Source of the DNA: Macrostomum lignano
Lineage: Eukaryota
Direction of reading: 5' to 3'
Assembly: GCA_002269645.1 (NCBI GenBank)
Contig: NIVC01000020.1
Location: 1,485,500 to 1,549,499 of the forward strand
Length of the DNA stretch: 64,000 nucleotides
A program made the position numbers and the translations under genes. This document shows, piece by piece, positions 1-64,000 of the stretch. How positions within the stretch are numbered: position 1 is the stretch's first letter; every line of letters starts with the position of its first letter. The notes beneath the pieces were generated by a model. It was not told where the DNA came from. It saw only the letters and a list, made by a program, of their open reading frames with translations, and ran no database searches.

Positions 1-191
1 AGGGCAGCCAGCCGCTGTTCTACGTGTACCACGTGATCATCCTGCTGCTGCTGCTGCTGTGCCTGGCCTACCACCGCTGCTTCGCCTTCCGGCTGGCCTC
101 CACAGCCGTTATCGAGGAAGATGAAGAGGATGTTCGGGAAGCAGCCGAGAGGCCTCTGATCGAAGGCGGCCAGCAGGCGGCCGGCAGATGA
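1..191 (+). CDS. 3' end of SLC15/POT-like transporter paralogue (copy 0, partial)
   Basis: The frame from base 3 reads GSQPLFYVYHVIILLLLLLCLAYHRCF...EDEEDVREAAERPLIEGGQQAAGR*, matching the KPLFFVYHLIA...YHK C-terminus of the six full copies. TGA at 189-191 is followed by AATAAA at ~205. Confidence 0.85.
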   Translation, partial: GSQPLFYVYHVIILLLLLLCLAYHRCFAFRLASTAVIEEDEEDVREAAERPLIEGGQQAAGR

Positions 192-360
192 TATCGGGAT
201 TTGCAATAAAAGCAAAAAATCCGAACTTTTTAATGAATTTTTCAACTCGTCTGACCTGTGCAATCAAACATTTATCTCACTTTAATAAGTATTTCATAGT
301 GTTTTAAATACATTCTCTCTCGTAAATTTCGATTCTCTTTTTCACTGGTTGAGTGAGAAC

Positions 361-460
361 TTGACTTACTTGACTTAGCTGAAGGAGGCGTTCGGCGGAT
401 GCAACGAGGAGGCGGAGGAGACCCCCCATTTCGCTAGCCCCTGGCGACCAATGACTTCCA
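361..460 (-). mobile_element. 100-bp 5'-truncated LINE 3' end (LOA-like family) with 12-bp TSD
   Basis: It starts with the same TTGACTTACTTGACTTAGCTG tail as the LINE at 25926 and shares CCCATT-CGCTAGCCCCTG. It is flanked by TTGAGTGAGAAC (349-360) and TTGAGCGAGAAC (461-472). Confidence 0.75.
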
Positions 461-1069
461 TTGAGCGAGAACATTCTCTAAGTGTTTTGATAATGTAGGT
501 GATTTTAGCATAAAGAAGCAGCATGGACTTGCGAATACAGACCCCACAGGTGGCCTGAGCATGGCCCCGTACAGCCTGCTGTTGTAGGCAGCCATAGGCC
601 TGACCGACAGCTTTGATCTGTCGCGGTAGTCACGACACAGCGATTGACACTCCTGCGGATGTCTGCACAGTGCGCTGAGGTCTTGGCCGTTCCTCAGCCC
701 ATCTGATGCCACCTCCGTGCGTTTGAACCGTTCATGATGTCGAGCCCTCTTGACTGAGCTGTTGCTGCTGCTGTTTCCACCATTTCTCAAAGCGCAGCAG
801 GATAGGAAATGCTCATCTCACAGCATCTTACAGCAAATATTTTTATAAAAATCTATTAAATTCCAGTAATTCACGTTTACTGCACTTTTAAAATTGCAAT
901 ATAGAAGTCAGTAATATTTCATTTTTTTCAGTTTGGTGTCGAAAATTAGGGCGGAAAAGTACCTGAATAACAAAAGAACGGTGCATCAATTGACATAAGG
1001 CTTTGAGCATTAATACTGGCATCTTTTGAGAAACACGAAGCATTATCCTGCTCGATGCCGAAAGCGAAG

Positions 1070-2494
1070 TCAGATCACGCCTTCTAACAAGTGTCTCTCC
1101 TCCGGATTCAGCCCAGGCTCTCTTGAATCATCATCATCTAACTGCTCGGATTCCGTGTCACAGGGCTCGGCGTCCGCGATCTGCACAGAAATCGGCAGCG
1201 TGACCAGCTTGTGATAGAAAAAGCAGGCAGTCAGCGACAGCACCGCAATCAGGTGGTAGATGAAGAACGGCGGTCTCGATCCAGTGTGGTATTCATTGAT
1301 TCCATTTACCATGCAAACCAGACCATGACTCACATAGTTGGCGAGTCCCCAGACTGTGAACATGACCCCGAGGATCAGGCACTGCGAGCTGTCTGGCAGA
1401 AGCGAGCACCCGAGGTCGTAGGCCGCGACCATGACCAGCAGCTCGGCAGCTCCGTCCAGAACGGACATTAGGGAGTACACGGCTACAGTTGCAGTTGGAG
1501 AGCTCAGTCCAACTAGGGTCACAATGATGAGGCAAACATCAACTGAGCACTTCAGTAGGATTCCAGTCAGAATTCGAGACTTTACGTCCAGCTTCCGTCG
1601 GCTCTTGACCGCAGCAATTATCATCGGCAGAGCCAGGACGTCAATACTGACGCATTTTATCCCGTTAGGTGCCAGCCATGTGTGCGCGACAGCATCCGCG
1701 GTCTCATTCATAAAGTACTTCATTTCTGATAGATAAACTTGCGATCGAGAGTCGCTCAGGAAGGTCATGAACAAAATTAGTGCAGAGAAAATTTGGAAGT
1801 ACTTCAACATCCTGCTTTTCGTGGGCAATTCGAACGGGTACTCTCGAAGCTCCGGCAGAAACGCAGTCAGCGTTAGGAAGGCGAGGCTCACGGCCACGAA
1901 CACGAGGGTGAAGCTGTGTCCGAGCACGCTGACGCACCCAAACTGCAGGAACGGCGAAGACACCAGCTCCCCGAAAGCTGCAACGGCACAATAGATTGTT
2001 GCGGTCACTGTGCACAGCCTGCTCCTTCTGTGCCAGCAGAACATGGCCATGAGAACGGACGGTTGAACGAGTCCAAAGAACACGGGTAGGAGCAGCCAGG
2101 TAATGATAACCACCGGCGAGTCCTGGCACATCAGGCCGAGAAACACCGACACGGACATCAGCACTGTCGACAGCAGCATCACTGCGCCACCAAGCTGGAG
2201 GACCCGCTTGCATCCGAACCAAGCACTGGACATGAAGCCTCCAACAATTGGCAGAATGTAGCGGGAAACGTAAATCCACTCCGTGATTCTGTCTGTTAGC
2301 CTGTCAGATGGACTGTCGGCCTGGCTACCATTAAAGTAGCAAGTTTCGCCTGCTGACATCATGCCATTGTTAGTAAAGTTACTGCTGCGGTGGAAGTGGG
2401 CTGGATTGAACGCTCTGAACTCCCGTTCGACGAGCTTGTTTAGTATCTTCATCTGGGCGGCCATGACAATGCTTAGCCCTGCTGTGGAGGTCAT
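1070..2494 (-). CDS. SLC15/POT (PTR2)-like MFS transporter, copy 1, intronless, 474 aa
   Basis: About 12 hydrophobic segments. YILPIVGGFMSSAWFG resembles the POT TM2 motif YxxPLLGGxxADxxLG, and GAAELL...YDLGCSLLPDSSQCLILGVMF resembles the TM10-11 motif GxxEIF...EFxYxxAPxSMxSxxxGLF. Confidence 0.8.
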   Translation of the reverse strand: MTSTAGLSIVMAAQMKILNKLVEREFRAFNPAHFHRSSNFTNNGMMSAGETCYFNGSQADSPSDRLTDRITEWIYVSRYILPIVGGFMSSAWFGCKRVLQLGGAVMLLSTVLMSVSVFLGLMCQDSPVVIITWLLLPVFFGLVQPSVLMAMFCWHRRSRLCTVTATIYCAVAAFGELVSSPFLQFGCVSVLGHSFTLVFVAVSLAFLTLTAFLPELREYPFELPTKSRMLKYFQIFSALILFMTFLSDSRSQVYLSEMKYFMNETADAVAHTWLAPNGIKCVSIDVLALPMIIAAVKSRRKLDVKSRILTGILLKCSVDVCLIIVTLVGLSSPTATVAVYSLMSVLDGAAELLVMVAAYDLGCSLLPDSSQCLILGVMFTVWGLANYVSHGLVCMVNGINEYHTGSRPPFFIYHLIAVLSLTACFFYHKLVTLPISVQIADAEPCDTESEQLDDDDSREPGLNPEERHLLEGVI

Positions 2495-3212
2495 TGCCGA
2501 TGATCAGCTTGAACTGAATCTGCAAGGAAGCAAGCGCAAAGAGAGCTTTAATTTACAGACCCTACTCTCGGTTGTATTTATGGGCACTCCACTGTATACC
2601 AGCCATTCCTTCCTGCGCTTCTCAAACTGGATTGAGCACGTCCAAGCAGCCTTCCAGCCTCTTGTCGAGTTCTATTGTGCCAAGCTGTGCAAAAACTGAG
2701 ATGAAACTGTATAGAAGCCCTAAAAACTTGCCCCCCCGCAACGCGTTTTTAGCGCAGTAGCATCCTTATTTTATACGAGTGTACTTCGTATATGTCTTCA
2801 TCGCCTCATCAGAAAGAGCTTGATGTATAATCAGTTTCCTCGCTCTTTGACAATGCAAGCGGGGTTGCTAAGAAGAGTTTTTTAGCAACTTCAGTGTCCC
2901 AGAGCGGCAAACTCGTCAAGTATTTACTCCTGCTGTTTACTCATTGCACAGTGTGTGGGATGGTTGCTCAACGAAATTAACCAAATTTCACTGTCAATCC
3001 TTCAATAAAAAAGCCGTCACAGCTAAAAAATTGCCAAAAAAAAGAAGTTGAAACTCTAGAAACAACTTCTCTTAGCAAACTTGAATGGGAAGTCCTATAA
3101 GGGACAAAAAAGCTTGTATGAAAGTGCAACATCAGGCATACTCGCAATTTAGCTTTTAAAATATTGCAGGTAGACGCAAGAATGGCTTCACAAACAAGGT
3201 AGCACGCAGGCC

Positions 3213-4640
3213 TTAGGGGCGATCAAGCAAAGGGCGCGTTTCTACATCAGAGTCCGCGTCATCCACGATCTGGTCGTGTTCGGCCGCGTCAATCTCATCT
3301 TCCTCGCTGAGGGCGGTCATGTGACTGGCAGTCGGCAGCGTGACGAACTTGTGATGGCAGAAGCAGCCGATCAGCATCACCAAGGCGATCAGGTGGTAAA
3401 CGAAAAACAGCGGCTTCGATCTTTTTCGCGATTTGTTGACGTCGACTAAAAGCCGAAAGAGTCCCCGACTGACAAAGTTCGAAACTCCTCTGACAGTGTA
3501 CATGACGCCGAGGATCAGGCACTGCGAGCTGTCTGGCAACAGCAGACACCCGAGGTCGTAGGCCGCAACCATGACCAGCAGCTCAGCAGCTCCGTCCAGA
3601 ACGGACATTGTCGAGTAAATGGCAAGTACTACTGTGACCGAGGCCGAATCGAATGAGGTGACAATGATGAGGCACAGTTCGATTGCACACTTCAACAGAA
3701 TTCCAGGCAGCATGCGAGACGGAGCAGCCAGCCTCCGCCTGCTTATGACAGCTGCAAGCATCAAAGGCAGGGACAGAACCAGAAAACTCGTGCACTTAAT
3801 AAACTCCGGGGACAGCCATCTCTGCTCCACGATACTAAGAGTTCCATTCAAAAGATAGTTCAATTCGGATTTGTAAACTGCAGGCCTTTCGTCACCCTCA
3901 AAGGCTAAAAATAGTATCAGCGCTGAAAAGATCTGGAAGTACTTGATCATCCGTCTAGTCGTTGGCAGTTGAAATGGCTCTTCCTCGCGGATTTCTGGCA
4001 TGAATGCCGTCAATGTAAGAAACGCGATGCTCACCACTATGAACACCAGAGTAAAATTGCGTCCAAGAGTGTGTTCTGATGCGAAATACCTGTACACAAA
4101 CGGCATGGATATCATCTCTCCAAGAATAGCAAATGCGTAGTACGTGGTAGTCATCACAGTGCACAGTTTATCTTTGCGGTGCCACCGAAATATAGCGAGC
4201 AGAATGTTGGGCTGGTTGAGTCCGTAGAACACTGGCAGGAGCAGCCACGTGATGATGATAACGGGCGAATCCTGGCACATCAAATCGAACTTCACAGAAA
4301 AAGCGAAAAGTACAGTCGACAGTAGCATTGCATTTCCTCCGAGCTGGAGGACTCTGACGCAGCCGAGCCAGGCGCTGGACACCAGCCCGCCCAGCACAGG
4401 CAGCAGGTATCTCCCGGTGTACAGCCATGACGTGGCCAAATGCATGGCTGTGGGCGCTCCAGCTAAACTGGCATCGAAGTAACACGTCTCTTTGGAGTTT
4501 GAGACTGCCGGACCATTGCTTGTGTGGTTCTTTCTATGAAAGTGGGCCGGATCCAACGTGCTGAATTCCAGTTCGACAAGTTTGCACATCAGCTTCATCA
4601 GGCAAGCCACGAAAATGCAGTGCCCAGCTCGGATTTGCAT
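3213..4640 (-). CDS. SLC15/POT-like transporter, copy 2, 475 aa
   Basis: Intact ORF collinear with copy 1 (YLLPVLGGLVSSAWLG, LMCQDSP, KYFQIFSAL, DGAAELL, KPLFFVYHL). Confidence 0.8.
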   Translation of the reverse strand: MQIRAGHCIFVACLMKLMCKLVELEFSTLDPAHFHRKNHTSNGPAVSNSKETCYFDASLAGAPTAMHLATSWLYTGRYLLPVLGGLVSSAWLGCVRVLQLGGNAMLLSTVLFAFSVKFDLMCQDSPVIIITWLLLPVFYGLNQPNILLAIFRWHRKDKLCTVMTTTYYAFAILGEMISMPFVYRYFASEHTLGRNFTLVFIVVSIAFLTLTAFMPEIREEEPFQLPTTRRMIKYFQIFSALILFLAFEGDERPAVYKSELNYLLNGTLSIVEQRWLSPEFIKCTSFLVLSLPLMLAAVISRRRLAAPSRMLPGILLKCAIELCLIIVTSFDSASVTVVLAIYSTMSVLDGAAELLVMVAAYDLGCLLLPDSSQCLILGVMYTVRGVSNFVSRGLFRLLVDVNKSRKRSKPLFFVYHLIALVMLIGCFCHHKFVTLPTASHMTALSEEDEIDAAEHDQIVDDADSDVETRPLLDRP

Positions 4641-5976
4641 GATTTCCTTCAGCAGAAAATGCTCTTACCGTGCTAGATGATGCTTCTAATACATTTTTGC
4701 GATGACGCATAAATCTATTTACTCACTTCAAGCCCGTCGCTGTGCCAATGTGTCGTACATGCACTCATTCTGCGCCTCGCGGGGACTGAAAACAGCCTTC
4801 TCTCTGTGCACTCCAGTTCCACTCACCAGTGCGCTTTAGACGCCCGTACGACCCTGAAATGCACAGGCCTCGAGGGACCAATTAGCGGTCCTCCTGCGTG
4901 TTTGCTGTGCATGAACCACTGTGCGCAAACGCTCTGCGGAAGCGTGCAGACACCCTCGGCCAGCCCACTGCGCATCTCGGGAATAAGTTATTAAGAGCCA
5001 GCATCAAAATGTGCATTATTCTATTATTCTTAATTACCATCTGAATAAATATTTTGACAAGCATTCGACAATTGCATACGGTGGTGTGACACAACTGGAA
5101 CTCTGGGGTAAACAGCATTTGGGAGCTGCGACCCACTCAGTGCCAGCACTGCACAGGCTGTACACCACGGAGCCCCCGGAACAACCCTCGGACGCGCCAC
5201 AATTGCAGCGTCTGTGCGCTTGGCTGTATTTGGCACAGTTGCGGCGAGCCGGGCGTACGCATGCATATGAACCAGAAATACCTATACGAAAATGCATACT
5301 TGCAGCTTCCAAGCGAGTGGCAAGTAGGTAAATGATTAGAATCACCCAGCCCAAACTAGAATATTTACATCTACACTGCCGATTAAATTTCGTTTCAGTT
5401 ACATTGGCCGATACAAAAATTCTGTGCAGACTGCGCGCTGACTTATGTGATGGAGGACTAGCCCTGCCCCCCCCCCCGTCACTCTGAAGTTGCCACGCTC
5501 GTGCGCTTGTAACCACCCGGTAAAATATTAGGGATTTACAGCGGCTTTGAATTTAAAGGACTCAAAGTTCGTTTGGAGAGATTTTTGCCAGACTAAATAT
5601 GATCCTTGGATGGATCTGTTGCCAGCCGGTTAATCAATAGAAATAGCGCAGTTTTACTTTTAGTAAGTTGCGGATAGATTGGGCTCAGATGATCAATATT
5701 CAAGCACATTAAATAATAAAAATACCATAGAACGAGCTAATTTAGCGAGCGAGGCGAATCAAGCACCCGGGGATGCTTTTATGACAGTTAAAGATCAAGG
5801 ACCACTAGCACACGATCTTTGAGTGTAGCGTCCTGATATACTGCTAGTGGTCCTTGTCAATGATTTGCATTGTTGTGGCTATAATAAATGTGAGATTAGG
5901 AAGTTGAGAAGAACAAAATATATTGTTGCGAAATGGGAGCTGCAACTGAGGTTGGATTTTCTGGAAAAATTGTGGG

Positions 5977-6289
5977 GACATGCTGGAGACATGCTGGAGA
6001 CATGCTGCAGACATGCTGCAGACATGCTGGAGACATGCTGGAGACATGCTGGAGACATGCTGGAGACATGCTGCAGACATGCTGCAGACATGCTGGAGAC
6101 ATGCTGCAGACATGCTGCAGACATGCTGGAGACATGCTGGAGACATGCTGGAGACATGCTGCAGACATGCTGCAGACATGCTGGAGACATGCTGGAGACA
6201 TGCTGGAGACATGCTGGAGACATGCTGCAGACATGCTGGAGACATGCTGCAGACATGCTGGAGACATGCTTTAGACATGCCGGAGACAT
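5977..6289. repeat. 11-bp minisatellite (GACATGCTG[G/C]A), ~28 copies
   Basis: Direct tandem units with no spacers. Confidence 0.97.
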
Positions 6290-6434
6290 TAGTCGAAGTT
6301 TTTTCAAGACAAAACCAACAGCTTTATTCTAACCAGTACCCATGAAAGAAAGCTTTTGAAATGCATACGACTATTTCCTCGTGAAGTGTCCAGAGAACCT
6401 GACAGCAGCACCAAATCCGAAACCAGATCCGAAA

Positions 6435-7868
6435 TCAGTCAAGTATACTCCGCAGTTCCGGGTTCGAGTTCTCATTATCAGGATCGTCTTCTAACTGTTC
6501 ATCGGCGGCCGCATCGAGCTCAGCCTCTTCGCTGAGTTCGGCCATCCGATCAGCCATCGGCAAGGTGACGAACTTCTGGTACAGAAAGCCAGCGGACAGC
6601 AGCAGCAGGGCAATGAGGTGGTAAACGAAGAACAACGGCTTAGATCCATTTTGGAAATTATTGAGCTGCTTTGAAATGCGAAGCAAGCCCGCACTGACAA
6701 AAATTGCGAGGCCCCATACAGTGAAAATGATGCCGAGAAGCAGGGCCTGTGCGTTGCCTGGCAACAGCAAGCACCCGAGATCGTAGGTCGCAACTGTCAC
6801 CAGCAGCTGGGCCACTCCGTTGAGAATAAACGTAATGATGTACACGCTAGCAGTTGTAGACGCGTGTGTCAGTCCGACTAAGGTCACAATAAGTAGAGAC
6901 AGCTCAATTGCACACTTCAGCAGGATTCCAGAAAGCATCCGAGGCGCCACGGGAAGTCTCCTACCGCTCATTGCTGCTATCAATATCAGGAGCGGTGCTG
7001 TGACAACGAGAGTGACATCTCTGACCCAGGAAGGCGAGAGCCAAGGACGTTCAGTAGTGTCGACCGTTTCCCGCATGAAGAAGCTCATTTCAGACAGGCT
7101 GATGGCCGAACGGGCGTCATTCAACACAGCAAAAATCGGAATAAGCGCTGAAAAGATTTGGAAGTACTTCATCAACCGCTGCTTGCTTGGCAATTCGAAC
7201 AGACCCTCCTCGGGTACTTGTGGAATGAAGGAAGCCAACAATTGGTAGGCGAGGCTTATTGCAACGAATGCCAGCGTGAAGTTTCTGAGAACGCTCGTCC
7301 TTGGGAAATGCTCGCAGACAAACGCCGCGGACACCAAATCGCCGATTGCGGCGATAGCGCAATAGGCTGCCGTCACTGCGGTGCACAGCCTGCCTCTTCT
7401 GTGCCAGCAAAACAATGCCATCAGAATATTCGGCTGGTTGAGTCCGTAGAACACTGGCAGGAGCAGCCATGTGATGATGGTGATGGGCGAGTCCTGGCAC
7501 ATCAGGCCGAGGTGCACAGACACGGCCAGGAGGACCGTCGAGAGCAGCATTACGGCGCCACCGATCTGAAGAACTCTGACGCAGCCGAGCCAGGCGCTGG
7601 ACACCAGCCCGCCGAGAACGGGAATCAGGTACCTGGCAGAGTACAGCCATGATGTCGTCAGCTGAATGCCTGTTGGTCGATCAGCCTTCCTGAGCTCATA
7701 ACTGCACAGCCCATCATAGTTTGCTTGTGCCGGGGCATTTTCACTGATGTTTTTCCAATAGAAATGCTCAGGGCTCAAAAAACTGAACTCAATTTCAACA
7801 AGCTTGAACAGAAGCTTCATCAGACTGGCAAGAAGTAAGCACCTCCAAGGTTGCGCGCTCATAGTCAT
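6435..7868 (-). CDS. SLC15/POT-like transporter, copy 3, 477 aa
   Basis: Intact ORF with the same motif series as copies 1 and 2. Confidence 0.8.
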   Translation of the reverse strand: MTMSAQPWRCLLLASLMKLLFKLVEIEFSFLSPEHFYWKNISENAPAQANYDGLCSYELRKADRPTGIQLTTSWLYSARYLIPVLGGLVSSAWLGCVRVLQIGGAVMLLSTVLLAVSVHLGLMCQDSPITIITWLLLPVFYGLNQPNILMALFCWHRRGRLCTAVTAAYCAIAAIGDLVSAAFVCEHFPRTSVLRNFTLAFVAISLAYQLLASFIPQVPEEGLFELPSKQRLMKYFQIFSALIPIFAVLNDARSAISLSEMSFFMRETVDTTERPWLSPSWVRDVTLVVTAPLLILIAAMSGRRLPVAPRMLSGILLKCAIELSLLIVTLVGLTHASTTASVYIITFILNGVAQLLVTVATYDLGCLLLPGNAQALLLGIIFTVWGLAIFVSAGLLRISKQLNNFQNGSKPLFFVYHLIALLLLSAGFLYQKFVTLPMADRMAELSEEAELDAAADEQLEDDPDNENSNPELRSILD

Positions 7869-8421
7869 ATTTTTACACCGTTTGAAGACAGCTTAAACCA
7901 TGGCGATGAACAAGACAGAGGCAATCAAAGCGGCAGTTGGCGAGCAGGAGGCGGCGTCAGCAAAATTGATTGCAGAGATGACGAGAGTGGCGAGAGAGCA
8001 AAGGCCACGCGGCGGCATAAATATGCAACCCCCACAGTTTACAACCCATTACTCCGCCCCGGGCGTACATAGGCAAGCCAGTGAACGGAGCAGAGTAATG
8101 CGCTCGTTGGCACACATTGAACGCCACCGTTTTGCACGTCCCTGGCGCGCTCTCTAAACTCTAAAAGCGATCAAAGCCAGTTATGAAATTGTTAAGCCCT
8201 TCTGCATGACTGAATGCACTGTTTGTTTACATATTTGTAGGTTCACAGATTCGACAATGAATGCAGAAGCTTCATAATCGTAATTCATAATCATAATCGA
8301 CCGTCTGCCCTGCTCTTGCTTGGCATTGGCTGGTCGCACTCTGACAGACTTCACTGCCTCGCCTGCAGCTCTTCAGTTTGTGCTTTCTACATCAAACAGT
8401 TTAATTCTACATCTACATCAA

Positions 8422-8546
8422 AGAGAATATTGAGCATACATAGAATGCCAACGTAGCTTTAAAAAGTGAAGGCGAACTCCCGAACGCGAAAATCGGCTTC
8501 ACTTTTTAAAGCTACGTTGGCATTCTATGTGTGCTCAATATTCTCT
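8422..8546. repeat. 125-bp hairpin: 50-bp inverted arms (1 mismatch), 25-bp loop
   Basis: AGAGAATATTGAGCATACATAGAATGCCAACGTAGCTTTAAAAAGTGAAG pairs with 8497-8546. Confidence 0.9.
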
Positions 8547-9062
8547 GTTATAAACTTTGAATTGCGATAGGATTTATATTTACTGTTTACTGTTGAATGG
8601 GGTTTAGCCATAAACAACTTCATACACTCTGGCCGCTTACCGGTCTCCGGTAGCATTTCATGAAAATTGCTTGATGAACTTGTGAGTGCCACCTCGGACA
8701 AAACAAATGAATTGTTTGTAAATTGTAAAAACATTGCAAGCTTTGCATCTCGCCAATGCATTTTGTAACGAGAAATATTTACACGACTTGCGAGTGCAGC
8801 ACCCTTCTGGTTGAGTTGTCCATGGAGAAATCCGTGCTTGAATAGACTATCATTTAATCAACTTTGCCTGTTCGCCTTGCCTATGTCCCTAGTGTTAAGC
8901 TCGCGGAGATTATTGGTAGCGTTAACTCCGCTACCATAGACAAACTTAAAATTGATAGTAAAACAAGAACACGTATATTTATTGAACGTTAAAACGGTAA
9001 ACAAGCGTTTAGTCAGTTATAGTTGTTTTAGTTCGTTAGTCTACAACTTTTTATTGCTATCA

Positions 9063-9787
9063 CTATTGCATCTTGTTTGTCGGGGAACTGAAATTGATCG
9101 TGGTTGGCCCGTAGAAGTTTAGTACAGGGGCGGACCATTGTTGACTTAGAGCCAAAGCCTGCGGTCCGGAAATATTGGAGTTGCCGTTGGCAATTGCTGT
9201 TTCAACCTCACTCACGCCGCTCGTTTTGGCTGCGGCAGTGAGCTCTCCATATAGTACTGCCGACATGTTCTTCTCTGACTTACGGACGTCGATTTAGGAC
9301 CTGTCAGCCTTTTCGGTAATCCTTCCAGTCTTCTGGCTTGCTATTTCCTTACTGATGCCGTCTTCCACCAACCTAGTCTTGCAGGTCCGACGCAGACTAC
9401 TGTTCGTGATAGGTTTGTTTGTAGGTGGAACTGGATACTGGCGACAAAACCTTTGATCGTGGCAGGCGGGTACATATCTCCGTTGTCCTTGCGCAGTTCA
9501 AGCAGAGAGCACTGCAGCACGTAGTCCCATTCCTTCTTGCTCCACTCGAACATATCCTTCACAACTTTCAACTGAGCAGTTTGGCGCACTCGCCAGTCAG
9601 TATACCAAGCGCACAGTTTATTCCAATTGCTACGAACCTTTGTGGCCGTTGTTTTTGGAATTCGCAAGTCTCTAAATTCGGCAAGCCGGACGTCAACGTT
9701 GGTGCTAGTGCTTTGCACTGTAGACGCTTCTTCATCGGTAATCGTTCGCATCACTTCCATTACATCGTCAGCGGTTAGCTCCTCCAT
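9063..9787 (-). mobile_element. Crypton-type tyrosine-recombinase transposon remnant, internally deleted
   Basis: IPKTTATK..WNKLCAW...ELRKDNGDMYPPATIKGFVASIQFHL resembles the Crypton/DUF3504 core-binding region. A shifted frame then reads KPITNSSLRRTCKTRLVEDGISKEIASQKTG (box II, cf. TNHSLRxTxxTRLxxxGVxExxIxxxTGH), followed by a typical tail (NFYGPTTINF). Weak inverted ends lie near 8853 and 9971. Confidence 0.65.
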
Positions 9788-10285
9788 TTTGGTAAAATTT
9801 GTGGCTTGTTTATTTCACAGCTTGCTTCTCTCTTCCTAAACCATCAGTCCTCTTTGATTTAGACTTAGTATTTTACCATAGACAATACAGGGAGCGGAGA
9901 CTTAAATCTCCGCCGGAGATTAACTCGTGCTAAATATAGATTGCCTCGAGGCTTACAGGCTGTTGATTAAATTAAAATAACCCACTGAAACTCTGAGATA
10001 CTCTATGGCAAAATCTCCTCGGCTTGCCTCGGAGATTCTGCATAGAGTATCTCCTCGTTTCAGTGGTTTATTACACATGGAAACTCTCTCAAATCGATGC
10101 AAGTTTGAGAGAGTTTAACAGTGCTCTGCGGAAGAATGAGCAAAGAAGTCACAAACCGACGAAGAAAGCAAAGGTAAGACTGAAGGTGAGACGAAAACTC
10201 CCAACCCAAGTTCCCAGTTTTTATGATCCCAGTTTCTAGGGAAACCATGCCGATTCACAATAAACCCTTGTTGTTACTAATAGTA

Positions 10286-11035
10286 CACCATTTTACCCTC
10301 GATTTTGAACAAGGAGAACTTCGAAACTTCGAAACTCCTCTTCAATATTGACACTCTATGGTCGGGCACTCAAAATCTACAATCAATATTGACAGATCAA
10401 GCTTCATTTTTGACAAACTCTGGTTCAATTTTGACAATGCACGTTTAGTCAACTTCTGGGAGAATTCGGTAACAAAGTAATCCAATGAAAGCCTGAATGG
10501 GGCTGAAGTGAGCTGTGCAAAATCAGCTTATTCTGACTTTGCTTTTTGCATCTAGTTGCTTCAAAACTGACACTCCATGGTTTGTGTACCCAAAAAGTCC
10601 GCTTCATTTTTGACAACTCCGAATCAATATTGAACAGTTACACAAACCATAGAGTGTCAGTTTTGAAGCAACTCTGTCAAAATAGAATCAGACTTTGCAG
10701 CCCAACCAGTCAGGCTATTTTAGTCTGTGTGTAAAGGATAGAGAAAAATAAATTTTATCAATACTTGTAGATCCAAAAAGCAAAGTCAGAATAAGCTGAT
10801 TTTGCACAGCTCACTTCAGCCCCGTTCAGGCTTTCATTGGATTACTTTGTTACCGAATTCTCCCAGAAGTTGACTAAACGTGCATTGTCAAAATTGAACC
10901 AGAGTTTGTCAAAAATGAAGCTTGATCTGTCAATATTGATTGTAGATTTTGAGTGCCCGACCAAGAGTGTCAATATTGAAGAGGAGTTTGTCAGTTTCGA
11001 AGTTCTCCTTGTTCAAAATTGAGGGTGAAATGGTG
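10286..11035. mobile_element. Foldback/MITE with ~263-bp TIRs and TA flanks
   Basis: 10286-10548 is the near-perfect reverse complement of 10774-11035. The ends read TA-CACCATTT...AAATGGTG-TA. Confidence 0.85.
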
Positions 11036-11976
11036 TAGTACCTGCTCAGCAGCTCTGCTCAGCAAAATTCAGTATATTGAAGGAAATGCGGGCATAAGCC
11101 GCTATCGTGAACCGAATTTCCAAATCGCGAGGTAAAGAGAGTCTTCCTTTGGTCTCGGAGTTCATCACTTTGCATAGTTAGCGAAGATTTCTGTCATAGA
11201 CATAAAATGAACCAATAGTCCATACACATCAAAATTAACTACTTCGAAGTAGCAGTTTATGAACGTGCCACGGAGAGTTTTAGCCTAATTTTACTTGCAG
11301 ACGTTTGCTGTGGTCGAAAAGTCTTGCTACCCTGGTACCACAGACAAAAAGCTCAATTACTTGGCGAGGTGCCGGGCGTGTTTTTATGTACTGCTCTGCA
11401 CCTGACTCACCTGAATCCAATATTGAGTAACTCTAACTAGCCAGCCAGCCTAACTAACCAAACCGGCCTACTCCGGTGTACGCTGCTCTGCGTACTTTCT
11501 CTCTCTCCCCCTTGACATGATAATATTCAGTAGTGTTTGATTCTGAGTTTTAAGCCCACTTACTTGTTTGTCTTGTAAGCCTATATATTGGTCTCGCCAC
11601 CTACCACCTCGTAACTCACTGTCATTGCAATATTTCGCTTGTCTCAAATACACAACCTCGTACTTGACTCAAACCAAGCCCACGGGCGGCCTTGTCATCG
11701 TTTACTGGGCGCGACTTGACACTTGGCGAACAAACTTTGGGTTAAATTCAATGCGTGCAGGCCCAAATATGGGCTGCAAAAAGCTATATTGGCTCTCTGT
11801 TCTTATTGCTGCACATATGCTAGGCACATTTATACAGAAATATGAAATTAATATATTGGGATCAAAGGGATCAAATTTCGTTTTACTATGCATGAACAAA
11901 ATACGCTCGTAGCCATGGTACTTGCAAACAAGCGCATTAAAGTCAGTTTCAGATTGCCTCATCATTCACTTCCATC

Positions 11977-12445
11977 CAGGGGCGTCGCCAACGGGGGGGA
12001 CAGGGGGGACATGTCCCCCCCCTGTAAAAGATCTGGGGAGACATGCCAATGCATTGTCCCCCCCCAACCCACCTTGTGGCCCGTTATGGAAATCAATAAT
12101 GTTGCTGCACGGTGACAAAACATAGTGCCTGCGGCGCTAAAATGAGTGCCTGCGGCGCTAAAATGAGTGCCTGCGGCGCTAAAATGAGTGCCTGCGGCGC
12201 TAAAATGAGTGCCTGCGGCGCTAAAATGAGTGCCTGCGGCGCTAAAATGAGTGACCGAGGCGCCAAAATTAGTGCCTGCGGCGCCAGAATGAGTGCCTGC
12301 GGCGCTAAAATAAGTGCCCGTGGCGCAAAAATGAGTGCTGACAACACCGATTCTGAAAATAATATACATGTAAGAATTTAGTCATGTACATGTATAATTA
12401 TTGGCTTTGTCCCCCCCCACCATAAAATCCATGGCGACGCCCCTG
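11977..12445. mobile_element. hAT-like MITE carrying a 21-bp minisatellite
   Basis: 14-bp TIR CAGGGGCGTCGCCA/TGGCGACGCCCCTG. The 8-bp flanks CTTCCATC and CTTGTATC match at 6 of 8 bases. The internal array GCCTGCGGCGCTAAAATGAGT has ~10 copies (12127-12338). Confidence 0.8.
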
Positions 12446-12636
12446 CTTGTATCAAATCTTTTCAGGCGCATTGCCATTGAAACAAAAAACTGTGAAAAAA
12501 TATCCTTTCTTCTGCGCAAAAACTGAAAATTTCGGATATTCAGCTGAAGCGTTTTGAAGCGAAATAAACATTCACTTAAATTTGAAGTTTTCACTTATTT
12601 TACTAGCAGTGGTCCCTGAGTGCTCAGGTGCCTGCT

Positions 12637-14031
12637 CTACGCTACACTCAACAGAGGACGCTCTTCTTGATTGAGTTCATCGCCTGAATAATTACCGTTG
12701 CTCTCATCCTCCTCGCTGAGGACCATCATCTGGTCCGCAGTCGGCAGGATGACGAACTTGTAATAGAAAAAGGTGGCAGTCAGCGTCAGCACGGCGATCA
12801 GGTGGTAGATGAAGAGCAGTGGCTTCGATCCGTTTCGCTCTTTGTTCAGTTCGAATATAATGAAAAACAGTCCCCGACTCAGATAGTTGGCGAACCCCCT
12901 GGCTGTGAACATGACGCCGAGGATCAGGCACTGCGAGCTGTCTGGCAGAAGCGAGCACCCGAGGTCGTAGGCCGCGACCATGACCAGCAGCTCGGCAGCT
13001 CCGTCCAGAACGGACATCAGGGAGTACACGGCCACAGTTGCAGCTGGAGAGCTCAGTCCAACTAGGGTCACAATGATGAGGCAAACATCAACTGAGCACT
13101 TCAGTAGGATTCCAGTCAGAATTCGAATCTTTACGTCCAGCTTCCGTCGACTCTTGACTGCAGCAAATATCAGGGGTACTGCTAGAACTACCAGGGCCAG
13201 ATCTTTCACCCAGTCAGGTGACAGCCACGGCTGGGTCTCAATGTCAATCGTCTCGTTCGTAAAGTATCTCATTTCAGACAGATAAATGGTGGGCCGGTCG
13301 TCATCCAGAAATATCAGAATCAGATTCAGCGCCGAGAAGATCTGGAAGTACTTTAGCATTCTCCTTCTGGTCGGAAGCTCGAAAGGTTCTTCTTCATGAA
13401 TTTCCGGTAAGAGCCCTGTTAGCGCCAGGTAGGCGAGGCTCGCTCCCACGAACACAAAAGTGAAGCTGTTGCCGAGAACATTGGTGGATAAAACATACTT
13501 GTATAGAAAGGTCCCGGACATCAAGTCCCCGAATCCTGCCATGGCATAGTAGATTGATGTCGATACGGTGCAGAATTTGTCATTTCTGTGCCAACAGAAA
13601 AATGCCAGCATAATGTTGGGCTGTACAAGACCAAAGAACACAGGCAGGAGCAGCCACGTTATTACGATTATAGGCGAGTCCTGACACATCAAGCCGAAGT
13701 GCACAGACACGACCAGGAGGACCGTCGAGAGCAGCATTACGATGCCACCGATCTGAAGAACTCTGACGCATCGAATCCAGGCGCTGGACACCAGCCCGCC
13801 CAGCACAGGAAGCAGGTATCTCCCGGTGTACAGCCACAGTGTAGCCGTCCGCATGCCCGAGGGAGCTTCAGCTTGGCTAGCGTTAAAGTAGCACTTCGGC
13901 TCACTGTCGGTCGAAAAGTTGTTCAGCTGGAAGTGGCTCGGATCCAGCGATCTGAACTCGATTTCAACAAGCTTGTATAAAAGCTTCATCACACTGACGA
14001 CAAATATGCAGTTCCGAGCTTGAGTACTCAT
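12637..14031 (-). CDS. SLC15/POT-like transporter, copy 4, 464 aa
   Basis: Intact ORF with the same motif series. Confidence 0.8.
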   Translation of the reverse strand: MSTQARNCIFVVSVMKLLYKLVEIEFRSLDPSHFQLNNFSTDSEPKCYFNASQAEAPSGMRTATLWLYTGRYLLPVLGGLVSSAWIRCVRVLQIGGIVMLLSTVLLVVSVHFGLMCQDSPIIVITWLLLPVFFGLVQPNIMLAFFCWHRNDKFCTVSTSIYYAMAGFGDLMSGTFLYKYVLSTNVLGNSFTFVFVGASLAYLALTGLLPEIHEEEPFELPTRRRMLKYFQIFSALNLILIFLDDDRPTIYLSEMRYFTNETIDIETQPWLSPDWVKDLALVVLAVPLIFAAVKSRRKLDVKIRILTGILLKCSVDVCLIIVTLVGLSSPAATVAVYSLMSVLDGAAELLVMVAAYDLGCSLLPDSSQCLILGVMFTARGFANYLSRGLFFIIFELNKERNGSKPLLFIYHLIAVLTLTATFFYYKFVILPTADQMMVLSEEDESNGNYSGDELNQEERPLLSVA

Positions 14032-14797
14032 GGCTTCAGTTCATGCGATATTCGATTAGTCCTATGTGCTATAATCTGTGCTACAACTACGAGCTTTTGT
14101 AGATGTATTTCCTTGCTTTTACATTTACGCTCGTATGCAGGCTTCTCGCCAACCATTTTGCGCGCCATTGCAGACAAACTAGCGGAATCTGTTCGCCAGT
14201 TACTGCAATTCTTCACTGTGCGACCGACTATCAGCGTACTTGCCCGCTGTGTGGCAGCCTTGGGTAGGACGAGAAAACCCCTCAGCCTCCACCCCGTAGC
14301 CGGTGCCCTGCAGTACGCAGAAGTCGAAAGAGTTGAATAGATGGAATGAAAAATTCAGAGGAGGCACTCTGCCCCCTTATTCAATCCTGCTCCGAGCTCG
14401 GCATTAGAGACCTGTGGCTGCAAGTGAGACAGTCCAGGAAGGATTCACTGGAGTTTGTTTTTCCTAGAGACTGGACATCCGAACCAAGTAAAAATATCCT
14501 CCCACACGACCGTATGTATCAATATGAGCTACCTTTGCAGCCAATATGTAAATGCCTGGGTGCCACGATGCAATGCTGCCTTTCCTTTGGCAATGCTTAA
14601 TTGCCCAACAAAGTCCATATGTGCGCAAGTACAGCAGAAGTAAGAGACATGTGCGTGCATTTCACAGCACACTGGCAGCATCGGACATAAAACAAACACT
14701 GCGTTGATAAAAACTATTTGGGCCTCACTGATGCCAATTATAATTTGCAAGATAGTTTAAAACTGCGCAACCTGCTTCGATCTGTTCTACTACAGCA

Positions 14798-16126
14798 ATG
14801 GAGGGAACTGGAAATCGAGAGTCAGAGTTTGACTCATCCGCTGTAACTCATGTAGCTCTGATTCTCAGTATGAAGCTGTGCAGTCAGGCCGTTCAGGCTT
14901 ACCTTTCGCGCATGGATCCGGAACATTTTCACATGCGCAACGGCAGCTGCTATCTAGATGGAGCTCAGGTCGCCGAGAATTTAGCTCACGCTACCGAGTT
15001 CTGGGCCTCTCTTCTCCCTGTGTTGGGCGGCCTACTTTCATCTATCTGTCTGGGATACATCTCTGTGATGCAGCTAGGCGGCTTTGGGTTCATCTTGAGC
15101 TCTGTGCTCATGTCCATTGCCGAAAGCATGGACTGGATGTGCAGCCATCCCAAGCTCAGCCATGCACTGTGGGTCCTGCCGACACTGAGCGCCGGCATCG
15201 CCGAGCCGGCCATCGTCTACGGAGCATTTCGGTGGCACGGGCAATGTCCCAGAATCCGCACCATGGTTATCGCGCTGCTGTTCCTGTGTGACAAAGTCGG
15301 CGAGCACGTCGGCACCTTACCTTGGCCGGAAATCTTAGGAACAAATCACATCCTATTTGCCATCGCATCGAGCATTGTCTACACTATTCTGTCAATCTCT
15401 TTGCAAGAGTATTCGCACGAGAGTCCTTACAGAATACCAACTTTCAACCGCATCGTACGGTACGCAAAGATCTTCTCCTCTCTGACTATATTCACAGCAG
15501 TGCAGGCTGACTACCACTGGAGGATCTACGCCCAGGAACTAAAAGTTCTCGTTGGGATAGATCTCAAAGACTGGAGCCTGTCGTTGAGGTCCCCGAGTGT
15601 CTTCGGATTGGCTGGGTTTTTCTCGTGCGTCATCGCCACAGTGGCTCTCAGCCGCCAATTTTCTCTGCCCATTCAGCTCAGGATATATGCAGGCATTGTT
15701 TTGGGGCTGCTCAGCTCCACCTTTCTTGCAATTTTCACCGCGGCTTTCGCCGCTTCAAGTGATCCCAGCCTGCTAAACATCTGGCTGCTGGTCTCACTAT
15801 GCGATGGCGTTGCGTACTGTCTCATCACGGTGGCCTATTTTGAGTTCACGGACTCCATCACGAGCCAGGAGTTCAAGCCGTTTGTTATTGGCATCTTGCT
15901 CACCATCTGGGGCATCGGCGGCGCTTTCAGCGAGCTTTCTCGCCAGCTGTTCGACAATGTGCCCATCGACAATCCGATCGGCAAGCCGGCTGCTGGCAGG
16001 AAGCCGCTGTTTTTTGTGTACCACTTGTTCGCGGTTGGGCTACTGGCTGGCAGCCTCCTCTACCACAGGTTCTTGTCGCTTAAATGGTCCGAAACACTTC
16101 TTTCGGAATCAGAAGATACTATCTGA
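14798..16126 (+). CDS. SLC15/POT-like transporter, copy 5 (most divergent), 442 aa
   Basis: MKLCSQ, DPEHF, LLPVLGGLLSSICLG, RYAKIFSSL and KPLFFVYHLFA are all present. A 3' splice-type site (CTACTACAG) lies 2 nt before the ATG. Confidence 0.75.
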   Translation: MEGTGNRESEFDSSAVTHVALILSMKLCSQAVQAYLSRMDPEHFHMRNGSCYLDGAQVAENLAHATEFWASLLPVLGGLLSSICLGYISVMQLGGFGFILSSVLMSIAESMDWMCSHPKLSHALWVLPTLSAGIAEPAIVYGAFRWHGQCPRIRTMVIALLFLCDKVGEHVGTLPWPEILGTNHILFAIASSIVYTILSISLQEYSHESPYRIPTFNRIVRYAKIFSSLTIFTAVQADYHWRIYAQELKVLVGIDLKDWSLSLRSPSVFGLAGFFSCVIATVALSRQFSLPIQLRIYAGIVLGLLSSTFLAIFTAAFAASSDPSLLNIWLLVSLCDGVAYCLITVAYFEFTDSITSQEFKPFVIGILLTIWGIGGAFSELSRQLFDNVPIDNPIGKPAAGRKPLFFVYHLFAVGLLAGSLLYHRFLSLKWSETLLSESEDTI

Positions 16127-16406
16127 TCTCAGAAACTTTGACGAGTCTTTTAGTAGCAGATTCGGTATGAAGTATGCAAAACGTATCTATATGTTGTTCA
16201 AAAGACACAAATGCTTTGCTTTATTGAGGCTTTCTATTAATAAAACCAACAGTCAATACAATAAAAAGCTTTTCAATGTAGCTCGTAATTACAAATCCTT
16301 TGTTATAAATACTTCGTGGTGACAGAAAGCAGACACATCATATGTATGGATAGTATATTCGCACGCATGTGCATCCGAAAGTCATGTCACATAGAGATGT
16401 CTGCAA

Positions 16407-17372
16407 GGACCACTAGAAGTTACCGTTGTATCAGGATGCAACGCGCCCATTTCGCCAATCCCTGGCGACGGACGCAACACTTGCAAATGTTGAAAAATTA
16501 TTTGAAGGCCGCTTGTCTGCATTGCAGCTAAACTTTAAATGCTCATTACTCCAGATCAGTTGCACTTACGAGCTAGAATGATAATTTTTCGCCAGGTGGT
16601 TTGAACTTTTGTTCTCTTTAACATGATGCTAAGTTTGGCGCTACCTGCTATATCCACATGTAGGAACGGCAGGCGTACAGAGTAATGGCTAAAGTAATAT
16701 TTCACTGCAGTCTCAGTTTCAGTTATTTCAACCATTGCTTCCTAGTCTCGACAAAGTAGCGGACCAACCGTATCCTGCAGTTTGGAGGATTTAAAAGGCA
16801 AATAATCTGTACAGTGTTGAATAGGCTGCAAAGAAATCTATATACACTTCACTAACAAAATCAGTAAGGCAATTCTGAAATATTGGCACACCAGCCCAAC
16901 ATGGACTTCAACATTCAAAATATTTCTATTATTGTTTAAATGAACACTGGGAGTCAATTAAAAACTTGTACAGTATTTACAAATTTATTTGCATTCAACT
17001 TCGCTTTCAATCAGAACCTCTATAATTTGATAACTTTGTCATAACAGCTAAAGCTTATGAAACAATACGAGTATATTGGTTTAACTACTTTTCTTTGTTA
17101 GAAAGTTATTTAGAAACTCATATGCTAATTTTCTCGAGCTTTGTTGAACTAGTAGTAGTATGTGGCAGTAGGTTTAACATTAATAAATAATACACACACA
17201 CCGATTCTAGAGCTTGTGAGGCTCAAAGGTTTCTTTAAAACAGTCGTCTAGGATGCTTTTTTTGAAGGCAAACATCGCTGAAAACACATAAACAAGCTGG
17301 CCTTCAAATATGAATAATTTTGCTATATTTACGAGTGTTACGTCCGGATACAACGGTAACTTCTAGTGGTCC
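16407..17372. repeat. Old dispersed inverted repeat (possible decayed MITE)
   Basis: GGACCACTAGAAGTTACCGTTGTATC at 16407 is inverted at 17343-17372. TATTTGAAGGCC-GCTTGT at ~16500 is inverted at ~17290. Confidence 0.55.
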
Positions 17373-18120
17373 TCGGATGTCTGCTCATTTTACATGAGCA
17401 AACCTCTCTTTGTGCCAAGACTGGAAAATCTATGAAAAGGCATAGGCACACAGATAAACAAATGTACTTCAGTATCATCCTGAAGACCAGCTCGTCAACT
17501 ATGAACTAAACAGTACGAAAATTGGCTCACAATGGGCTTTTGCCGAGTTGAATGTGCCATAATTGGTATTTTTATTACTTTGATCATAGTAAGATCTGCT
17601 GTGCAAAGATATCGACATGACATCAGAGAAGACGATTAAGATTACCTATTAACTCGTCCTTGCATCTGGGATCGCCGATTGCTCTTACTCGTTTGTCTTG
17701 ATGTGACGACTGCTCCCCAGACTGGAGAAACTGGAGTCATACGAACCGCACTGCTAAAGTAAAGTTCTTACTTTCTCTGCATTAAATGAAGGTTAAAAGT
17801 CCAATTGGTGCCATAAGGCGCTTTGAAAGTCATCAGCTCCCAGCCGGCCACAAAGTTCAGTGGGTAATCAGCAAGCTTACATGAACTGACAGCTGACTGC
17901 TAAAACCTGACTCGTGCTTTCAACCGCAGTGGCAAGCTGAAACTGAAGGAGCAGATTAGCAATTTGACCTTTGCAGTTGAGGCGAAGCTCTTCAAATAAA
18001 ACAGATAAGATACAAGAGTGAAATTTTCATTACATAACAGAACGACTCTGAAATAAGACGGCTCCGCTTTCACCATTCATTGCGGAGTTTTACACCTGAA
18101 CTGATCCTACCGGTGCAGCA

Positions 18121-19734
18121 ATGAGCCGCGAGTTCCTCCTGGAAGAGAAGATCATCGCCGTCAAGAAGTCGCACTTCGAAGGCGTTGGAGTGGTCGGTGG
18201 CTTGGACAGAGGTACCAAAGATTATTACTTTGCTATAATTTCTCTTTACTAAACATACCAATACTGTAAGCGATCAATACCAATACTGAAATCTCGATAC
18301 CACCAGGCTGCACGCTGACAAAGGTCCTGTTCAGCACCGTGAAGGATGATGAGCATTACAACCTGCACTTCGCTCTGTTCAAGAACTCTCACTTCGAGGC
18401 CGGCTTGGACTACCTAAAGGAGAAGGGCATGGTTGTTCAGGTTCCCGGAGCGAAGCTGCACGTCACTGGAGCTGGTTGCGACATGAACCGCGAGCTGATC
18501 AAGCAGAAGCTGGGACTCGAGTACGTTGAATTGTGCATTTTGTTTCTTATGAGTCACTTTTAGAGGAAGAAGGTCAATCATGGGTGAATAGTCTAAGCTT
18601 TGCATCCCAGTAATGTGCTGCACACTCCCACTTTAGAATCCAATTCATCAACGAGTTCCTTACGCAAGGCCGCGGCACCCACTGGCTGCTTAGCTGCGCT
18701 GATGACTCCGAGATCTGCTACCCGGAGCCTGAGATCGATTTATCGGAGTTTGAGAGCCTCAAGTCGAACAACTTCCTTGATCAACTAGTGAAGAAGTGGA
18801 AGCGGGACATCGGTGAACCTATTGAGGGGCAGAAGTTTCCCTGCGTCATGCTTTTCATGGGATCTGGCGCCGGCATTCTCAGGGCAAGTTGTCAATCAAA
18901 TATGCGGGAAACTGAGAAGGATCTGGCGTAATCGGAGCACACAATCTTATGGAGTATGTCACGCAAATTTGCTTTCTCAGATCGAGGAGAACGGAATGTC
19001 CGACATGGTCGGCGGCGTCTGGTTCGCTGGTCGCAGCTTCCTTGGCCTGAGCAAGCTGCTGCTGGGCACCGATGACTACGATGAGATCCTGGAGCTGGCC
19101 AGCAAAGGCAAGCGAAACAGCGTCGATACGGAGGTCAAGGACGTCATTGCCAACGATCCGAACTCGCCGTACGGCCAGTTTCCGCCGAATCTTCCCATAT
19201 TTTCGTTCGGCAAAGTGATCGACACCGACAAGAAGCGTAAGCTGTATCAGAATTTTGGTCTCTTGAAGTTTTATGCCTGTGTATTTGCTTTATGAAATAA
19301 AGGGAGCAATTTGATTGGCTTCTTGCATGCAGTATCTGACCTGTCTCGCGAAGACCTCGCCAACTCGCTGGTGTTCAGCTTCGCCTACAACGCATTCAGC
19401 CAGCTGGCGCTGGTAGCCCAGACCTCAAAAGTGTCCAAACTGTACATGGGTGGCAACTTCTTCCGTCACGAGCTCATCCGGAGCGAGATTGTGAAGACAA
19501 TGCGGCTCTTCACAGGCGTAAGTGTGCTAGATTTCTGTGGTTGGCAGACAATTTTCTTAGAAATAATGTCTCTTTTTGCTTGCAAATTGTCAGGACGCAA
19601 TCGCGGTGAATTTCGTGAAGACTGGTCACACCGGAGCCATTGGCGCCATGATCAGCAAGCCGGAGGACGAGCTCAAGTACCTGGCCTTCATGCAGCAGGC
19701 TGAGCAGCAACCGACTCAGGGAGCAAGCTCTTGA
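18121..19734 (+). CDS. Divergent type II pantothenate-kinase-like (fumble/ASKHA) kinase, paralogue A; exons 18121-18211, 18307-18520, 18637-18883, 18981-19236, 19333-19517, 19594-19734 (377 aa)
   Basis: The spliced frame is open throughout. Motifs and their PanK counterparts: GLDRGCTLTK (DIGGTLxK), VTGAG (TGGG), INEF (DEL), FMGSG (NIGSG), ELASKGKRNSVDTEVKD, FSFGK, SREDLA, GGNFFR and TGAIGAM. Confidence 0.85.
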
Positions 19735-20040
19735 CTGATTGATTGATTTATGAATGATCAATAGCCAGAAACTTCTCTATTTTATTCTATAAGAACATTA
19801 TAGCGGTATGAGATATCACATCTCTATGATTGTTATAGTAAATGCTTTAGTTCAGTTGTGATTTTCTATAAACAGTTATTTAGATTATAGTGTAACAATG
19901 TTTACAAGCACGAAAGTATCTAATAGTCCTCACCTATTCAAAATAGCAACTGCAAATACATCAATGGTGTCCATGCACGCTAAATCCATTCAACGAGCTC
20001 TTCAAAGACATTTCGAAAGAGACTGAGAGGTTTCAAAACG

Positions 20041-20643
20041 GAGTTAAGGCACAGAGCAGAGCCCGGATCCGAGCGGAGTCGAGGCACAGAGCAGAGCCCG
20101 GATCCGAGCGGAGTTGAGGCACAGAGCAGAGCCCGGATCCGAGCGGAGTCGAGGCACTGAGCAGAGCCCGGATCCGAGCGGAGTTGAGGCACTGAGCAGA
20201 GCCCGGATCCGAGCGGAGTTGAGGCACTGAGCAGAGCCCGGATCCGAGCGGAGTTGAGGCACAGAGCAGAGCCCGGATCCGAGCGGAGTCGAGGCACAGA
20301 GCAGAGCCCGGATCCGAGCGGAGTTGAGGCACTGAGCAGAGCCCGGATCCGAGCGGAGTTGAGGCACTGAGTGGAGCCTGGATCCGAGCGGAGTCGAGGC
20401 ACAGAGCAGAGCCTGGATCCGAGCGGAGTTGAGGCACTGAGTGGAGCCTGGATCCGAGCGGAGTCGAGGCACAGAGCAGAGCCCGGATCCGAGCGGAGTT
20501 GAGGCACAGAGCAGAGCCCGGATCCGAGCGGAGTTGAGGCACAGAGCAGAGCCCGGATCCGAGCGGAGTTGAGGCACAGAGCAGAGCCCGGATCCGAGCG
20601 GAGTTGAGGCACAGAGCAGAGCCCGGATCCGAGCGGAGTCGAG
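20041..20643. repeat. 35-bp minisatellite (GAGCGGAGTTGAGGCACAGAGCAGAGCCCGGATCC), ~17 copies
   Basis: Head-to-tail units with point variants and no unique spacers. Confidence 0.97.
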
Positions 20644-21448
20644 GTGCGGAGTGGGGTCAGAATTTTGGTCCAGTTTACGTATCTGCGGATAAATAAAGGC
20701 CTTGACTTGGTTTTATTGTGGAGTATCATTCATAAAGTCGCTGTTACTTGGCACAGGGCCGCTTGACAATCGAAAGCGTATCTGCTATCATATTAGGGTG
20801 TTAATAGCTAAGAAAAGTCAGCAAAAGACGCTTGAGCACAAGGTCGCAGCTAAATTGACACACTGGTACAATCTCTGTGCCAGTACAAATGAGGGCACAC
20901 CAATACGAACTGGGACCAGCAGTTAAAGAATTTACCAGGCGATCAGTTGTTGCTCTACCCGTGCACTTTGCTGGGCAAATAGCGCATAATGAGACAGCAG
21001 CTGATTAGATACGGGCTATTGGGCTCATCGAGAGCTTTGACTCGCCTGACAACACGAAAGGTTTCGCCTGCGTCCCAAGGAGCTGGGCTGGAGTTGAATT
21101 AAATTATCTTATTTCATTGCTTTGCCTGAAAACAAAGAAAACTCGAAGAGCGGCTGCTCAAGCCAACACAAGTTCATTGCACAGAATTGGAAATGCGTTT
21201 AGAAAGAGGCAGGTCTGTAATCAAAAGTGAGAGCTCGAGCTATCGAGCCTGAGCTGCGCCAAATATGGGAGTGGAGCAACGATAAGAAGAAAGAAATCGA
21301 CCAAAAGGAGCAAGCAGACGCGATAAGAGAAAGTTAGCGCTATTCGTTACTTAAACAAGCGTACTTGATTCCCCGTGTCTGCCGCTTCACTAAGTATTCG
21401 TTTATAGAAATTTTTTTTTGATTCGCAGTACCACCCGCAGGTGCATCA

Positions 21449-23040
21449 ATGAGCCGCGAGTTCCTCCTGGAAGAGAAGATCATCGCCGTCAAGAAGTCGC
21501 ACTTCGAAGGCGTTGGAGTGGTCGGTGGCTTGGACAGAGGTACCAAATATTATTATGCAACACTATTTTTAACTAAACATACCAATATTGGTACTTGTGC
21601 CTGTAAGCGTATTTTAAATCTCGGTGCCACCAGGCTGCACGCTGACAAAGGTCCTGTTCAGCACCGTGAAGGATGATGAGCATTACAACCTGCACTTCGC
21701 TCTGTTCAAGAACTCTCACTTCGAGGCCGGCTTGGACTACCTGAAGGAGAAGGGCATGGTTGTTCAGGTACCCGGAGCGAAGCTGCACGTCACTGGAGCT
21801 GGTTGCGACATGCACCGCGAGCTGATCAAGCAGAAGCTGGGACTCGAGTACGTCCCACTGAAGCAATGAGCACACAGAAGTTGGATTGGTAATTAACTCT
21901 TGCTGCAAAACTGTCTCTCCCCTATTCAGAATCCAATTCATCAACGAGTTCCTCACGCAAGGCCGCGGCACCCACTGGCTAATAGGGTGCGCTGATGACT
22001 CCGAGATCTGCTACCCGGAGCCCGAGCTGGATATGTCCGAGTTTGAGGGCCTCCAAGCAAACAACTTCCTACAAAAACTAATTGAAAAGGCTAAGAAAGA
22101 CCTCGGAGAGCCCATAGAGGGCCAGAAGTTTCCCTGCATGATGCTGTTCATGGGATCTGGTGGTGGAATAATGAAGGTCAGTTAAAATGGAAGACTTTTG
22201 TAGAAGAATATGCAATAACAGCAAAGTTCACTTGGATCATTCGGTTTAAACAACAAAAAATCAGATCGAGGAGAACGGAATGTCTGACATGGTCGGTGGA
22301 CTTTGGTTCGCCGGTCGCAGCTTCCTTGGCCTGAGCAAGCTGCTGCTGGGCACCGATGACTACGATGAGATCCTGGAGCTGGCCAGCAAGGGAAGGCGAA
22401 ACAATGTCGATACGGAGGTGAAGGACGTCCTTGCCAACGATCCGAACTCGCCGTACGGTCAGCTTCCGCCGAACCTTCCTGTCTTTCCGTTCGGCAAGGC
22501 GGTTGATACTGACAAGACACGTAAGGGTGTAAAGCACATGTTTAGGAGTGGAAAAGTACGTATGACTGAGTGAAAGTCAACAAAGTTATTACATTGGACC
22601 CTAACCCATTAATACAGTGGCTGACCTGAGCCGAGAAGACTTGGCGAACTCCATCGTGTTCAGCTTTGCGTACAACGCATTCACAAACTTGGCTTTGGCG
22701 GCTCAGACTTCCAAGATCCCCAAGCTCTACATGGGCGGCAACTTTTTTCGCCACGAGCTCATTCGAGCCGAGATTCTTAAGAGCGTGCGCCTTTTCACTG
22801 GCGTAAGCTTCGTTCATTATTCGTAAATATTTTTTGAAAACCAGACTTGCCTTTTATCGATTCAAAACTGTTTACTGCTGATGCAATTCGCAGGAGTCAA
22901 TCGCGCTGAATTTTCTGATTACTGGCCACACTGGAGCCATTGGCGCCATGATCAGCAAGCCGGAGGACGAGTTCAAGTACCTGGCCTTCATGCAGCAGCA
23001 GGCTCAGCAGGCGCCCGACGGAGCCAACTCTCCAGCTTGA
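21449..23040 (+). CDS. Pantothenate-kinase-like kinase, paralogue B; exons 21449-21539, 21634-21847, 21930-22176, 22265-22520, 22618-22802, 22894-23040 (379 aa)
   Basis: Exons 1-5 have the same lengths as in paralogue A (91/214/247/256/185) and all introns are GT-AG. The spliced frame is open, and AATAAA lies at ~23209. Confidence 0.85.
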
Positions 23041-23569
23041 CCAATGGTGGCTGATTGGGACTGAGCATGTTTGAACTTTTCGAATTGTTGCAATACAAAG
23101 AATTCTTAAGATTTAGATTATATTCATGTTTTTGCACTTGCTGATTTATTTCTGGTATGCTACTCCTACCGAGCTTGGTTGATGAGCGTACAGCCCATAC
23201 TTTATTAAAAATAAAGACTACGCTCGTACCAGTATTTCTGAGAAAATTTAATCAGTCTAAAGTCTCTTCCAGAAAAACCCAGAAAATGCCTGCACTTGTA
23301 CAGGTGTAGAGCAGCTATGTACAATATTCATAGCCACCGCTGCACAATACGAATACACTAGCTGCTATTTAAGTACAGTGCGCACATTGATACAATAATG
23401 TACGCTTCCTATTGCTCTTATTTCAACCCTTTAACGAAATAGACCCGGCTTTCTCACCTAAACAATCGAGTGCTCGCATTCTCGATGCAATAAAATAAAC
23501 TGCTCGCTGCACGGTCAGGCATCAGAACTTTGCGCAGCGGAATCTGTCCTCACAATAACCGATTGAAGA

Positions 23570-24943
23570 ATGCGAGTCCACGCTCTGAGAGGCGTTCTCT
23601 TGGCTTGCTTGATGAAGCTTTGCACCAAGATAACTGAAACGTTATTTACGATAGAAGATCCATCAAACTTTCGGCTGTCGGACGAAGCCGGCTCTTTAAA
23701 TGAATCGTGCCATTTCTCCACTGAGCTATCAGCAACCAACTCTCAAGCATCAATCACTACGTGGATCTACACCTTAAGATACTCACTGCCAGTACTTGGT
23801 GGGCTGATCTCCAGCGTTTGGTTTGGAACTGTTGCCGTACTTCAGATCGGCGGGATTTTTATGCTGCTGTCGACTGTGCTGCTATCCGTATCGGTGTACC
23901 TCGGATTCATGTGCCAAGCATCGCCAATAATTACAGTCACATGGCTACTGCTTCCAGTGTTCTACGGGCTCACTCAACCGAGCATAGTACACTGCATGTT
24001 CAGCTGGTTCAAGCGGCCGAAGTTTTTCACAATTGTATCAGCAACATATTATGCAGTTTCCGTAACCGGAAAATACATCGCGCTGTTGTTGTTGCCACTG
24101 AACAAAGCTGAGTGGTTGGGACCTAATTCGTCTGTCATCTACATTGCAATAAGCGTACTGTTCGTTGCCTTGCCGTCTTTCTTCCCGGTAGTGTCCCGCG
24201 AAGAACCATTCGAAATGCCAACCCTATTTAGAATGAGCAGGTACTTCCAGATCTTCTCTGTCCTCATAATATTCCTTTTTGCCGTCGACGACACCAGATC
24301 TGCTGTCTACGCAACGGAACTTGAGTATTATCTCAACGCGACAGCGAATATCGAGACCTACTTCTGGCTTTCCCCGAAAACACAAAACCTCTCTGCCATG
24401 CTGGTCAGCTGCGTGGCTCTGATAATTGCTGCCTCCATCAGCCGACGGCAGCTTCCCGTTGGGCTTCGGATGCAGGCCGGGATCCTCCTCGGAGCTGCGG
24501 TTGCAGCGAGTCTCACCGTCTTCACCGCGGTCGCTAAAAAGCCCGGCTACTCGGCTGTGGTCACTGTTTACACGGCAGCCTCTATCCTAGATGCAGCTGC
24601 TGAGGTTCTGGTCATGACCGGTGCCTACGACCTGCTTCAGCAGATTACGCCTGGTGGTACCGAGTCTTTCGTCATCGGGATCATGTTCACTGTGTGGGGT
24701 CTGGCCAACCTCGCTAGCCAGGTGGCCCTTCTAACGATGTCTCGATGGCTGCAGCCGCTGGACGACGATCATCCCAAACTGTTTGTGTACCACCTCGTGT
24801 CGGTCATGCTGCTTCTGGTCTGCTCTGCTTACCACAAAATCATTGCTCTGCCTCTGGCAGCTCAGGTGACCCCTACAGAAATATTGAATGAGGAAGAGAC
24901 AGTAAGTGAGCTGCAACCTCTGCTGAGTTCAGATGACGTATGA
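23570..24943 (+). CDS. SLC15/POT-like transporter, copy 6, 457 aa
   Basis: MKLCTK, DPSNF, YSLPVLGGLISSVWFG, FMCQASP, DAAAEVL and LFVYHL are all present. AATAAA lies at ~24966. Confidence 0.8.
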   Translation: MRVHALRGVLLACLMKLCTKITETLFTIEDPSNFRLSDEAGSLNESCHFSTELSATNSQASITTWIYTLRYSLPVLGGLISSVWFGTVAVLQIGGIFMLLSTVLLSVSVYLGFMCQASPIITVTWLLLPVFYGLTQPSIVHCMFSWFKRPKFFTIVSATYYAVSVTGKYIALLLLPLNKAEWLGPNSSVIYIAISVLFVALPSFFPVVSREEPFEMPTLFRMSRYFQIFSVLIIFLFAVDDTRSAVYATELEYYLNATANIETYFWLSPKTQNLSAMLVSCVALIIAASISRRQLPVGLRMQAGILLGAAVAASLTVFTAVAKKPGYSAVVTVYTAASILDAAAEVLVMTGAYDLLQQITPGGTESFVIGIMFTVWGLANLASQVALLTMSRWLQPLDDDHPKLFVYHLVSVMLLLVCSAYHKIIALPLAAQVTPTEILNEEETVSELQPLLSSDDV

Positions 24944-25925
24944 AAGTGACAGATCGATTTTGTCAATAAAGAAATTTACTGTTTTTATGTGTAATACATT
25001 TAGTCGATTTCGACATGCAGTTTTCTCTTTCTGAATGACACCCAAAAGTTCAGTTGTGTTCTACTTGACTTTGTAAACTTTCTGTAGCGACTAAAATACT
25101 ACCTCTGATGGATAGAAAATGCTGAAAAAATACTCAATTTGTTCATTCGACTAGTTATAGCTTATTGCATCAAAAACGACCTCGATTTTAAGGAGTTCAG
25201 AAATGAATTTGGAATTCTGGACCTAAGGTGTCACCTGTAGAGAGCGAAGCCGAGAGAGAGAAAGTTATGTGTTGTGTGTAGCCGATAAAGCCTCAATCCA
25301 TTGTAGGCTCTGTGCGATCGATTTATATATTTAGCAGCGACCCTGCAGTCGAGACTGCGTACATTAAAAACAGAAAGCCAAGAATATTGGATGTACATCG
25401 GAAATGCACACCAGGACTAAAAACACTTATTATGCAAGCACTGGGCAGCAGGTGCCTACAATTCTCCCCAACCAGAGAGATCCCAGGGGATAAAAAAAAC
25501 GAGCTCAATTACTCTGTTACTACCGGCCCAAACCCCAAAGCAATCAAAGCGGCCCGCCCACGCACAAAAACCCTAGGATCACAATTTGTAGCTGAGCACT
25601 CTGTTACGGGCAGCTCTTGGATGTTCTCGCGTGGCGATGCTACCGCTGGGTAGACCGGCGGGCTCTCCGGCAGGTTGGCCGGCAGGTTGGCCGGCAGGTT
25701 CGCCGGCAGGTTGGCCGGCAGGTTGGCCGGCAGGCTCTCCGGCAGGCTGGCCGGCAGGCTGGCCGGCAGGCTGGCCGGCAGGCTCTCCGGCAGGTTGGCC
25801 GGCAGGCTCTCCGACCAGGGGCCGCCGCTGTAGAGACGTGGCGCATGCAGGACTGTTCGCCGCGTTGCAGGACACACGTGTCTCCCTGGACCTGCTTGAC
25901 TGTCCAAGGATGTGGCTCGAACGGC

Positions 25926-28900
25926 TTGACTTACTTGACTTAGCTGCAGGGTGGTCCGTAGACACAGCGGGGAGGCGAGGGTCGCCCATTCCGCTAGCCC
26001 CTGAAGGCCCGCAGACAGGCAGAGGCGTGGGGCCGGTCAGGGTGGTCCGCCGGTCCGTCCTGCAGCGTGATCTTCCGTTGGGAAGAAACTGGCTCGTCTA
26101 GTCGCCCGAAGGAACTGGATGAGCCGTGGGATGCTGTCGGGCTGGCAAACCTCGTCAATGGACGGGTTCGGCCCGAGGTAGCGTAGCCGGTCTCTGTTAA
26201 AGAAAGGGCAGTGACAGACAAAGTGCTGAGCATCTTCATTGTGGCACTCGCAAAAGGGGCAAATTTCGCTCTCGAGGTCGCCTCGGAGGAAGCAGTGCCT
26301 GGCGAGGTAGCCATGGCCGGTAAGGGTCATGACAAGGGCTCGAATATCCTTCCGATTCTGGTTCAGAAGGATGTTTCTGAGCCTGTGAGACGGGCAAGGA
26401 ACCGCGGCACGAGATTGCCGGCAGTTTTGGGTGCCCGCCCATCTGTCCCTGTGGAGGGAGTCAGCCCAGTCGTCGATCTGACGATTGATGACTGTCAAGG
26501 GCATAGGGACCAGGGGGGCAGGGCCGAAGAAAGAGCCAGAGCCGCCCCTCTTGGCGAGGGTGTCTGCCAGCTCGTTCCCCGGAAACCCTGCGTGCCCTGG
26601 GATCCACTTCAGCCTGACAGTATTGCTTCTGGCCAGGAGGTTGAGCTGCCGGGCGCAGTCGGCGACTGTCCGGGAGTTCGTTGTGGTGTGGCAAAGGGCC
26701 TGTAAGGCCGCTTGGTTGTCGGAGTGGATGACAATAGTCTTTCCTCTCGTAACCTTGGCGTTCAGCTCTGCAGCGCAAGAGCTGATGGCAAGGACTTCGT
26801 TCTGGAAGACTGTGGAGAGTCTACCAGTGTGCTGGGCATGCGTGGCAATTACGCGGCCGTTGATGATGATGCAGACCCCAAAGCCGGCGCGACCGTCTTT
26901 GATGGATCCGTCCGTGTAGCAATGGACCTCCTGGAAATTCCAGTGGTCATTGGCAGCATCCCTAGAGGGGATGGTGACCTTGTAGCGCTGAAAGAGGTTG
27001 AGAGTGCGGGGTTCGCCGTCAGATAGGACGTGGAGCCCGCCGCTGTCTCTCAAGTCCTTGAGGCAGAGGTCAGCGTGGGGCAGAAGCTTGCGCTTAGCCA
27101 TGGCCCTATGGGGCTGGATTCGAATGCCAGCGTCAGCTAGACGGCGGGCAGTCTTAGCCGCTTCCCTGCGGACAAAGATGTCCAGCGGAGGAATGTTGAG
27201 GAAGGCGTTGAGGCCATCGTAAGGAGCAGACGGAGGGGCGCTCATGATCGTGCGACAAGCGCGCCCTTGCGCTCTCCTGAGAGCCTCTGGACAGGTCTTT
27301 ATCTGCAGGGCGCTAGCCCAGATCAGGCCGCCATACGAGATAGCGGGCCTAACCATTGCAGTGTAGATCCACCAGAGGCGCTTGGGGGTGAGCCCCAGGT
27401 GGTGCCGACAGCCCTGCGCAATTGCGCGAGGACTGCGAAGGCCTTTTTGGCTTTTGTTTGAACGTAGGGTGACCAGTTCAGCCTGTGGTCCAGGGTAATA
27501 CCCAGACATTTAGTCTGCTTGCAGAAGGGGATTTCCCTTCCGTAAAGCGTGAGCGGCCGAATCTGCCACTTGGTCCTGCTGGTGAACATGATCGCTGCGG
27601 TCTTAGTCTCAGAGAGCCTTAAACCACAGCGGTCCGCCCATTGCTCAGCAGCGTAGATGAAGTTCTGAAGAAGGTCCCTGAGGGTATCAGGGACGGACCA
27701 GATGCCACCGCGGTGACATCGTCCGCATATCCAACTTTCAGAATCGGGTCAGGCCGAACATCCCGAAGGAGCTCATCGATGACCATATTCCAGAGAACTG
27801 GAGACAGCACCCCACCTTGCGGGCTACCTTTGCAGACGGGGACCGTCCTCTGGTAGCCCAGCAGACTGGCGGTGGCCGTGCGATGGCTGATCATGTACAT
27901 GATCCATCTGGTGAGATGTGAGTGCGTTTGCCTCTCACAAAGAGCTCTTCGGAACGCCTCAAAGAGGACGTTATCGAAGGCGCCAATGATGTCCAGGAAG
28001 ATCCCCAGAGCAAAGCCATTACCAAGCACGGCCTTCTCGAGTTTATCGACCAGGACGTGCAGCGCGCTTTCAGTGGAGCGACCCGCCCGAAAAGCGTGCT
28101 GGTTCTCGCTGAGAGGTTTGTTCTTCAGCTCAACAGAGAGAAGGCGCCAAAGCACCAGTCTCTCCATCAGCTTGACCAGGGAGGAGGTCAAGCTGATCGG
28201 TCTGAAGGATTTGATAGAATGGTAGTCCGGGCGGCCTGGCTTAGGGATAAAGATCACCTTTGTCTCGGTCCATGCCTGTGGGACATAACCAAGCGTGATG
28301 CATGCCCGAAGAAGGCTGCAAAGTTTGCGCAGGAAGCCTGGGCATTTAACCGCCTCTCTTAGAAGGGCCGGTACAATGCCGTCGGGTCCTGGGGCTTTGA
28401 AAGGCTTGAAGGAATTTGCCGCTCTCACAATGCGGTCCTCCGTGATGATAGAGGCAGCCAGCGCGTGACCTCCCTCCGAGTGATCCGGAGTGGTCTGGTT
28501 AGCTGGCTCGTTGGGAAAAACGCAGTGAGCATTACATCAAGCGTTTCCCCTGGGTTGTCCGTGGACGTACCGTCGGTGCGTTTGACCGAGGAGAGCTTAG
28601 ACATTTTGTCCAGCGTGAGCGCTTTCACAACTCTGGAGGTGGGGCGTGAGCCCTCTAGCTCCTCACAGTATTGTCGCCATTTTTGAGCCTTTGCATTCCT
28701 AACCTGCCTTTTAAACTCATGAATTGCTTCATGATAGGCGGTTTGGTCTGCAGGGCTCTTAGTTTTAGTTGCTCTGCGGTGGAGTCTCTTAGCCCTGCGA
28801 CGGAGGTTGCCGAGCTCGGGATTCCACCACGGCGCCGATTTTTTCCCTTTATAGGCTTTTAAAGGGCAGGACGCCTCAAAGGCGGCGGTTAGCGTCTCTG

Positions 28901-31665
28901 TCAAAACAGTCGCGCACTCATCCGCCTCTCGGCACGACGTGATCGTGGATGGTTGGCCAGGAGACCGATGGAATTCCTTCAGGGCGAGCCCGAAGGTTTC
29001 CCAATCCGTATTTCTGGCGTTCCGTCTCCACGTAACACGAGTTGCGCTACGCGCGGCCATTAGGTTGAAGGAGATGAACTTGTGATCCGAGAGTGAGGAC
29101 ACTGAAGCACCCGCCACGCCCCAATACTCTGGTAGAGTCTGGGCGTTGCGAGCGTAGCGTCGATCACCTCCGACCACCGTCCGTTGTCAAAGGTAGGGGT
29201 GGACCCAGAGTTGCAGAACTCGAGGGTCGTAGAGGCAACGTAGGCTAGGAGGTCTTCGCCTCTCTGATTAATGCCAGTGCTGCCCCAGTGAGTGTGGTGG
29301 GCGTTGATGTCGCCGGCAACCATGAGCTCGTAGTTTTTGGCAGAGCAGAGCTCTACCAGCGTAGCGAGGGCTCTGGGGACGACCGCAGCATCGCCTGGTA
29401 GGTAGACCGAGGCTATGAGGGTGGTCTTCCCTGGAAGAAGGTCCTCGGATTAGATGACGCAGATGTCCCTGTTGGACAGGTCCGATCTGAGCCACGCACT
29501 GAGCATTTTAATCGTAAAGATGCAAGCTCTGGGAGGCTGGTTGGCCTCGAGGGTAGTATAAAAACAATTGTAGCCGCAGGGGCGTTTGAGACTTACCCTT
29601 TGAGGTCCAGAGTTCCTGGACGAGATGAGCCCCGGCGTGTCGAGCTCGGCGTAACGCATAAGGTTGACCGAAGCTGCGACGCAGTGTTGCAGATTAATCT
29701 GCAAGCAGTGGATTCCCTGGCTGCTGATCATTGTCACGCAGTTGGGGAATCGTTGAGCAGGTCATCCTCCTCCTTTTCAGTGGTGGGTGACCCGCAGACC
29801 TCCATGGGAGTTTCAGCGTCCTCAGCAGTTAGGGTGGCTGTGGAGTCCTCCGCGGACGTGAGCCCAGCGTGGACGTTGCCGTCGCCTCCCCTGCGTGCTT
29901 CGGTGCTGTCACTGCCCGTCCCCTCTGCCTCGTCGGTCAGGTCGATGCGGGTGGCGCCAGCCTCCTGGTGAGTCACAGACTCGAACCAGTCGGTCGGAGC
30001 CTCCCCACTTAGAGTCTGGCCTTCTGGCTGTTGGGGTGGAGCGCGAGAAGCGCGGGCCCGCTCACGATGCGCACGAAGGTTTTGGCCTGGTCCAGCGCGC
30101 GCTGGATCAGGCCGGACCTCCGGGTGCTCCTGGCGGGTCTGCGATTGCGATTTCCGGTTTCAGCAGCGCGAACTGCCTTACCGGGCATAGGATCGGCCGT
30201 TTGCCTCGGCTTCTTTGCCGGAGGAGCCTGGGCCCCAGTTTCGGTTTCGGAAGCTTTGGCATTCTTGGCTTCATCAGCTTTCCGCTCCTCGCAACGGAGG
30301 ATGGTCAGCTGAGTCAGACCAATATGAATTGTGGACTTAGGCGGCAAGCGCTTAGCCCAGTCATCAGAGAGCCCTAGGATCACCGTGGCCCCCTTCTCCT
30401 TGCGGGAAGTGGCGTGGTGTAGGAGCCCGTTGACCTCAAGGTCGGGGTGCAGCTTTAGCAATATTTGCCTAAGCTGATCTCCGGACTTAATGGCACTGCC
30501 GGCCGGGATCCAGACGCGAAAGCGCTGGGTCTTCTGTCGTTCGCCCTCGCTGGCGAAGACGAGCTTGCCGAGCTTCTTGGGCCAGTTCAGCTTTGGCAGA
30601 AGCTCGCGTAGATTGCGGCTGCTCTCCTCCGAGCTGCACCAGATGAAGATGCAGCCGTCGGTCTTGGCAGACTTGACCACGCTCACAGGGCGGCCCGCCA
30701 GGAGCTGGTCGATGAGCGCAGCATCGATGGTGCGCCAGGCACTGTCGAGCTCGTCGGCCGTGAGGTCCTGCTCTTCCCCGAAGACGATGACCGCCGGTTG
30801 GAGCTTGACCTTTGAGGCGTAGTTGGTGGCGGCGGTTCCCGAAGGCCCGGCCGCGCTTGTAGCAGGTATACTGGGTGGCTCACCAGCGGGGGTTGTATCC
30901 TGGGGGGCAGGGGTTGCTGTGGTTCCTTTCGGCCCAACAGCAGCCTCGCCCTCCCTAGGTTCCCCTCCGCCGGTGGCCGGCCCGCAGTACCCCGTAGTCG
31001 CCGTCGCCGCTCGTTGCGGCGTTGGTTGCGGGTGCGTCGGGCTTCAGCGGAGGGCCCGGTCGCGCGTGCGGGCATGTCACCGGCCGAGCCGGCGGCAAGC
31101 CCATCTGCCCCCGGTGGGGCGGCGCTGGTGCCAGAGTCACCGGCCGGAGTTGCCGGGGCCCCGGCTTCAGCGGGGGTTAAAGAGGCGGATGACGCCATAG
31201 CTGAAAGCGGGAAGGAGTGAGCTGAGTCACAAAAGAAAGAGGAAAGAAGAAAAAGAAAAGGACCGCTAGCGACCGGACAACCCCCCGGCCTTCCAGCCCA
31301 TCGGCACGGTCAAACACCTTAGGCATTAGGGGGTACGTTAAGCAGTACCACGGCCTGCAGGCTGGCAAGCCAGACCCGCATACCCAAATTCGGCCGAAGC
31401 CACTGGATGGGTCGCCAGCGTCGGAGCCCAGTCTGTCCAGCAGCCCTAGGGTCTGCCTTGAACACACGCGGGGACGAGTACCCTGGGTCGACTTGTGAAA
31501 CAGCGTGAGGGGGGGTCTGCGGCTGCCAGCGGCAAATAGCGGGTGCAGACCTCCCTCTCCAGCCTTGACCTGCTGAAGATAGGGGCAGGCGTGAAGCATC
31601 GCAGACCGTAGCCCATAGGCCTGGTCTGTCTCATACTTCACTGGCGTGCTGAATACACCTTCGCG
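25926..31665 (-). mobile_element. Full-length non-LTR retrotransposon of LOA/R1 type (ORF1 + APE-RT-RNase H), frameshifted
   Basis: APE LQINLQH...GDINAH; RT FRPISL, QHAFRAGRSTE, FLDIIGAFD, PQGGVLSP, YADD; RNase H YTDGS, EVLAI, SDNQAA, WIPGH...GNELAD; C-terminal CPFC...H...C; AAGTC/AAGT tail. ORF1 lies at ~29734-31198. Confidence 0.92.
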
Positions 31666-32120
31666 TACTACCGGCCCAAACCCCAAAGCAATCAAAGCGG
31701 CCCGCCCACGCACAAAAACCCTAGGATCACAATTTGTAGCTGAGCACTCTGTTACGGGCAGCTCTTGGATGTTCTCGCGTGGCGATGCTACCGCTGGGTA
31801 GACCGGCGGGCTCTCCGGCAGGTTGGCCGGCAGGTTGGCCGGCAGGTTGGCCGGCAGGTTGGCCGGCAGGTTGGCCGGCAGGCTGGCCGGCAGGTTGGCC
31901 GGCAGGCTCTCCGGCAGGCTCTCCGGCAGGCTGGCCGGCAGGTTGGCCGGCAGGCTCTCCGGCAGGTTGGCCGGCAGGCTCTCCGGCAGGTTGGCCGGCA
32001 GGCTCTCCGACCAGGGGCCGCAGCTGCGAGACGTGGCGCATGCAGGACTGTTCGCCGCGTTGCAGGACACCCGTGTCTCCCTGGACCTGCTTGACTGTCC
32101 AAGGATGTGGCTCGAACGGC
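31666..32120. repeat. Direct duplicate of 25518-25925 flanking the LINE; contains a coding 12-bp minisatellite (CAGG[T/C][T/C][G/T][G/C]CCGG)
   Basis: Both copies run TACTACCGGCCC...CTCGAACGGC. The left copy has 13 repeat units and the right has 17. Confidence 0.92.
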
Positions 32121-35100
32121 AGCTGCAGTTTGTTACGTGGCTGCTTCTTTCGCAGAACTTTGTTGCCGACTCTGACGCCGTGCTCCTTGACACCCTTGCG
32201 ATCATCGAAGCGCGCCTTCATGTCTTGGACATAGTTTCTGTGCCAGCTCTGCACCTCTTCATGGTTAACGTCGATGAGCTGTGATGGTTTGATGGTCGGG
32301 ATGCCGTCGTTCATCGTCCTGCCCATGAGTAGCTCAGCGGGTGCGCGGCCGGTCGCTCGATGTGTCGTGCGGAACGCCAACAGCCAGTCCTCGATAGCCT
32401 CCCGCCAGTTACGACCTTCGGCCACTGCCGTCTGAATCACTTTCCCGATGCTGCGGTTGACTCGCTCCGTCGCTCCATTGGATTCTGGGTGCAGCGGGCA
32501 GATGAGGCGGTGGTGAATGCCGTACGAAGCGAGGAAGCTGCGGAAAGCTGCCGAGCTGAATGGCGGGCCGTTGTCGGTGACCACCTCAATCGGGACGCCG
32601 TATCTGCCGAACAGCCTCCGCAGGTGGGGGATCACGCTCTCTGCCGTCGTCGAGTTGAGAAAATTGACTTCTGGGTATTTTGAATACAAGTCGGTGGTGA
32701 CCAGGAGCATCTGGCTTTGCACTGGGCCGTAGAAATCCATACCTAGTAGCAGCCAGGCACCGTCCGGAATATCTGTCGGCCTCAATGATGTCTGTCGCAA
32801 TCCGGTGGCCGCAGCCTGGCACAGTGTGCAGACGTCGGATGGGTATTTGTCGGGGTTGTACAGCGCGAACACATCCTCGTTGACGGAGCCGTCGGCAGCT
32901 GTGAATACAGCATTGGTGCTGATTTGCTGCTGTGGGATCCGGCTGCTGTTTGACTGCCGAGGCTGACGGCAGGCAAGAGCGAGGTGGTTGGGCTTACCGC
33001 AGTTGTGGCAGATCTTGCCCTTGGCAGCGTCGCAGGTAGCGTGGCCTTTCTCGCCGCAGCGGTAGCAGGTGCGCTGCTGCTGGTCGCCGGGCCTGCTGGT
33101 CGTCTGAGCCGGGCCACGCCTGTTCGTTCTCACCTTGTCTCACCTTGCGAGTCTGTCTTCTCCATCTGGGTGGCTTGTTCCTCTGCAGCCTCGAATGCCC
33201 TCGCCTTTCGCAAGGCCTCTTCCAGGCTGATGTTCGCCTCCTGAAGCAGCCGACTGCGCAGCTTGTCAGAGCTGCAGGTTGCCACGAGCTGGTCTCTGAT
33301 GAGCGAGTCCTTCAGCTGCTCGAAGTCGCACGGCTCTGCCGCAGTGCGCAGTCTGGCGTACCAGGACTCGATGGACTCTCCGGTGGCCTGGGTGCATAGG
33401 CGGAACTGATATCTGGCGAATACTATGTTCTTTCTTCCGTTGAAGAATGTCTTCAAAGCGTCCAGCGTATGCTTGAGGGTGACTTGGCCGTCCTCTGTGG
33501 CCGCTGCAGGCTTGGCCTCCTCGCGGATGATGTCGGCGATTTCCTTGCCTGCTGTGTAGCTGAGTAGTTTGCACTTTTGCTTCTCGTTGGTGATGCCTGA
33601 TGCATCGATGAAGTCTTCAAAGCGGTCCGCCCATTGACTCCAGCGCTTGCCCGCGTTGTGTGGGTCTGCTGATACTGAGAATGGCTCAGGTGGGGGCAGT
33701 GAGAGAAAGTTGGCTGCCATGATTTGTTTACCGCGCGGTAGGCGGCTTGCGACGCCACTGTAGAGAGCGAAGCCGAGAGAGAGAAAGTTATGTGTTGTGT
33801 GCAGCCGATAAAGCCTCAATCCATTGTAGGCTCTGTGCGATCGATTTATATATTTAGCAGCGACCCTGCAGTCGAGACTGCGTACATTAAAAACAGAAAG
33901 CCAAGAATATTGGATGTACATCGGAAATGCACACCAGGACTAAAAACACTTATTATGCAAGCACTGGGCAGCAGGTGCCTACATCACCAATGTGTAATAA
34001 CTGTATCGCAGTGTTGCCTTATAGACTCAGAAAAGCCTCAAAACTGCCTCTAACTCGTATTTCTTGGAGTCATTTTGTTCTTGAAAAAAGTCGATTCAGT
34101 AAAGTCCGACCAATTTTAGCAGCACTAATAACAGTTGCGGAAACATGAAATCTGTTATCTACGAAACTTAATAATTTCATACATACTGCATCGGATCAAG
34201 CGGATGTCTTGCGCTGGCTTAGGCGGGAGGCGCTGTTTATGCCTCATGTCCCAATGGGCCCTGGTGCAACAAGATACTTGCTATAGACAGCCGTTCTGCA
34301 TTGCGCATTCCATGCACGAGATTAAGCATATGGGGCAACTTGATCTTGATTAGACAAAAATTTCAAAACAGGACGCTTTGTTTTCCATACATGTACAAGG
34401 CCTTGTTAATCAGGAGAGGGCTGCATGGCTTCGCCACAAACTATCTTCAGCAGATGTTTCGCTTATCATAACCTCGCTGATTCCTAGTTCAAGTGCAGCT
34501 CCACTTGCCGCGCACCAGGACGCAAATGAATTCTCAAAAAAGTTTGTCAGGACTCAGTAAGAATTTACTGCCAAAAAATTCCCTTGGAGTCCTATGAACT
34601 GTTGCGCGACACTTAAAAAATCCATCGAGGAAGTTTTATACGAACGCATTTTTTAAGAGAACCTTTGTCTTTCGGTCAGCATTTTTGCCTACGAAGATTA
34701 CACGAGCTATACTAGAGTGCATACGAAAGTGTTATAATAGGCTTTAATATACGGCTTCTCAGCGCCGGGGCACCGGCAAGAGAGTTTGAAACACGCATTC
34801 CCCGAGGGACGCGCTTTTGTAACCATGGACGGGGCATATTTACTGATGTCAGTAGCATGCTGCGCAACTCTGCCCATTTAACCAAGTCAAAGCCACTCTC
34901 CCACCCACTCTCCACCACTCTCTCTAAAATACTCTACCACCAACTCTGTCACCATTCTTTCTGCATCCACTCCAATAAAGGACTACTCAGTTAGGAGAGG
35001 AAACTATGTTTCTTGGAAAAATTTAGGGGGCAGGTTATATCGAAAAAACCATTAATGAGAATGGAGGTTAATCACTTTTTCAGCACAAAATTTGTAAAAA

Positions 35101-38100
35101 CGGCACAACTCAGTTGATTTATCCGTTTCATAAAAATTATAAAGCGTGATAAAAAAAGATTAAAAACTGAAGTCTCTGGGGTTGAATTTGTGACGTAAAT
35201 GCATTTAGATGCATTTCATACCGGCAAACCAAATGATACTAAGCTCGTTTTTCTGGCTATCAATATTATCTGTGCGTCAACGTACTTTGCTTTTTCTTTT
35301 CTCTTTGCTGCATAATTTGCTTAAATTATATATACCGTCAAATCTTTAATTCGCGAAATTCAACAATTTCATAGAAAATGTTTTACGCTCGAAGACAAGG
35401 TACAAGCAAGACATAAGACAACTACGATACACCAGTTAACAAAATATCGTTTAATTCATATTTGTCAAACAGGCTGTCTAGCCTGATCCACTTTATTATT
35501 ACTACTACTGTTACTACTATTACTTAATCGCGTGGATACATGTGACGTGCCGGTTTCAAAACCAGGTCCCCTTCTAAATCTAAATATACTAAATGTCTAA
35601 GATTTGTATGTTTGAATGCTTGTCCATGATCTAAATATACTAAATATACATACTATATGTCATGTGTATTCACTCTAGCAAAAAATGAATTAACTCAGAA
35701 AAAACTTATCAAAATATTACTCTGGAACTCACTATTAACCTTCTCAATTACTCAATGAACTATTTTAAGGCTTGATACGAGTCAAAATGCATTCTTTTAT
35801 ACTATTTTTCCTGGCTAGGCCTAGTTAAGACAAAATAATAATTAGGACTCGAGCTGTCTCGAGGTAAAATATTTTGGAAATTATGAGTAGTTAAACAAAA
35901 CTGTCCTAATTTTGTAAAAAAATTGCCAAGTCCAGCTTCCTAGTGTCACTGTGAGCAGAATGACATTATTTGTATATATAGGTTATTTTGGCTCCATTTT
36001 ATGAGCTTAAATTGATAGGCCCTTATAAGCTTCATGTCTTTCAATACCTACCTACCTATAGGCTTTTTAGGAAGATCAGTTTGTAAAGAAAAAGGTTTGG
36101 TTTGGGTCTTGTTTGAATTTTCAAAATGTTGGGATCGTATGTATACTGTGTAGTAGGATAGCTGTGGTTGCCAATTATTTTCCAAAAATAATAAAGTCAA
36201 TAGCAAGTATAGCAATCAGATTTGAAGTCGAATTGAATAATAATAAGTGAAGTAATTCAATTCAATATGCTAATAACTTGAGCGAGCACTCGAACGATTG
36301 ACTGCAACTGTAACTACTTAGTTGGGCATTTTTATTAACCTCAATGATCTAATGAAGTAGAATACTAGAGTGGATAAACCTAAAGCTCTAATGCTATAAT
36401 TGTATGCTAATGAATGCTATTATTAAGTGTTACGATGCTAAGCTACGTTGTGACTCAGGACCCAGTAGCCCAAGTTGACCATCAAACCATCCTAATGCGA
36501 CACTCTTTCCAATTTTAATATATTTCTTATAAACTAAATAATAACAAAATAAGTAGATAACGTACAAATATACTACTACAATATTACTACTGCAATGGAA
36601 AATAACATAAATACAAATAAAACTAAGAAATTCTAAATAAAGTACAAGATTCAAAATCGAGCTATAATTTCATTACAAGTTCTAGAACCAAAATAATTCT
36701 AGTTCCAGAACCAGAATAATTCCAATTTTAGAACCAGAATAACTCTAATTCCAGAACTAGAATTGATAAGAAAATGAAAAGCTGGAAAAATGATAAACCT
36801 ATTTTATGTTTGCTAGTCTTTACAGACTTTTAATTTTGTCTTTCCTTGACTTTGTTTCTTCTTGGATATGACAAAAAATGGAATTATTATTATAGGCCTA
36901 TACCACTAATAAAAAAATTGATGATTTCAAATCTATTTTACTATTAAAATATGGACATGACAATGGATTGAGAAAATTTCTTGATCCAAATTCCAGAACC
37001 AGAACACAGTTCTGGAACCAATTCTAAAAACAGAATAGGCCTAGGCAATATAAAAAGCTTCGAATCAATTCTGGTTCTAGAATTAGTAATATTAAAAGCC
37101 TATTAGTAATGAAGACTAAAGCCTTTTATATAAGGTTGGAGTGCTAGCATTTACTTTTTGACCAAAATGCAACTTACCAATAAAAGAAACCCTAAATAAA
37201 AATTTATGAAATTTTTTCTATATTAGCAAAAGTAGCTATGGCTATCGTATTAAGGCTAAGTGTCTTAGCATCTAATTAGTACTATAGGCCTATCTGCATT
37301 TTGGATAGGCATTTTTGTAACTTATTTTGCTAGGCCCCTTACTAGCTAGCCAGATTGGCTGGGTATTGCATATGCATGGTAAAGTAAACTAAATTTGTCA
37401 ACTTGACAAATTAGATAGTGACAAGTGTAGTAGCAGCTTTATAGATATATCTTAGCATTTTGTCTAACACATTATATATTGAAAATCTCTGTTGCTTGAG
37501 TCTCTAACCTTAGAGATTGAAGAGCTTTCTTAGGCCCTTTGTATTTTGATTTTAGTCCCTATTGGTTTCTGATCCTATACAAGTGTATAGCCTTGAAAAT
37601 CTCTAATTGCTTGATTTTCTAACAGGCTAAGAACCTCTATATTCATAACTTTCTATAGCTATAATCTGTAGCTATGACAGAATTGTACTCACAAGTATAC
37701 TACCAGGTTAGTTAATTAATGGACTGAGTGACTTAATATAAATATTTAGTAAAAAGGACTAGCAATCTTCGCCCCTGATGGGGGACATCTGGATAGAATC
37801 CCTGGTCTCTACTACAAGCTAGTAACAAAAAGACAGCAAAATAAAGCCTTCACAAAGACAACAGACATTCCCTCTAAAAGAAAACATCCCCAAACAGCAA
37901 GCATCCCCCAGATAGCATGCAACCCCAAATAGCAAGCATCCCCTGGATTAAATAGAGTTGTTATAAATGCAAAATGCGATTCTAATTCATTAAGTGCTGC
38001 AGATACGCTTTAGACGCAACTCAGTGATTCTACAGCGACCCTGGCATGCCTTAGAATAGAAATCTGTGGCCCCAGAGTCGTTTCAGAGTTGCAAACAATA

Positions 38101-38301
38101 ATAAGCCTAAAAAAAATCGACCGCTTGACAAATTTTTGGCCAATGGTACCATAAAGTCTCATATTAGAGTCATTAGAAGTCAACTGTTTCCTATTTTACC
38201 TGTGTTACCTGCACCGGGTATCTAAATTTATCTAAGATATTTGGCATTCCTGTTTGCATCTTGCAGGTGCACCTGAAGGCGGTCACGTGACTCCCGCAGA
38301 G

Positions 38302-41300
38302 ATGGCGCTCTACCTTGTGTGCGGGTCCCGTCACCGCAACGTGTACTCCAGCATGGTCAACGAGAGGCTGAGCAAGCACCTGCCGAAGTCCGGGGAGTCG
38401 CTGCACGCCAGCTACTGCTCAGTGGAGGCCCTTGACGACCGGGGCCTGCAGTTCAGCGGCCTGCTGCTCATTTCCGAGGATGACTCCGCTTTCACGGACA
38501 TTGTCAGCGAGCAGCTTCAGAAGCTCAACCTGACTGTGGCGCCGCTGATCGTGCAGGACACCTGGGAGCAGGGCTGCCTGCCCGGCCTGCTGCTCTTTGA
38601 GTGCCGGGAGGATCCGGCAGAATACGCCAGCCGCCTGCGCGAGAAGAGCTGCAGCATTGTGGGGGCGCACCGGATGGGCTTCTGTCGGCAGCGGAATTCC
38701 CAGATGCAGTTCTACGTGAGTCCGCTGTGTGTGGGATTTGCGAATCTCCCTAGTTGGGATTTTTTACCTCTACTTTTGTATTTTATACCCTCGTTTAATA
38801 AATCTCTGGTTTTGGAATATACAGTAATGCCCGCATTCGAATTTGATTCACAAGTCGGATTTTCGACATCTGCTTAGCTATTTTGGGCCCCCAATTTTAG
38901 GGTTTTAGATTCTCGATTCCAAATTTTAATAAATTCTAACTTTGGGACATTTGGAATTTCTGATCCCATATTTGGGATTTCTGATCCCATACTTGTGATT
39001 TCTGATCCCATATTTGGGATTTCTGATTACATATTTTTGATTTCTGATCCCAGATTTGTGATTTCTGATCCCATATTTGTGATTTCTGATCCTATATTTG
39101 TGATTTCTGATCCCAGATTTGTGATTTCTGATCCCATATTTGTGATTTCTGATCCTATATTTGGGATTTCTGATTACATATTTTTGATTTCTGATCCCAT
39201 ATTTGTGATTTCTGATCCTATATTTGGGATTTCTGATTACATATTTGTGATTTCTGATCCCATATTTGTGATTTCTGATCCCATATTTGTGATTTCTGAT
39301 CCTATATTTGGGATTTCTGATTACATATTTTTGATTTCTGATCCCATATTTGTGATTTCTGATCCTATATTTGGGATTTCTGAATCCAGGTTTGGGATTT
39401 GAACTACATTGCGCAACGTAGATGTGCAGCGTGAAGTAATCAATCATGCATTAATTCTATCCACCCCACCTTGCCCGCAGGTGCTGGTCGTGGTGCTGAC
39501 CGGCGGTCCGCAGGCGCTCAGCTACGTGCGCGAATGCCTGACGCGTTTGATCTGCGCCGACCTGCGCCTGGAGCGGGGGCTGTTCGCCAGGCTGAGCCGG
39601 CCCGGCCTGGCCGACAATCCTCCCTACGTGCCCACCGTGGACAGCCGCTGCCTGAAGACCAGCTTCCTGCTGGTGCGGGGCAGCCATTCCTACGCTGACA
39701 GGGTGCAGAGCAAGTTCAAGACCGCCTTCAGGGTGAGGCTCTCGGGTTGCGTGTTTTGGGATTAGTGTAGCTTTGCATCGGGACTTTCACTGGGACTTCG
39801 AGATCAGAAACATCCTGATTTTTAGATCGATAATTTTTAGTATATGGATCTCTGGATTCCGGGATCATAAATCTCTGGATTTTGGGTTCATAAATCTCTG
39901 GATTTCGGGGTCATAAATTTCTGGATTTCGGAATCATAAATATTCTAAATTTCAAGATCAAAAGTGTCTGGATTTTCTGATAAAAAATCTCTGGATTTCA
40001 GGATCATAAATCTCTGGATTTGTCGATTATCTCAGAATTATTGTTATATTTTCTGGTTTTCGGAACTTTTTGCACTGACTACTAATAGTAGAAGGTTTGA
40101 CGGATGCTAAAAGGCGCGCCGTTCATTCTGCCCTCCAGATGACCTCGAAGACCGACAAATACTTCGCCATCCTGGCCATCCTGGACAAGAGCTCCCCGGC
40201 CTACCGCTCCGACCCGGAAAGGCGCGCCCTCATGGACCAGCTGATGAGCTACAAGAACTGCCGGGTTGACGAGGTCTTCGTCTGCCAGCTGGACTGCAAC
40301 TCCTGCATGGCGCCCGTGACCTATGCTGTCCCGCCTGTGGGCATCACCTGCTCGCCCTACCTCATGCTGGTCACCGACACCTGGGGCCCCAGCAAGGCCG
40401 CCCTGCTCGAAGCCTGCCGCGGGCAGTCATACAGCTGCTTCTTCACCGCCGGCCCGTCTCGCATCGCCGTGATGCACTTTGCCGACGCCGGGGACCGCCA
40501 CTCCACCGCGCTGGCCGTCATCGCGCTTGGCGTGCAGGTTTGTTGCTTTTAGCTTGCTGCATTCCCTTTGCTTTTAGCTTGCTGCATTCCCTTTGCTTTT
40601 AGCTTGCTGCATTCCCTTTGCTTTTAGCTTGCTGCATTCCCTTTGCTTTTAGCTTGCTGCATTCCCTTTGCTTTTAGCTTGCTGCATTCCCTTTGCTTTT
40701 AGCTTGCTGCATTCCCTTTGCTTTTAGCTTGCTGCATTCCCTTTGCTTTTAGCTTGCTGCATTCCCTTTGCTTTTGGCTTGCTGCTTTGTCTTTGCTTCA
40801 AGCTTGCTGCTTTTAGCTTTCTGCTTTTTTGCTTAGGGTTTGCGGTTGGGTTTGCTGCCATAAGTTTTTTGGGTTGCTGCTTTGTGTCTCTGGTATTATT
40901 CAATATCTCCACATGACGCATGTACGGCATCCACAACCGGCTGAGTTGCGCCAACAATCGACAAACCCTCATCCAGGTGTACGCCGCCTTCATCAACGAC
41001 TGGATCGTACACGTGGAGACCGTGCCCCACGGCCCGCTGCGAGACACGCAGTTCCTGCAGCTGGTCCGGCCCGACCTGCGCAGCCTCGTCCTTCACGGCC
41101 CGCCGCCGCCTTCTATGCGCTCTCCGACGTCGCTTCTGCCGACTCCGCCCTGTCAGTCGTCGTTGCCAGCACCGTTGCAGCACTCATTGAAACCAGATGT
41201 GGCCGCCTCAGCCTCCACTGCCGACTCCGCCGAGGCTGAGGTGCCTTCAACATCCGCTGAAGAGCTCGAAGCCGAGCCCGCCGATGACTCGCTCACCGGC

Positions 41301-44300
41301 TGGGACACTGACCTGGATGCCGGCTCGCCAATGAGCATCGAATCTGACGGCGAGGAGGTCGCTCTGGAGGCGGCCGTTGGCGTCGGGGAGGCGCCGGAAC
41401 CGGGGCTGGTGATCGGCGGTGGCTTTCCCCGCGGCCCGAGAACGCCGTCTGAGTCTTCGGCTGATGATCAGGCAGGTTGCGGGGGACGGTGCAGGGGTAT
41501 CCCTGTTGAAATTTGCTTCTTTTAATTAAGTATATTTTATCAGTTTGAACAAGAAAATACACAAGATGAAAAATTGAGCAGTTTGGGGGGCACTTAAAGT
41601 ATTAGCGTATTTGCGATATGAACTAACAACCATAGATATATCGGTACGATACTGTATTGGATATTTATTGAACTTTCTAGAAAGGGATACGCACAGCTAT
41701 TTGCATTAACAATATTAATCAATATTATGTATCTGACAATTACTATATAAAGTACTAAAAGTACGAGCTATATACTATAAACAACAATCCCACTTAATTG
41801 TCAGAAATTTATCATTGGAAGATTTAAGTTAATCGCGGTAGATTACTCAGAAGTCTCTGATATTAAAAATGGATGACAATGACATTAGTTACTTCAGTTA
41901 CTCCAGTTACTTCAATTCATATCCATACACTTAATACCAAGCATTGATCGCAGATTTTCAAACTGATGCCTGGGAATTGGCTTTGTTAGAATGTCCGCCA
42001 GCATTTCCTTTGTCGGACAGTATTCCAGTTTCACAGTACCAGCTTGAATAGCATCTCGAATAAAATGATAGCGGATGTCAATATGCTTTGTCCGCTTGTG
42101 TCGAATCGGATATTTTGACATTGCAATGGCTCCTTGATTGTCTTCCTTAATTACAGTTGACCCAGTGACATTGGCACCTAAATCGCTTACAAGTCTACGA
42201 AGCCATATTGCCTCCTGTGTCGCAGACGCAAGGGCCATGTACTCAGCTTCTGTCGTTGACAACGCCACCGTGGTTTGCTTTTGACTTAACCATGTTACTA
42301 CTACTCCACCGGCCATAATGAAGACACTTCCAGTGACTGAGCGTCTGCTATCCAAGTCCGACGCCCAATCAGCGTCTGAGTAGCCAATGATCTCGTTACT
42401 TCCAGACTTCTCATATTTCAGAACGACGTCCGATGAGCCTTTCAGGTATGGAAGAATTCTCTTGGCAGCGGTGAGATGAGCCTCAGTTGGTTTGGAACTG
42501 AATTTCGATACTGCTCCCACTGCTTGAGCAATGTCTGACCGTGTAGCGATCGCTGCGTACAATAGGCTGCCTACAATTGATTGGTAGGCCTTTGGATCCA
42601 CGAATTTGCTGTAGCCATCGGTTTCAACGAGCTTGACGCTTGAATCCATTGGAGTTGTGGCTGGGTTTGCTCCCAACATTTTAAACTTCTTCAGTAGTTG
42701 CATAATGTATTGCTTCTGATGAAGTTGAAGAAATCGTCTCTCTGAGTCAATCACTATTGTCACTCCTAAACAGTAATGAAGCTCTCCCATATCTTTCATC
42801 TTGAATCGTCGAGTGAATTCCTCCTTGATACTCTGCATTTCATCCATAGTATCAGTAGCCATCACCAAGTCGTCAACATAAACCGCAATGATTGACATGT
42901 TTCCAAGTTTGCGAGTGAACACACATGGGTCTGCTCCACTTTCCTTGAATCCAATCGAGATTAGGTAATCACAGAGGGCCTTGTTCCAACACCGGGGTGA
43001 TTGCTTTAGACCATATAGCGATCTTTTCAGCTTGCAGACTAAATTCTCTTCGTCGCATTTAACGTATCCGGGTGGTTGATCCATGAAGATTTCTTCTGTT
43101 AAATGTCCGTTTAGAAATGCAGTGACCACATCCATTTGATGAATGTGCATTTCTCGTTGAGTTGCGAATGCCAGTATAGTACGGATTGATGAGAATCTTA
43201 CCACAGGAGAAAACGTCTCGTCATAATCCACTCCAGGTTGTTGAGAATACCCTTTGGCAACCAGGCGTCCTTTGAATCGTTCAATGTTTCCGCAGCTGTC
43301 ATGCTTCACTTTGAATACCCACTTGCAGCCAACAGTCTTTCGTCCTTCTGGAAGAGAAACTAATTCCCACGTATCATTTTCTATCAGAGAGTTGTATTCC
43401 GAGTCTGTTGCTTCTTTCCATTGTCACAACTCCAAGCCTCGTCAATCGATCTGGGTTCCAAAATCTCCATGGCTCGAAAAGCACGATGTTGTAACTCTGT
43501 TGTACTTAGGCTAGCTACTTCGAAATTCTCATTGTATTGAAAACGCTCTGGGATTTTCCTTTGTCGCGTGGTCGTTGGCAGAATTTGTTGGATTTCAGTT
43601 TCAATTTCTTCATTCAGAGTTGTTCGGCTGTTGTGCTCGTCGAGGTTCACTTCCATATGTGAATTTATCTTTTCATTGTTCTGCTGGAAATCATTCAACT
43701 TTCCGAAGTCTCCCTCATTGAAGATGACATCGTAACGAACAACTGTTTTCCTAGTTCTTTCGTCAAACAATCTGTAGCCCTTTTGATTGTCACTGTAGCC
43801 AACGAACCTAAGCTTGGTAGTCTTCTTATCAAGTTTTTGTCTCTCTAATGTAGGAATGTGAGCATAAGCTACACAGCCAAACGTTCGAAGGTGTGAGATG
43901 TTTGGCTTTCGTCCACACCATCTTTCGTAGGGTGTCATCATTGGCGCTACCGAGTTCGTCGGGACTCTGTTTCGGATATACGCGGCTGTGTTGATGGCTT
44001 CTGCCCAATAAACATTGCTAAGACCAGCATGAGTTATCATTGTTCTAGCAGATTCGATGAGAGTACGGTTCATTCTTTCAGCAACACCGTTCTGTTCTGG
44101 TGTGTGGGCAACCGAAATTTCGTGTCGAATTCCTTTTGCAAGTAAAAACGCAGAAAATTCCTTGGACATGTACTCTCCTCCACCATCAGTTCGGAGAACT
44201 TTTATTGTTTTTTCAGTCTCATTAGTCACCTGCGCTTCGAATTCCTTAAACTTCTGGAAGACTTCAGACTTAGTCTTCAGAAAATAGACCTTCACAATGC

Positions 44301-46999
44301 GAGAGAAGTCATCGATGAAAGTCGCAAAAAATCGATTCCTGCCAAACGACTGCGTCTGCATTGGTCCACAAATGTCACTGTGCACAAGTTGCAGTACTTC
44401 TGATGAGCGAATTTCTCCCACTGATTTGTGATTCTTTCGATGTGCCTTTCCTTCAACGCACGCTTCACAGAAATTCATATCACTCACAATGGAAGTGTCA
44501 GTACCCTCGACGTACCTTTTCTTGAATAGTTGTTCGAGTTGATTTCTGTGGAGATGTCCTAGACGTTGATGCCACAAATTGGCAGTTTTGAGCTCTGACT
44601 TTGTAGTCGTTACTGCAGCTGTAGCTAAGTTGCAATCTACATCACACTCAAGTTGGTACAATCGATCAACTAGTGTTCCAAAGCCTACTAGCTTCCCTGT
44701 TTGGTTTCGAATCCAGCACCTAGTGTGACCAAACTGAATGACATTGTTCTTAAGTGTAGCCGCACGTACACTGAACAGATTGCAGGCTAGTCTAGGTACG
44801 AAAAGTACAGACCCAAGTACTGCGTTAGAACGCTCACCACCAGGGAGTCTCGTGACGATGTCCACTCGTCCAGTTCCGTAAGCTTGAACTGTTCGCCCGT
44901 CTCCGAGACCTACATTTTCCGGTTCATCGAATTCAGTGTAGTCTTTTAGAGCATTCCTTTGACAGGTCATATGTCTTGTCGCACCAGAGTCAATTATCCA
45001 CCGTGCAGTTGTGTCCTGAGGACCAGTTTTTTCAGAGGTAAGAAATGTAGCGGCACTATCGGCTATCTCGTTGTCCAGGTTCGGATTCGAATGACTCGTA
45101 CTTTCTGCAGTTTTAGCTTTATGCAGAGTCGATTTTGAGTTTTGCTGCCTGTTGCTCACGTTGAACCTGCACTCTCTACTGAAGTGTCCTTCCTTGCCAC
45201 ATGTGTAGCACTTAATTGGTCTGCGTCCCTTAAATTTGTCAACACGAAGAGCAGATTCCGAATCACGGGATTCGTATTTCATAGTTTCATTTCTTCATTA
45301 AGCAGTGCTTGTTGAACCGTCAGCAAAGTCAGCTCCTCTTCCTTTCGGGTCTCCAGAGCCGTAACCAGATGACTGTAGCTGTCAGGTAGACTGCTAAGAA
45401 GAATCACAACCTGGTCTTCGTCAGACACAGCAGCATTATGGACGCCAGCTTGTCAGTTAACTCCTTCAGACAGCGAATGTGCTCCTGAACTGGAGTCCCA
45501 TCAGTCATCTGCAGTCTAAATAGTTTTTTCTTCAAAAACAACTTGTTGGCAGTCGAGTCACGTTCGAAATGACCACATAAAATTTGCCACATCTGCCTCG
45601 GATCATCATCGCATGTAGTCACAAGGTAGATGTACTCACTGCTGAGAGACAGAACTATCATTGCTGCTGCTCGCTGTTGCTGTTCCTTGAATTCATTGCG
45701 TCGTGCTTCATTTGCGTCTTGCTGAAGAACATCTTCTCCGGTAGCTATGCCCCAGAGTCTTCTTGCGATTAAGCAATGTTTCATTTGGATTTTCCACGTC
45801 ATCCAATTGTCCTTCGTGAGCTTCTCTATGTGCCATTTTTCTTCGCTTGCAGCCATAGCAACGTAACTGATCGACCGAGCGATCAAGTTTCCAGATGGCA
45901 CGAAGAACCAGATTACCAGAATGATCTAGTACATCGAAGTACTCGCAGTGGCCTCGGCTGGGCTTATAACCTGTTGAAATTTGCTTCTTTTAATTAAGTA
46001 TATTTTATCAGTTTTAACAAGAAAATACACAAGATGAAAAATTGAGCAGTTTGGGGGGCACTTAAAGTATTAGCGTATTTGCGATATGAACTAACAACCA
46101 TAGATATATCGGTACGATACTGTATTGGATATTTATTGAACTTTCTAGAAAGGGATACGCACAGCTATTTGCATTAACAATATTAATCAATATTATGTAT
46201 CTGACAATTACTATATAAAGTACTAAAAGTACGAGCTATATACTATAAACAACGATCCCACCTGCAAGCTCGGGTATCTCATACTGCAAGCCCGAGTATC
46301 TCATACTGCAAGCCCGAGTATCTCATACTCCTAACTCCCCACAACTATTCCACAGCCTTTGCAGCTCGAAGTCGCGGCCGACGAAGCCGCATCGTCCGGG
46401 CCTTCGCCGTCTCCGCAGCCGGCGCCGCAGCCGCAGCAGCTCGACCAGGCAGGCGGCCTGCTGAGCAACGTCTGCCTGAGGTGTTCCCGCTCAGCCAGTC
46501 CGTCTCGCGCTGCGACATCGAGCAGCTGCTGCTGGACCAGCGCTGCCCCAACGACGAGGACTGGCACTACGTGCTGCAGACAGTCGGCAACGCCGGCTTC
46601 CAGCGGCTGCTGCTGTTCGCCGAGGACCCCGGCAGCGACCTCTGCCGCTGCTTCCGCTCGCTCCACTCCGGCGGTGGCGGTAATCGCCGGCTGCCCCCGC
46701 CGCAGGTACATCGCCGCTCCATCTTCCACTCGGAGGCTGGCAGCGTCTGTCCGCTGCCGCTGCGGACCGTCGCCTGCTTTCGGCCGCGCGGGCTCTGGCT
46801 GTGCGAGCTGCGGCCCGGCGAGCTGGCCACCGTGCTCCAGTCCCTGGTTGGCCGCCGCCGACAGGTCTGGGCCGACCGCCGCCGACATTCCGTGCTGATC
46901 TGCTTTGAGCAGCACGAAGATGCGGTCAGCTCGTACCTGCTGGTCTGCGTGCAGTGCACCTACCGTGTCGCCTGCTACCTGTGCTTCGGGATCGACTGA
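38302..46999 (+). CDS. Uncharacterised ~732-aa protein with putative RRM/ferredoxin-like modules; exons 38302-38715, 39481-39732, 40139-40537, 40977-41475, 46365-46999
   Basis: GC-rich coding-like blocks are bounded by GT/AG with compatible phases (0,0,0,1) and give one open frame. The domain call rests on hydrophobic periodicity only. An in-frame alternative acceptor exists at 46356. Confidence 0.7.
38958..39385. repeat. 21-bp minisatellite (GATTTCTGATCCCATATTTGT) in intron 1
   Basis: About 20 tandem units with variants. Confidence 0.95.
39790..40025. repeat. Degenerate ~22-bp array (GGATTTCGGGATCATAAATCTCT) in intron 2
   Basis: Recurring CTCTGGATTT...CATAAA units. Confidence 0.7.
40546..40790. 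repeat. 25-bp minisatellite (CTTTTAGCTTGCTGCATTCCCTTTG) in intron 3, ~9 copies
   Basis: Near-perfect tandem units. Confidence 0.97.
41504..46254 (-). mobile_element. Ty1/copia LTR retrotransposon, full length, frameshifted
   Basis: 283-bp LTRs at 41504-41786 and 45972-46254 (two differences seen), TSD ATCCC and copia-type PBS GGTTATAAGCCCAG. Gag (EKLTKDNWMTW), CCHC, PR (IDSGAT), IN (HSDICGP, RTDGGGEY, NGVAER), RT (YVDD) and RH (YSDADWA) occur in copia order. Confidence 0.95.
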
Positions 47000-47009
47000 C
47001 CTTGACCTA

Positions 47010-47235
47010 TGAGTGACTAGATTGGGTTCGAGTGACTAGTGAGTGACCAGATGGTCGCTGCGAGTGACTAGTGAGTGACCAGATGGTCACTGCGAGTGAC
47101 TAGTGAGTGACCAGATGGTCACTGCGAGTGACTAGTGAGTGACCAGATGGTCACTGCGAGTGACTAGTGAGTGCCTAGATAGTCACTGCGAGTGACTAGT
47201 GAGTGACCAGGTGGTCACTGCGAGTGACTGGTGAG
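47010..47235. repeat. 32-bp minisatellite with an internal palindrome (AGTGACCA-GA-TGGTCACT)
   Basis: About 6-7 units directly after the stop codon at 46999. Confidence 0.92.
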
Positions 47236-47629
47236 AAACCAGACCTCCTCTATGACCTCTGTTTTTTGCTTCCTGTTGATTCAGTTCACATTGCATTGCA
47301 GATTTTGTGTTGCACTTGCTAGTCTATCAGGTATTGTCGGAGTTGTAGTTTAATTCTTTCCTGACATTTCTTTGCTTGAATTTCTCCTGAGCAGAGCTCT
47401 GACGCATTGCATTTTGTCATAATTTTGTCATCATTATTTACTTGAGCTGTTGAATTGCTAGTGGAAAAACTTCTATTCCACCTGGCACTGTTCGACTCTG
47501 TTTTTAACTGCAGGCTTAATACACACACTGCTTCTCAAGCACTGGCTCAACTCAGCCCAGCTGCTCTCTGATGCCTCAACTGCTTCTATGAAAAGATTTA
47601 TCGCTTTTCAATTTCTTTCTCTCTGGCCC

Positions 47630-48128
47630 CCACCAAAACAGGTGACCCCCACCAAAGCAGGTGACCCCACCAAAGCAGGTGACCCCACCAAAGCAGGTGA
47701 CCCCACCAAAGCAGGTGACCCCACCAAAACAGGTGACCCCCACCAAAGCAGGTGACCTCACCAAAGCAGGTGACCTTACCAAAACAGGTGACCCCCACCA
47801 AAGCAGGTGACCCCCACCAAAGCAGGTGACCTCACCAAAACAGGTGACCCTCACCAAAGCAGGTGACCCCCACCAAAGCAGGTGACCTCACCAAAGCAGG
47901 TGACCCCCACCAAAGCAGGTGACCCCACCAAAGCAGGTGACCCCACCAAAGCAGGTGACCCCCACCAAAGCAGGTGACCCCCACCAAAGCAGGTGACCCC
48001 CACCAAAGCAGGTGACCCCCATTAAAGCAGGTGACCCCATCTGAGCAGGTGACCCCATCCGAGCAGGTGACCCCATCTGAGCAGGTGACCCCATCCGAGC
48101 AGGTGACCCCATCCAAGCAGGTGACCCC
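47630..48128. repeat. 18-19-bp minisatellite (CAGGTGACCCC[C]ACCAAAG), ~27 copies
   Basis: Tandem units that change gradually towards the right end. Confidence 0.95.
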
Positions 48129-48430
48129 AACCCAAAAATTATCCACTCTGTTAATCCGGATGTTTTTGGTTAGAAAAGAGAAAGTGAAAAGAAAAGTTTA
48201 TTTGGCTTCCTGAGTTTTCTATCCGGCCCAGAACTCTGGCTGTCACTGGCTGCACAATAAGTGCAGTTTTATTTATATTTAAATCCAAACGCACTGTCAG
48301 CATTACACCGTCTGGCAAGATAATCCCACAGCAGTTTCATCAGCTTTGTGCATTAATTTGGCCTTGTGCGGTGAAAATATGCAAGGATCATTAGATAGGC
48401 ATACAATTACTTAGGGCTCTGTGCTTACCT

Positions 48431-48973
48431 TCACAAACCTTTTTGACTTGATCGATAGCATTGACACGTTTTCACAGCAAGTGGCAACTCACCCTCCGGG
48501 CAGCTGTAATTCACGAACAGGTATTTGTAGTTCTTGGGGCAGGGATCGGAGCCAAAAGCACTGTTGGATGCGGAGATGCTGCAGGTCTGAGCACCCTCAC
48601 ACCGCGACTTTGTGTAGCTGAGCGAGTTGGAGCTCCAGCAGTTGTTCATGGAGCTCGTGTGTCTGACGCAGTCAGTGCTGAACTCCTCTGACTTGCCGAA
48701 CATAGCGAAGTGGATGTTGATGGAGCCCCGCGGGCACGAGATGGACAGGTGCTGGCCCTCGCACACGATTTGGCTCAGCACAGCGGCTGGAATGAGCGGG
48801 AGACTGAGCTTTGGAGGGGCAGTTGACCTCCCTATAATTGACTGTCAGTGGAGGGCAGTTGACCTCCCTATTCTTGACAGCGGAGGACAGTTGACCCACA
48901 GTCCATGCAACTCACCCAGTGCTCTGGGCATCCCCAAAATCAGGCCAGTCGCTAGCAGTAGTGTCAGCCTCAT
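48431..48973 (-). CDS. Secreted SUEL (galactose/rhamnose-binding) lectin; exons 48973-48916 and 48786-48431
   Basis: Exon 1 encodes the signal peptide MRLTLLLATGLILGMPRAL, followed by a phase-1 GT-AG intron. Exon 2 reads VCEG..LSISCPRG.I.I.FA.FG...C...C.S..SL...C.G...C.I.ASN..FG.DPCP...KYL.V.YSC. A TATATA lies ~95 nt upstream of the ATG. Confidence 0.85.
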
Positions 48974-49414
48974 GTGCCTCAATTTTGCAATGTTTTTTGC
49001 ACTGAACCAAGCTGCAAGCAGAGAGTGTTGGGTGCCATCCCAGCCCGGGTGCGGGTCTATATATCAGCTGCTCCGCAATTGACAGCCAATCCCAAATGGC
49101 CGGTTCCTGACAGACACCTCCATCAGCTGCAGCTGGCATGTTTGCTAGCAAATTTTGCTTGGCTTGAAGTGGATTGCTGATTGCTCGAGTTAATAGTGTA
49201 CTCGTAGTGATAATGCTTTTAATATGCAAACTCATATGCCATCCTGCAACACTGGTCTGGGAGATACTTTAATCCAGTTCTCGAGACAAGTGAACGCAAT
49301 GATTGAGAATGAATGTTGCGCAAATACTGAGCTGTTTACACATCATTCTGAGAATCTGGCGGGGACTTTCGATGGAATTCCCATTTGTCAGCTGGCACCT
49401 CGGTCGCATGCATT

Positions 49415-52400
49415 CAGCTCGCCAGTGAAGTATGAGACAGACCAGGCCTATGGGCTAAGGTCTGCGATACTTCACGCCTGCCCCCATCTTCAGCAGGTTA
49501 AGGCTGATGGGAGGTCTGCACCCTCTATTTGCTGCTCTCTCGCATGTCGACCAAGGGTCTAATTCTGGTGCAACTCTGAAGAGAGCAGCCGCAGTCTACG
49601 CGAGCTTCTGCCAAAGCTGAACTGGCCGCTTTCGCATCTGGATCCCGGCCGGCAGTGCCATTAAGTCCGGAGATCGGCTTATGCAGATCCTGCTAAAGCT
49701 GCACCCTGACCTCGAGGTCAACAGGCTCCTACACCACGCCACTTCCCGCAAGGAGAAGGGGGCCACGGTGATCCTAGGGCTCTCCGACGCCTGGGCTAAG
49801 CGCTTCCCCCCTAAGTCTACTATCCACCTTGGTCTGACTCAGCTGACCATCCTCCGTTGCGAGGAGCGGAAAGCTGACGAAGCCAAGCATGCTGAGGCTC
49901 CTGAAACCGTAACTAGGGCCCAAGCTCCTCCGGCAAAGAAGCTGAGGCAAACGGCTGATCCCAAGCCCGGTAAGGCAGTCAGCGCTGCTGAAGCCGGCAA
50001 TCGCAACCGCAGACCTGCCAGGAACACACGGAGGTCCGATCTGATCCAGCGCGCGTTGGACCTGGCCAAGAGCCTCCGGGCGTATCGTGAGCGGGCCCGC
50101 GCTTCTGCGCTTCACCCAACAGCCAGAATGCCTGGCTGTCGGCGGGGAGGCGCTGACCGACTGGTTCGAGTCAGACTCACCAGGAAGCTGGCGTCACCCG
50201 CATCAACCTGATCGACGAGGCAGAGGGGACGGGCAGTGACAGCACCGAAGCACGCAGGGGAGGCGACGGTAACGTCCACGCTGGGCTCACGCCCGCGGAG
50301 GACTCCACAGCCACCCTAACTGCCGAGGACGCTGAAACTCCCATGGAGGTTTGTGGGACAACCACCTCTGAAAAGGAGGAGGATGACCTGCTCAACGATT
50401 CCCCAGCTGCGTGACAATGATCAGCAGCCAGGGAATCCACTGCTTGCAGATTAATCTGCAACACTGCGTCGCAGCTTCGGTCAACCTTATGCGTTACGCC
50501 GAGCTCGACACGCCGGGGCTCATCTCGTCCAGGAACTCTGGACCCTCAAAGGGTAAGTCTCAGAACGCCCCTGCCGGCTACAATTGTTTTTATACCTACC
50601 CTCGAGGCCAACCAGCCTCCCAGAGCTTGCATCTTTACGATTAAAATGCTCAGTGCGTGGCTCAGATCGGACCTGTCCAACAGGGACATCTGCGTCATCT
50701 AATCCGAGGACCTTCTTCCAGGGAAGACCACCCTCATAGCCTCGGTCTACCTACCAGGCGATGCTGCGGTCGTCCCCAGAGCCCTCGCTACGCTGCTCGA
50801 GCTCTGCTCTGCCAAAAACTACGAGCTCATGGTTGCCGGCGACATCAACGCCCACCGCACTGGCATCAATCAGAGAGACGAAGACCTCCTAGCCTACGTT
50901 GCTTCTACGACCCTCGAATTCTGCAACTCTGGGTCCACCCCTAAATTTGATAACGGACGGTGGTCGGAGGTGATCGACGCCACACTCGGAACACCCAGGC
51001 TCTACCAGAGCATTGGGGCGTGGCGGGTGCTTTCAGCGTCCTCACTCTCCGATCACAAGTTCATCTCCTTCAACCTGATAGCCGCGCGTAGCGCAACTCG
51101 TGTTACGTGGAGACCAGAACGCCAGAAACACTGATTGGGAAACCTTCGGGCTCGCCCTGAAGAAGTTCCATCGGTCTCCTGGCCAACCACCCACGATCAC
51201 GTCATGCTACGAAGCGGATGACTTCGCGACTGTTCTAACAGAAACGCTAACCGCCGCCTTTGAGGCATCATGCCCTTTAAAAGCCTATAAAGGGAAAAAA
51301 TCTGCGCCGTGGTGGAATCCCGATGTGATGAATACAGTATGCTATACGGCAAATAAATTAGGCCCTAAACAAACCTATTTTTGGAGCGTTCAAAGATTTT
51401 AAACTATTGGCCCTATTGCCTATCGTCGGTCGGCGAGTTCTACCAATCTTTCTCCGATAGTTGCAGGTACGGTACAAGTAAAGAAGAAACACGGGTGAAA
51501 CGATTCAAGCAGATTTAGAGCGTGATAATCCTAGTTTAAGAATGGCTGACTATGCTAGTAGTTGACTTAGACGATTTAATTTAGTTACTTCAAATTGATT
51601 ACAAGTTCTCAACGCAGTTCGCGACGCAGATAAATTTGAGCACGGATAACAACGATAATAAATTAATTACGCAACTGGCGAGCGGATCTCAGCTTTGAAG
51701 AAGAAGAAGGAACCGAACACGGGACCACGGAGAAAGACTCCTAAACACTGGCCTAAACCCAGAACCTACTCTCAAACGAGAGCCCTGACGAATTGACGGT
51801 TCAGTGGAGCTCTGGCTAAGTTCTACCAGCGCTGCCCTTCAGTGCGACACTGAGGCCCTCGGGTCGAGGCCACGTACTTTGTCAAATCCGCCTGTCTCTA
51901 TCTAAACCGCGCTTGATAACGACGCCCTCAGACAAGGTTGCCGTAGGCGTTACGTCACAAGACTGGTGCGGTTGGGCGAGGGAATAAAGCACGGACCGGG
52001 GGAGACGAGCAGATTAAGCGCCTCAAAGCGCGAAAACAGAGGGCAAAACGGCCGGGAAATTGGACAAGCTAAAGGCCGAAAAACCGAAAATCCGACCGCT
52101 AATCACACTTTCATTTATAGTCACTGTCAAACCCCTCAAAACCCCCTCACGCCGGGTGGTGGGTGTCTCTGGCCGGCCGCTCGTTAAGCCGACTTGCACT
52201 GGGCCCGCGGCGCCGGGTAGACTTGGATTTTGCCACGTGCCAGGGTCCAGGCCGGTTCTGATTGGCTGGCCGCGCAAAGCTTGGGGTACGCAGGAAAACT
52301 CAACCCTCCGCTGAGTCACAGAATTGGCGCCTAACTTCTAACCTGCTTACGCAAAACAAACTCTAAACTAAGAGAAAAAAAGTACATTGAAACGCGTGAC

Positions 52401-52590
52401 CAAATAAGCAAAATAATAATTAACAATATGGAAACTAACTAATAAAATGCAAACTACACAAAAGATGCTCACACTACACCAAGCTCGGTAACCTCCGTCG
52501 CAGAGCTAAGAAACTCCACCGCAGAGCAACTAAAACTAAGAGCCCAGCGCAACAAACCGCCTACCATGAAGCAATCCATGAGTTTAAAAG
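49415..52590 (+). mobile_element. Second copy of the LOA-like LINE, internally deleted and 3'-truncated, interrupted by an LTR insertion
   Basis: It matches the 5' end, ORF1 and APE of 25926-31665. The match breaks at GGAATCCCGA (51323) and resumes at AGCTCGG (52482) to 52590. Confidence 0.9.
51324..52478 (+). mobile_element. LTR (~997 bp, TGTGA...TCACA) with PBS-like TGGCGCCTAAC and a short leader, nested in the LINE
   Basis: Inverted termini at 51324 and 52320 are followed 4 nt later by TGGCGCC. The possible 4-bp TSD is CCGA/CCAA. Confidence 0.6.
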
Positions 52591-53623
52591 TCGTATGGAC
52601 TCCAAATGAAAAGAATTCAGAAATTTGCAGTTGCCTAAAAATTGTATTTAAAAAGCGCCTTAGAAGTTGCTGGAAATGTGGTTTGTTTCAATATCTTCAA
52701 TGTTTTTTTTAACCTAGTCCGTTATTAACTTCAAAATTGATTTGAAAAAAGTGCCGCTTCTATTTTAGGTGACTCTCCAGTTGATAGCGAACACAGAGAA
52801 CCGCTCACATGCACCTGCTTCCAACTCTGCAGTTTCTTGCCTCTCTTGCCTCCCAGTCTAGCACTTGGCGTCCTCTCCCCTCCCTTTGTGGCTTCAGATC
52901 TCTTTAATGGTTTACCGTAAATTAAATATTAAAAGCATCTTCAGGCCTTGCGCTCGCCTAGAAAATGTAGCCCAAGCTCCAGTCTGCTCCCGGTTTACCT
53001 GTAGTTCTTCTTTGCGTCAGTTTTGGGACGCTAAAAATATTATTTCTGTTTGGACTAAAATTAGGACTACAAAAAATGGCGACTGCAATTATCCCCAGCC
53101 TCTCCCGACTTCTCCCAACCCCGCCAAAGTTTCATGAGGTGGCGACCCTCTCACAATTTGCTGTCTGCATCCAAGCCAGCATTCTGTGGTTCTATCAATA
53201 GAATTTGGTTTAGCTAATGAAGCTGCATGAGAGGCCGCCCAGCTGCAGTGTTGAATTATTAAGATGTATTCAGAAATAGCAGTTTTCTCAGCAAGGCTCC
53301 ATCGAGTTTATACAACAAATTCATCAGCCTCCGGCAGAGCAACCACAAAGCAGCGCAGGCTCTTATGGCACCCCTGAAAGGGTTAGATGTTAGTAAGATG
53401 TTGTTAAATGCTGGTTTCTTATAAAGTTTTGCATCTACAAAATCAATATTGCGTATGTGTACGTTTTGAAATGTATAAAAATCATAGAGAATATATTGTA
53501 CGTATTTACAAGCAAAACATCACAAAAACGAATTCAGCAATAAAAAGCCTAAAATCGCTAATTTCAAAATCGCTAATTTTGTGCCGAAAATTATCGAAAA
53601 TTTTCGAATGATCGAAAATTATA

Positions 53624-54093
53624 TTGACCTACTTGACTCAGCTGCGGGGCTCCGGGCATCCCGATACAGCGGGGAGGTGTTGAAAGCCCATTACGCTGAC
53701 ACCTGGCGACCACGGGCAGCTGGTGCTGTGGTGTCGCGCAGAGAGTTCCGGTGGTACCGGTGTCCGCAGCGCGGTTTCCTGGAGAGAGTTCAGGAGGTGG
53801 ATGGTCGTTCGCCCAGTAGCCCTTAGGTAGCGGACGAGCTGGCAGAGATTCTCGGGCCTGAAAACATCGGATAGGCCCGGGTTTGGACCGAGGTAGGTGA
53901 GACTGTCCTGTCTGTCGGCATCCGCATTCTCGACGCTGGAGAGGCAGAATAGGCATTCCTCGATAGAATGGGACAGTCGGCAGTCGGTGGCGGCAGTCGG
54001 TGGCGTCAGCCCACCTCTCCCTGTGCTTGGATGCCACCCACTGGCTAATTTGAGTGTTGACAACGGGTAAAAGACCCGGTCGAGCCAACTAAA
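53624..54093 (-). mobile_element. 5'-truncated LINE of a sister LOA-like family with 11-bp TSD
   Basis: It encodes ECLFC...[29 protein letters not shown], compared with YLGPNPSIDEVCQPDSIPRLIQFLRATRR in the full LINE, and shares the same type of tail. The flanks are CGAAAATTATA and CGAAAGTTATA. Confidence 0.8.
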
Positions 54094-54302
54094 CGAAAGT
54101 TATACATAGAAACTTGATTGACCAAGTGTGCGACCAAGTCCTGGCAATGGGTGGTCGCAACTCCGCACCTTATATTTCTACCGCAGCTCAGAGCTCCCCC
54201 ACCTTATCGCGGCAGGGTGAACTGCAACTCAGCTTAATTAGGGATGCCTTGAAGGTTGCGACGAAGGTCTTCAATTGAATTGCGTTACTAACCGGGATTA
54301 GT

Positions 54303-54600
54303 GGGGGCATAGCCTGGTGGTCTCGGGCGGCGCGCTGATGTGCCAACGGCCCAGGCTCGATTCCAAGTGCAGTCACATTAAATTGGGACTAAATTAAAAT
54401 CTCGACTTGGGTCTGCTCGCGCATTTAACGTCTTATAGGACCCCCAAAGGCACAGAGAGGGTACGAAAGTCAGGGCCGCTGTACATGTGCATGTACACCC
54501 TGTGTGAGTGTGTATCCGCATGCGCTTGTGCGCCTGCTCAGGACCTCAGCAAATTGGGCAGTAATGCCTAAAGTAGAAAAGAAATTTCCTAAATCCCAAC
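54303..54600 (+). mobile_element. tRNA-derived SINE-like sequence (right end uncertain)
   Basis: A-box-like TAGCCTGGTGG and B-box-like GGCTCGATTCC at tRNA spacing; no clean cloverleaf. Confidence 0.5.
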
Positions 54601-54977
54601 AATAGAGGATGCCTTGAACAGAATTCGGAACTTGAAAAATTCACACAAAAAGGAATGATCCGCATTTTGATAAAAATGTACTCGAAAATACATCATACTT
54701 CACTAATCCAAGTGATTGATCGAGTGCAACTTTCACCACTTTCCACCAGCCGCGCACAATGTACGCAGTTCATCCGGCAGACCCAGAATCACGCCAGGTG
54801 GAGGGATGGGCAGAGGAGGGAGGAAGGGTGGGAGAGGAAGCATTTAGCGAGCAGAGCATGCAGAGATGAAAGCTTTGCTGCAGCTCAGGATGCCACCGGA
54901 TGAGCAGAGTCCTGCGGGGCGGGAACCCTGTCGCAAGATTAGCAACGAAAAAAGTACGACCTGATTGACGCTGCCAC

Positions 54978-55496
54978 CAGTAGCGCAACCAGAAATTTGT
55001 TGAGGGGGGCGGATTCTGGAGGGTAAGGACCCAAGGGGGGCAAATTCTGGAGGGTAAGGACCCAAGGGGCGGATTCTGGAGGGTAAGGACCCATGGGGGG
55101 CGGATTCTGGAGGGTAAGGACCCAAGGGGGCGGATTCTGGAGGGTAAGGACCCATGGGGGCGGATTCTGGAGGGTAAGGACCCAAGGGGGGGGGCGGATT
55201 CTGGAGGGTAAGGACCCAAGGGGGGCGGATTCTGGAGGGTAAGGACCCAAGGGGGGGGCGGATTCTGGAGGGTAGGGACCCAAGGGGCGGATTCTGGAGG
55301 GTAAGGACCCAAGGGGGGGGGCGGATTCTGGAGGGTAGGGACCCAAGGGGCGGATTCTGGAGGGTAAGGACCCAAGGGCGGCTCTGCATTTTGGCGAAAA
55401 TTCGCTTTGTCCCCACTTTGATTTTCTTTTTGGTCTCCGCCTATAATGGGGGGTGGGCAAACCCCCACCGCCCCCCGCCCCCTGGTTGCGCCACTG
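54978..55496. mobile_element. hAT-like MITE carrying a ~28-bp G-rich minisatellite
   Basis: TIR CAGTAGCGCAACCAG/CTGGTTGCGCCACTG with a perfect 8-bp TSD GCTGCCAC. The array GGATTCTGGAGGGTAAGGACCCAAGGGGGC has ~13 copies. Confidence 0.9.
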
Positions 55497-57232
55497 GCTG
55501 CCACCGAGCGAGATTGATTGCGCGACCAATTCTCACATGGCTTCTCCACAGACCCACTTTTGGGGCATAGACAATGAAGAGCGAGTCTTCAGTAGCTGGA
55601 CTCTCCCGCTGAGGACCTTGATTCAACTCAGAGAACATATTTCTTTAAATATTCTAAATATTTCATTGTCGGCTGATTTTCCATGCAGGAATGGCATTCT
55701 TGCACTCTTTTGCGTGCAGGAATGGATGTCTATGGTAAAATCTCACTGAAAAAGCATTAGGCGCAGAAATGCATTCCTGCACGGTTTTGTGCATTCCTGC
55801 ACGATGAATCATCCGACAATGGAATTCCTTCACGTTCACTCGTGCGTGAAGGACATCGTGCACTCGTGCGCTAGCGCGCACTCGTGCATATGTCATTCCC
55901 GCACTCGTGACCGTGCAGGAATATATCAATCTTTACACATCTTTTACTCATTTTAGAAATACCCTCTGCCAGCTACTGCCAGTAGTCGTAACTGCATGCG
56001 CGCAGTAGTTTCTGCCCTCCCCCGTTCCGGTCGCGGAAGCGGGCATGAGTCAGAGCCGGCGGGCTGCCCCGATAAATGCCCCCCCCCCGGAAAAGAGGCC
56101 CAGCCCGATATTGAAACCAGCGAATGCCTGCCTGCCAACAGCTCTCCTGCTGAGGGTGGAGCTGAGGGGAATTCGCTACCGCCTTTATGGGTTGCGCGCG
56201 CGTTGCTGTTGGCTTGCGCGATTTGTGACCCCCGGCAGGAACTGCGCGCAAAGTGCGCGAGCCGTCAGCAGATGAGTCACCCATGCGCTGCCTTCGCAGT
56301 CGGGCGCGTTGCGTTCGGTTTAGCGCAAAATTTCGCACTGCCTGCGGAAAAGTTTTTACTCCGATGACGTATGATTGGCCTCCATTCCGGTCAAACGGAA
56401 CTGCAAGATGTGCTGCCAAAAGTAAATAATTGCTGTGCTGGTTGACAGAACCGCTGCCAATGCAAAATGCAATGCAATGCCAAGGAAATTTCCTTTTTAA
56501 CCTTTTTGAACATCTTGTTGAGTGTCAATTCTCTCCTAGCGTTCGTGTGCTTAGACACTGGGCTTCGAACTCAGAACTAGGGGGAGGGGGGCGATCGAAA
56601 GCTTCAGCATCTGTGAGGTATTCGAGACATTCCAGCTTCATTTTATGCTCGAAAGTCGCAAAGGAGAAGGACATCGAGTGACGTCCCGACAGGCTGCAAA
56701 ATCAATTTCTAAGAACAGGTTTGTGCTTGTTGCGATGGAGTTTCTTCTCGTGCTGGCATATCGCGTGACGGCCGGGACTGGCGGCATGAGTCACCGCATG
56801 GCCGCAGTTTTCTGCGTGCGTCGCGGTTTAAAAAATCAGCGCTTCGCCGCAGTAAAAAACTGCCGTGTTGCGCAACCCGACGCGATCGTGACTCAGCCGC
56901 GCGTGGCCAGGGCCGAGGCGTCGCTTCTGCATCAAGCTTCATCCCCAAGTCATTGTCCGAATTCCTCTACAACTGGCCGTTTCACTTCGATGAGGAATTT
57001 CCTGCTGCAGCAGCGACACTTGCCGCTCATCCGTCATTCAGATTTGGCATCGGCGGCATTGCGGCAGAGCTGAACTGACTCGCCAACTGACTGCGGAGGC
57101 TGCCGTTTGTTGGCCGATCTGGGAATTCCGGATATCGGGTGGCCATCCGGCCATCCGAAATGATCGAAATGGAATTCCGGAACAGGGGATGTCATAAAAT
57201 TTTTTAAGGCCATAGCTTTTCTGTGCGATCAT

Positions 57233-57495
57233 AGCCATTCTGTGTGGTCATAGTCATTCTGTGTGGTCATAGTCATTCTGTGTGGTCATAGTCATTCTGT
57301 GTGGTCATAGTCATTCTGTGTGGTCATAGTCATTCTGTGTGGTCATAGTCATTCTGTAGGGTCATAGTCATTCTGTGTGGTCATAGTCATTCTGTGTGGT
57401 CATAGTCATTCTGTAGGGTCATAGTCATTCTGTGTGGTCATAGTCATTCTGTGTGGTCATAGTCATTCTGTGTGGTCATAGCTATTCTGTAGGGT
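57233..57495. repeat. 19-bp minisatellite (GTCATTCTGTGTGGTCATA), ~13 copies
   Basis: Tandem units. Confidence 0.96.
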
Positions 57496-58482
57496 CGTAC
57501 CCATACTGTGGGATCATGGCTACTCATTGGGGTCATGGCCATTCTATCGGCGTCATTCCAAAGGGTCATTAGCCTCTTTCACAAGAGATCACACTACCAA
57601 GTCTAAAGTGTCATAGCCAGTCTATTAGGATCAGCGCCTTGCTACAGAGTTACTCCCAGAGGATTTTTTTGAGACAGGCAGCGAGTGTCAGGCAGCCCGA
57701 ACCGATGGATGAACTGTCGATTTTCGTTAATCATCATGTTATTATTATTATTATTATTCGAGTTTCAACCTAACACCCACTCAAGGCGGCATTATCCGAT
57801 CAATTATAAACTCGATTCACTTCGGGCTTTACCGGAACGGCGTGAGTGGCCGCCCCAGGGGGCACCGGCTTGCTTACTAATTCTGCTGATTACGTAATCA
57901 CTTGGGCCTCAATACGCTACCAACACACCGGCTGGGGGGGGGCAGTTGTCGCACCCCGTGTTAGTCACTTGCGACCCCCAGGTTTACTCATTCTCTCACG
58001 GAACTCTCATTGTCAGGGGAGAGGAGGGGGTGCAGCGCATGGGCTGCTTTCTTCCCAAAAGCTGGCAGCTCCCTACCCCCCCCCCTGCCCCCGTGACACC
58101 GGCGCGCTATGAACAGAATTGCGTCATCTGCCAGTGAAGCGCGTGACTCACTGGGCGCAGATTCTTCCTGTCAGCTCGGGGGTGGTCTTTAATCGGCGCA
58201 TTCTGCGTGGGCAATCCGGGGGGGGGGAGATGATCAACCAGATGATAATTCCATATTTGTGCCGGAGACTCAACTAGTTGGGGTGGAGCAGAACTCAGAG
58301 CAATGTCTGAAAAGATGCGTGCCTTCTGTGCGAGTCGATGATTTGCATTGATTTCTCCAGCAATGAGGGGCAAAGGGGAAGCGGCGCCAACCCCTAATCT
58401 TCAGCTCGACATCCTGGCAGCTTTGCACATCAGCATACAATAAAATTTCTGGCTCCCATTGTGCTTCTGCTAGAAGTCTGGC

Positions 58483-58908
58483 GCTTACTATCTGGCGCCC
58501 TTTACTATCTGGCGCCGTTTACTATCAGGCGCCGTTTACTATCTAGCGCTTCTTACGATCTGGCGCCCTTTACTATCTGGCGCCCTTTACTATCTGGCGC
58601 CGTTTACTATCAGGCGCCCCTTACTATCTAGCGCTTCTTACGATCTGGCGCCCTTTACTATCTGGCGCCCTTTACTATCTGACGCCCTTTACTATCTGGC
58701 GCCGTTTGCTATCTGGCGCCGTTTACTATCTGGCGCCCATTACTATCTGGCGCCCTTTACTATCTGGCGCCCTTTGCTATCTGGCGCCCATTACTATCTG
58801 GCGCCCATTACTATCTGGCGCCGTTTACTATCTGGCGCCCTTTACTATCTGGCGCCCTTTGCTATCTGGCGCCGTTTACTATCTGGCGCCCCCTCTATCT
58901 GGCGCTGT
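58483..58908. repeat. 17-18-bp minisatellite (ACTATCTGGCGCCCTTT), ~24 copies
   Basis: Tandem units with variants. Confidence 0.95.
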
Positions 58909-59964
58909 GGAATGCCTTTAAAGGAAATATGTTTATAGTTATTCTACCTGACGCACCACTTTCTTTGATCTGGCGCCCCTATCTATCTGGGGCTACTTCC
59001 ATTCTGGCGCCACTTCTTTGATGTGGCGCTGTCGAATGTCTTTTCAAAGCAAAGTTTTTAGATTTAAGAAAAAGTATTGAACAGTTTAACAATGGTATTT
59101 GTTTCGAGTGCCAGGCCACAACAGTGAGCGACCCCGGTTTGCAATAATCCCAAAAGTCAGAGCTGCATTTTTTTAATCCTCCTCTTCCGCTGAGCTGCCT
59201 TTGTGTGACTCAGCCGGCCTTTGTTGCAGCCGCCACGCAAGTCCCGTCGGCACTGAGGTCGGCAGCGGGCGCAGCGGGCGCAGCGCAAGTCCCCCGGCAG
59301 TGAAGAGAGCAGTTGGGGAGGCTCCAGCAAAGAAAATGTTTGCCGAGCAAAATCCCCACGCAAGCTGGCATCCCATAGGGCGGCTCTGAGGCGGAAGGTG
59401 AGAGAAGGGCGAGCGGTGACTCACAAAGGGCGGGGCTGCCGGGATCCTCGCTGCTCACCTGAGCGCCGCCAGCCGACTCTGCCTCTCTCGCGCCCGACCG
59501 AGATCTGTTGCCAGGGCCCCCCCAGTAACCTTAATTGACCCCTCGTCCTGAGCCAAACCTCAGCCTGACCGCCTCAAGATTGATTGCGGCAGTTGCGCAT
59601 TGCGCAATAGAAAAAATGTTCGCTCGCGAGGGCCGGGTCGCAGCTCCGTGATTTGATTAGTGGCGCCTTCTCTTCAATATTTGCGGCTCAGCGCCAATTT
59701 GCAATTTCTTCTTTCAGGTTTTGACAGCCGTGACCGAGCAGCCCCCTCCCGGTGCTTTTGAGCCGAAGCTGAACTGCGGCATTTTCCTCGGATCCCCTCG
59801 CCCGGGATTATGGATTGGGAAATTTCATTTTAGGGAGTGGGGAACAGAAATGCCAGCTCTGCTGGTGGCGAGTGACTCATCTCGGCCATTGTGCGAATTG
59901 ACTGTCTCGTTGCGGGGTCTCAAATCGGAAGACGGCTTATTCATAATTCACATCTTTGAGACTC

Positions 59965-60420
59965 ATTTACAGGGGTCAACGGACCTCCCCCTTCATGAAA
60001 CTCATTTCGATGACCTCCTCCGACTTGTACTCGCAAAAAGTTTTCCCTTCACTGAGATGCAATATGAGGGTCAACGAACCACCCCAAAAACTTTTTTGAA
60101 TAGGTCAGCGGACCCCCCCCCCGTATTGAGAACTATTTAGAGGGGTCAGTGGACCTCTCCTCACATTCAGAACCATTTGTAGAAGTCAACGGACCTGCCC
60201 TGAGGCTAGTTTAGAGGGTCAAGGACCTCCCTCCTATTGAGATGATACTCATTAGGAGGGGTCAATGGACCTCCTCCTCTATGAAACGCACTTAGAGGAT
60301 TGCTCCACACTTAGGACTTACACCTACGAGTTGCAGAAGGGGTCAATGGACCTCCCCTCATTGGGTCTCATTGAGAGGGTCAACGGGCCCAATTTATTAG
60401 AGGGGTCAAGGGCCCCCATG
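59965..60420. repeat. Degenerate array of ~10 semi-palindromic GAGGGGTCAA[T/C]GGACCTCCC motifs with variable spacers
   Basis: The motif recurs at irregular intervals of roughly 25-100 bp. Confidence 0.7.
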
Positions 60421-60934
60421 CAAAATCTGGCTCCAGTTGCAGTGTTTCAACTGCAATAATTTCGCACAGGAGGGGGGGGGTGGGGCGGTGCCAGTGCGTG
60501 AGCAGTTTGGGATCAGCTCGGGAGCTTGAGTCAGCGCCCACGCCTCATCCCCAGCGGCGGCACTTGCTTATCAGATCGGCGCCCTGACTATTTGAGCTGC
60601 TGCCGGCGGGAATTAGCAAAAATTAACGCCGTTCGATGGAGAATCTCTGTGAAGCTGCGAACAGCTCAATGGATTATCAGATTAGACCGCTAAAGCCAAA
60701 AAGCGCTCTGAGAGCTGAAGCGGTGAGCTGAGTCAGAGGAGCTGAAATTTAGGGCTAAACTCTGCAATATCGGTGACTCAGAACTTTCAACTCCAGTTTA
60801 TTTAACAGCTGCATCAAATTAATGAATTCAAAGCATGGAGGAGTGCAGGAAAACAACTGGGCTGGGAGTCATAAACACCCAGTTTCAGATGCACCCGCGT
60901 CACTTCGAATTTCTGCGCCATGCATGAGGAGTTT

Positions 60935-61730
60935 TGGCGCCACCGGGGATTAGCAAAACCAGGGACATTTGGCGCCACCAGTGACATTTTGGCGCCACCA
61001 GGGATATTTTAGCGCCACCAGGGACATTTTGGCGCCACCAGGGACATTTTGGCGCCACCAGGGATATTTTAGCGCCACCAGGGACATTTGGCGCCACCAG
61101 TGACATTTTGGCGCCACCAGGGATATTTTAGCGCCACCAGGGACATTTTGGCGCCACCAGGGACTTTTTGGCGCCACGAGGGAATATTTTGGCACCACCG
61201 GGGATATTTTAGCAAAACCAGGGATATTTTGGCGCCACCATGGATATTTTTGCGCCACCAGGGACATTTTGGCGCCACCAGGGAATATTTTGGCGCCACC
61301 AGGATATTTTTGCGCCACCGGGGATATTTTGGCGCGACCAGGGATATTTTGGCGCCACCAGGGACATTTTGGCGCCACCAGGGAATATTTTGGCGCCATT
61401 AGGGAATATTTTGGCGCCACCGGGATATTTTTGCGTCACCGGGGATATTTTGGCGCGACCAGGAATTTTTTTGGTGCGACCATGCATTATTTTGGCGCGA
61501 CTAGGGTGATTTTGGCGTCATCTGGGTATTTTGGCGACGTCAGACTGATCTTTGCGCCTTTAGGGATTTTTTGGCACCACCAGGAATTATTCTGGCGCCA
61601 ACAGGGATATTCGGACGCCACCTGGGTATTCTGGCGCCACCAAGGATAGGGATTAGTTTTGGCGCCGTCAAGGATATTTTGGAGCCGTCAGGGTGATTTT
61701 GGTCCCACCATGGATATTTTAGCGCCATGC
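60935..61730. repeat. ~21-bp minisatellite (GGCGCCACCAGGGA[C/T]ATTTT), decaying to the right
   Basis: More than 30 units. Confidence 0.95.
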
Positions 61731-62111
61731 TCGCTTCTTGGCCGATTATATCAATAAAAATTTGGCGTCATCGAAAGTAGCTCGCGCTATAAAAGGAATC
61801 ACACTAGCTTAGTATCACATTCAATTAATAATTGTCAGTTGCGGTCTCCGGCCCTGGACTGAATGAGCACTCTGCGCTCACTGGCCGCCGCCCCCGCCCG
61901 CACTGCACGGCTCAGCCCCCCCCCCGCCCCAGCTTAGTCAGTTTTGGGTGTCAGAGGTCGCCGAGGCACCCATGCAGTTGGAATTCGCTTTGTTTAGCCA
62001 TAGAATTCTAGATAACTAACTGGAAGAGAAGGCTCACTTTTTCGTGGTCGAAAGCGGACACAACCGGGCCGAGTCATTTTAGCTTGTTTAAACGGCCTGC
62101 CTTTCCCTATC

Positions 62112-62158
62112 CAGGGAATACTCTACATAGAGTATGAGAGTATGTAGAGTATTCCCTG
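62112..62158. mobile_element. 47-bp micro-MITE with 18-bp perfect TIR and 7-bp TSD
   Basis: CCCTATC-[CAGGGAATACTCTACATA...TATGTAGAGTATTCCCTG]-CCCTATC. Confidence 0.75.
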
Positions 62159-62754
62159 CCCTATCTCAGTCCACTGACTAAGCGGGGTTTGAGGTGGGCA
62201 GGCTCTTCACAAGGCTTGGAAGTTTTTTTGTCCTAGACAGGAGAAAAACCCTTCGGAGGGGAAGGAAGATCCCCGGTAAATCAGTGCTGTTTCTTTGTCT
62301 GTGATGCACACGGGGTAACAGGCCCCCCACTTGAAAGCTGAACGCATGCACATTGGGTGTACATTTGCTCGCATGCTTTTGAGGATGCCTTCTCCACTTC
62401 ACCCTAAATGAAAAATTTATAAAGATTCGATATGATGCATGCTATATCAGAGACTATAGTCAGAGAAAAAGAATTGTTTATAAATACGCAGCTTACAACT
62501 ACAGGTCTGGATCTGGATATGCAACTACAAATAAAAATCCAGCGGTTCAATCTTCAGGAGCAGAAAGCAGAATATTTTCTCATGTGCTTCCTTTGCATGA
62601 TTTTCAACTATTTGAAGAGTGGTCGCAACGAATTCGAAGGGTAAACTACCAACCCAGGACAGAATCTCAACTGTTGCACTTTATTGCCACCGATTTTCAC
62701 ACAACGTCACAAGATTCTTAGTGAGCGCAGGAGAAACAGCGACACTCTGAATAA

Positions 62755-63640
62755 GGAATGATGGTGTGCCGGTGTGCCCTCCATACAACAACAAAATGCG
62801 CTGTCAGCCATTCCAGCGAGTCATGGTCATGAGAGACAAGGACAACGTCACACGTTTCAGGGCCTGGGCGCGAACCGCCGGCCGCACCGCCGGCAGAGTC
62901 CGGGGCGCGGCATTAGCCGGCAAGAAGTCGACGAAACACAGACTGCGCGCCTGTCCCGCCGGTAGGTTGCCTGCAGCGACAGCAGCAGCACTTCCTGCAC
63001 CGGCTGTGGACTTTAGGACTCGGCTCGGATGATGTGGCCTGCCAGCTGGAGTCGTGGACGGCGCAAAAGTTTGCTGGGAAGGGACAGGCCAGTGCGGCGA
63101 TAGAGCCCGCATTGGTGACGTGCTCGCAGCCGATCTTAAAGACAGGCCAGCGTGCGCCGCATTGACCTGCTGTTCGAGCGAATCCGTCAGTGTCCAGGTC
63201 TCGGTGTTGTACAACAGGACGGTCTCGATCACCGCCTTGAACAACGCCGCCCTCTGGCGGTCAGGCAGGGCCTCGGACTGCAGGACCGCCCTCACGAAAC
63301 GGAAGGCAACCCAAGCAAGTCCACGGCGACGTGCTAGGTCCTCTGGAACATCAAGCACCATGGTCTGCAGACCGCCGAGGCAGACGAACTGCTGACAGTG
63401 CGGAAGCTTCGACACCTGCCTGTCAGCGTCTCGGTGTTCGAAGCACGACGATCTTCTGCGTGTTGACCCCAGGCCGACGCTCGCAGCAACGCTCACAAGC
63501 TGGTCCAGCTGGCGCTGGGCGCGTTCGACGGTCGGCAGGAAGAGACTCGACGAAATCGTCGAGTTTGACCGCGATGATGTATCAGGTGAAATCGATCGCC
63601 GGAAAGTACCGCGATGCAGTGGCGATGGTACCGCGATGTA
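62755..63640 (-). mobile_element. Degenerate RTE-clade LINE 3' fragment
   Basis: TVERAQRQLDQLVSVAASVGL (post-YADD) and DLARRRGLAWVAF...ALFKAVIETVLLYNTETWTLT (thumb region) are present. The YADD segment is deleted. Confidence 0.75.
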
Positions 63641-64000
63641 TCTTCTTCATAGATTAGATTAAGCAGCTAATTTTCTGTTCATACTATGATTTTTTACTGA
63701 TCCATCCCATGTGTTTACTTTGGCGGCTTTGCAAAAATATTAGTTTTGTTAAGATATGTCACAAATACCTTTAGAAACTCTTAATAAGCACTGACTTGTT
63801 AATTAAAAAATAAACTTAAAGAATCAAATATTACTCTTAAAGCAAGCAGCCAATTATTAGTGAAAACATTAGTGTTGAATAAGGCAGCCAGAAAACATGC
63901 AGGCTCCCACTCGGCCCGGTTGTGTCCGCCCCCCCAAAAAAGCCTTCGCTTCCAGTTAGTTATCTAGAATTCTATGGTTTAGCCATGTTAATCATCGCGG

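What the first reader, a model, noticed from the sequence alone, without database searches (positions are those of the whole stretch)
1..24943. Candidate animal metabolic gene cluster: two altered-specificity PanK-like kinases embedded among seven altered POT/SLC15-like transporters
Seen: seven transporter paralogues and two kinase paralogues in 25 kb, every complete copy with an intact frame and no unrelated protein-coding gene recognised between them. Kinase B ends only 529 bp before transporter 6, on the same strand. Known: POT/SLC15 proteins import peptides or export them from lysosomes, and type II PanK phosphorylates pantothenate. Inference: both families have lost canonical substrate residues (see the next findings), which fits a transport-then-phosphorylate module for a non-canonical small molecule, such as a vitamin-like or diet-derived compound released in the lysosome or gut phagosome. 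Functional clusters of unrelated gene families are uncommon in animals.
Basis: partly seen in the sequence, partly recalled or inferred. Interest (0 to 1): 0.82.

Follow-up and report, generated by a model that had tools for sequence, protein, structure and literature searches.

The report
Flatworm transporter array with embedded PanK-like kinases
In 25 kb of Macrostomum lignano (flatworm) DNA, seven copies of a highly diverged peptide-transporter-like gene surround two copies of a diverged pantothenate-kinase-like gene; all complete copies look functional, but no evidence shows the two families work together.

Summary
Window 1-24943 holds six intact intronless transporter ORFs, one C-terminal fragment cut by the window edge, and two intact six-exon kinase genes. 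Kinase B ends exactly 529 bp before the last transporter, on the same strand.

The family assignments hold.
- The kinases belong to the Fumble / type II PanK family. They keep the ATP-binding motifs and catalytic Glu138 but lack the pantothenate-positioning Arg207 and Ser195.
- The transporters are 12-helix MFS proteins. Their only significant relatives with solved structures are POT/SLC15 proteins, with SLC15A4 and SLC15A3 on top. The ExxER proton-coupling motif is replaced.
- Both families show purifying selection (dN/dS 0.1-0.4).

The "metabolic gene cluster" reading is not supported by the tests I could run.
- Six other loci carrying a member of either family show no linkage to the other family.
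- The kinase pair duplicated alone and more recently than the transporters.
- A 97-98% identical public contig lacks two transporters and one kinase.
- The kinase clade also occurs outside the named M. lignano records, in sequences of unknown origin. The transporter family has no named member outside Macrostomum.

The most likely reading is two independent lineage-specific tandem expansions that happen to be interleaved. A transport-then-phosphorylate module, possibly a kinase B-transporter operon, remains possible (about 0.2). Interest is moderate.

The parts
3..191 (+). T1p: C-terminal 62 codons plus stop of a seventh transporter paralogue, cut by the window edge
   Evidence: The translation GSQPLFYVYH...AERPLIEGGQQAAGR* matches the family's C-terminus.
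1070..2494 (-). T2: intronless POT/SLC15-derived MFS transporter, 474 aa
   Evidence: Intact ORF, aligned with the family. dN/dS against paralogues is 0.24-0.34. It shares a conversion tract of about 270 bp at 97-100% identity with T5.
3213..4640 (-). T3: transporter paralogue, 475 aa
   Evidence: Intact ORF. The copy on public contig L001 carries two 1-bp insertions in short homopolymers.
6435..7868 (-). T4: transporter paralogue, 477 aa (the copy modelled)
   Evidence: The AlphaFold2 model has pLDDT 81.9 and pTM 0.83 and shows a 12-helix MFS fold. The best Foldseek match is PHT1/SLC15A4 8cni_B (E 2.2e-8, TM 0.68).
12637..14031 (-). T5: transporter paralogue, 464 aa
   Evidence: Intact ORF. 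It lies in the 7.6-kb segment missing from L001.
14798..16126 (+). T6: most divergent transporter paralogue, 442 aa, lacking the C-terminal dileucine motif
   Evidence: Intact ORF, 25-28% identical to the others. Absent from L001.
18121..19734 (+). kinA: PanK-like (Fumble) kinase, 377 aa. Exons: 18121-18211, 18307-18520, 18637-18883, 18981-19236, 19333-19517, 19594-19734
   Evidence: Spliced model with an open frame, using four GT-AG introns and one GC-AG intron. A rough pre-splicing concatenation of its exon ORFs hits Pfam Fumble at E 7.7e-30. Absent from L001.
20039..20644 (.). 35-bp minisatellite (17 copies) between the two kinase genes
   Evidence: TRF score 1072. The array is longer in L001.
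21449..23040 (+). kinB: PanK-like (Fumble) kinase, 379 aa. Exons: 21449-21539, 21634-21847, 21930-22176, 22265-22520, 22618-22802, 22894-23040
   Evidence: Matches BOX15_Mlig034563g2 (P0001) at 377 of 379 residues. A rough pre-splicing concatenation of its exon ORFs hits Pfam Fumble at E 6.7e-32. The AlphaFold2 model of P0001 has pLDDT 87.8 and matches only type II PanKs.
23041..23569 (+). 529-bp spacer between kinB and T7, same strand, within the distance used to call operons in M. lignano
   Evidence: The sequence was read directly and contains AATAAA at 23209. The operon criterion comes from PMC8629364. SL trans-splicing of T7 was not testable.
23570..24943 (+). T7: transporter paralogue, 457 aa
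   Evidence: Intact ORF. It is also intact in L001 (97.8% aa identity, dN/dS 0.37).

Best explanation
The region is a tandem array of a Macrostomum-restricted, highly diverged offshoot of the POT/SLC15 transporter family. A locally duplicated pair of PanK-like small-molecule kinases sits inside it. The two families expanded independently, and their interleaving is most likely a by-product of local duplication in a duplication-prone genome rather than a selected pathway cluster.

Each gene is probably functional in its own right.

The transporters are 12-helix MFS carriers. Most carry a C-terminal acidic-dileucine sorting signal (E-x-x-x-L-L), which points to endolysosomal or phagosomal membranes (inferred). 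They have replaced the proton-coupling ExxER acids with Lys, keep an acidic residue at the TM10 position that binds a peptide's amino group, and keep the R-x-x-x-G motif before TM8. They probably move a non-peptide, or at least non-canonical, amine-bearing solute without classical proton coupling (inferred).

The kinases are cytosolic ASKHA kinases with intact ATP-binding motifs and the catalytic Glu. They lack the Arg that clamps pantothenate's carboxylate. They probably phosphorylate a hydroxyl on a different small molecule, perhaps one that is neutral at that end (inferred).
For: **Identity and integrity**
- Intact ORFs and splice models.
- dN/dS is 0.10-0.20 for the kinases and 0.17-0.42 for the transporters.

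**Family assignment**
- Fumble E about 1e-30. Fold matches are only PANK1-3, Cab1 and SaPanK.
- The extended transporter profile hits SLC15A4/A3 at E 2.5e-7, and only POT proteins appear below E 0.04.
- The top Foldseek hit for the transporter model is PHT1/SLC15A4.
- The M. lignano paralogues P0013 and P0014 still carry ERxxYY-like TM1 motifs.

**Independent histories**
- The kinase duplication unit is 18112-19707 vs 21440-23010, which is the gene body only.
- kinA-kinB dS is 0.42, against transporter dS of 0.85 to above 3.
- Contig L001, 97-98% identical, lacks T5-T6-kinA.

**No linkage elsewhere**
- Loci L002, L011 and L013 (transporters) and L003-5, L009 and L010 (kinases) show no member of the other family.

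**Different taxonomic ranges**
- The kinase clade has members of 35-41% identity in metatranscriptome and Logan contigs of unknown organisms.
- An exhaustive profile search over 1.84 billion cluster representatives found only 10 transporter hits. Every hit with a named source organism is M. lignano.
Against: - Two diverged, substrate-altered families that could logically act in sequence do sit together.
- kinB and T7 share a strand with a 529-bp gap, inside the 1-kb operon threshold for this species.
- Synteny in other Macrostomum species and expression data could not be examined, so functional coupling is not refuted.
- The paralogue test only shows that linkage is not a general property of the two families.
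Confidence: 0.6

Rival explanations
1. This is a genuine transport-then-trap module. One or more array transporters deliver a small molecule from the gut lumen or endolysosome to the cytosol, and the adjacent kinases phosphorylate it to retain or activate it. The genes are co-regulated, possibly with kinB-T7 as an SL-resolved operon.
For: - The families are adjacent and the kinases are embedded in the array.
- The kinB-T7 gap is 529 bp on the same strand, inside the operon distance for M. lignano, where about 15% of genes lie in operons.
- Both families have lost canonical substrate or coupling residues.
- A C-terminal dileucine motif suggests an endolysosomal location.
- Vitamin salvage by transport followed by phosphorylation is an established logic (general knowledge).
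- Another paralogue (P0007) lies 339 bp from a sulfotransferase, a different hydroxyl-conjugating enzyme.
Against: - No linkage at any of six other loci of either family.
- The kinase and transporter duplications are uncoupled in unit and in age.
- A near-identical contig lacks T5-T6-kinA.
- The kinase clade exists in sequences from unidentified organisms, with no sign of this transporter family beside it.
- An AATAAA 170 bp after the kinB stop suggests the kinase transcript ends on its own.
- T7 is intact in the public assembly yet has no gene call there, while the kinase does.
Confidence: 0.2
2. The kinases are still pantothenate-pathway enzymes acting on pantothenate, pantetheine or pantothenol. 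Another basic residue replaces Arg207. The candidates are the invariant Arg in D-R-G-C and the clade-wide Arg/Lys in F-A-G-[RK]-S-F-L-G-L. The transporters are unrelated neighbours.
For: [quoted passage not shown]
- The fold matches only PanKs.
- Type II PanKs are known to accept pantetheine and pantothenamides (general knowledge; the S. aureus pantothenamide complexes appear among the hits).
Against: - Arg207 is hydrophobic or Gln in all 13 clade members, Ser195 is Gly/Ala/Thr, and Tyr254 is lost.
- The score is less than half the PanK equivalog cut-off.
- Loss of Arg207 is one of the two changes held to inactivate the PANK4 kinase domain (PMC8861153).
- M. lignano has at least three loci of this clade, which is unexpected for a housekeeping step.
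Confidence: 0.12
3. The array transporters are not active carriers. They are either silent or decaying recent duplicates, or signalling scaffolds in the way SLC15A4 recruits TASL, so there is no transport step to couple to a kinase.
For: - None of T2-T7 is in the 15-billion-protein collection and none has a gene call in GCA_002269645.1.
- The T3 and T4 copies on L001 carry 1-bp indels.
- The proton-coupling motif is lost.
Against: - Six long ORFs have stayed open over dS above 1, with dN/dS 0.17-0.42.
- Conserved glycine, proline and charged positions, and NxS/T sequons in predicted luminal loops, are retained.
- The L001 indels sit in short homopolymers and may be long-read assembly errors.
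- Related paralogues are annotated genes.
Confidence: 0.08

Closest known systems
SLC15A4 / SLC15A3 (PHT1/PHT2), endolysosomal members of the POT/PTR2 family (PF00854)
   Same: - 12-helix MFS fold, with the best structural match and the best sequence-profile match.
- The TM2 L-P-x-x-G-G motif and the R/K-x-x-x-G motif before TM8.
- An acidic residue at the TM10 'E-F' position.
- A dileucine-type sorting signal, which suggests endolysosomal membranes.
   Different: - No Pfam PTR2 hit.
- E-x-x-E-R-F-x-Y-Y on TM1 is replaced by K-x-x-x-K-x-x-E.
- The 'A-D' of the TM2 motif is S-S.
- About 100 residues shorter and intronless.
- The sorting motif is at the C-terminus.
- No member with a named source organism outside Macrostomum.
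Type II pantothenate kinases (human PANK1-3, yeast Cab1, S. aureus CoaA; Pfam Fumble PF03630)
   Same: - Fold.
[quoted passage not shown]
   Different: - Arg207 becomes Met/Leu/Val/Phe/Gln, Ser195 becomes Gly, and Tyr254 becomes an aliphatic residue.
- The PANK3 29-80 insertion is absent.
- Clade-specific D-R-G-C, A-G-[RK]-S and T-G-H-T-G-A-I-G-A-M motifs.
- Below the TIGR00555 equivalog cut-off.
PANK4 kinase-like domain
   Same: A Fumble-family domain that has lost Arg207 (PMC8861153).
   Different: PANK4 has also lost the catalytic Glu138 and is fused to a DUF89 phosphatase. The proteins here keep Glu138 and are stand-alone, so they are not expected to be pseudokinases.
Eukaryotic metabolic gene clusters and M. 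lignano SL-resolved operons
   Same: Non-homologous genes lie side by side. One same-strand pair lies within the species' operon distance.
   Different: There is no evidence of a shared pathway, co-expression, conserved linkage or trans-splicing. Linkage is absent at every other locus examined.

Membership tests
POT / PTR2 / SLC15 (PF00854) | Match to the Pfam PTR2 model above its gathering score | tested here: not met
   None of the six ORFs hits PTR2. They give only sub-threshold MFS_1 matches. The distant relative P0016 reaches 28.9 bits against a cut-off of 27.
POT / PTR2 / SLC15 (PF00854) | Significant, specific sequence-profile similarity to solved POT transporters | tested here: met
   The profile of the window copies plus M. 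lignano paralogues hits SLC15A4 at 2.5e-7 and SLC15A3 at 2.8e-7. All 22 hits up to E 0.04 are POT/NPF proteins, and other MFS families appear only at E 0.69 or above. The window-only profile gives only SLC15A4 at E 2.2, so the link depends on the intermediate paralogues.
POT / PTR2 / SLC15 (PF00854) | ExxERFxYY motif on TM1 (proton coupling and peptide carboxylate; PMC6338836) | tested here: not met
   In alignment A2, P0013 has N-L-L-E-R-S-V-Y-Y and P0014 has A-L-E-R-C-T-F-Y. T2-T7 have K-L-x-x-K-L-V-E at the same columns: E1 becomes Lys, E2 is variable, Arg becomes Lys (Gln in T6), and Tyr becomes Glu (Gln in T6).
POT / PTR2 / SLC15 (PF00854) | TM10 glutamate that binds the peptide amino terminus (E595 in hPepT1) | tested here: inconclusive
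   The aligned position (the Glu in SLC15A4 'G-L-E-F') is Asp in T2-T5 and T7 and Glu in T6 and P0007-P0010. The acidic character is kept, but the alignment is at low identity.
POT / PTR2 / SLC15 (PF00854) | 12-helix MFS fold closest to POT structures | tested here: met
   The model has pLDDT 81.9. The top Foldseek hit is PHT1 8cni_B, and SLC15A4/A3 give the highest TM-scores (0.64-0.69). Other MFS families score nearly as well.
Type II pantothenate kinase (Fumble, PF03630) | Match to the Pfam Fumble model above its gathering score | tested here: met
   104.6 and 111.4 bits against a cut-off of 28.5.
Type II pantothenate kinase (Fumble, PF03630) | NCBIfam equivalog TIGR00555 (panK_eukar) cut-off | tested here: not met
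   115.2 bits against a cut-off of 247.6.
Type II pantothenate kinase (Fumble, PF03630) | [quoted passage not shown] | tested here: met
   D-x-G-x-T, T-G-x-G, G-N-F and Glu138 are kept in kinA, kinB and nearly all clade members. P0026 has T-G-A-D at PHOSPHATE 2, and four members vary the third ADENOSINE residue. The PANK3 sequence was recalled from memory, and its numbering was checked against the residues named in PMC8366970.
Type II pantothenate kinase (Fumble, PF03630) | Pantothenate-contacting Arg207 and Ser195 (PMC8366970) | tested here: not met
   Arg207 is Met in kinA and kinB and Leu/Val/Phe/Gln in other clade members. Ser195 is Gly. Tyr254 is Ile/Leu.
Type II pantothenate kinase (Fumble, PF03630) | Pantothenate kinase activity | not testable with these tools
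   This needs a recombinant enzyme assay.
Metabolic gene cluster (non-homologous genes of one pathway kept together) | Physical adjacency of non-homologous genes | tested here: met
   Nine genes of two families lie in 25 kb with no other recognisable gene between them.
Metabolic gene cluster (non-homologous genes of one pathway kept together) | Linkage maintained at other loci or in other genomes | tested here: not met
   No partner family lies within the flank held (up to 10 kb each side) at L002, L003-5, L010, L011 or L013, or on the 5-kb contig L009. Orthologous loci in other species were not available.
Metabolic gene cluster (non-homologous genes of one pathway kept together) | Co-expression and a shared pathway or substrate | not testable with these tools
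   No expression or biochemical data were available, and a literature search for the gene id returned nothing.
M. lignano operon (criteria of PMC8629364) | Same orientation, repeat-adjusted gap under 1000 bp | tested here: met
   kinB to T7 is 529 bp. T6 to kinA is 1994 bp, which does not meet the criterion.
M. lignano operon (criteria of PMC8629364) | Downstream gene SL trans-spliced | not testable with these tools
   This needs RNA reads. No SL sequence occurs in the window or at the 5' end of the kinase transcript contig L008.

The most novel reading that the evidence does not exclude
kinB-T7, or the whole array, is a co-regulated animal "import-and-trap" module. A POT-derived endolysosomal or gut carrier has lost proton coupling and delivers a diet-derived, non-pantothenate small molecule. 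A dedicated Arg207-less PanK-like kinase then phosphorylates it. This would be a new vitamin-like or xenobiotic salvage pathway encoded as a eukaryotic operon or cluster.
Probability: 0.15. Interest if true: 0.85.

Novelty: new variant of a known kind. Interest (0 to 1): 0.4.

Why it matters
If the two families do act together, this would be a rare animal example of a physically clustered transport-plus-modification pathway. It would also give a route to a new small-molecule salvage route in a tractable flatworm model.

Two uncharacterised protein groups are worth recording even without coupling.
- A PanK-fold kinase clade keeps the catalytic machinery but lacks the pantothenate carboxylate clamp. 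It is found in M. lignano and in several unidentified organisms.
- A Macrostomum-restricted SLC15A3/4-like carrier family has swapped the proton-coupling acids for lysines.

Both are candidates for new substrate specificities in well-studied folds.

Tried and rejected
- **Direct searches with one transporter.** A Pfam scan of all six ORFs, and PDB phmmer, word-indexed homologue and exact-protein searches with T4, gave no significant match (only sub-threshold Pfam MFS_1 hits). Only the exhaustive profile search worked.
- **First splice-model optimiser.** It produced frameshifted models and was replaced by a per-junction search.
- **Structure prediction from spliced kinase sequences.** I used P0001, which is 377/379 identical to kinB.
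- **Spliced-leader search.** There are no matches to the M. lignano SL in the window or in the transcript contigs, so the operon question stays open.
- **Literature search.** Searches for the gene id, and for Macrostomum with PanK or SLC15, returned nothing relevant.
- **Pseudogenes considered and rejected.** Open frames are kept over saturated dS with dN/dS below 0.45.
- **Transposon cargo or foreign DNA considered and rejected.** The kinases have spliceosomal introns, and a paralogous, homeologous or allelic copy exists in the public M. lignano assembly.
- **The UniRef name "Glucokinase" for paralogue P0004.** Nothing here supports it: Pfam and NCBIfam hits are PanK-type only, and the fold of its relative P0001 matches only type II PanKs.

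Full report
**Source and layout**

The window is Macrostomum lignano (free-living flatworm) nuclear DNA. Kinase B matches the annotated protein BOX15_Mlig034563g2 at 377 of 379 residues. The region aligns at 97-98% nucleotide identity to contig NIVC01002260.1 of assembly GCA_002269645.1 (locus L001).

Mechanical ORF listing and tblastn give exactly seven transporter copies in 1-24943 and none elsewhere in the 64 kb:
- T1p, 3-191 (+), a C-terminal fragment cut by the window edge
- T2, 1070-2494 (-)
- T3, 3213-4640 (-)
- T4, 6435-7868 (-)
- T5, 12637-14031 (-)
- T6, 14798-16126 (+)
- T7, 23570-24943 (+)

All six complete copies are single uninterrupted ORFs of 442-477 aa.

The two kinase genes lie between T6 and T7 on the + strand. 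Using P0001 as a guide, I derived six-exon models with open frames. Introns are GT-AG except one GC-AG intron in kinA. kinA spans 18121-19734 (377 aa) and kinB spans 21449-23040 (379 aa).

Between the genes there are satellites, one 274-bp inverted repeat, and a 157-aa ORF with a sub-threshold QRICH1-domain match. Immediately downstream, from about 26 kb, lie LINE-like, Ty3-like and Ty1/copia-like retroelements.

**Are they real genes?**

Yes, most likely.
- kinA vs kinB: dN/dS 0.20 (dS 0.42).
- Either kinase vs a transcript-derived orthologue from another sample (P0002): dN/dS 0.10.
- Transporter pairs: 0.17-0.42, with dS mostly above 1.
- T7 vs its L001 counterpart: 0.37.

One caveat applies to the transporters. 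None of T2-T7 is present in the public protein collections or has a gene call in GCA_002269645.1, although the kinase does. In L001, T3 and T4 carry 1-bp indels in short homopolymers. These could be long-read assembly errors or real lesions. T7 is intact there but still has no gene call. Expression of the array transporters is therefore unverified.

**The kinases**

- A rough pre-splicing concatenation of each kinase's exon ORFs hits Pfam Fumble at E 7.7e-30 (kinA) and 6.7e-32 (kinB). phmmer against PDB with the spliced kinB aligns only the C-terminal half to PANK1-3 (E about 1e-16).
- An AlphaFold2 model of P0001 (pLDDT 87.8) matches only type II PanKs: PANK3, PANK1 and PANK2, then Cab1 and S. 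aureus PanK, at about 20% identity.
- The NCBIfam equivalog model for eukaryotic PanK scores 115 bits against a cut-off of 247.6. These are homologues, not equivalogs.

I aligned the clade to human PANK3. The PANK3 sequence was recalled from memory. Its numbering was checked against the residues named in PMC8366970, and its C-terminal half against the alignment printed. The whole clade (13 sequences) shows this pattern:

| Feature | State in the clade |
|---|---|
| ASKHA PHOSPHATE 1 (D-x-G-x-T) | kept |
| PHOSPHATE 2 (T-G-x-G) | kept in 12 of 13 (T-G-A-D in P0026) |
| ADENOSINE (G-N-F) | G-N kept (C-N in P0029); third residue F in 9 of 13 |
| Catalytic Glu138 | kept |
| Ser192 | kept |
| Arg207 | Met/Leu/Val/Phe/Gln |
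| Ser195 | mostly Gly |
| Tyr254 | mostly aliphatic or Phe (Pro in P0006; not aligned in P0029) |

Arg207 and Ser195 hydrogen-bond pantothenate (PMC8366970). Arg207Trp together with Glu138Val is the reason PANK4's kinase domain is considered dead (PMC8861153). Here only the substrate-side residues are lost, so an active kinase with a changed substrate is the natural reading.

There is a caveat. The clade has two new conserved basic residues next to active-site loops: D-R-G-C, and A-G-[R/K]-S in place of G-G-G-T. Either could substitute for Arg207.

M. lignano has at least two further loci of this clade (Mlig027093 and Mlig007788). Members at 35-41% identity occur in metatranscriptome and Logan contigs from unidentified organisms.

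**The transporters**

- Pfam gives no PTR2 hit, only sub-threshold MFS_1.
- An exhaustive profile search of 1.84 billion cluster representatives found 10 proteins. Every one with a named source organism is M. lignano, and the two weakest (P0015, P0016) are Pfam PTR2 proteins.
- A profile of the six window copies plus M. lignano paralogues hits SLC15A4 (E 2.5e-7) and SLC15A3 (2.8e-7) in the PDB. All 22 hits up to E 0.04 are POT/NPF proteins. Non-POT MFS proteins appear only at E 0.69 or above.
- With the window copies alone, the only hit is SLC15A4 at E 2.2. The link therefore relies on intermediate paralogues. P0013 and P0014 still carry E-R-x-x-Y-Y-like TM1 motifs and G-G-x-x-A-D.
- The AlphaFold2 model of T4 (pLDDT 81.9, pTM 0.83) is a 12-helix MFS. 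Its top Foldseek hit is PHT1/SLC15A4, and its highest TM-scores are to SLC15A4/A3. Other MFS families are close behind.

At the ExxERFxYY columns, T2-T7 read K-L-x-x-K-L-V-E, and the TM2 'A-D' is 'S-S'. The motif's role is described in PMC6338836. An acidic residue persists at the TM10 position aligned to the peptide-amine-binding Glu, and the R-x-x-x-G motif before TM8 is invariant.

Most copies end in an acidic stretch followed by E-x-x-x-L-L/I. That fits the [DE]XXXL[LI] adaptor-binding signal (general knowledge). With the SLC15A3/4 affinity, it suggests an endolysosomal location. This is an inference.

"Altered POT/SLC15-like" is therefore a fair description. By the usual motif and HMM criteria they are not members in good standing.

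**Is it a functional cluster?**

This is the part of the finding that I could test only indirectly, and every available test was negative.

1. *Paralogous loci.* The transporter paralogues have these annotated neighbours:
   - P0007: eIF4E-BP, a sulfotransferase and an unknown gene.
   - P0008: an EGFR-like kinase and a nuclear receptor.
   - P0012: another transporter copy.

   tblastn finds no Fumble kinase in the flank held (up to 10 kb on each side). The kinase paralogues Mlig027093 (three contigs) and Mlig007788 have no transporter in theirs. A 5-kb genomic contig from sample DRR639055 carries a clade kinase next to a GPCR-like gene.
2. *Duplication history.* The only kinA/kinB DNA similarity is 18112-19707 vs 21440-23010, which is the gene body alone. 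The kinase split (dS 0.42) is younger than the transporter splits. The flanking T6 and T7 are the most divergent array members (25-40% identity). The kinases were not duplicated together with a transporter.
3. *Structural variation.* L001 lacks window 12338-19974 (T5, T6 and kinA). One breakpoint lies at the 21-bp satellite. Gene content here is fluid.
4. *Taxonomic range.* The kinase clade is wider than the transporter family.

What remains in favour is adjacency itself, the plausible biochemical logic, and the kinB-T7 spacing. M. lignano has SL-resolved operons, called at under 1 kb same-strand spacing, with about 15% of genes in operons (PMC8629364). However, an AATAAA lies 170 bp after the kinB stop, and trans-splicing of T7 cannot be assessed without reads.

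A transporter array must have some neighbour, and a large share of enzyme classes would have invited the same story. The sulfotransferase next to P0007 is an example. One instance of adjacency is therefore weak evidence.

**Verdict**

The metabolic-cluster inference is unproven and slightly disfavoured.

My best explanation, at confidence 0.6, is two independent lineage-specific tandem expansions that are interleaved by local duplication, with each family functional on a non-canonical substrate. I put a real transport-then-phosphorylate module at about 0.2.

The novelty lies in the two divergent subfamilies (new variants of known kinds), not in a demonstrated new system. Interest is 0.4.

Noticed in passing
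window 1324-1594 (T2) and 12867-13137 (T5), minus strand (CDS nt ~900-1170): T2 and T5 share a tract of about 270 bp at 97-100% identity, against a background of 50-70% over most of the two genes. This looks like a recent gene-conversion tract covering roughly TM8-TM10.
   Followed up: partly
window 12338-19974 vs L001 7699-8073: The public M. lignano contig NIVC01002260.1 lacks the 7.6-kb segment carrying T5, T6 and kinA. One breakpoint abuts the 21-bp satellite at 12124-12338. This is presence/absence variation between haplotypes or homeologues.
   Followed up: partly
L001 1017-2443 and 4148-5578: The L001 copies of T3 and T4 each carry two 1-bp indels in short homopolymer runs. T3 has +1 and +1. 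T4 has +1 and -1. These are either assembly errors or pseudogenisation in that copy.
   Followed up: partly
L002 10001-12721: The closest transporter paralogue outside the array (P0007, BOX15_Mlig032748g1) lies 339 bp from a convergently oriented cytosolic sulfotransferase gene (PF00685), which is another hydroxyl-conjugating enzyme.
   Followed up: no
window 20039-20644: A 35-bp minisatellite (17 copies, 95% matches) lies between kinA and kinB. It creates long spurious ORFs in several frames and is about 1.15 kb long in L001.
   Followed up: no
window 10281-10554 and 10768-11040: A 274-bp inverted repeat at 96.7% identity has arms about 210 bp apart. It is possibly a foldback or MITE-like element.
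   Followed up: no
window 9344-9814 (-): A 157-aa ORF has a sub-threshold QRICH1-domain match (E 1.4e-5, 25.5 bits against a cut-off of 30.8). It is probably a transposon-derived remnant inside the array.
   Followed up: no
window 26037-29177, 31727-33921, 41912-45282 (all -): Three retroelement bodies lie just downstream of the array: a LINE-like RT plus RNase H, a Ty3-like gag and integrase with PT/PAGE repeats, and a Ty1/copia-like gag-integrase-RT. The first element and the sequence up to about 31666 are absent from L001.
   Followed up: partly
L011 282-8997: A second tandem arrangement of the same transporter family (P0012 plus at least one more copy) sits on contig NIVC01000504.1, without kinases.
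   Followed up: no
window 5973-6289: An 11-bp satellite (29 copies) lies between T3 and T4 and generates overlapping spurious ORFs on both strands.
   Followed up: no

Follow-up and report, generated by a model that had tools for sequence, protein, structure and literature searches.

The 64,000-nucleotide stretch of Macrostomum lignano DNA analysed here (the window; contig NIVC01000020.1) contains two genes on the same strand that encode proteins related to pantothenate kinase (PanK), designated copies A and B. Hand splicing gives both a complete reading frame with zero stop codons or frameshifts, and the limits proposed in the initial annotation, 18121 and 23040, are exactly the ATG of copy A and the stop of copy B.

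18121..19734, + strand: PanK-like gene copy A, six exons, 377 aa
18121-18211, 18307-18520, 18637-18883, 18981-19236, 19333-19517, 19594-19734, + strand: copy A exons, hand-spliced at GT-AG introns, intron 3 excepted
18884-18980, + strand: copy A intron 3, GC-AG, donor AGG/GCAAGT
21449..23040, + strand: PanK-like gene copy B, six exons, 379 aa
21449-21539, 21634-21847, 21930-22176, 22265-22520, 22618-22802, 22894-23040, + strand: copy B exons, all introns GT-AG

Both gene models are independently backed by database entries and related transcripts: the annotated M. lignano protein BOX15_Mlig034563g2 is identical to copy B at 377 of 379 residues; UniProt A0A1I8GKH7 (M. lignano), the sole database model of copy A, is partial, beginning at exon 4, and is 100% identical to the last 193 residues (exons 4-6); and spliced transcripts from other samples, with a polyadenylation signal, are 82-88% identical to copy A. 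The genes are under strong purifying selection (dN/dS of 0.20 between A and B, and of 0.08-0.12 in comparisons with the related transcripts P0001 and P0003). Spliced-leader sequence, a sign of operon organisation, was looked for on the related transcripts and none was seen. A 249-aa open reading frame between the copies (19980-20729, - strand) was ruled out as a gene, being a 35-bp minisatellite read through, and the neighbouring MFS-like transporter genes were not retained as functional partners, since no such gene adjoins the paralogue loci L005-L007.

The sole Pfam match of either protein is Fumble (PF03630), with 138.4 bits for A (E = 4e-40) and 129.8 bits for B (E = 2e-37) against a gathering cut-off of 28.5 bits; the matches cover profile positions 41-333 of 334 and end at residue 351, followed by 26-28 residues to the C-terminus, and the C-terminal DUF89 phosphatase domain of PANK4-type proteins is absent according to Pfam. 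With the NCBIfam equivalog TIGR00555, A and B score 126.7 and 116.3 bits, below the cut-off of 247.6 (human PANK3, as a control, scores 378.7). Alignment to canonical PanKs by hhalign gives a probability of 100% (E = 2.5e-50). An AlphaFold2 model of the proxy P0002, which is copy B with two substitutions, has a mean pLDDT of 80 and a pTM of 0.80, with a low-confidence flap at the site of the flexible flap of PANK3. Its top 50 Foldseek matches in the PDB are all PANK1/2/3, yeast Cab1 or Staphylococcus aureus type II PanK (best E-value 5e-18; TM-scores 0.52-0.66 normalised to query length, 0.60-0.78 to target length), and P0002 is predicted to adopt the type II PanK fold.

In the phylogeny, canonical PanK and PanK-DUF89 proteins form one clade (98% bootstrap), and all of the divergent proteins, the A/B branch among them, fall outside it. 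The neighbour-joining tree rooted on bacterial type II PanK places the canonical PanKs inside a divergent grade; since long branches make this rooting untrustworthy, the analysis relies only on the 98% split without a root. To judge from these sequence comparisons, A and B most likely represent a branch of the type II PanK (Fumble, ASKHA) family that is uncharacterised, diverged long ago and is separate from the canonical PanKs.

Residues of human PANK3 were mapped onto A and B by phmmer/hmmsearch, MAFFT and hhalign, which are concordant. All of the motifs quoted in the initial annotation are present in the spliced proteins: DRGCTLTK, INEF and TGHTGAIGA are common to the two copies, and GSGAG, DMVGGVWFAGRS, FVKTGH and SQLALVA in copy A correspond to GSGGG, DMVGGLWFAGRS, FLITGH and TNLALAA in copy B.

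18205..18323, + strand: copy A PHOSPHATE-1 loop DRGCTLTK (D29-K36 = PANK3 D17-K24), split by intron 1; D, G19, T and K retained, G20 replaced by Cys (PANK3 numbering)
18647..18658, + strand: copy A INEF; E108 is PANK3 catalytic Glu138, D137 replaced by Asn
18860..18874, + strand: copy A GSGAG (PHOSPHATE-2 hairpin); G191 and S192 retained, pantothenate-binding Ser195 replaced by Gly181
19005..19037, + strand: copy A M193 to S203 (MVGGVWFAGRS); Met193 in the Arg207 column, Arg202 in the Gly216 column
19449..19481, + strand: copy A ADENOSINE motif GGNFFR, then Arg319; G321, N322 and R325 retained, Arg319 in the PANK3 Met331 column
19621..19650, + strand: copy A TGHTGAIGAM, standing where canonical HEGYFGAVGA would; invariant in the closest relatives
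21533..21650, + strand: copy B PHOSPHATE-1 loop DRGCTLTK, split by intron 1
21940..21951, + strand: copy B INEF, Glu108 retained
22153..22167, + strand: copy B GSGGG, Ser195 replaced by Gly
22289..22321, + strand: copy B M193 to S203 (MVGGLWFAGRS)
22734..22766, + strand: copy B GGNFFR, then Arg319
22921..22950, + strand: copy B TGHTGAIGAM

In both copies the PHOSPHATE 1 and PHOSPHATE 2 motifs, the ADENOSINE motif and the catalytic carboxylate of the ASKHA superfamily are present, with the exception of Gly20 -> Cys: D17, G19, T21, K24, T114-G115, E138, G191-S192, G215 and G321-N322-R325 of PANK3 are retained, and the ASKHA core in A/B numbering comprises Asp29, Gly31, Thr35, Lys36, Thr84-Gly85, Glu108, Gly177-Ser178, Gly201 and Gly310-Asn311-Arg314. 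In PANK3, Glu138, Ser195 and Arg207 hydrogen-bond pantothenate (PMC8366970), the E138A variant is catalytically dead, R207 is a pantothenate binder, and Y254', R306' and W341' form part of the pocket lining (PMC6199309). The claim that the catalytic Glu is kept while the pantothenate-bonding Ser195 and Arg207 are replaced is borne out by the PANK3 alignments: Glu138 is Glu108 in A and B, whereas Ser195 and Arg207, the pair expected of a pantothenate kinase, are Gly181 and Met193 by all three methods. Of the flap and dimer-interface residues by which PANK3 holds pantothenate and acetyl-CoA, Tyr254 is replaced by Ile or Leu, Arg306 by Ala and Trp341 by Phe; elsewhere Gly216 is Arg202, Asp137 is Asn, HEGYFG is TGHTG, and the GGGT of loop 214-217 reads AGRS. 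Any one of Gly20 -> Cys, GGGT -> AGRS or Asp137 -> Asn could weaken catalysis.

The same pattern extends to a set of 38 stand-alone relatives with a median pairwise identity of 24%, in which the columns conserved at 80% or more coincide almost entirely with the canonical invariants (D17, G19, K24, T114, G115, E138, G191, S192, G215 and G321), Asp17 and Lys24 being present in all 38 and Glu138 in 36. The initial annotation had named another Arg at the R207 site as evidence against its reading; the aligned column has no Arg in any of the 38 sequences, and is hydrophobic in most. The columns of Ser195, Tyr254, Arg306 and Trp341 are not conserved among the relatives; the G216 column is Lys or Arg in 28 of the 38, Arg occupies the M331 column in 36, and Val250, Tyr258 and the FGK motif of the flap (272-274) are kept in the A/B group. 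Named members comprise five M. lignano paralogue groups, Owenia, Capitella and Tubulanus, a taxonomic spread drawn from cluster look-ups, most relatives being JGI or Logan transcripts. When 27 family members were used for a word-indexed profile search, just two sequences were added, and a search with P0012 found a single relative. Members are labelled 'Glucokinase', 'Ppx-GppA domain-containing protein', 'type II pantothenate kinase' or 'hypothetical' in databases, and no published description of this protein group was found in the literature.

Compared with known systems, A and B share the predicted fold, the Fumble family and a similar size with PANK1-3 and yeast Cab1, but are only about 20% identical to them and lie below the TIGR00555 cut-off and outside the 98% clade. 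The bacterial type II PanKs (S. aureus CoaA/CoaW type) have the same fold and align with the C-terminal half of A and B, but are a more distant match (E ~1e-6), shorter (~265-285 aa) and devoid of the insertions that A and B have in common with eukaryotic PanKs. PANK4, like A and B, has a PanK-fold domain without Arg207, and a fish PANK4-like protein among the matches has His at 207 and, as in A and B, Arg at 216; however, amniote PANK4 combines Glu138Val with a C-terminal DUF89 domain, whereas A and B keep the Glu in a single-domain protein, and PANK4-type proteins group with the canonical PanKs rather than with the A/B group. The kinase inactivity of PANK4 is attributed to Glu138Val and Arg207Trp (PMC11022721). 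Apicomplexan PanK2 is also a second, divergent homologue of PanK whose sequence makes it look non-functional, but there it is the nucleotide motifs and Asp137 that depart from the norm, with Tyr254' and Tyr258' retained in trans (PMC8366970); A and B, by contrast, have conserved nucleotide motifs rather than the degenerate ones of such a heteromeric partner, and have lost the pantothenate contacts on both faces.

The reading that we favour, with a probability of roughly 0.55, is that A and B are intact tandem paralogues of a diverged Fumble branch that would act as phosphotransferases on a substrate other than pantothenate. The earlier suggestion, an ASKHA kinase that is active but has a new acceptor or lacks CoA feedback, agrees with the core that is invariant in 38 relatives and with the strong purifying selection, though Lys/Arg202 or Arg319 might reach the pocket. 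The enzymes would bind a nucleotide triphosphate and, with Glu108 as the base, transfer the gamma-phosphate to a hydroxyl of another small molecule, which probably lacks the carboxylate of pantothenate because Arg207 is lost; they are probably also free of acyl-CoA feedback. Lys/Arg202, Arg319 and His343 (of TGHTG) are candidate contacts for the new ligand.

A regulator that binds nucleotide but does not catalyse could likewise conserve the ATP site, and A and B might be pseudo-enzymes or regulatory subunits that bind nucleotide or a partner PanK, which we consider rather unlikely. Precedent exists in amniote PANK4, whose kinase domain is dead and for which loss of Arg207 is one of the two changes held to be inactivating, and in PanK2 of the apicomplexan PanK1/PanK2 heteromer; type II PanK sites use both protomers, some heteromers have one site that is incomplete (PMC8366970), and at least five M. 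lignano paralogue groups could pair. Gly20 -> Cys, GGGT -> AGRS and Asp137 -> Asn point the same way. However, PANK4 lacks the catalytic Glu that 36 of 38 members of the A/B group keep together with the universal Asp17 and Lys24, the nucleotide motifs that deviate in apicomplexan PanK2 are the best-conserved part of the A/B group, and A and B have no DUF89 or other extra domain. The pocket is changed both in cis (S195, R207) and in trans (Y254, R306, W341), and therefore no A/B dimer would rebuild a pantothenate site.

It is also rather unlikely that A and B are CoA-pathway kinases for pantothenate or a close analogue, for instance pantetheine or pantothenol, in which Lys/Arg202 or Arg319 has taken over the role of Arg207. 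Two conserved basic residues have been gained exactly where the group lost one, and one of these residues, which are near in sequence, may reach the pocket; if Arg202, Arg319 or His343 were to restore the carboxylate contact, A and B might remain pantothenate kinases. Retention of Val250, Tyr258 and the FGK of the flap is consistent with this, as is the JGI name of one relative, 'type II pantothenate kinase', though it is automatic. Type II PanKs are known to accept pantetheine and pantothenamides. On the other side, A and B score about half of the TIGR00555 equivalog cut-off, all 38 relatives lack Arg at the mostly hydrophobic column 207, and Ser195, Tyr254, Arg306 and Trp341 are all unconserved. 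By analogy with actin (LAGRD) and Hsp70 (LGGED), loop 214-217 would adjoin the nucleotide rather than the acceptor.

A further alternative, that A and B are duplicates in decay, pseudogenes or artefacts of annotation in which drift has altered the motifs at random, is very improbable. The GC donor of copy A is non-canonical, the collinear contig NIVC01002260.1 lacks this copy, and the database model of A is partial; but the donor fits the textbook GCAAGT consensus, both frames are intact, dN/dS is 0.08-0.20, and relatives from three phyla, at identities as low as 24%, have these substitutions fixed as well.

Somewhat tentatively, A and B may represent a previously unrecognised, spiralian-wide family of metabolite kinases (flatworms, annelids and nemerteans) that would have branched off early from the type II PanK scaffold and have its own substrate, and in which the Arg of the M331 column, the Lys/Arg of the G216 column and the His of TGHTG would form an acceptor or nucleotide pocket; its paralogue groups in Macrostomum number at least five. 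The type II pantothenate kinases are regarded as having one function, the gating of coenzyme A synthesis, and the exceptions known so far are either dead as domains (PANK4) or obligate as partners (apicomplexan PanK2). The A/B branch has an intact catalytic core and a rebuilt ligand pocket, is under purifying selection, occurs in at least three animal phyla and has expanded in Macrostomum. Should it prove active, it would clearly exemplify a new enzymatic function gained by the type II PanK scaffold and would put right the automatic annotations of its members; should it prove inactive, it would be just one more pseudo-enzyme family. M. lignano is a transgenic, RNAi-tractable model, and the function of A and B is therefore directly testable there.

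The two copies differ at 52 residues, and dS between them forms a mosaic along the gene; in line with this mosaic, the pair probably arose as tandem paralogues from an old duplication, and gene conversion would later have made the first ~120 codons and codons ~201-240 alike. The initial annotation took differences between A and B as a possible sign of two substrates, which is not supported: with dN/dS at 0.20, only two of the 52 differences fall in group-conserved columns, both in the gap-rich C-terminal tail.

The region 18121-23040 of the window, which is eukaryotic DNA, contains two PanK-like genes arranged head-to-tail, each of which yields a clean reading frame once five short introns (76-116 bp) are spliced out:

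18121-19734, plus strand, copy A, 377 aa, third intron with a GC donor
21449-23040, plus strand, copy B, 379 aa, all introns GT-AG

The donor of intron 3 in copy A matches the textbook GCAAGT consensus. The two proteins are 86% identical (52 differences over 377 aligned positions). Copy B differs at two residues from GenBank BOX15_Mlig034563g2, and the C-terminal 193 residues of copy A show no difference from the M. lignano entry UniProt A0A1I8GKH7, a partial model of which the first residue falls directly after the GC-AG intron. The six-exon layout is shared with the paralogue Mlig027093.

Both copies belong to the Fumble (type II PanK) fold family as well as to the ASKHA superfamily: they match the Pfam Fumble model with E = 4e-40 (A) and 2e-37 (B; gathering score 28.5 bits). 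An AlphaFold2 model of P0002, a proxy for copy B with two substitutions (mean pLDDT 80, pTM 0.80), has a single long low-confidence stretch, residues 245-265, which is the counterpart of the flexible flap of PANK3, and when this model is compared with the PDB by Foldseek, PANK1/2/3, yeast Cab1 and the S. aureus type II PanK account for all of the best 50 matches. As judged from their sequences, however, both copies fail the test for pantothenate kinase in the functional sense, because their scores against the NCBIfam equivalog model TIGR00555 (126.7 bits for A and 116.3 bits for B) are under the cut-off of 247.6 bits, compared with 378.7 bits for the human PANK3 control, and because the Ser195 and Arg207 contacts of PANK3 are missing.

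Residues were mapped to PANK3 (sequence verified against PDB chain 3sms_A, residues 10-370 identical) by phmmer/hmmsearch against the PDB, by MAFFT alignment with canonical PanKs and by hhalign profile-profile comparison (probability 100%, E = 2.5e-50), all of which were concordant. Asp17, Gly19, Thr21 and Lys24 of PANK3 are kept in both copies as D29, G31, T35 and K36, Thr114-Gly115 as T84-G85, the catalytic Glu138 as E108, Gly191-Ser192 as G177-S178, Gly215 as G201, Gly321-Asn322 as G310-N311, and Arg325 as R314. The replaced residues are Gly20 (Cys), Asp137 (Asn), Ser195 (Gly), Arg207 (Met), Gly214 (Ala), Gly216 (Arg), Thr217 (Ser), Tyr254 (Ile in A, Leu in B), Arg306 (Ala) and Trp341 (Phe), and the canonical HEGYFG has become TGHTG. 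The motifs quoted in the initial annotation were all found in place, and the three alignment methods bear out its claims that the catalytic Glu is kept and that pantothenate-binding residues are replaced. The hydrogen bonds that hold pantothenate in PANK3 come from Glu138, Ser195 and Arg207 of one protomer and from Val268' and Ala269' of its partner, and the site is stabilised by the pairs Asp137-Tyr258' and Glu138-Tyr254' (PMC8366970); Arg207 binds pantothenate, E138A is catalytically dead, Val250', Ile253', Tyr254', Tyr258' and Ala269' of the flap form a hydrophobic cavity, and Arg306' and Trp341' line the pocket at its dimer-interface end (PMC6199309). By the residue criteria of PANK3 and PANK4, both copies have a phosphoryl-transfer apparatus predicted to be complete, and the putative pocket for acceptor and regulator is remodelled on the faces of both protomers.

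A profile built from the closest relatives, searched exhaustively with HMMER against 1.84 billion representative proteins, returned 1971 Fumble proteins, at the top ranks of which are stand-alone proteins of about 340-430 aa with the same unusual features as A and B. M. lignano contributes five separate paralogue groups (Mlig034563, Mlig027093, Mlig022685, Mlig027024 and Mlig007788); the other named relatives belong to the annelids Owenia fusiformis (two) and Capitella teleta (one) and the nemertean Tubulanus polymorphus (two), and the rest are environmental or SRA-derived transcripts. Named relatives are annotated as hypothetical or bear automatic labels that say little, such as 'Glucokinase' or 'Ppx-GppA domain-containing protein', and neither these genes nor a divergent PanK-like group of spiralians turned up in full-text literature searches. 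Among 38 stand-alone relatives (median pairwise identity 24%), conservation of 80% or more is reached in only 23 columns, including D17, G19, K24, T114, G115, E138, G191, S192, G215 and G321, and nearly all 23 are invariant in canonical PanKs too. The Ser195, Tyr254, Arg306 and Trp341 columns are unconserved, and an Arg in the aligned Arg207 column, which the initial annotation had named as evidence against its reading, occurs in 0/38 relatives, most having Met, Val, Phe or Leu there. New basic positions have appeared at the Gly216 column (Lys/Arg in 28/38; Arg202 in A and B) and at the Met331 column (Arg in 36/38; Arg319 in A and B), and the His of TGHTG, at the Tyr356 column, is present in 20 of the 38 and invariant among the closest relatives. 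In a bootstrapped neighbor-joining tree, of which the rooting is unreliable, canonical PanKs and PanK-DUF89 (PANK4-type) proteins form a 98% clade without any divergent protein. The group of A and B is a conserved lineage, not a product of decay.

The genes are under purifying selection: the Nei-Gojobori estimate of dN/dS for A versus B is 0.20, and values of 0.08-0.12 come from comparisons that involve P0001 and P0003, which are spliced transcripts from Logan RNA assemblies, 82-88% identical to copy A and presumably from close Macrostomum relatives. An invariant core, a variable old pocket, newly fixed group-specific polar residues and strong purifying selection together form the pattern of an active kinase with a new acceptor, and we give a probability of roughly 0.55 to the reading that A and B phosphorylate a substrate other than pantothenate. 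Such an enzyme would still bind a nucleotide triphosphate and would use Glu108 as general base towards a different acceptor. Loss of the carboxylate-binding Arg207 with gain of a hydrophobic residue argues for a substrate that lacks the carboxylate of pantothenate, and classical feedback by acyl-CoA is made less likely by loss of the pocket that pantothenate shares with the pantetheine arm of acetyl-CoA. The 214-217 loop, which we take to correspond to LAGRD of actin and LGGED of Hsc70, and the strand-to-helix loop of TGHTG, presumably the counterpart of actin Lys336 and Hsc70 Asp366, may be positioned next to the adenosine and not the acceptor, in which case nucleotide recognition may also be altered.

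It is less probable, at perhaps one chance in five, that A and B are pseudo-enzymes or regulatory partners. PANK4 is regarded as a pseudokinase on account of Glu138Val and Arg207Trp (PMC11022721; PMC8861153; PMC9352595), but PANK4-type proteins have a DUF89 domain, whereas A and B are without it and keep the Glu; nor do they fit the pattern of apicomplexan PanK2, in which the nucleotide motifs are degenerate. An equally doubtful alternative is that they are still pantothenate or pantetheine kinases in which another arginine compensates for Arg207; arginines are newly present at the Gly216 and Met331 columns, and the substitution of Arg207 argues for a different substrate. Decay is very improbable, given dN/dS of 0.08-0.20 and unusual features common to many relatives. 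With a function that is predicted from sequence, the pair gives a clearly delimited starting point for work on a putative orphan enzyme, open to experiment in a tractable model.

The suggestion in the initial annotation that differences between A and B may mean two substrates is unsupported: the 52 differences miss the group-conserved columns except at two positions, both in the gap-rich C-terminal tail, and the sites that it singled out (FVK/FLI before TGH; SQLALVA/TNLALAA) are variable among the closest relatives as well. Synonymous sites of A and B diverge in a mosaic fashion (dS at most 0.12 in codons 1-120, 0.15 in codons 201-240 and 0.34-3.3 elsewhere), which points to an old duplication after which gene conversion made parts of the copies uniform again. 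At the DNA level the two loci are alike from a point only 9 bp 5' of the ATG to just before the stop codon.

The window and contig NIVC01002260.1, which carries Mlig034563g2, run collinearly with 97-98% identity, but a 7.6-kb segment (12363-19974) with copy A and two MFS-like genes is absent from the contig (corresponding place 7829-8073 of L001, the matching stretch of that contig), so that the tandem pair exists in one haplotype or homeologue and is missing from another. The segment is flanked by minisatellites with units of 21 bp (12124-12338) and 35 bp (20039-20644, between A and B; 17.3 copies, 95% match), which are only ~240 bp apart in NIVC01002260.1, where the 35-bp array is longer. 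The 249-aa ORF at 19980-20729 (minus strand) is spurious, being produced, like long ORFs in several frames, by the 35-bp minisatellite.

Six intronless ORFs for MFS-like, multi-pass membrane proteins (442-477 aa, mutual identity 27-61%) bracket the PanK-like pair:

1070-2494, minus strand, MFS-like ORF
3213-4640, minus strand, MFS-like ORF
6435-7868, minus strand, MFS-like ORF
12637-14031, minus strand, MFS-like ORF
14798-16126, plus strand, MFS-like ORF
23570-24943, plus strand, MFS-like ORF

The last, which begins 530 bp 3' of copy B on the same strand, is the only one with a Pfam match (MFS_1, weak and below threshold). No MFS-like neighbours were found at two other PanK-like paralogue loci (stretches L005, L006 and L007). 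The counterparts of 3213-4640 and 6435-7868 in NIVC01002260.1 (L001 1017-2443 and 4148-5578) are broken across frames, and are either haplotype pseudogenes or the result of assembly indel errors.

Just 3' of the last MFS-like ORF is a short 12/24/36-bp tandem repeat of the CCGGCAGGCTGG type (25655-25813). A GC-rich block at ~26000-34000 on the minus strand (GC 0.57-0.64 versus ~0.47 nearby) contains fragmented retrotransposon-like ORFs with RNase H, RVT_1 reverse transcriptase, integrase core plus zinc knuckle, and PNMA/gag-like matches. Two neighbouring ORFs at 41912-45282 (minus strand) have Ty1/copia-type pol domains, one with RVT_2 and the other with gag-pre-integrase, integrase core, Pol beta-barrel, SH3-like and zinc knuckle domains.
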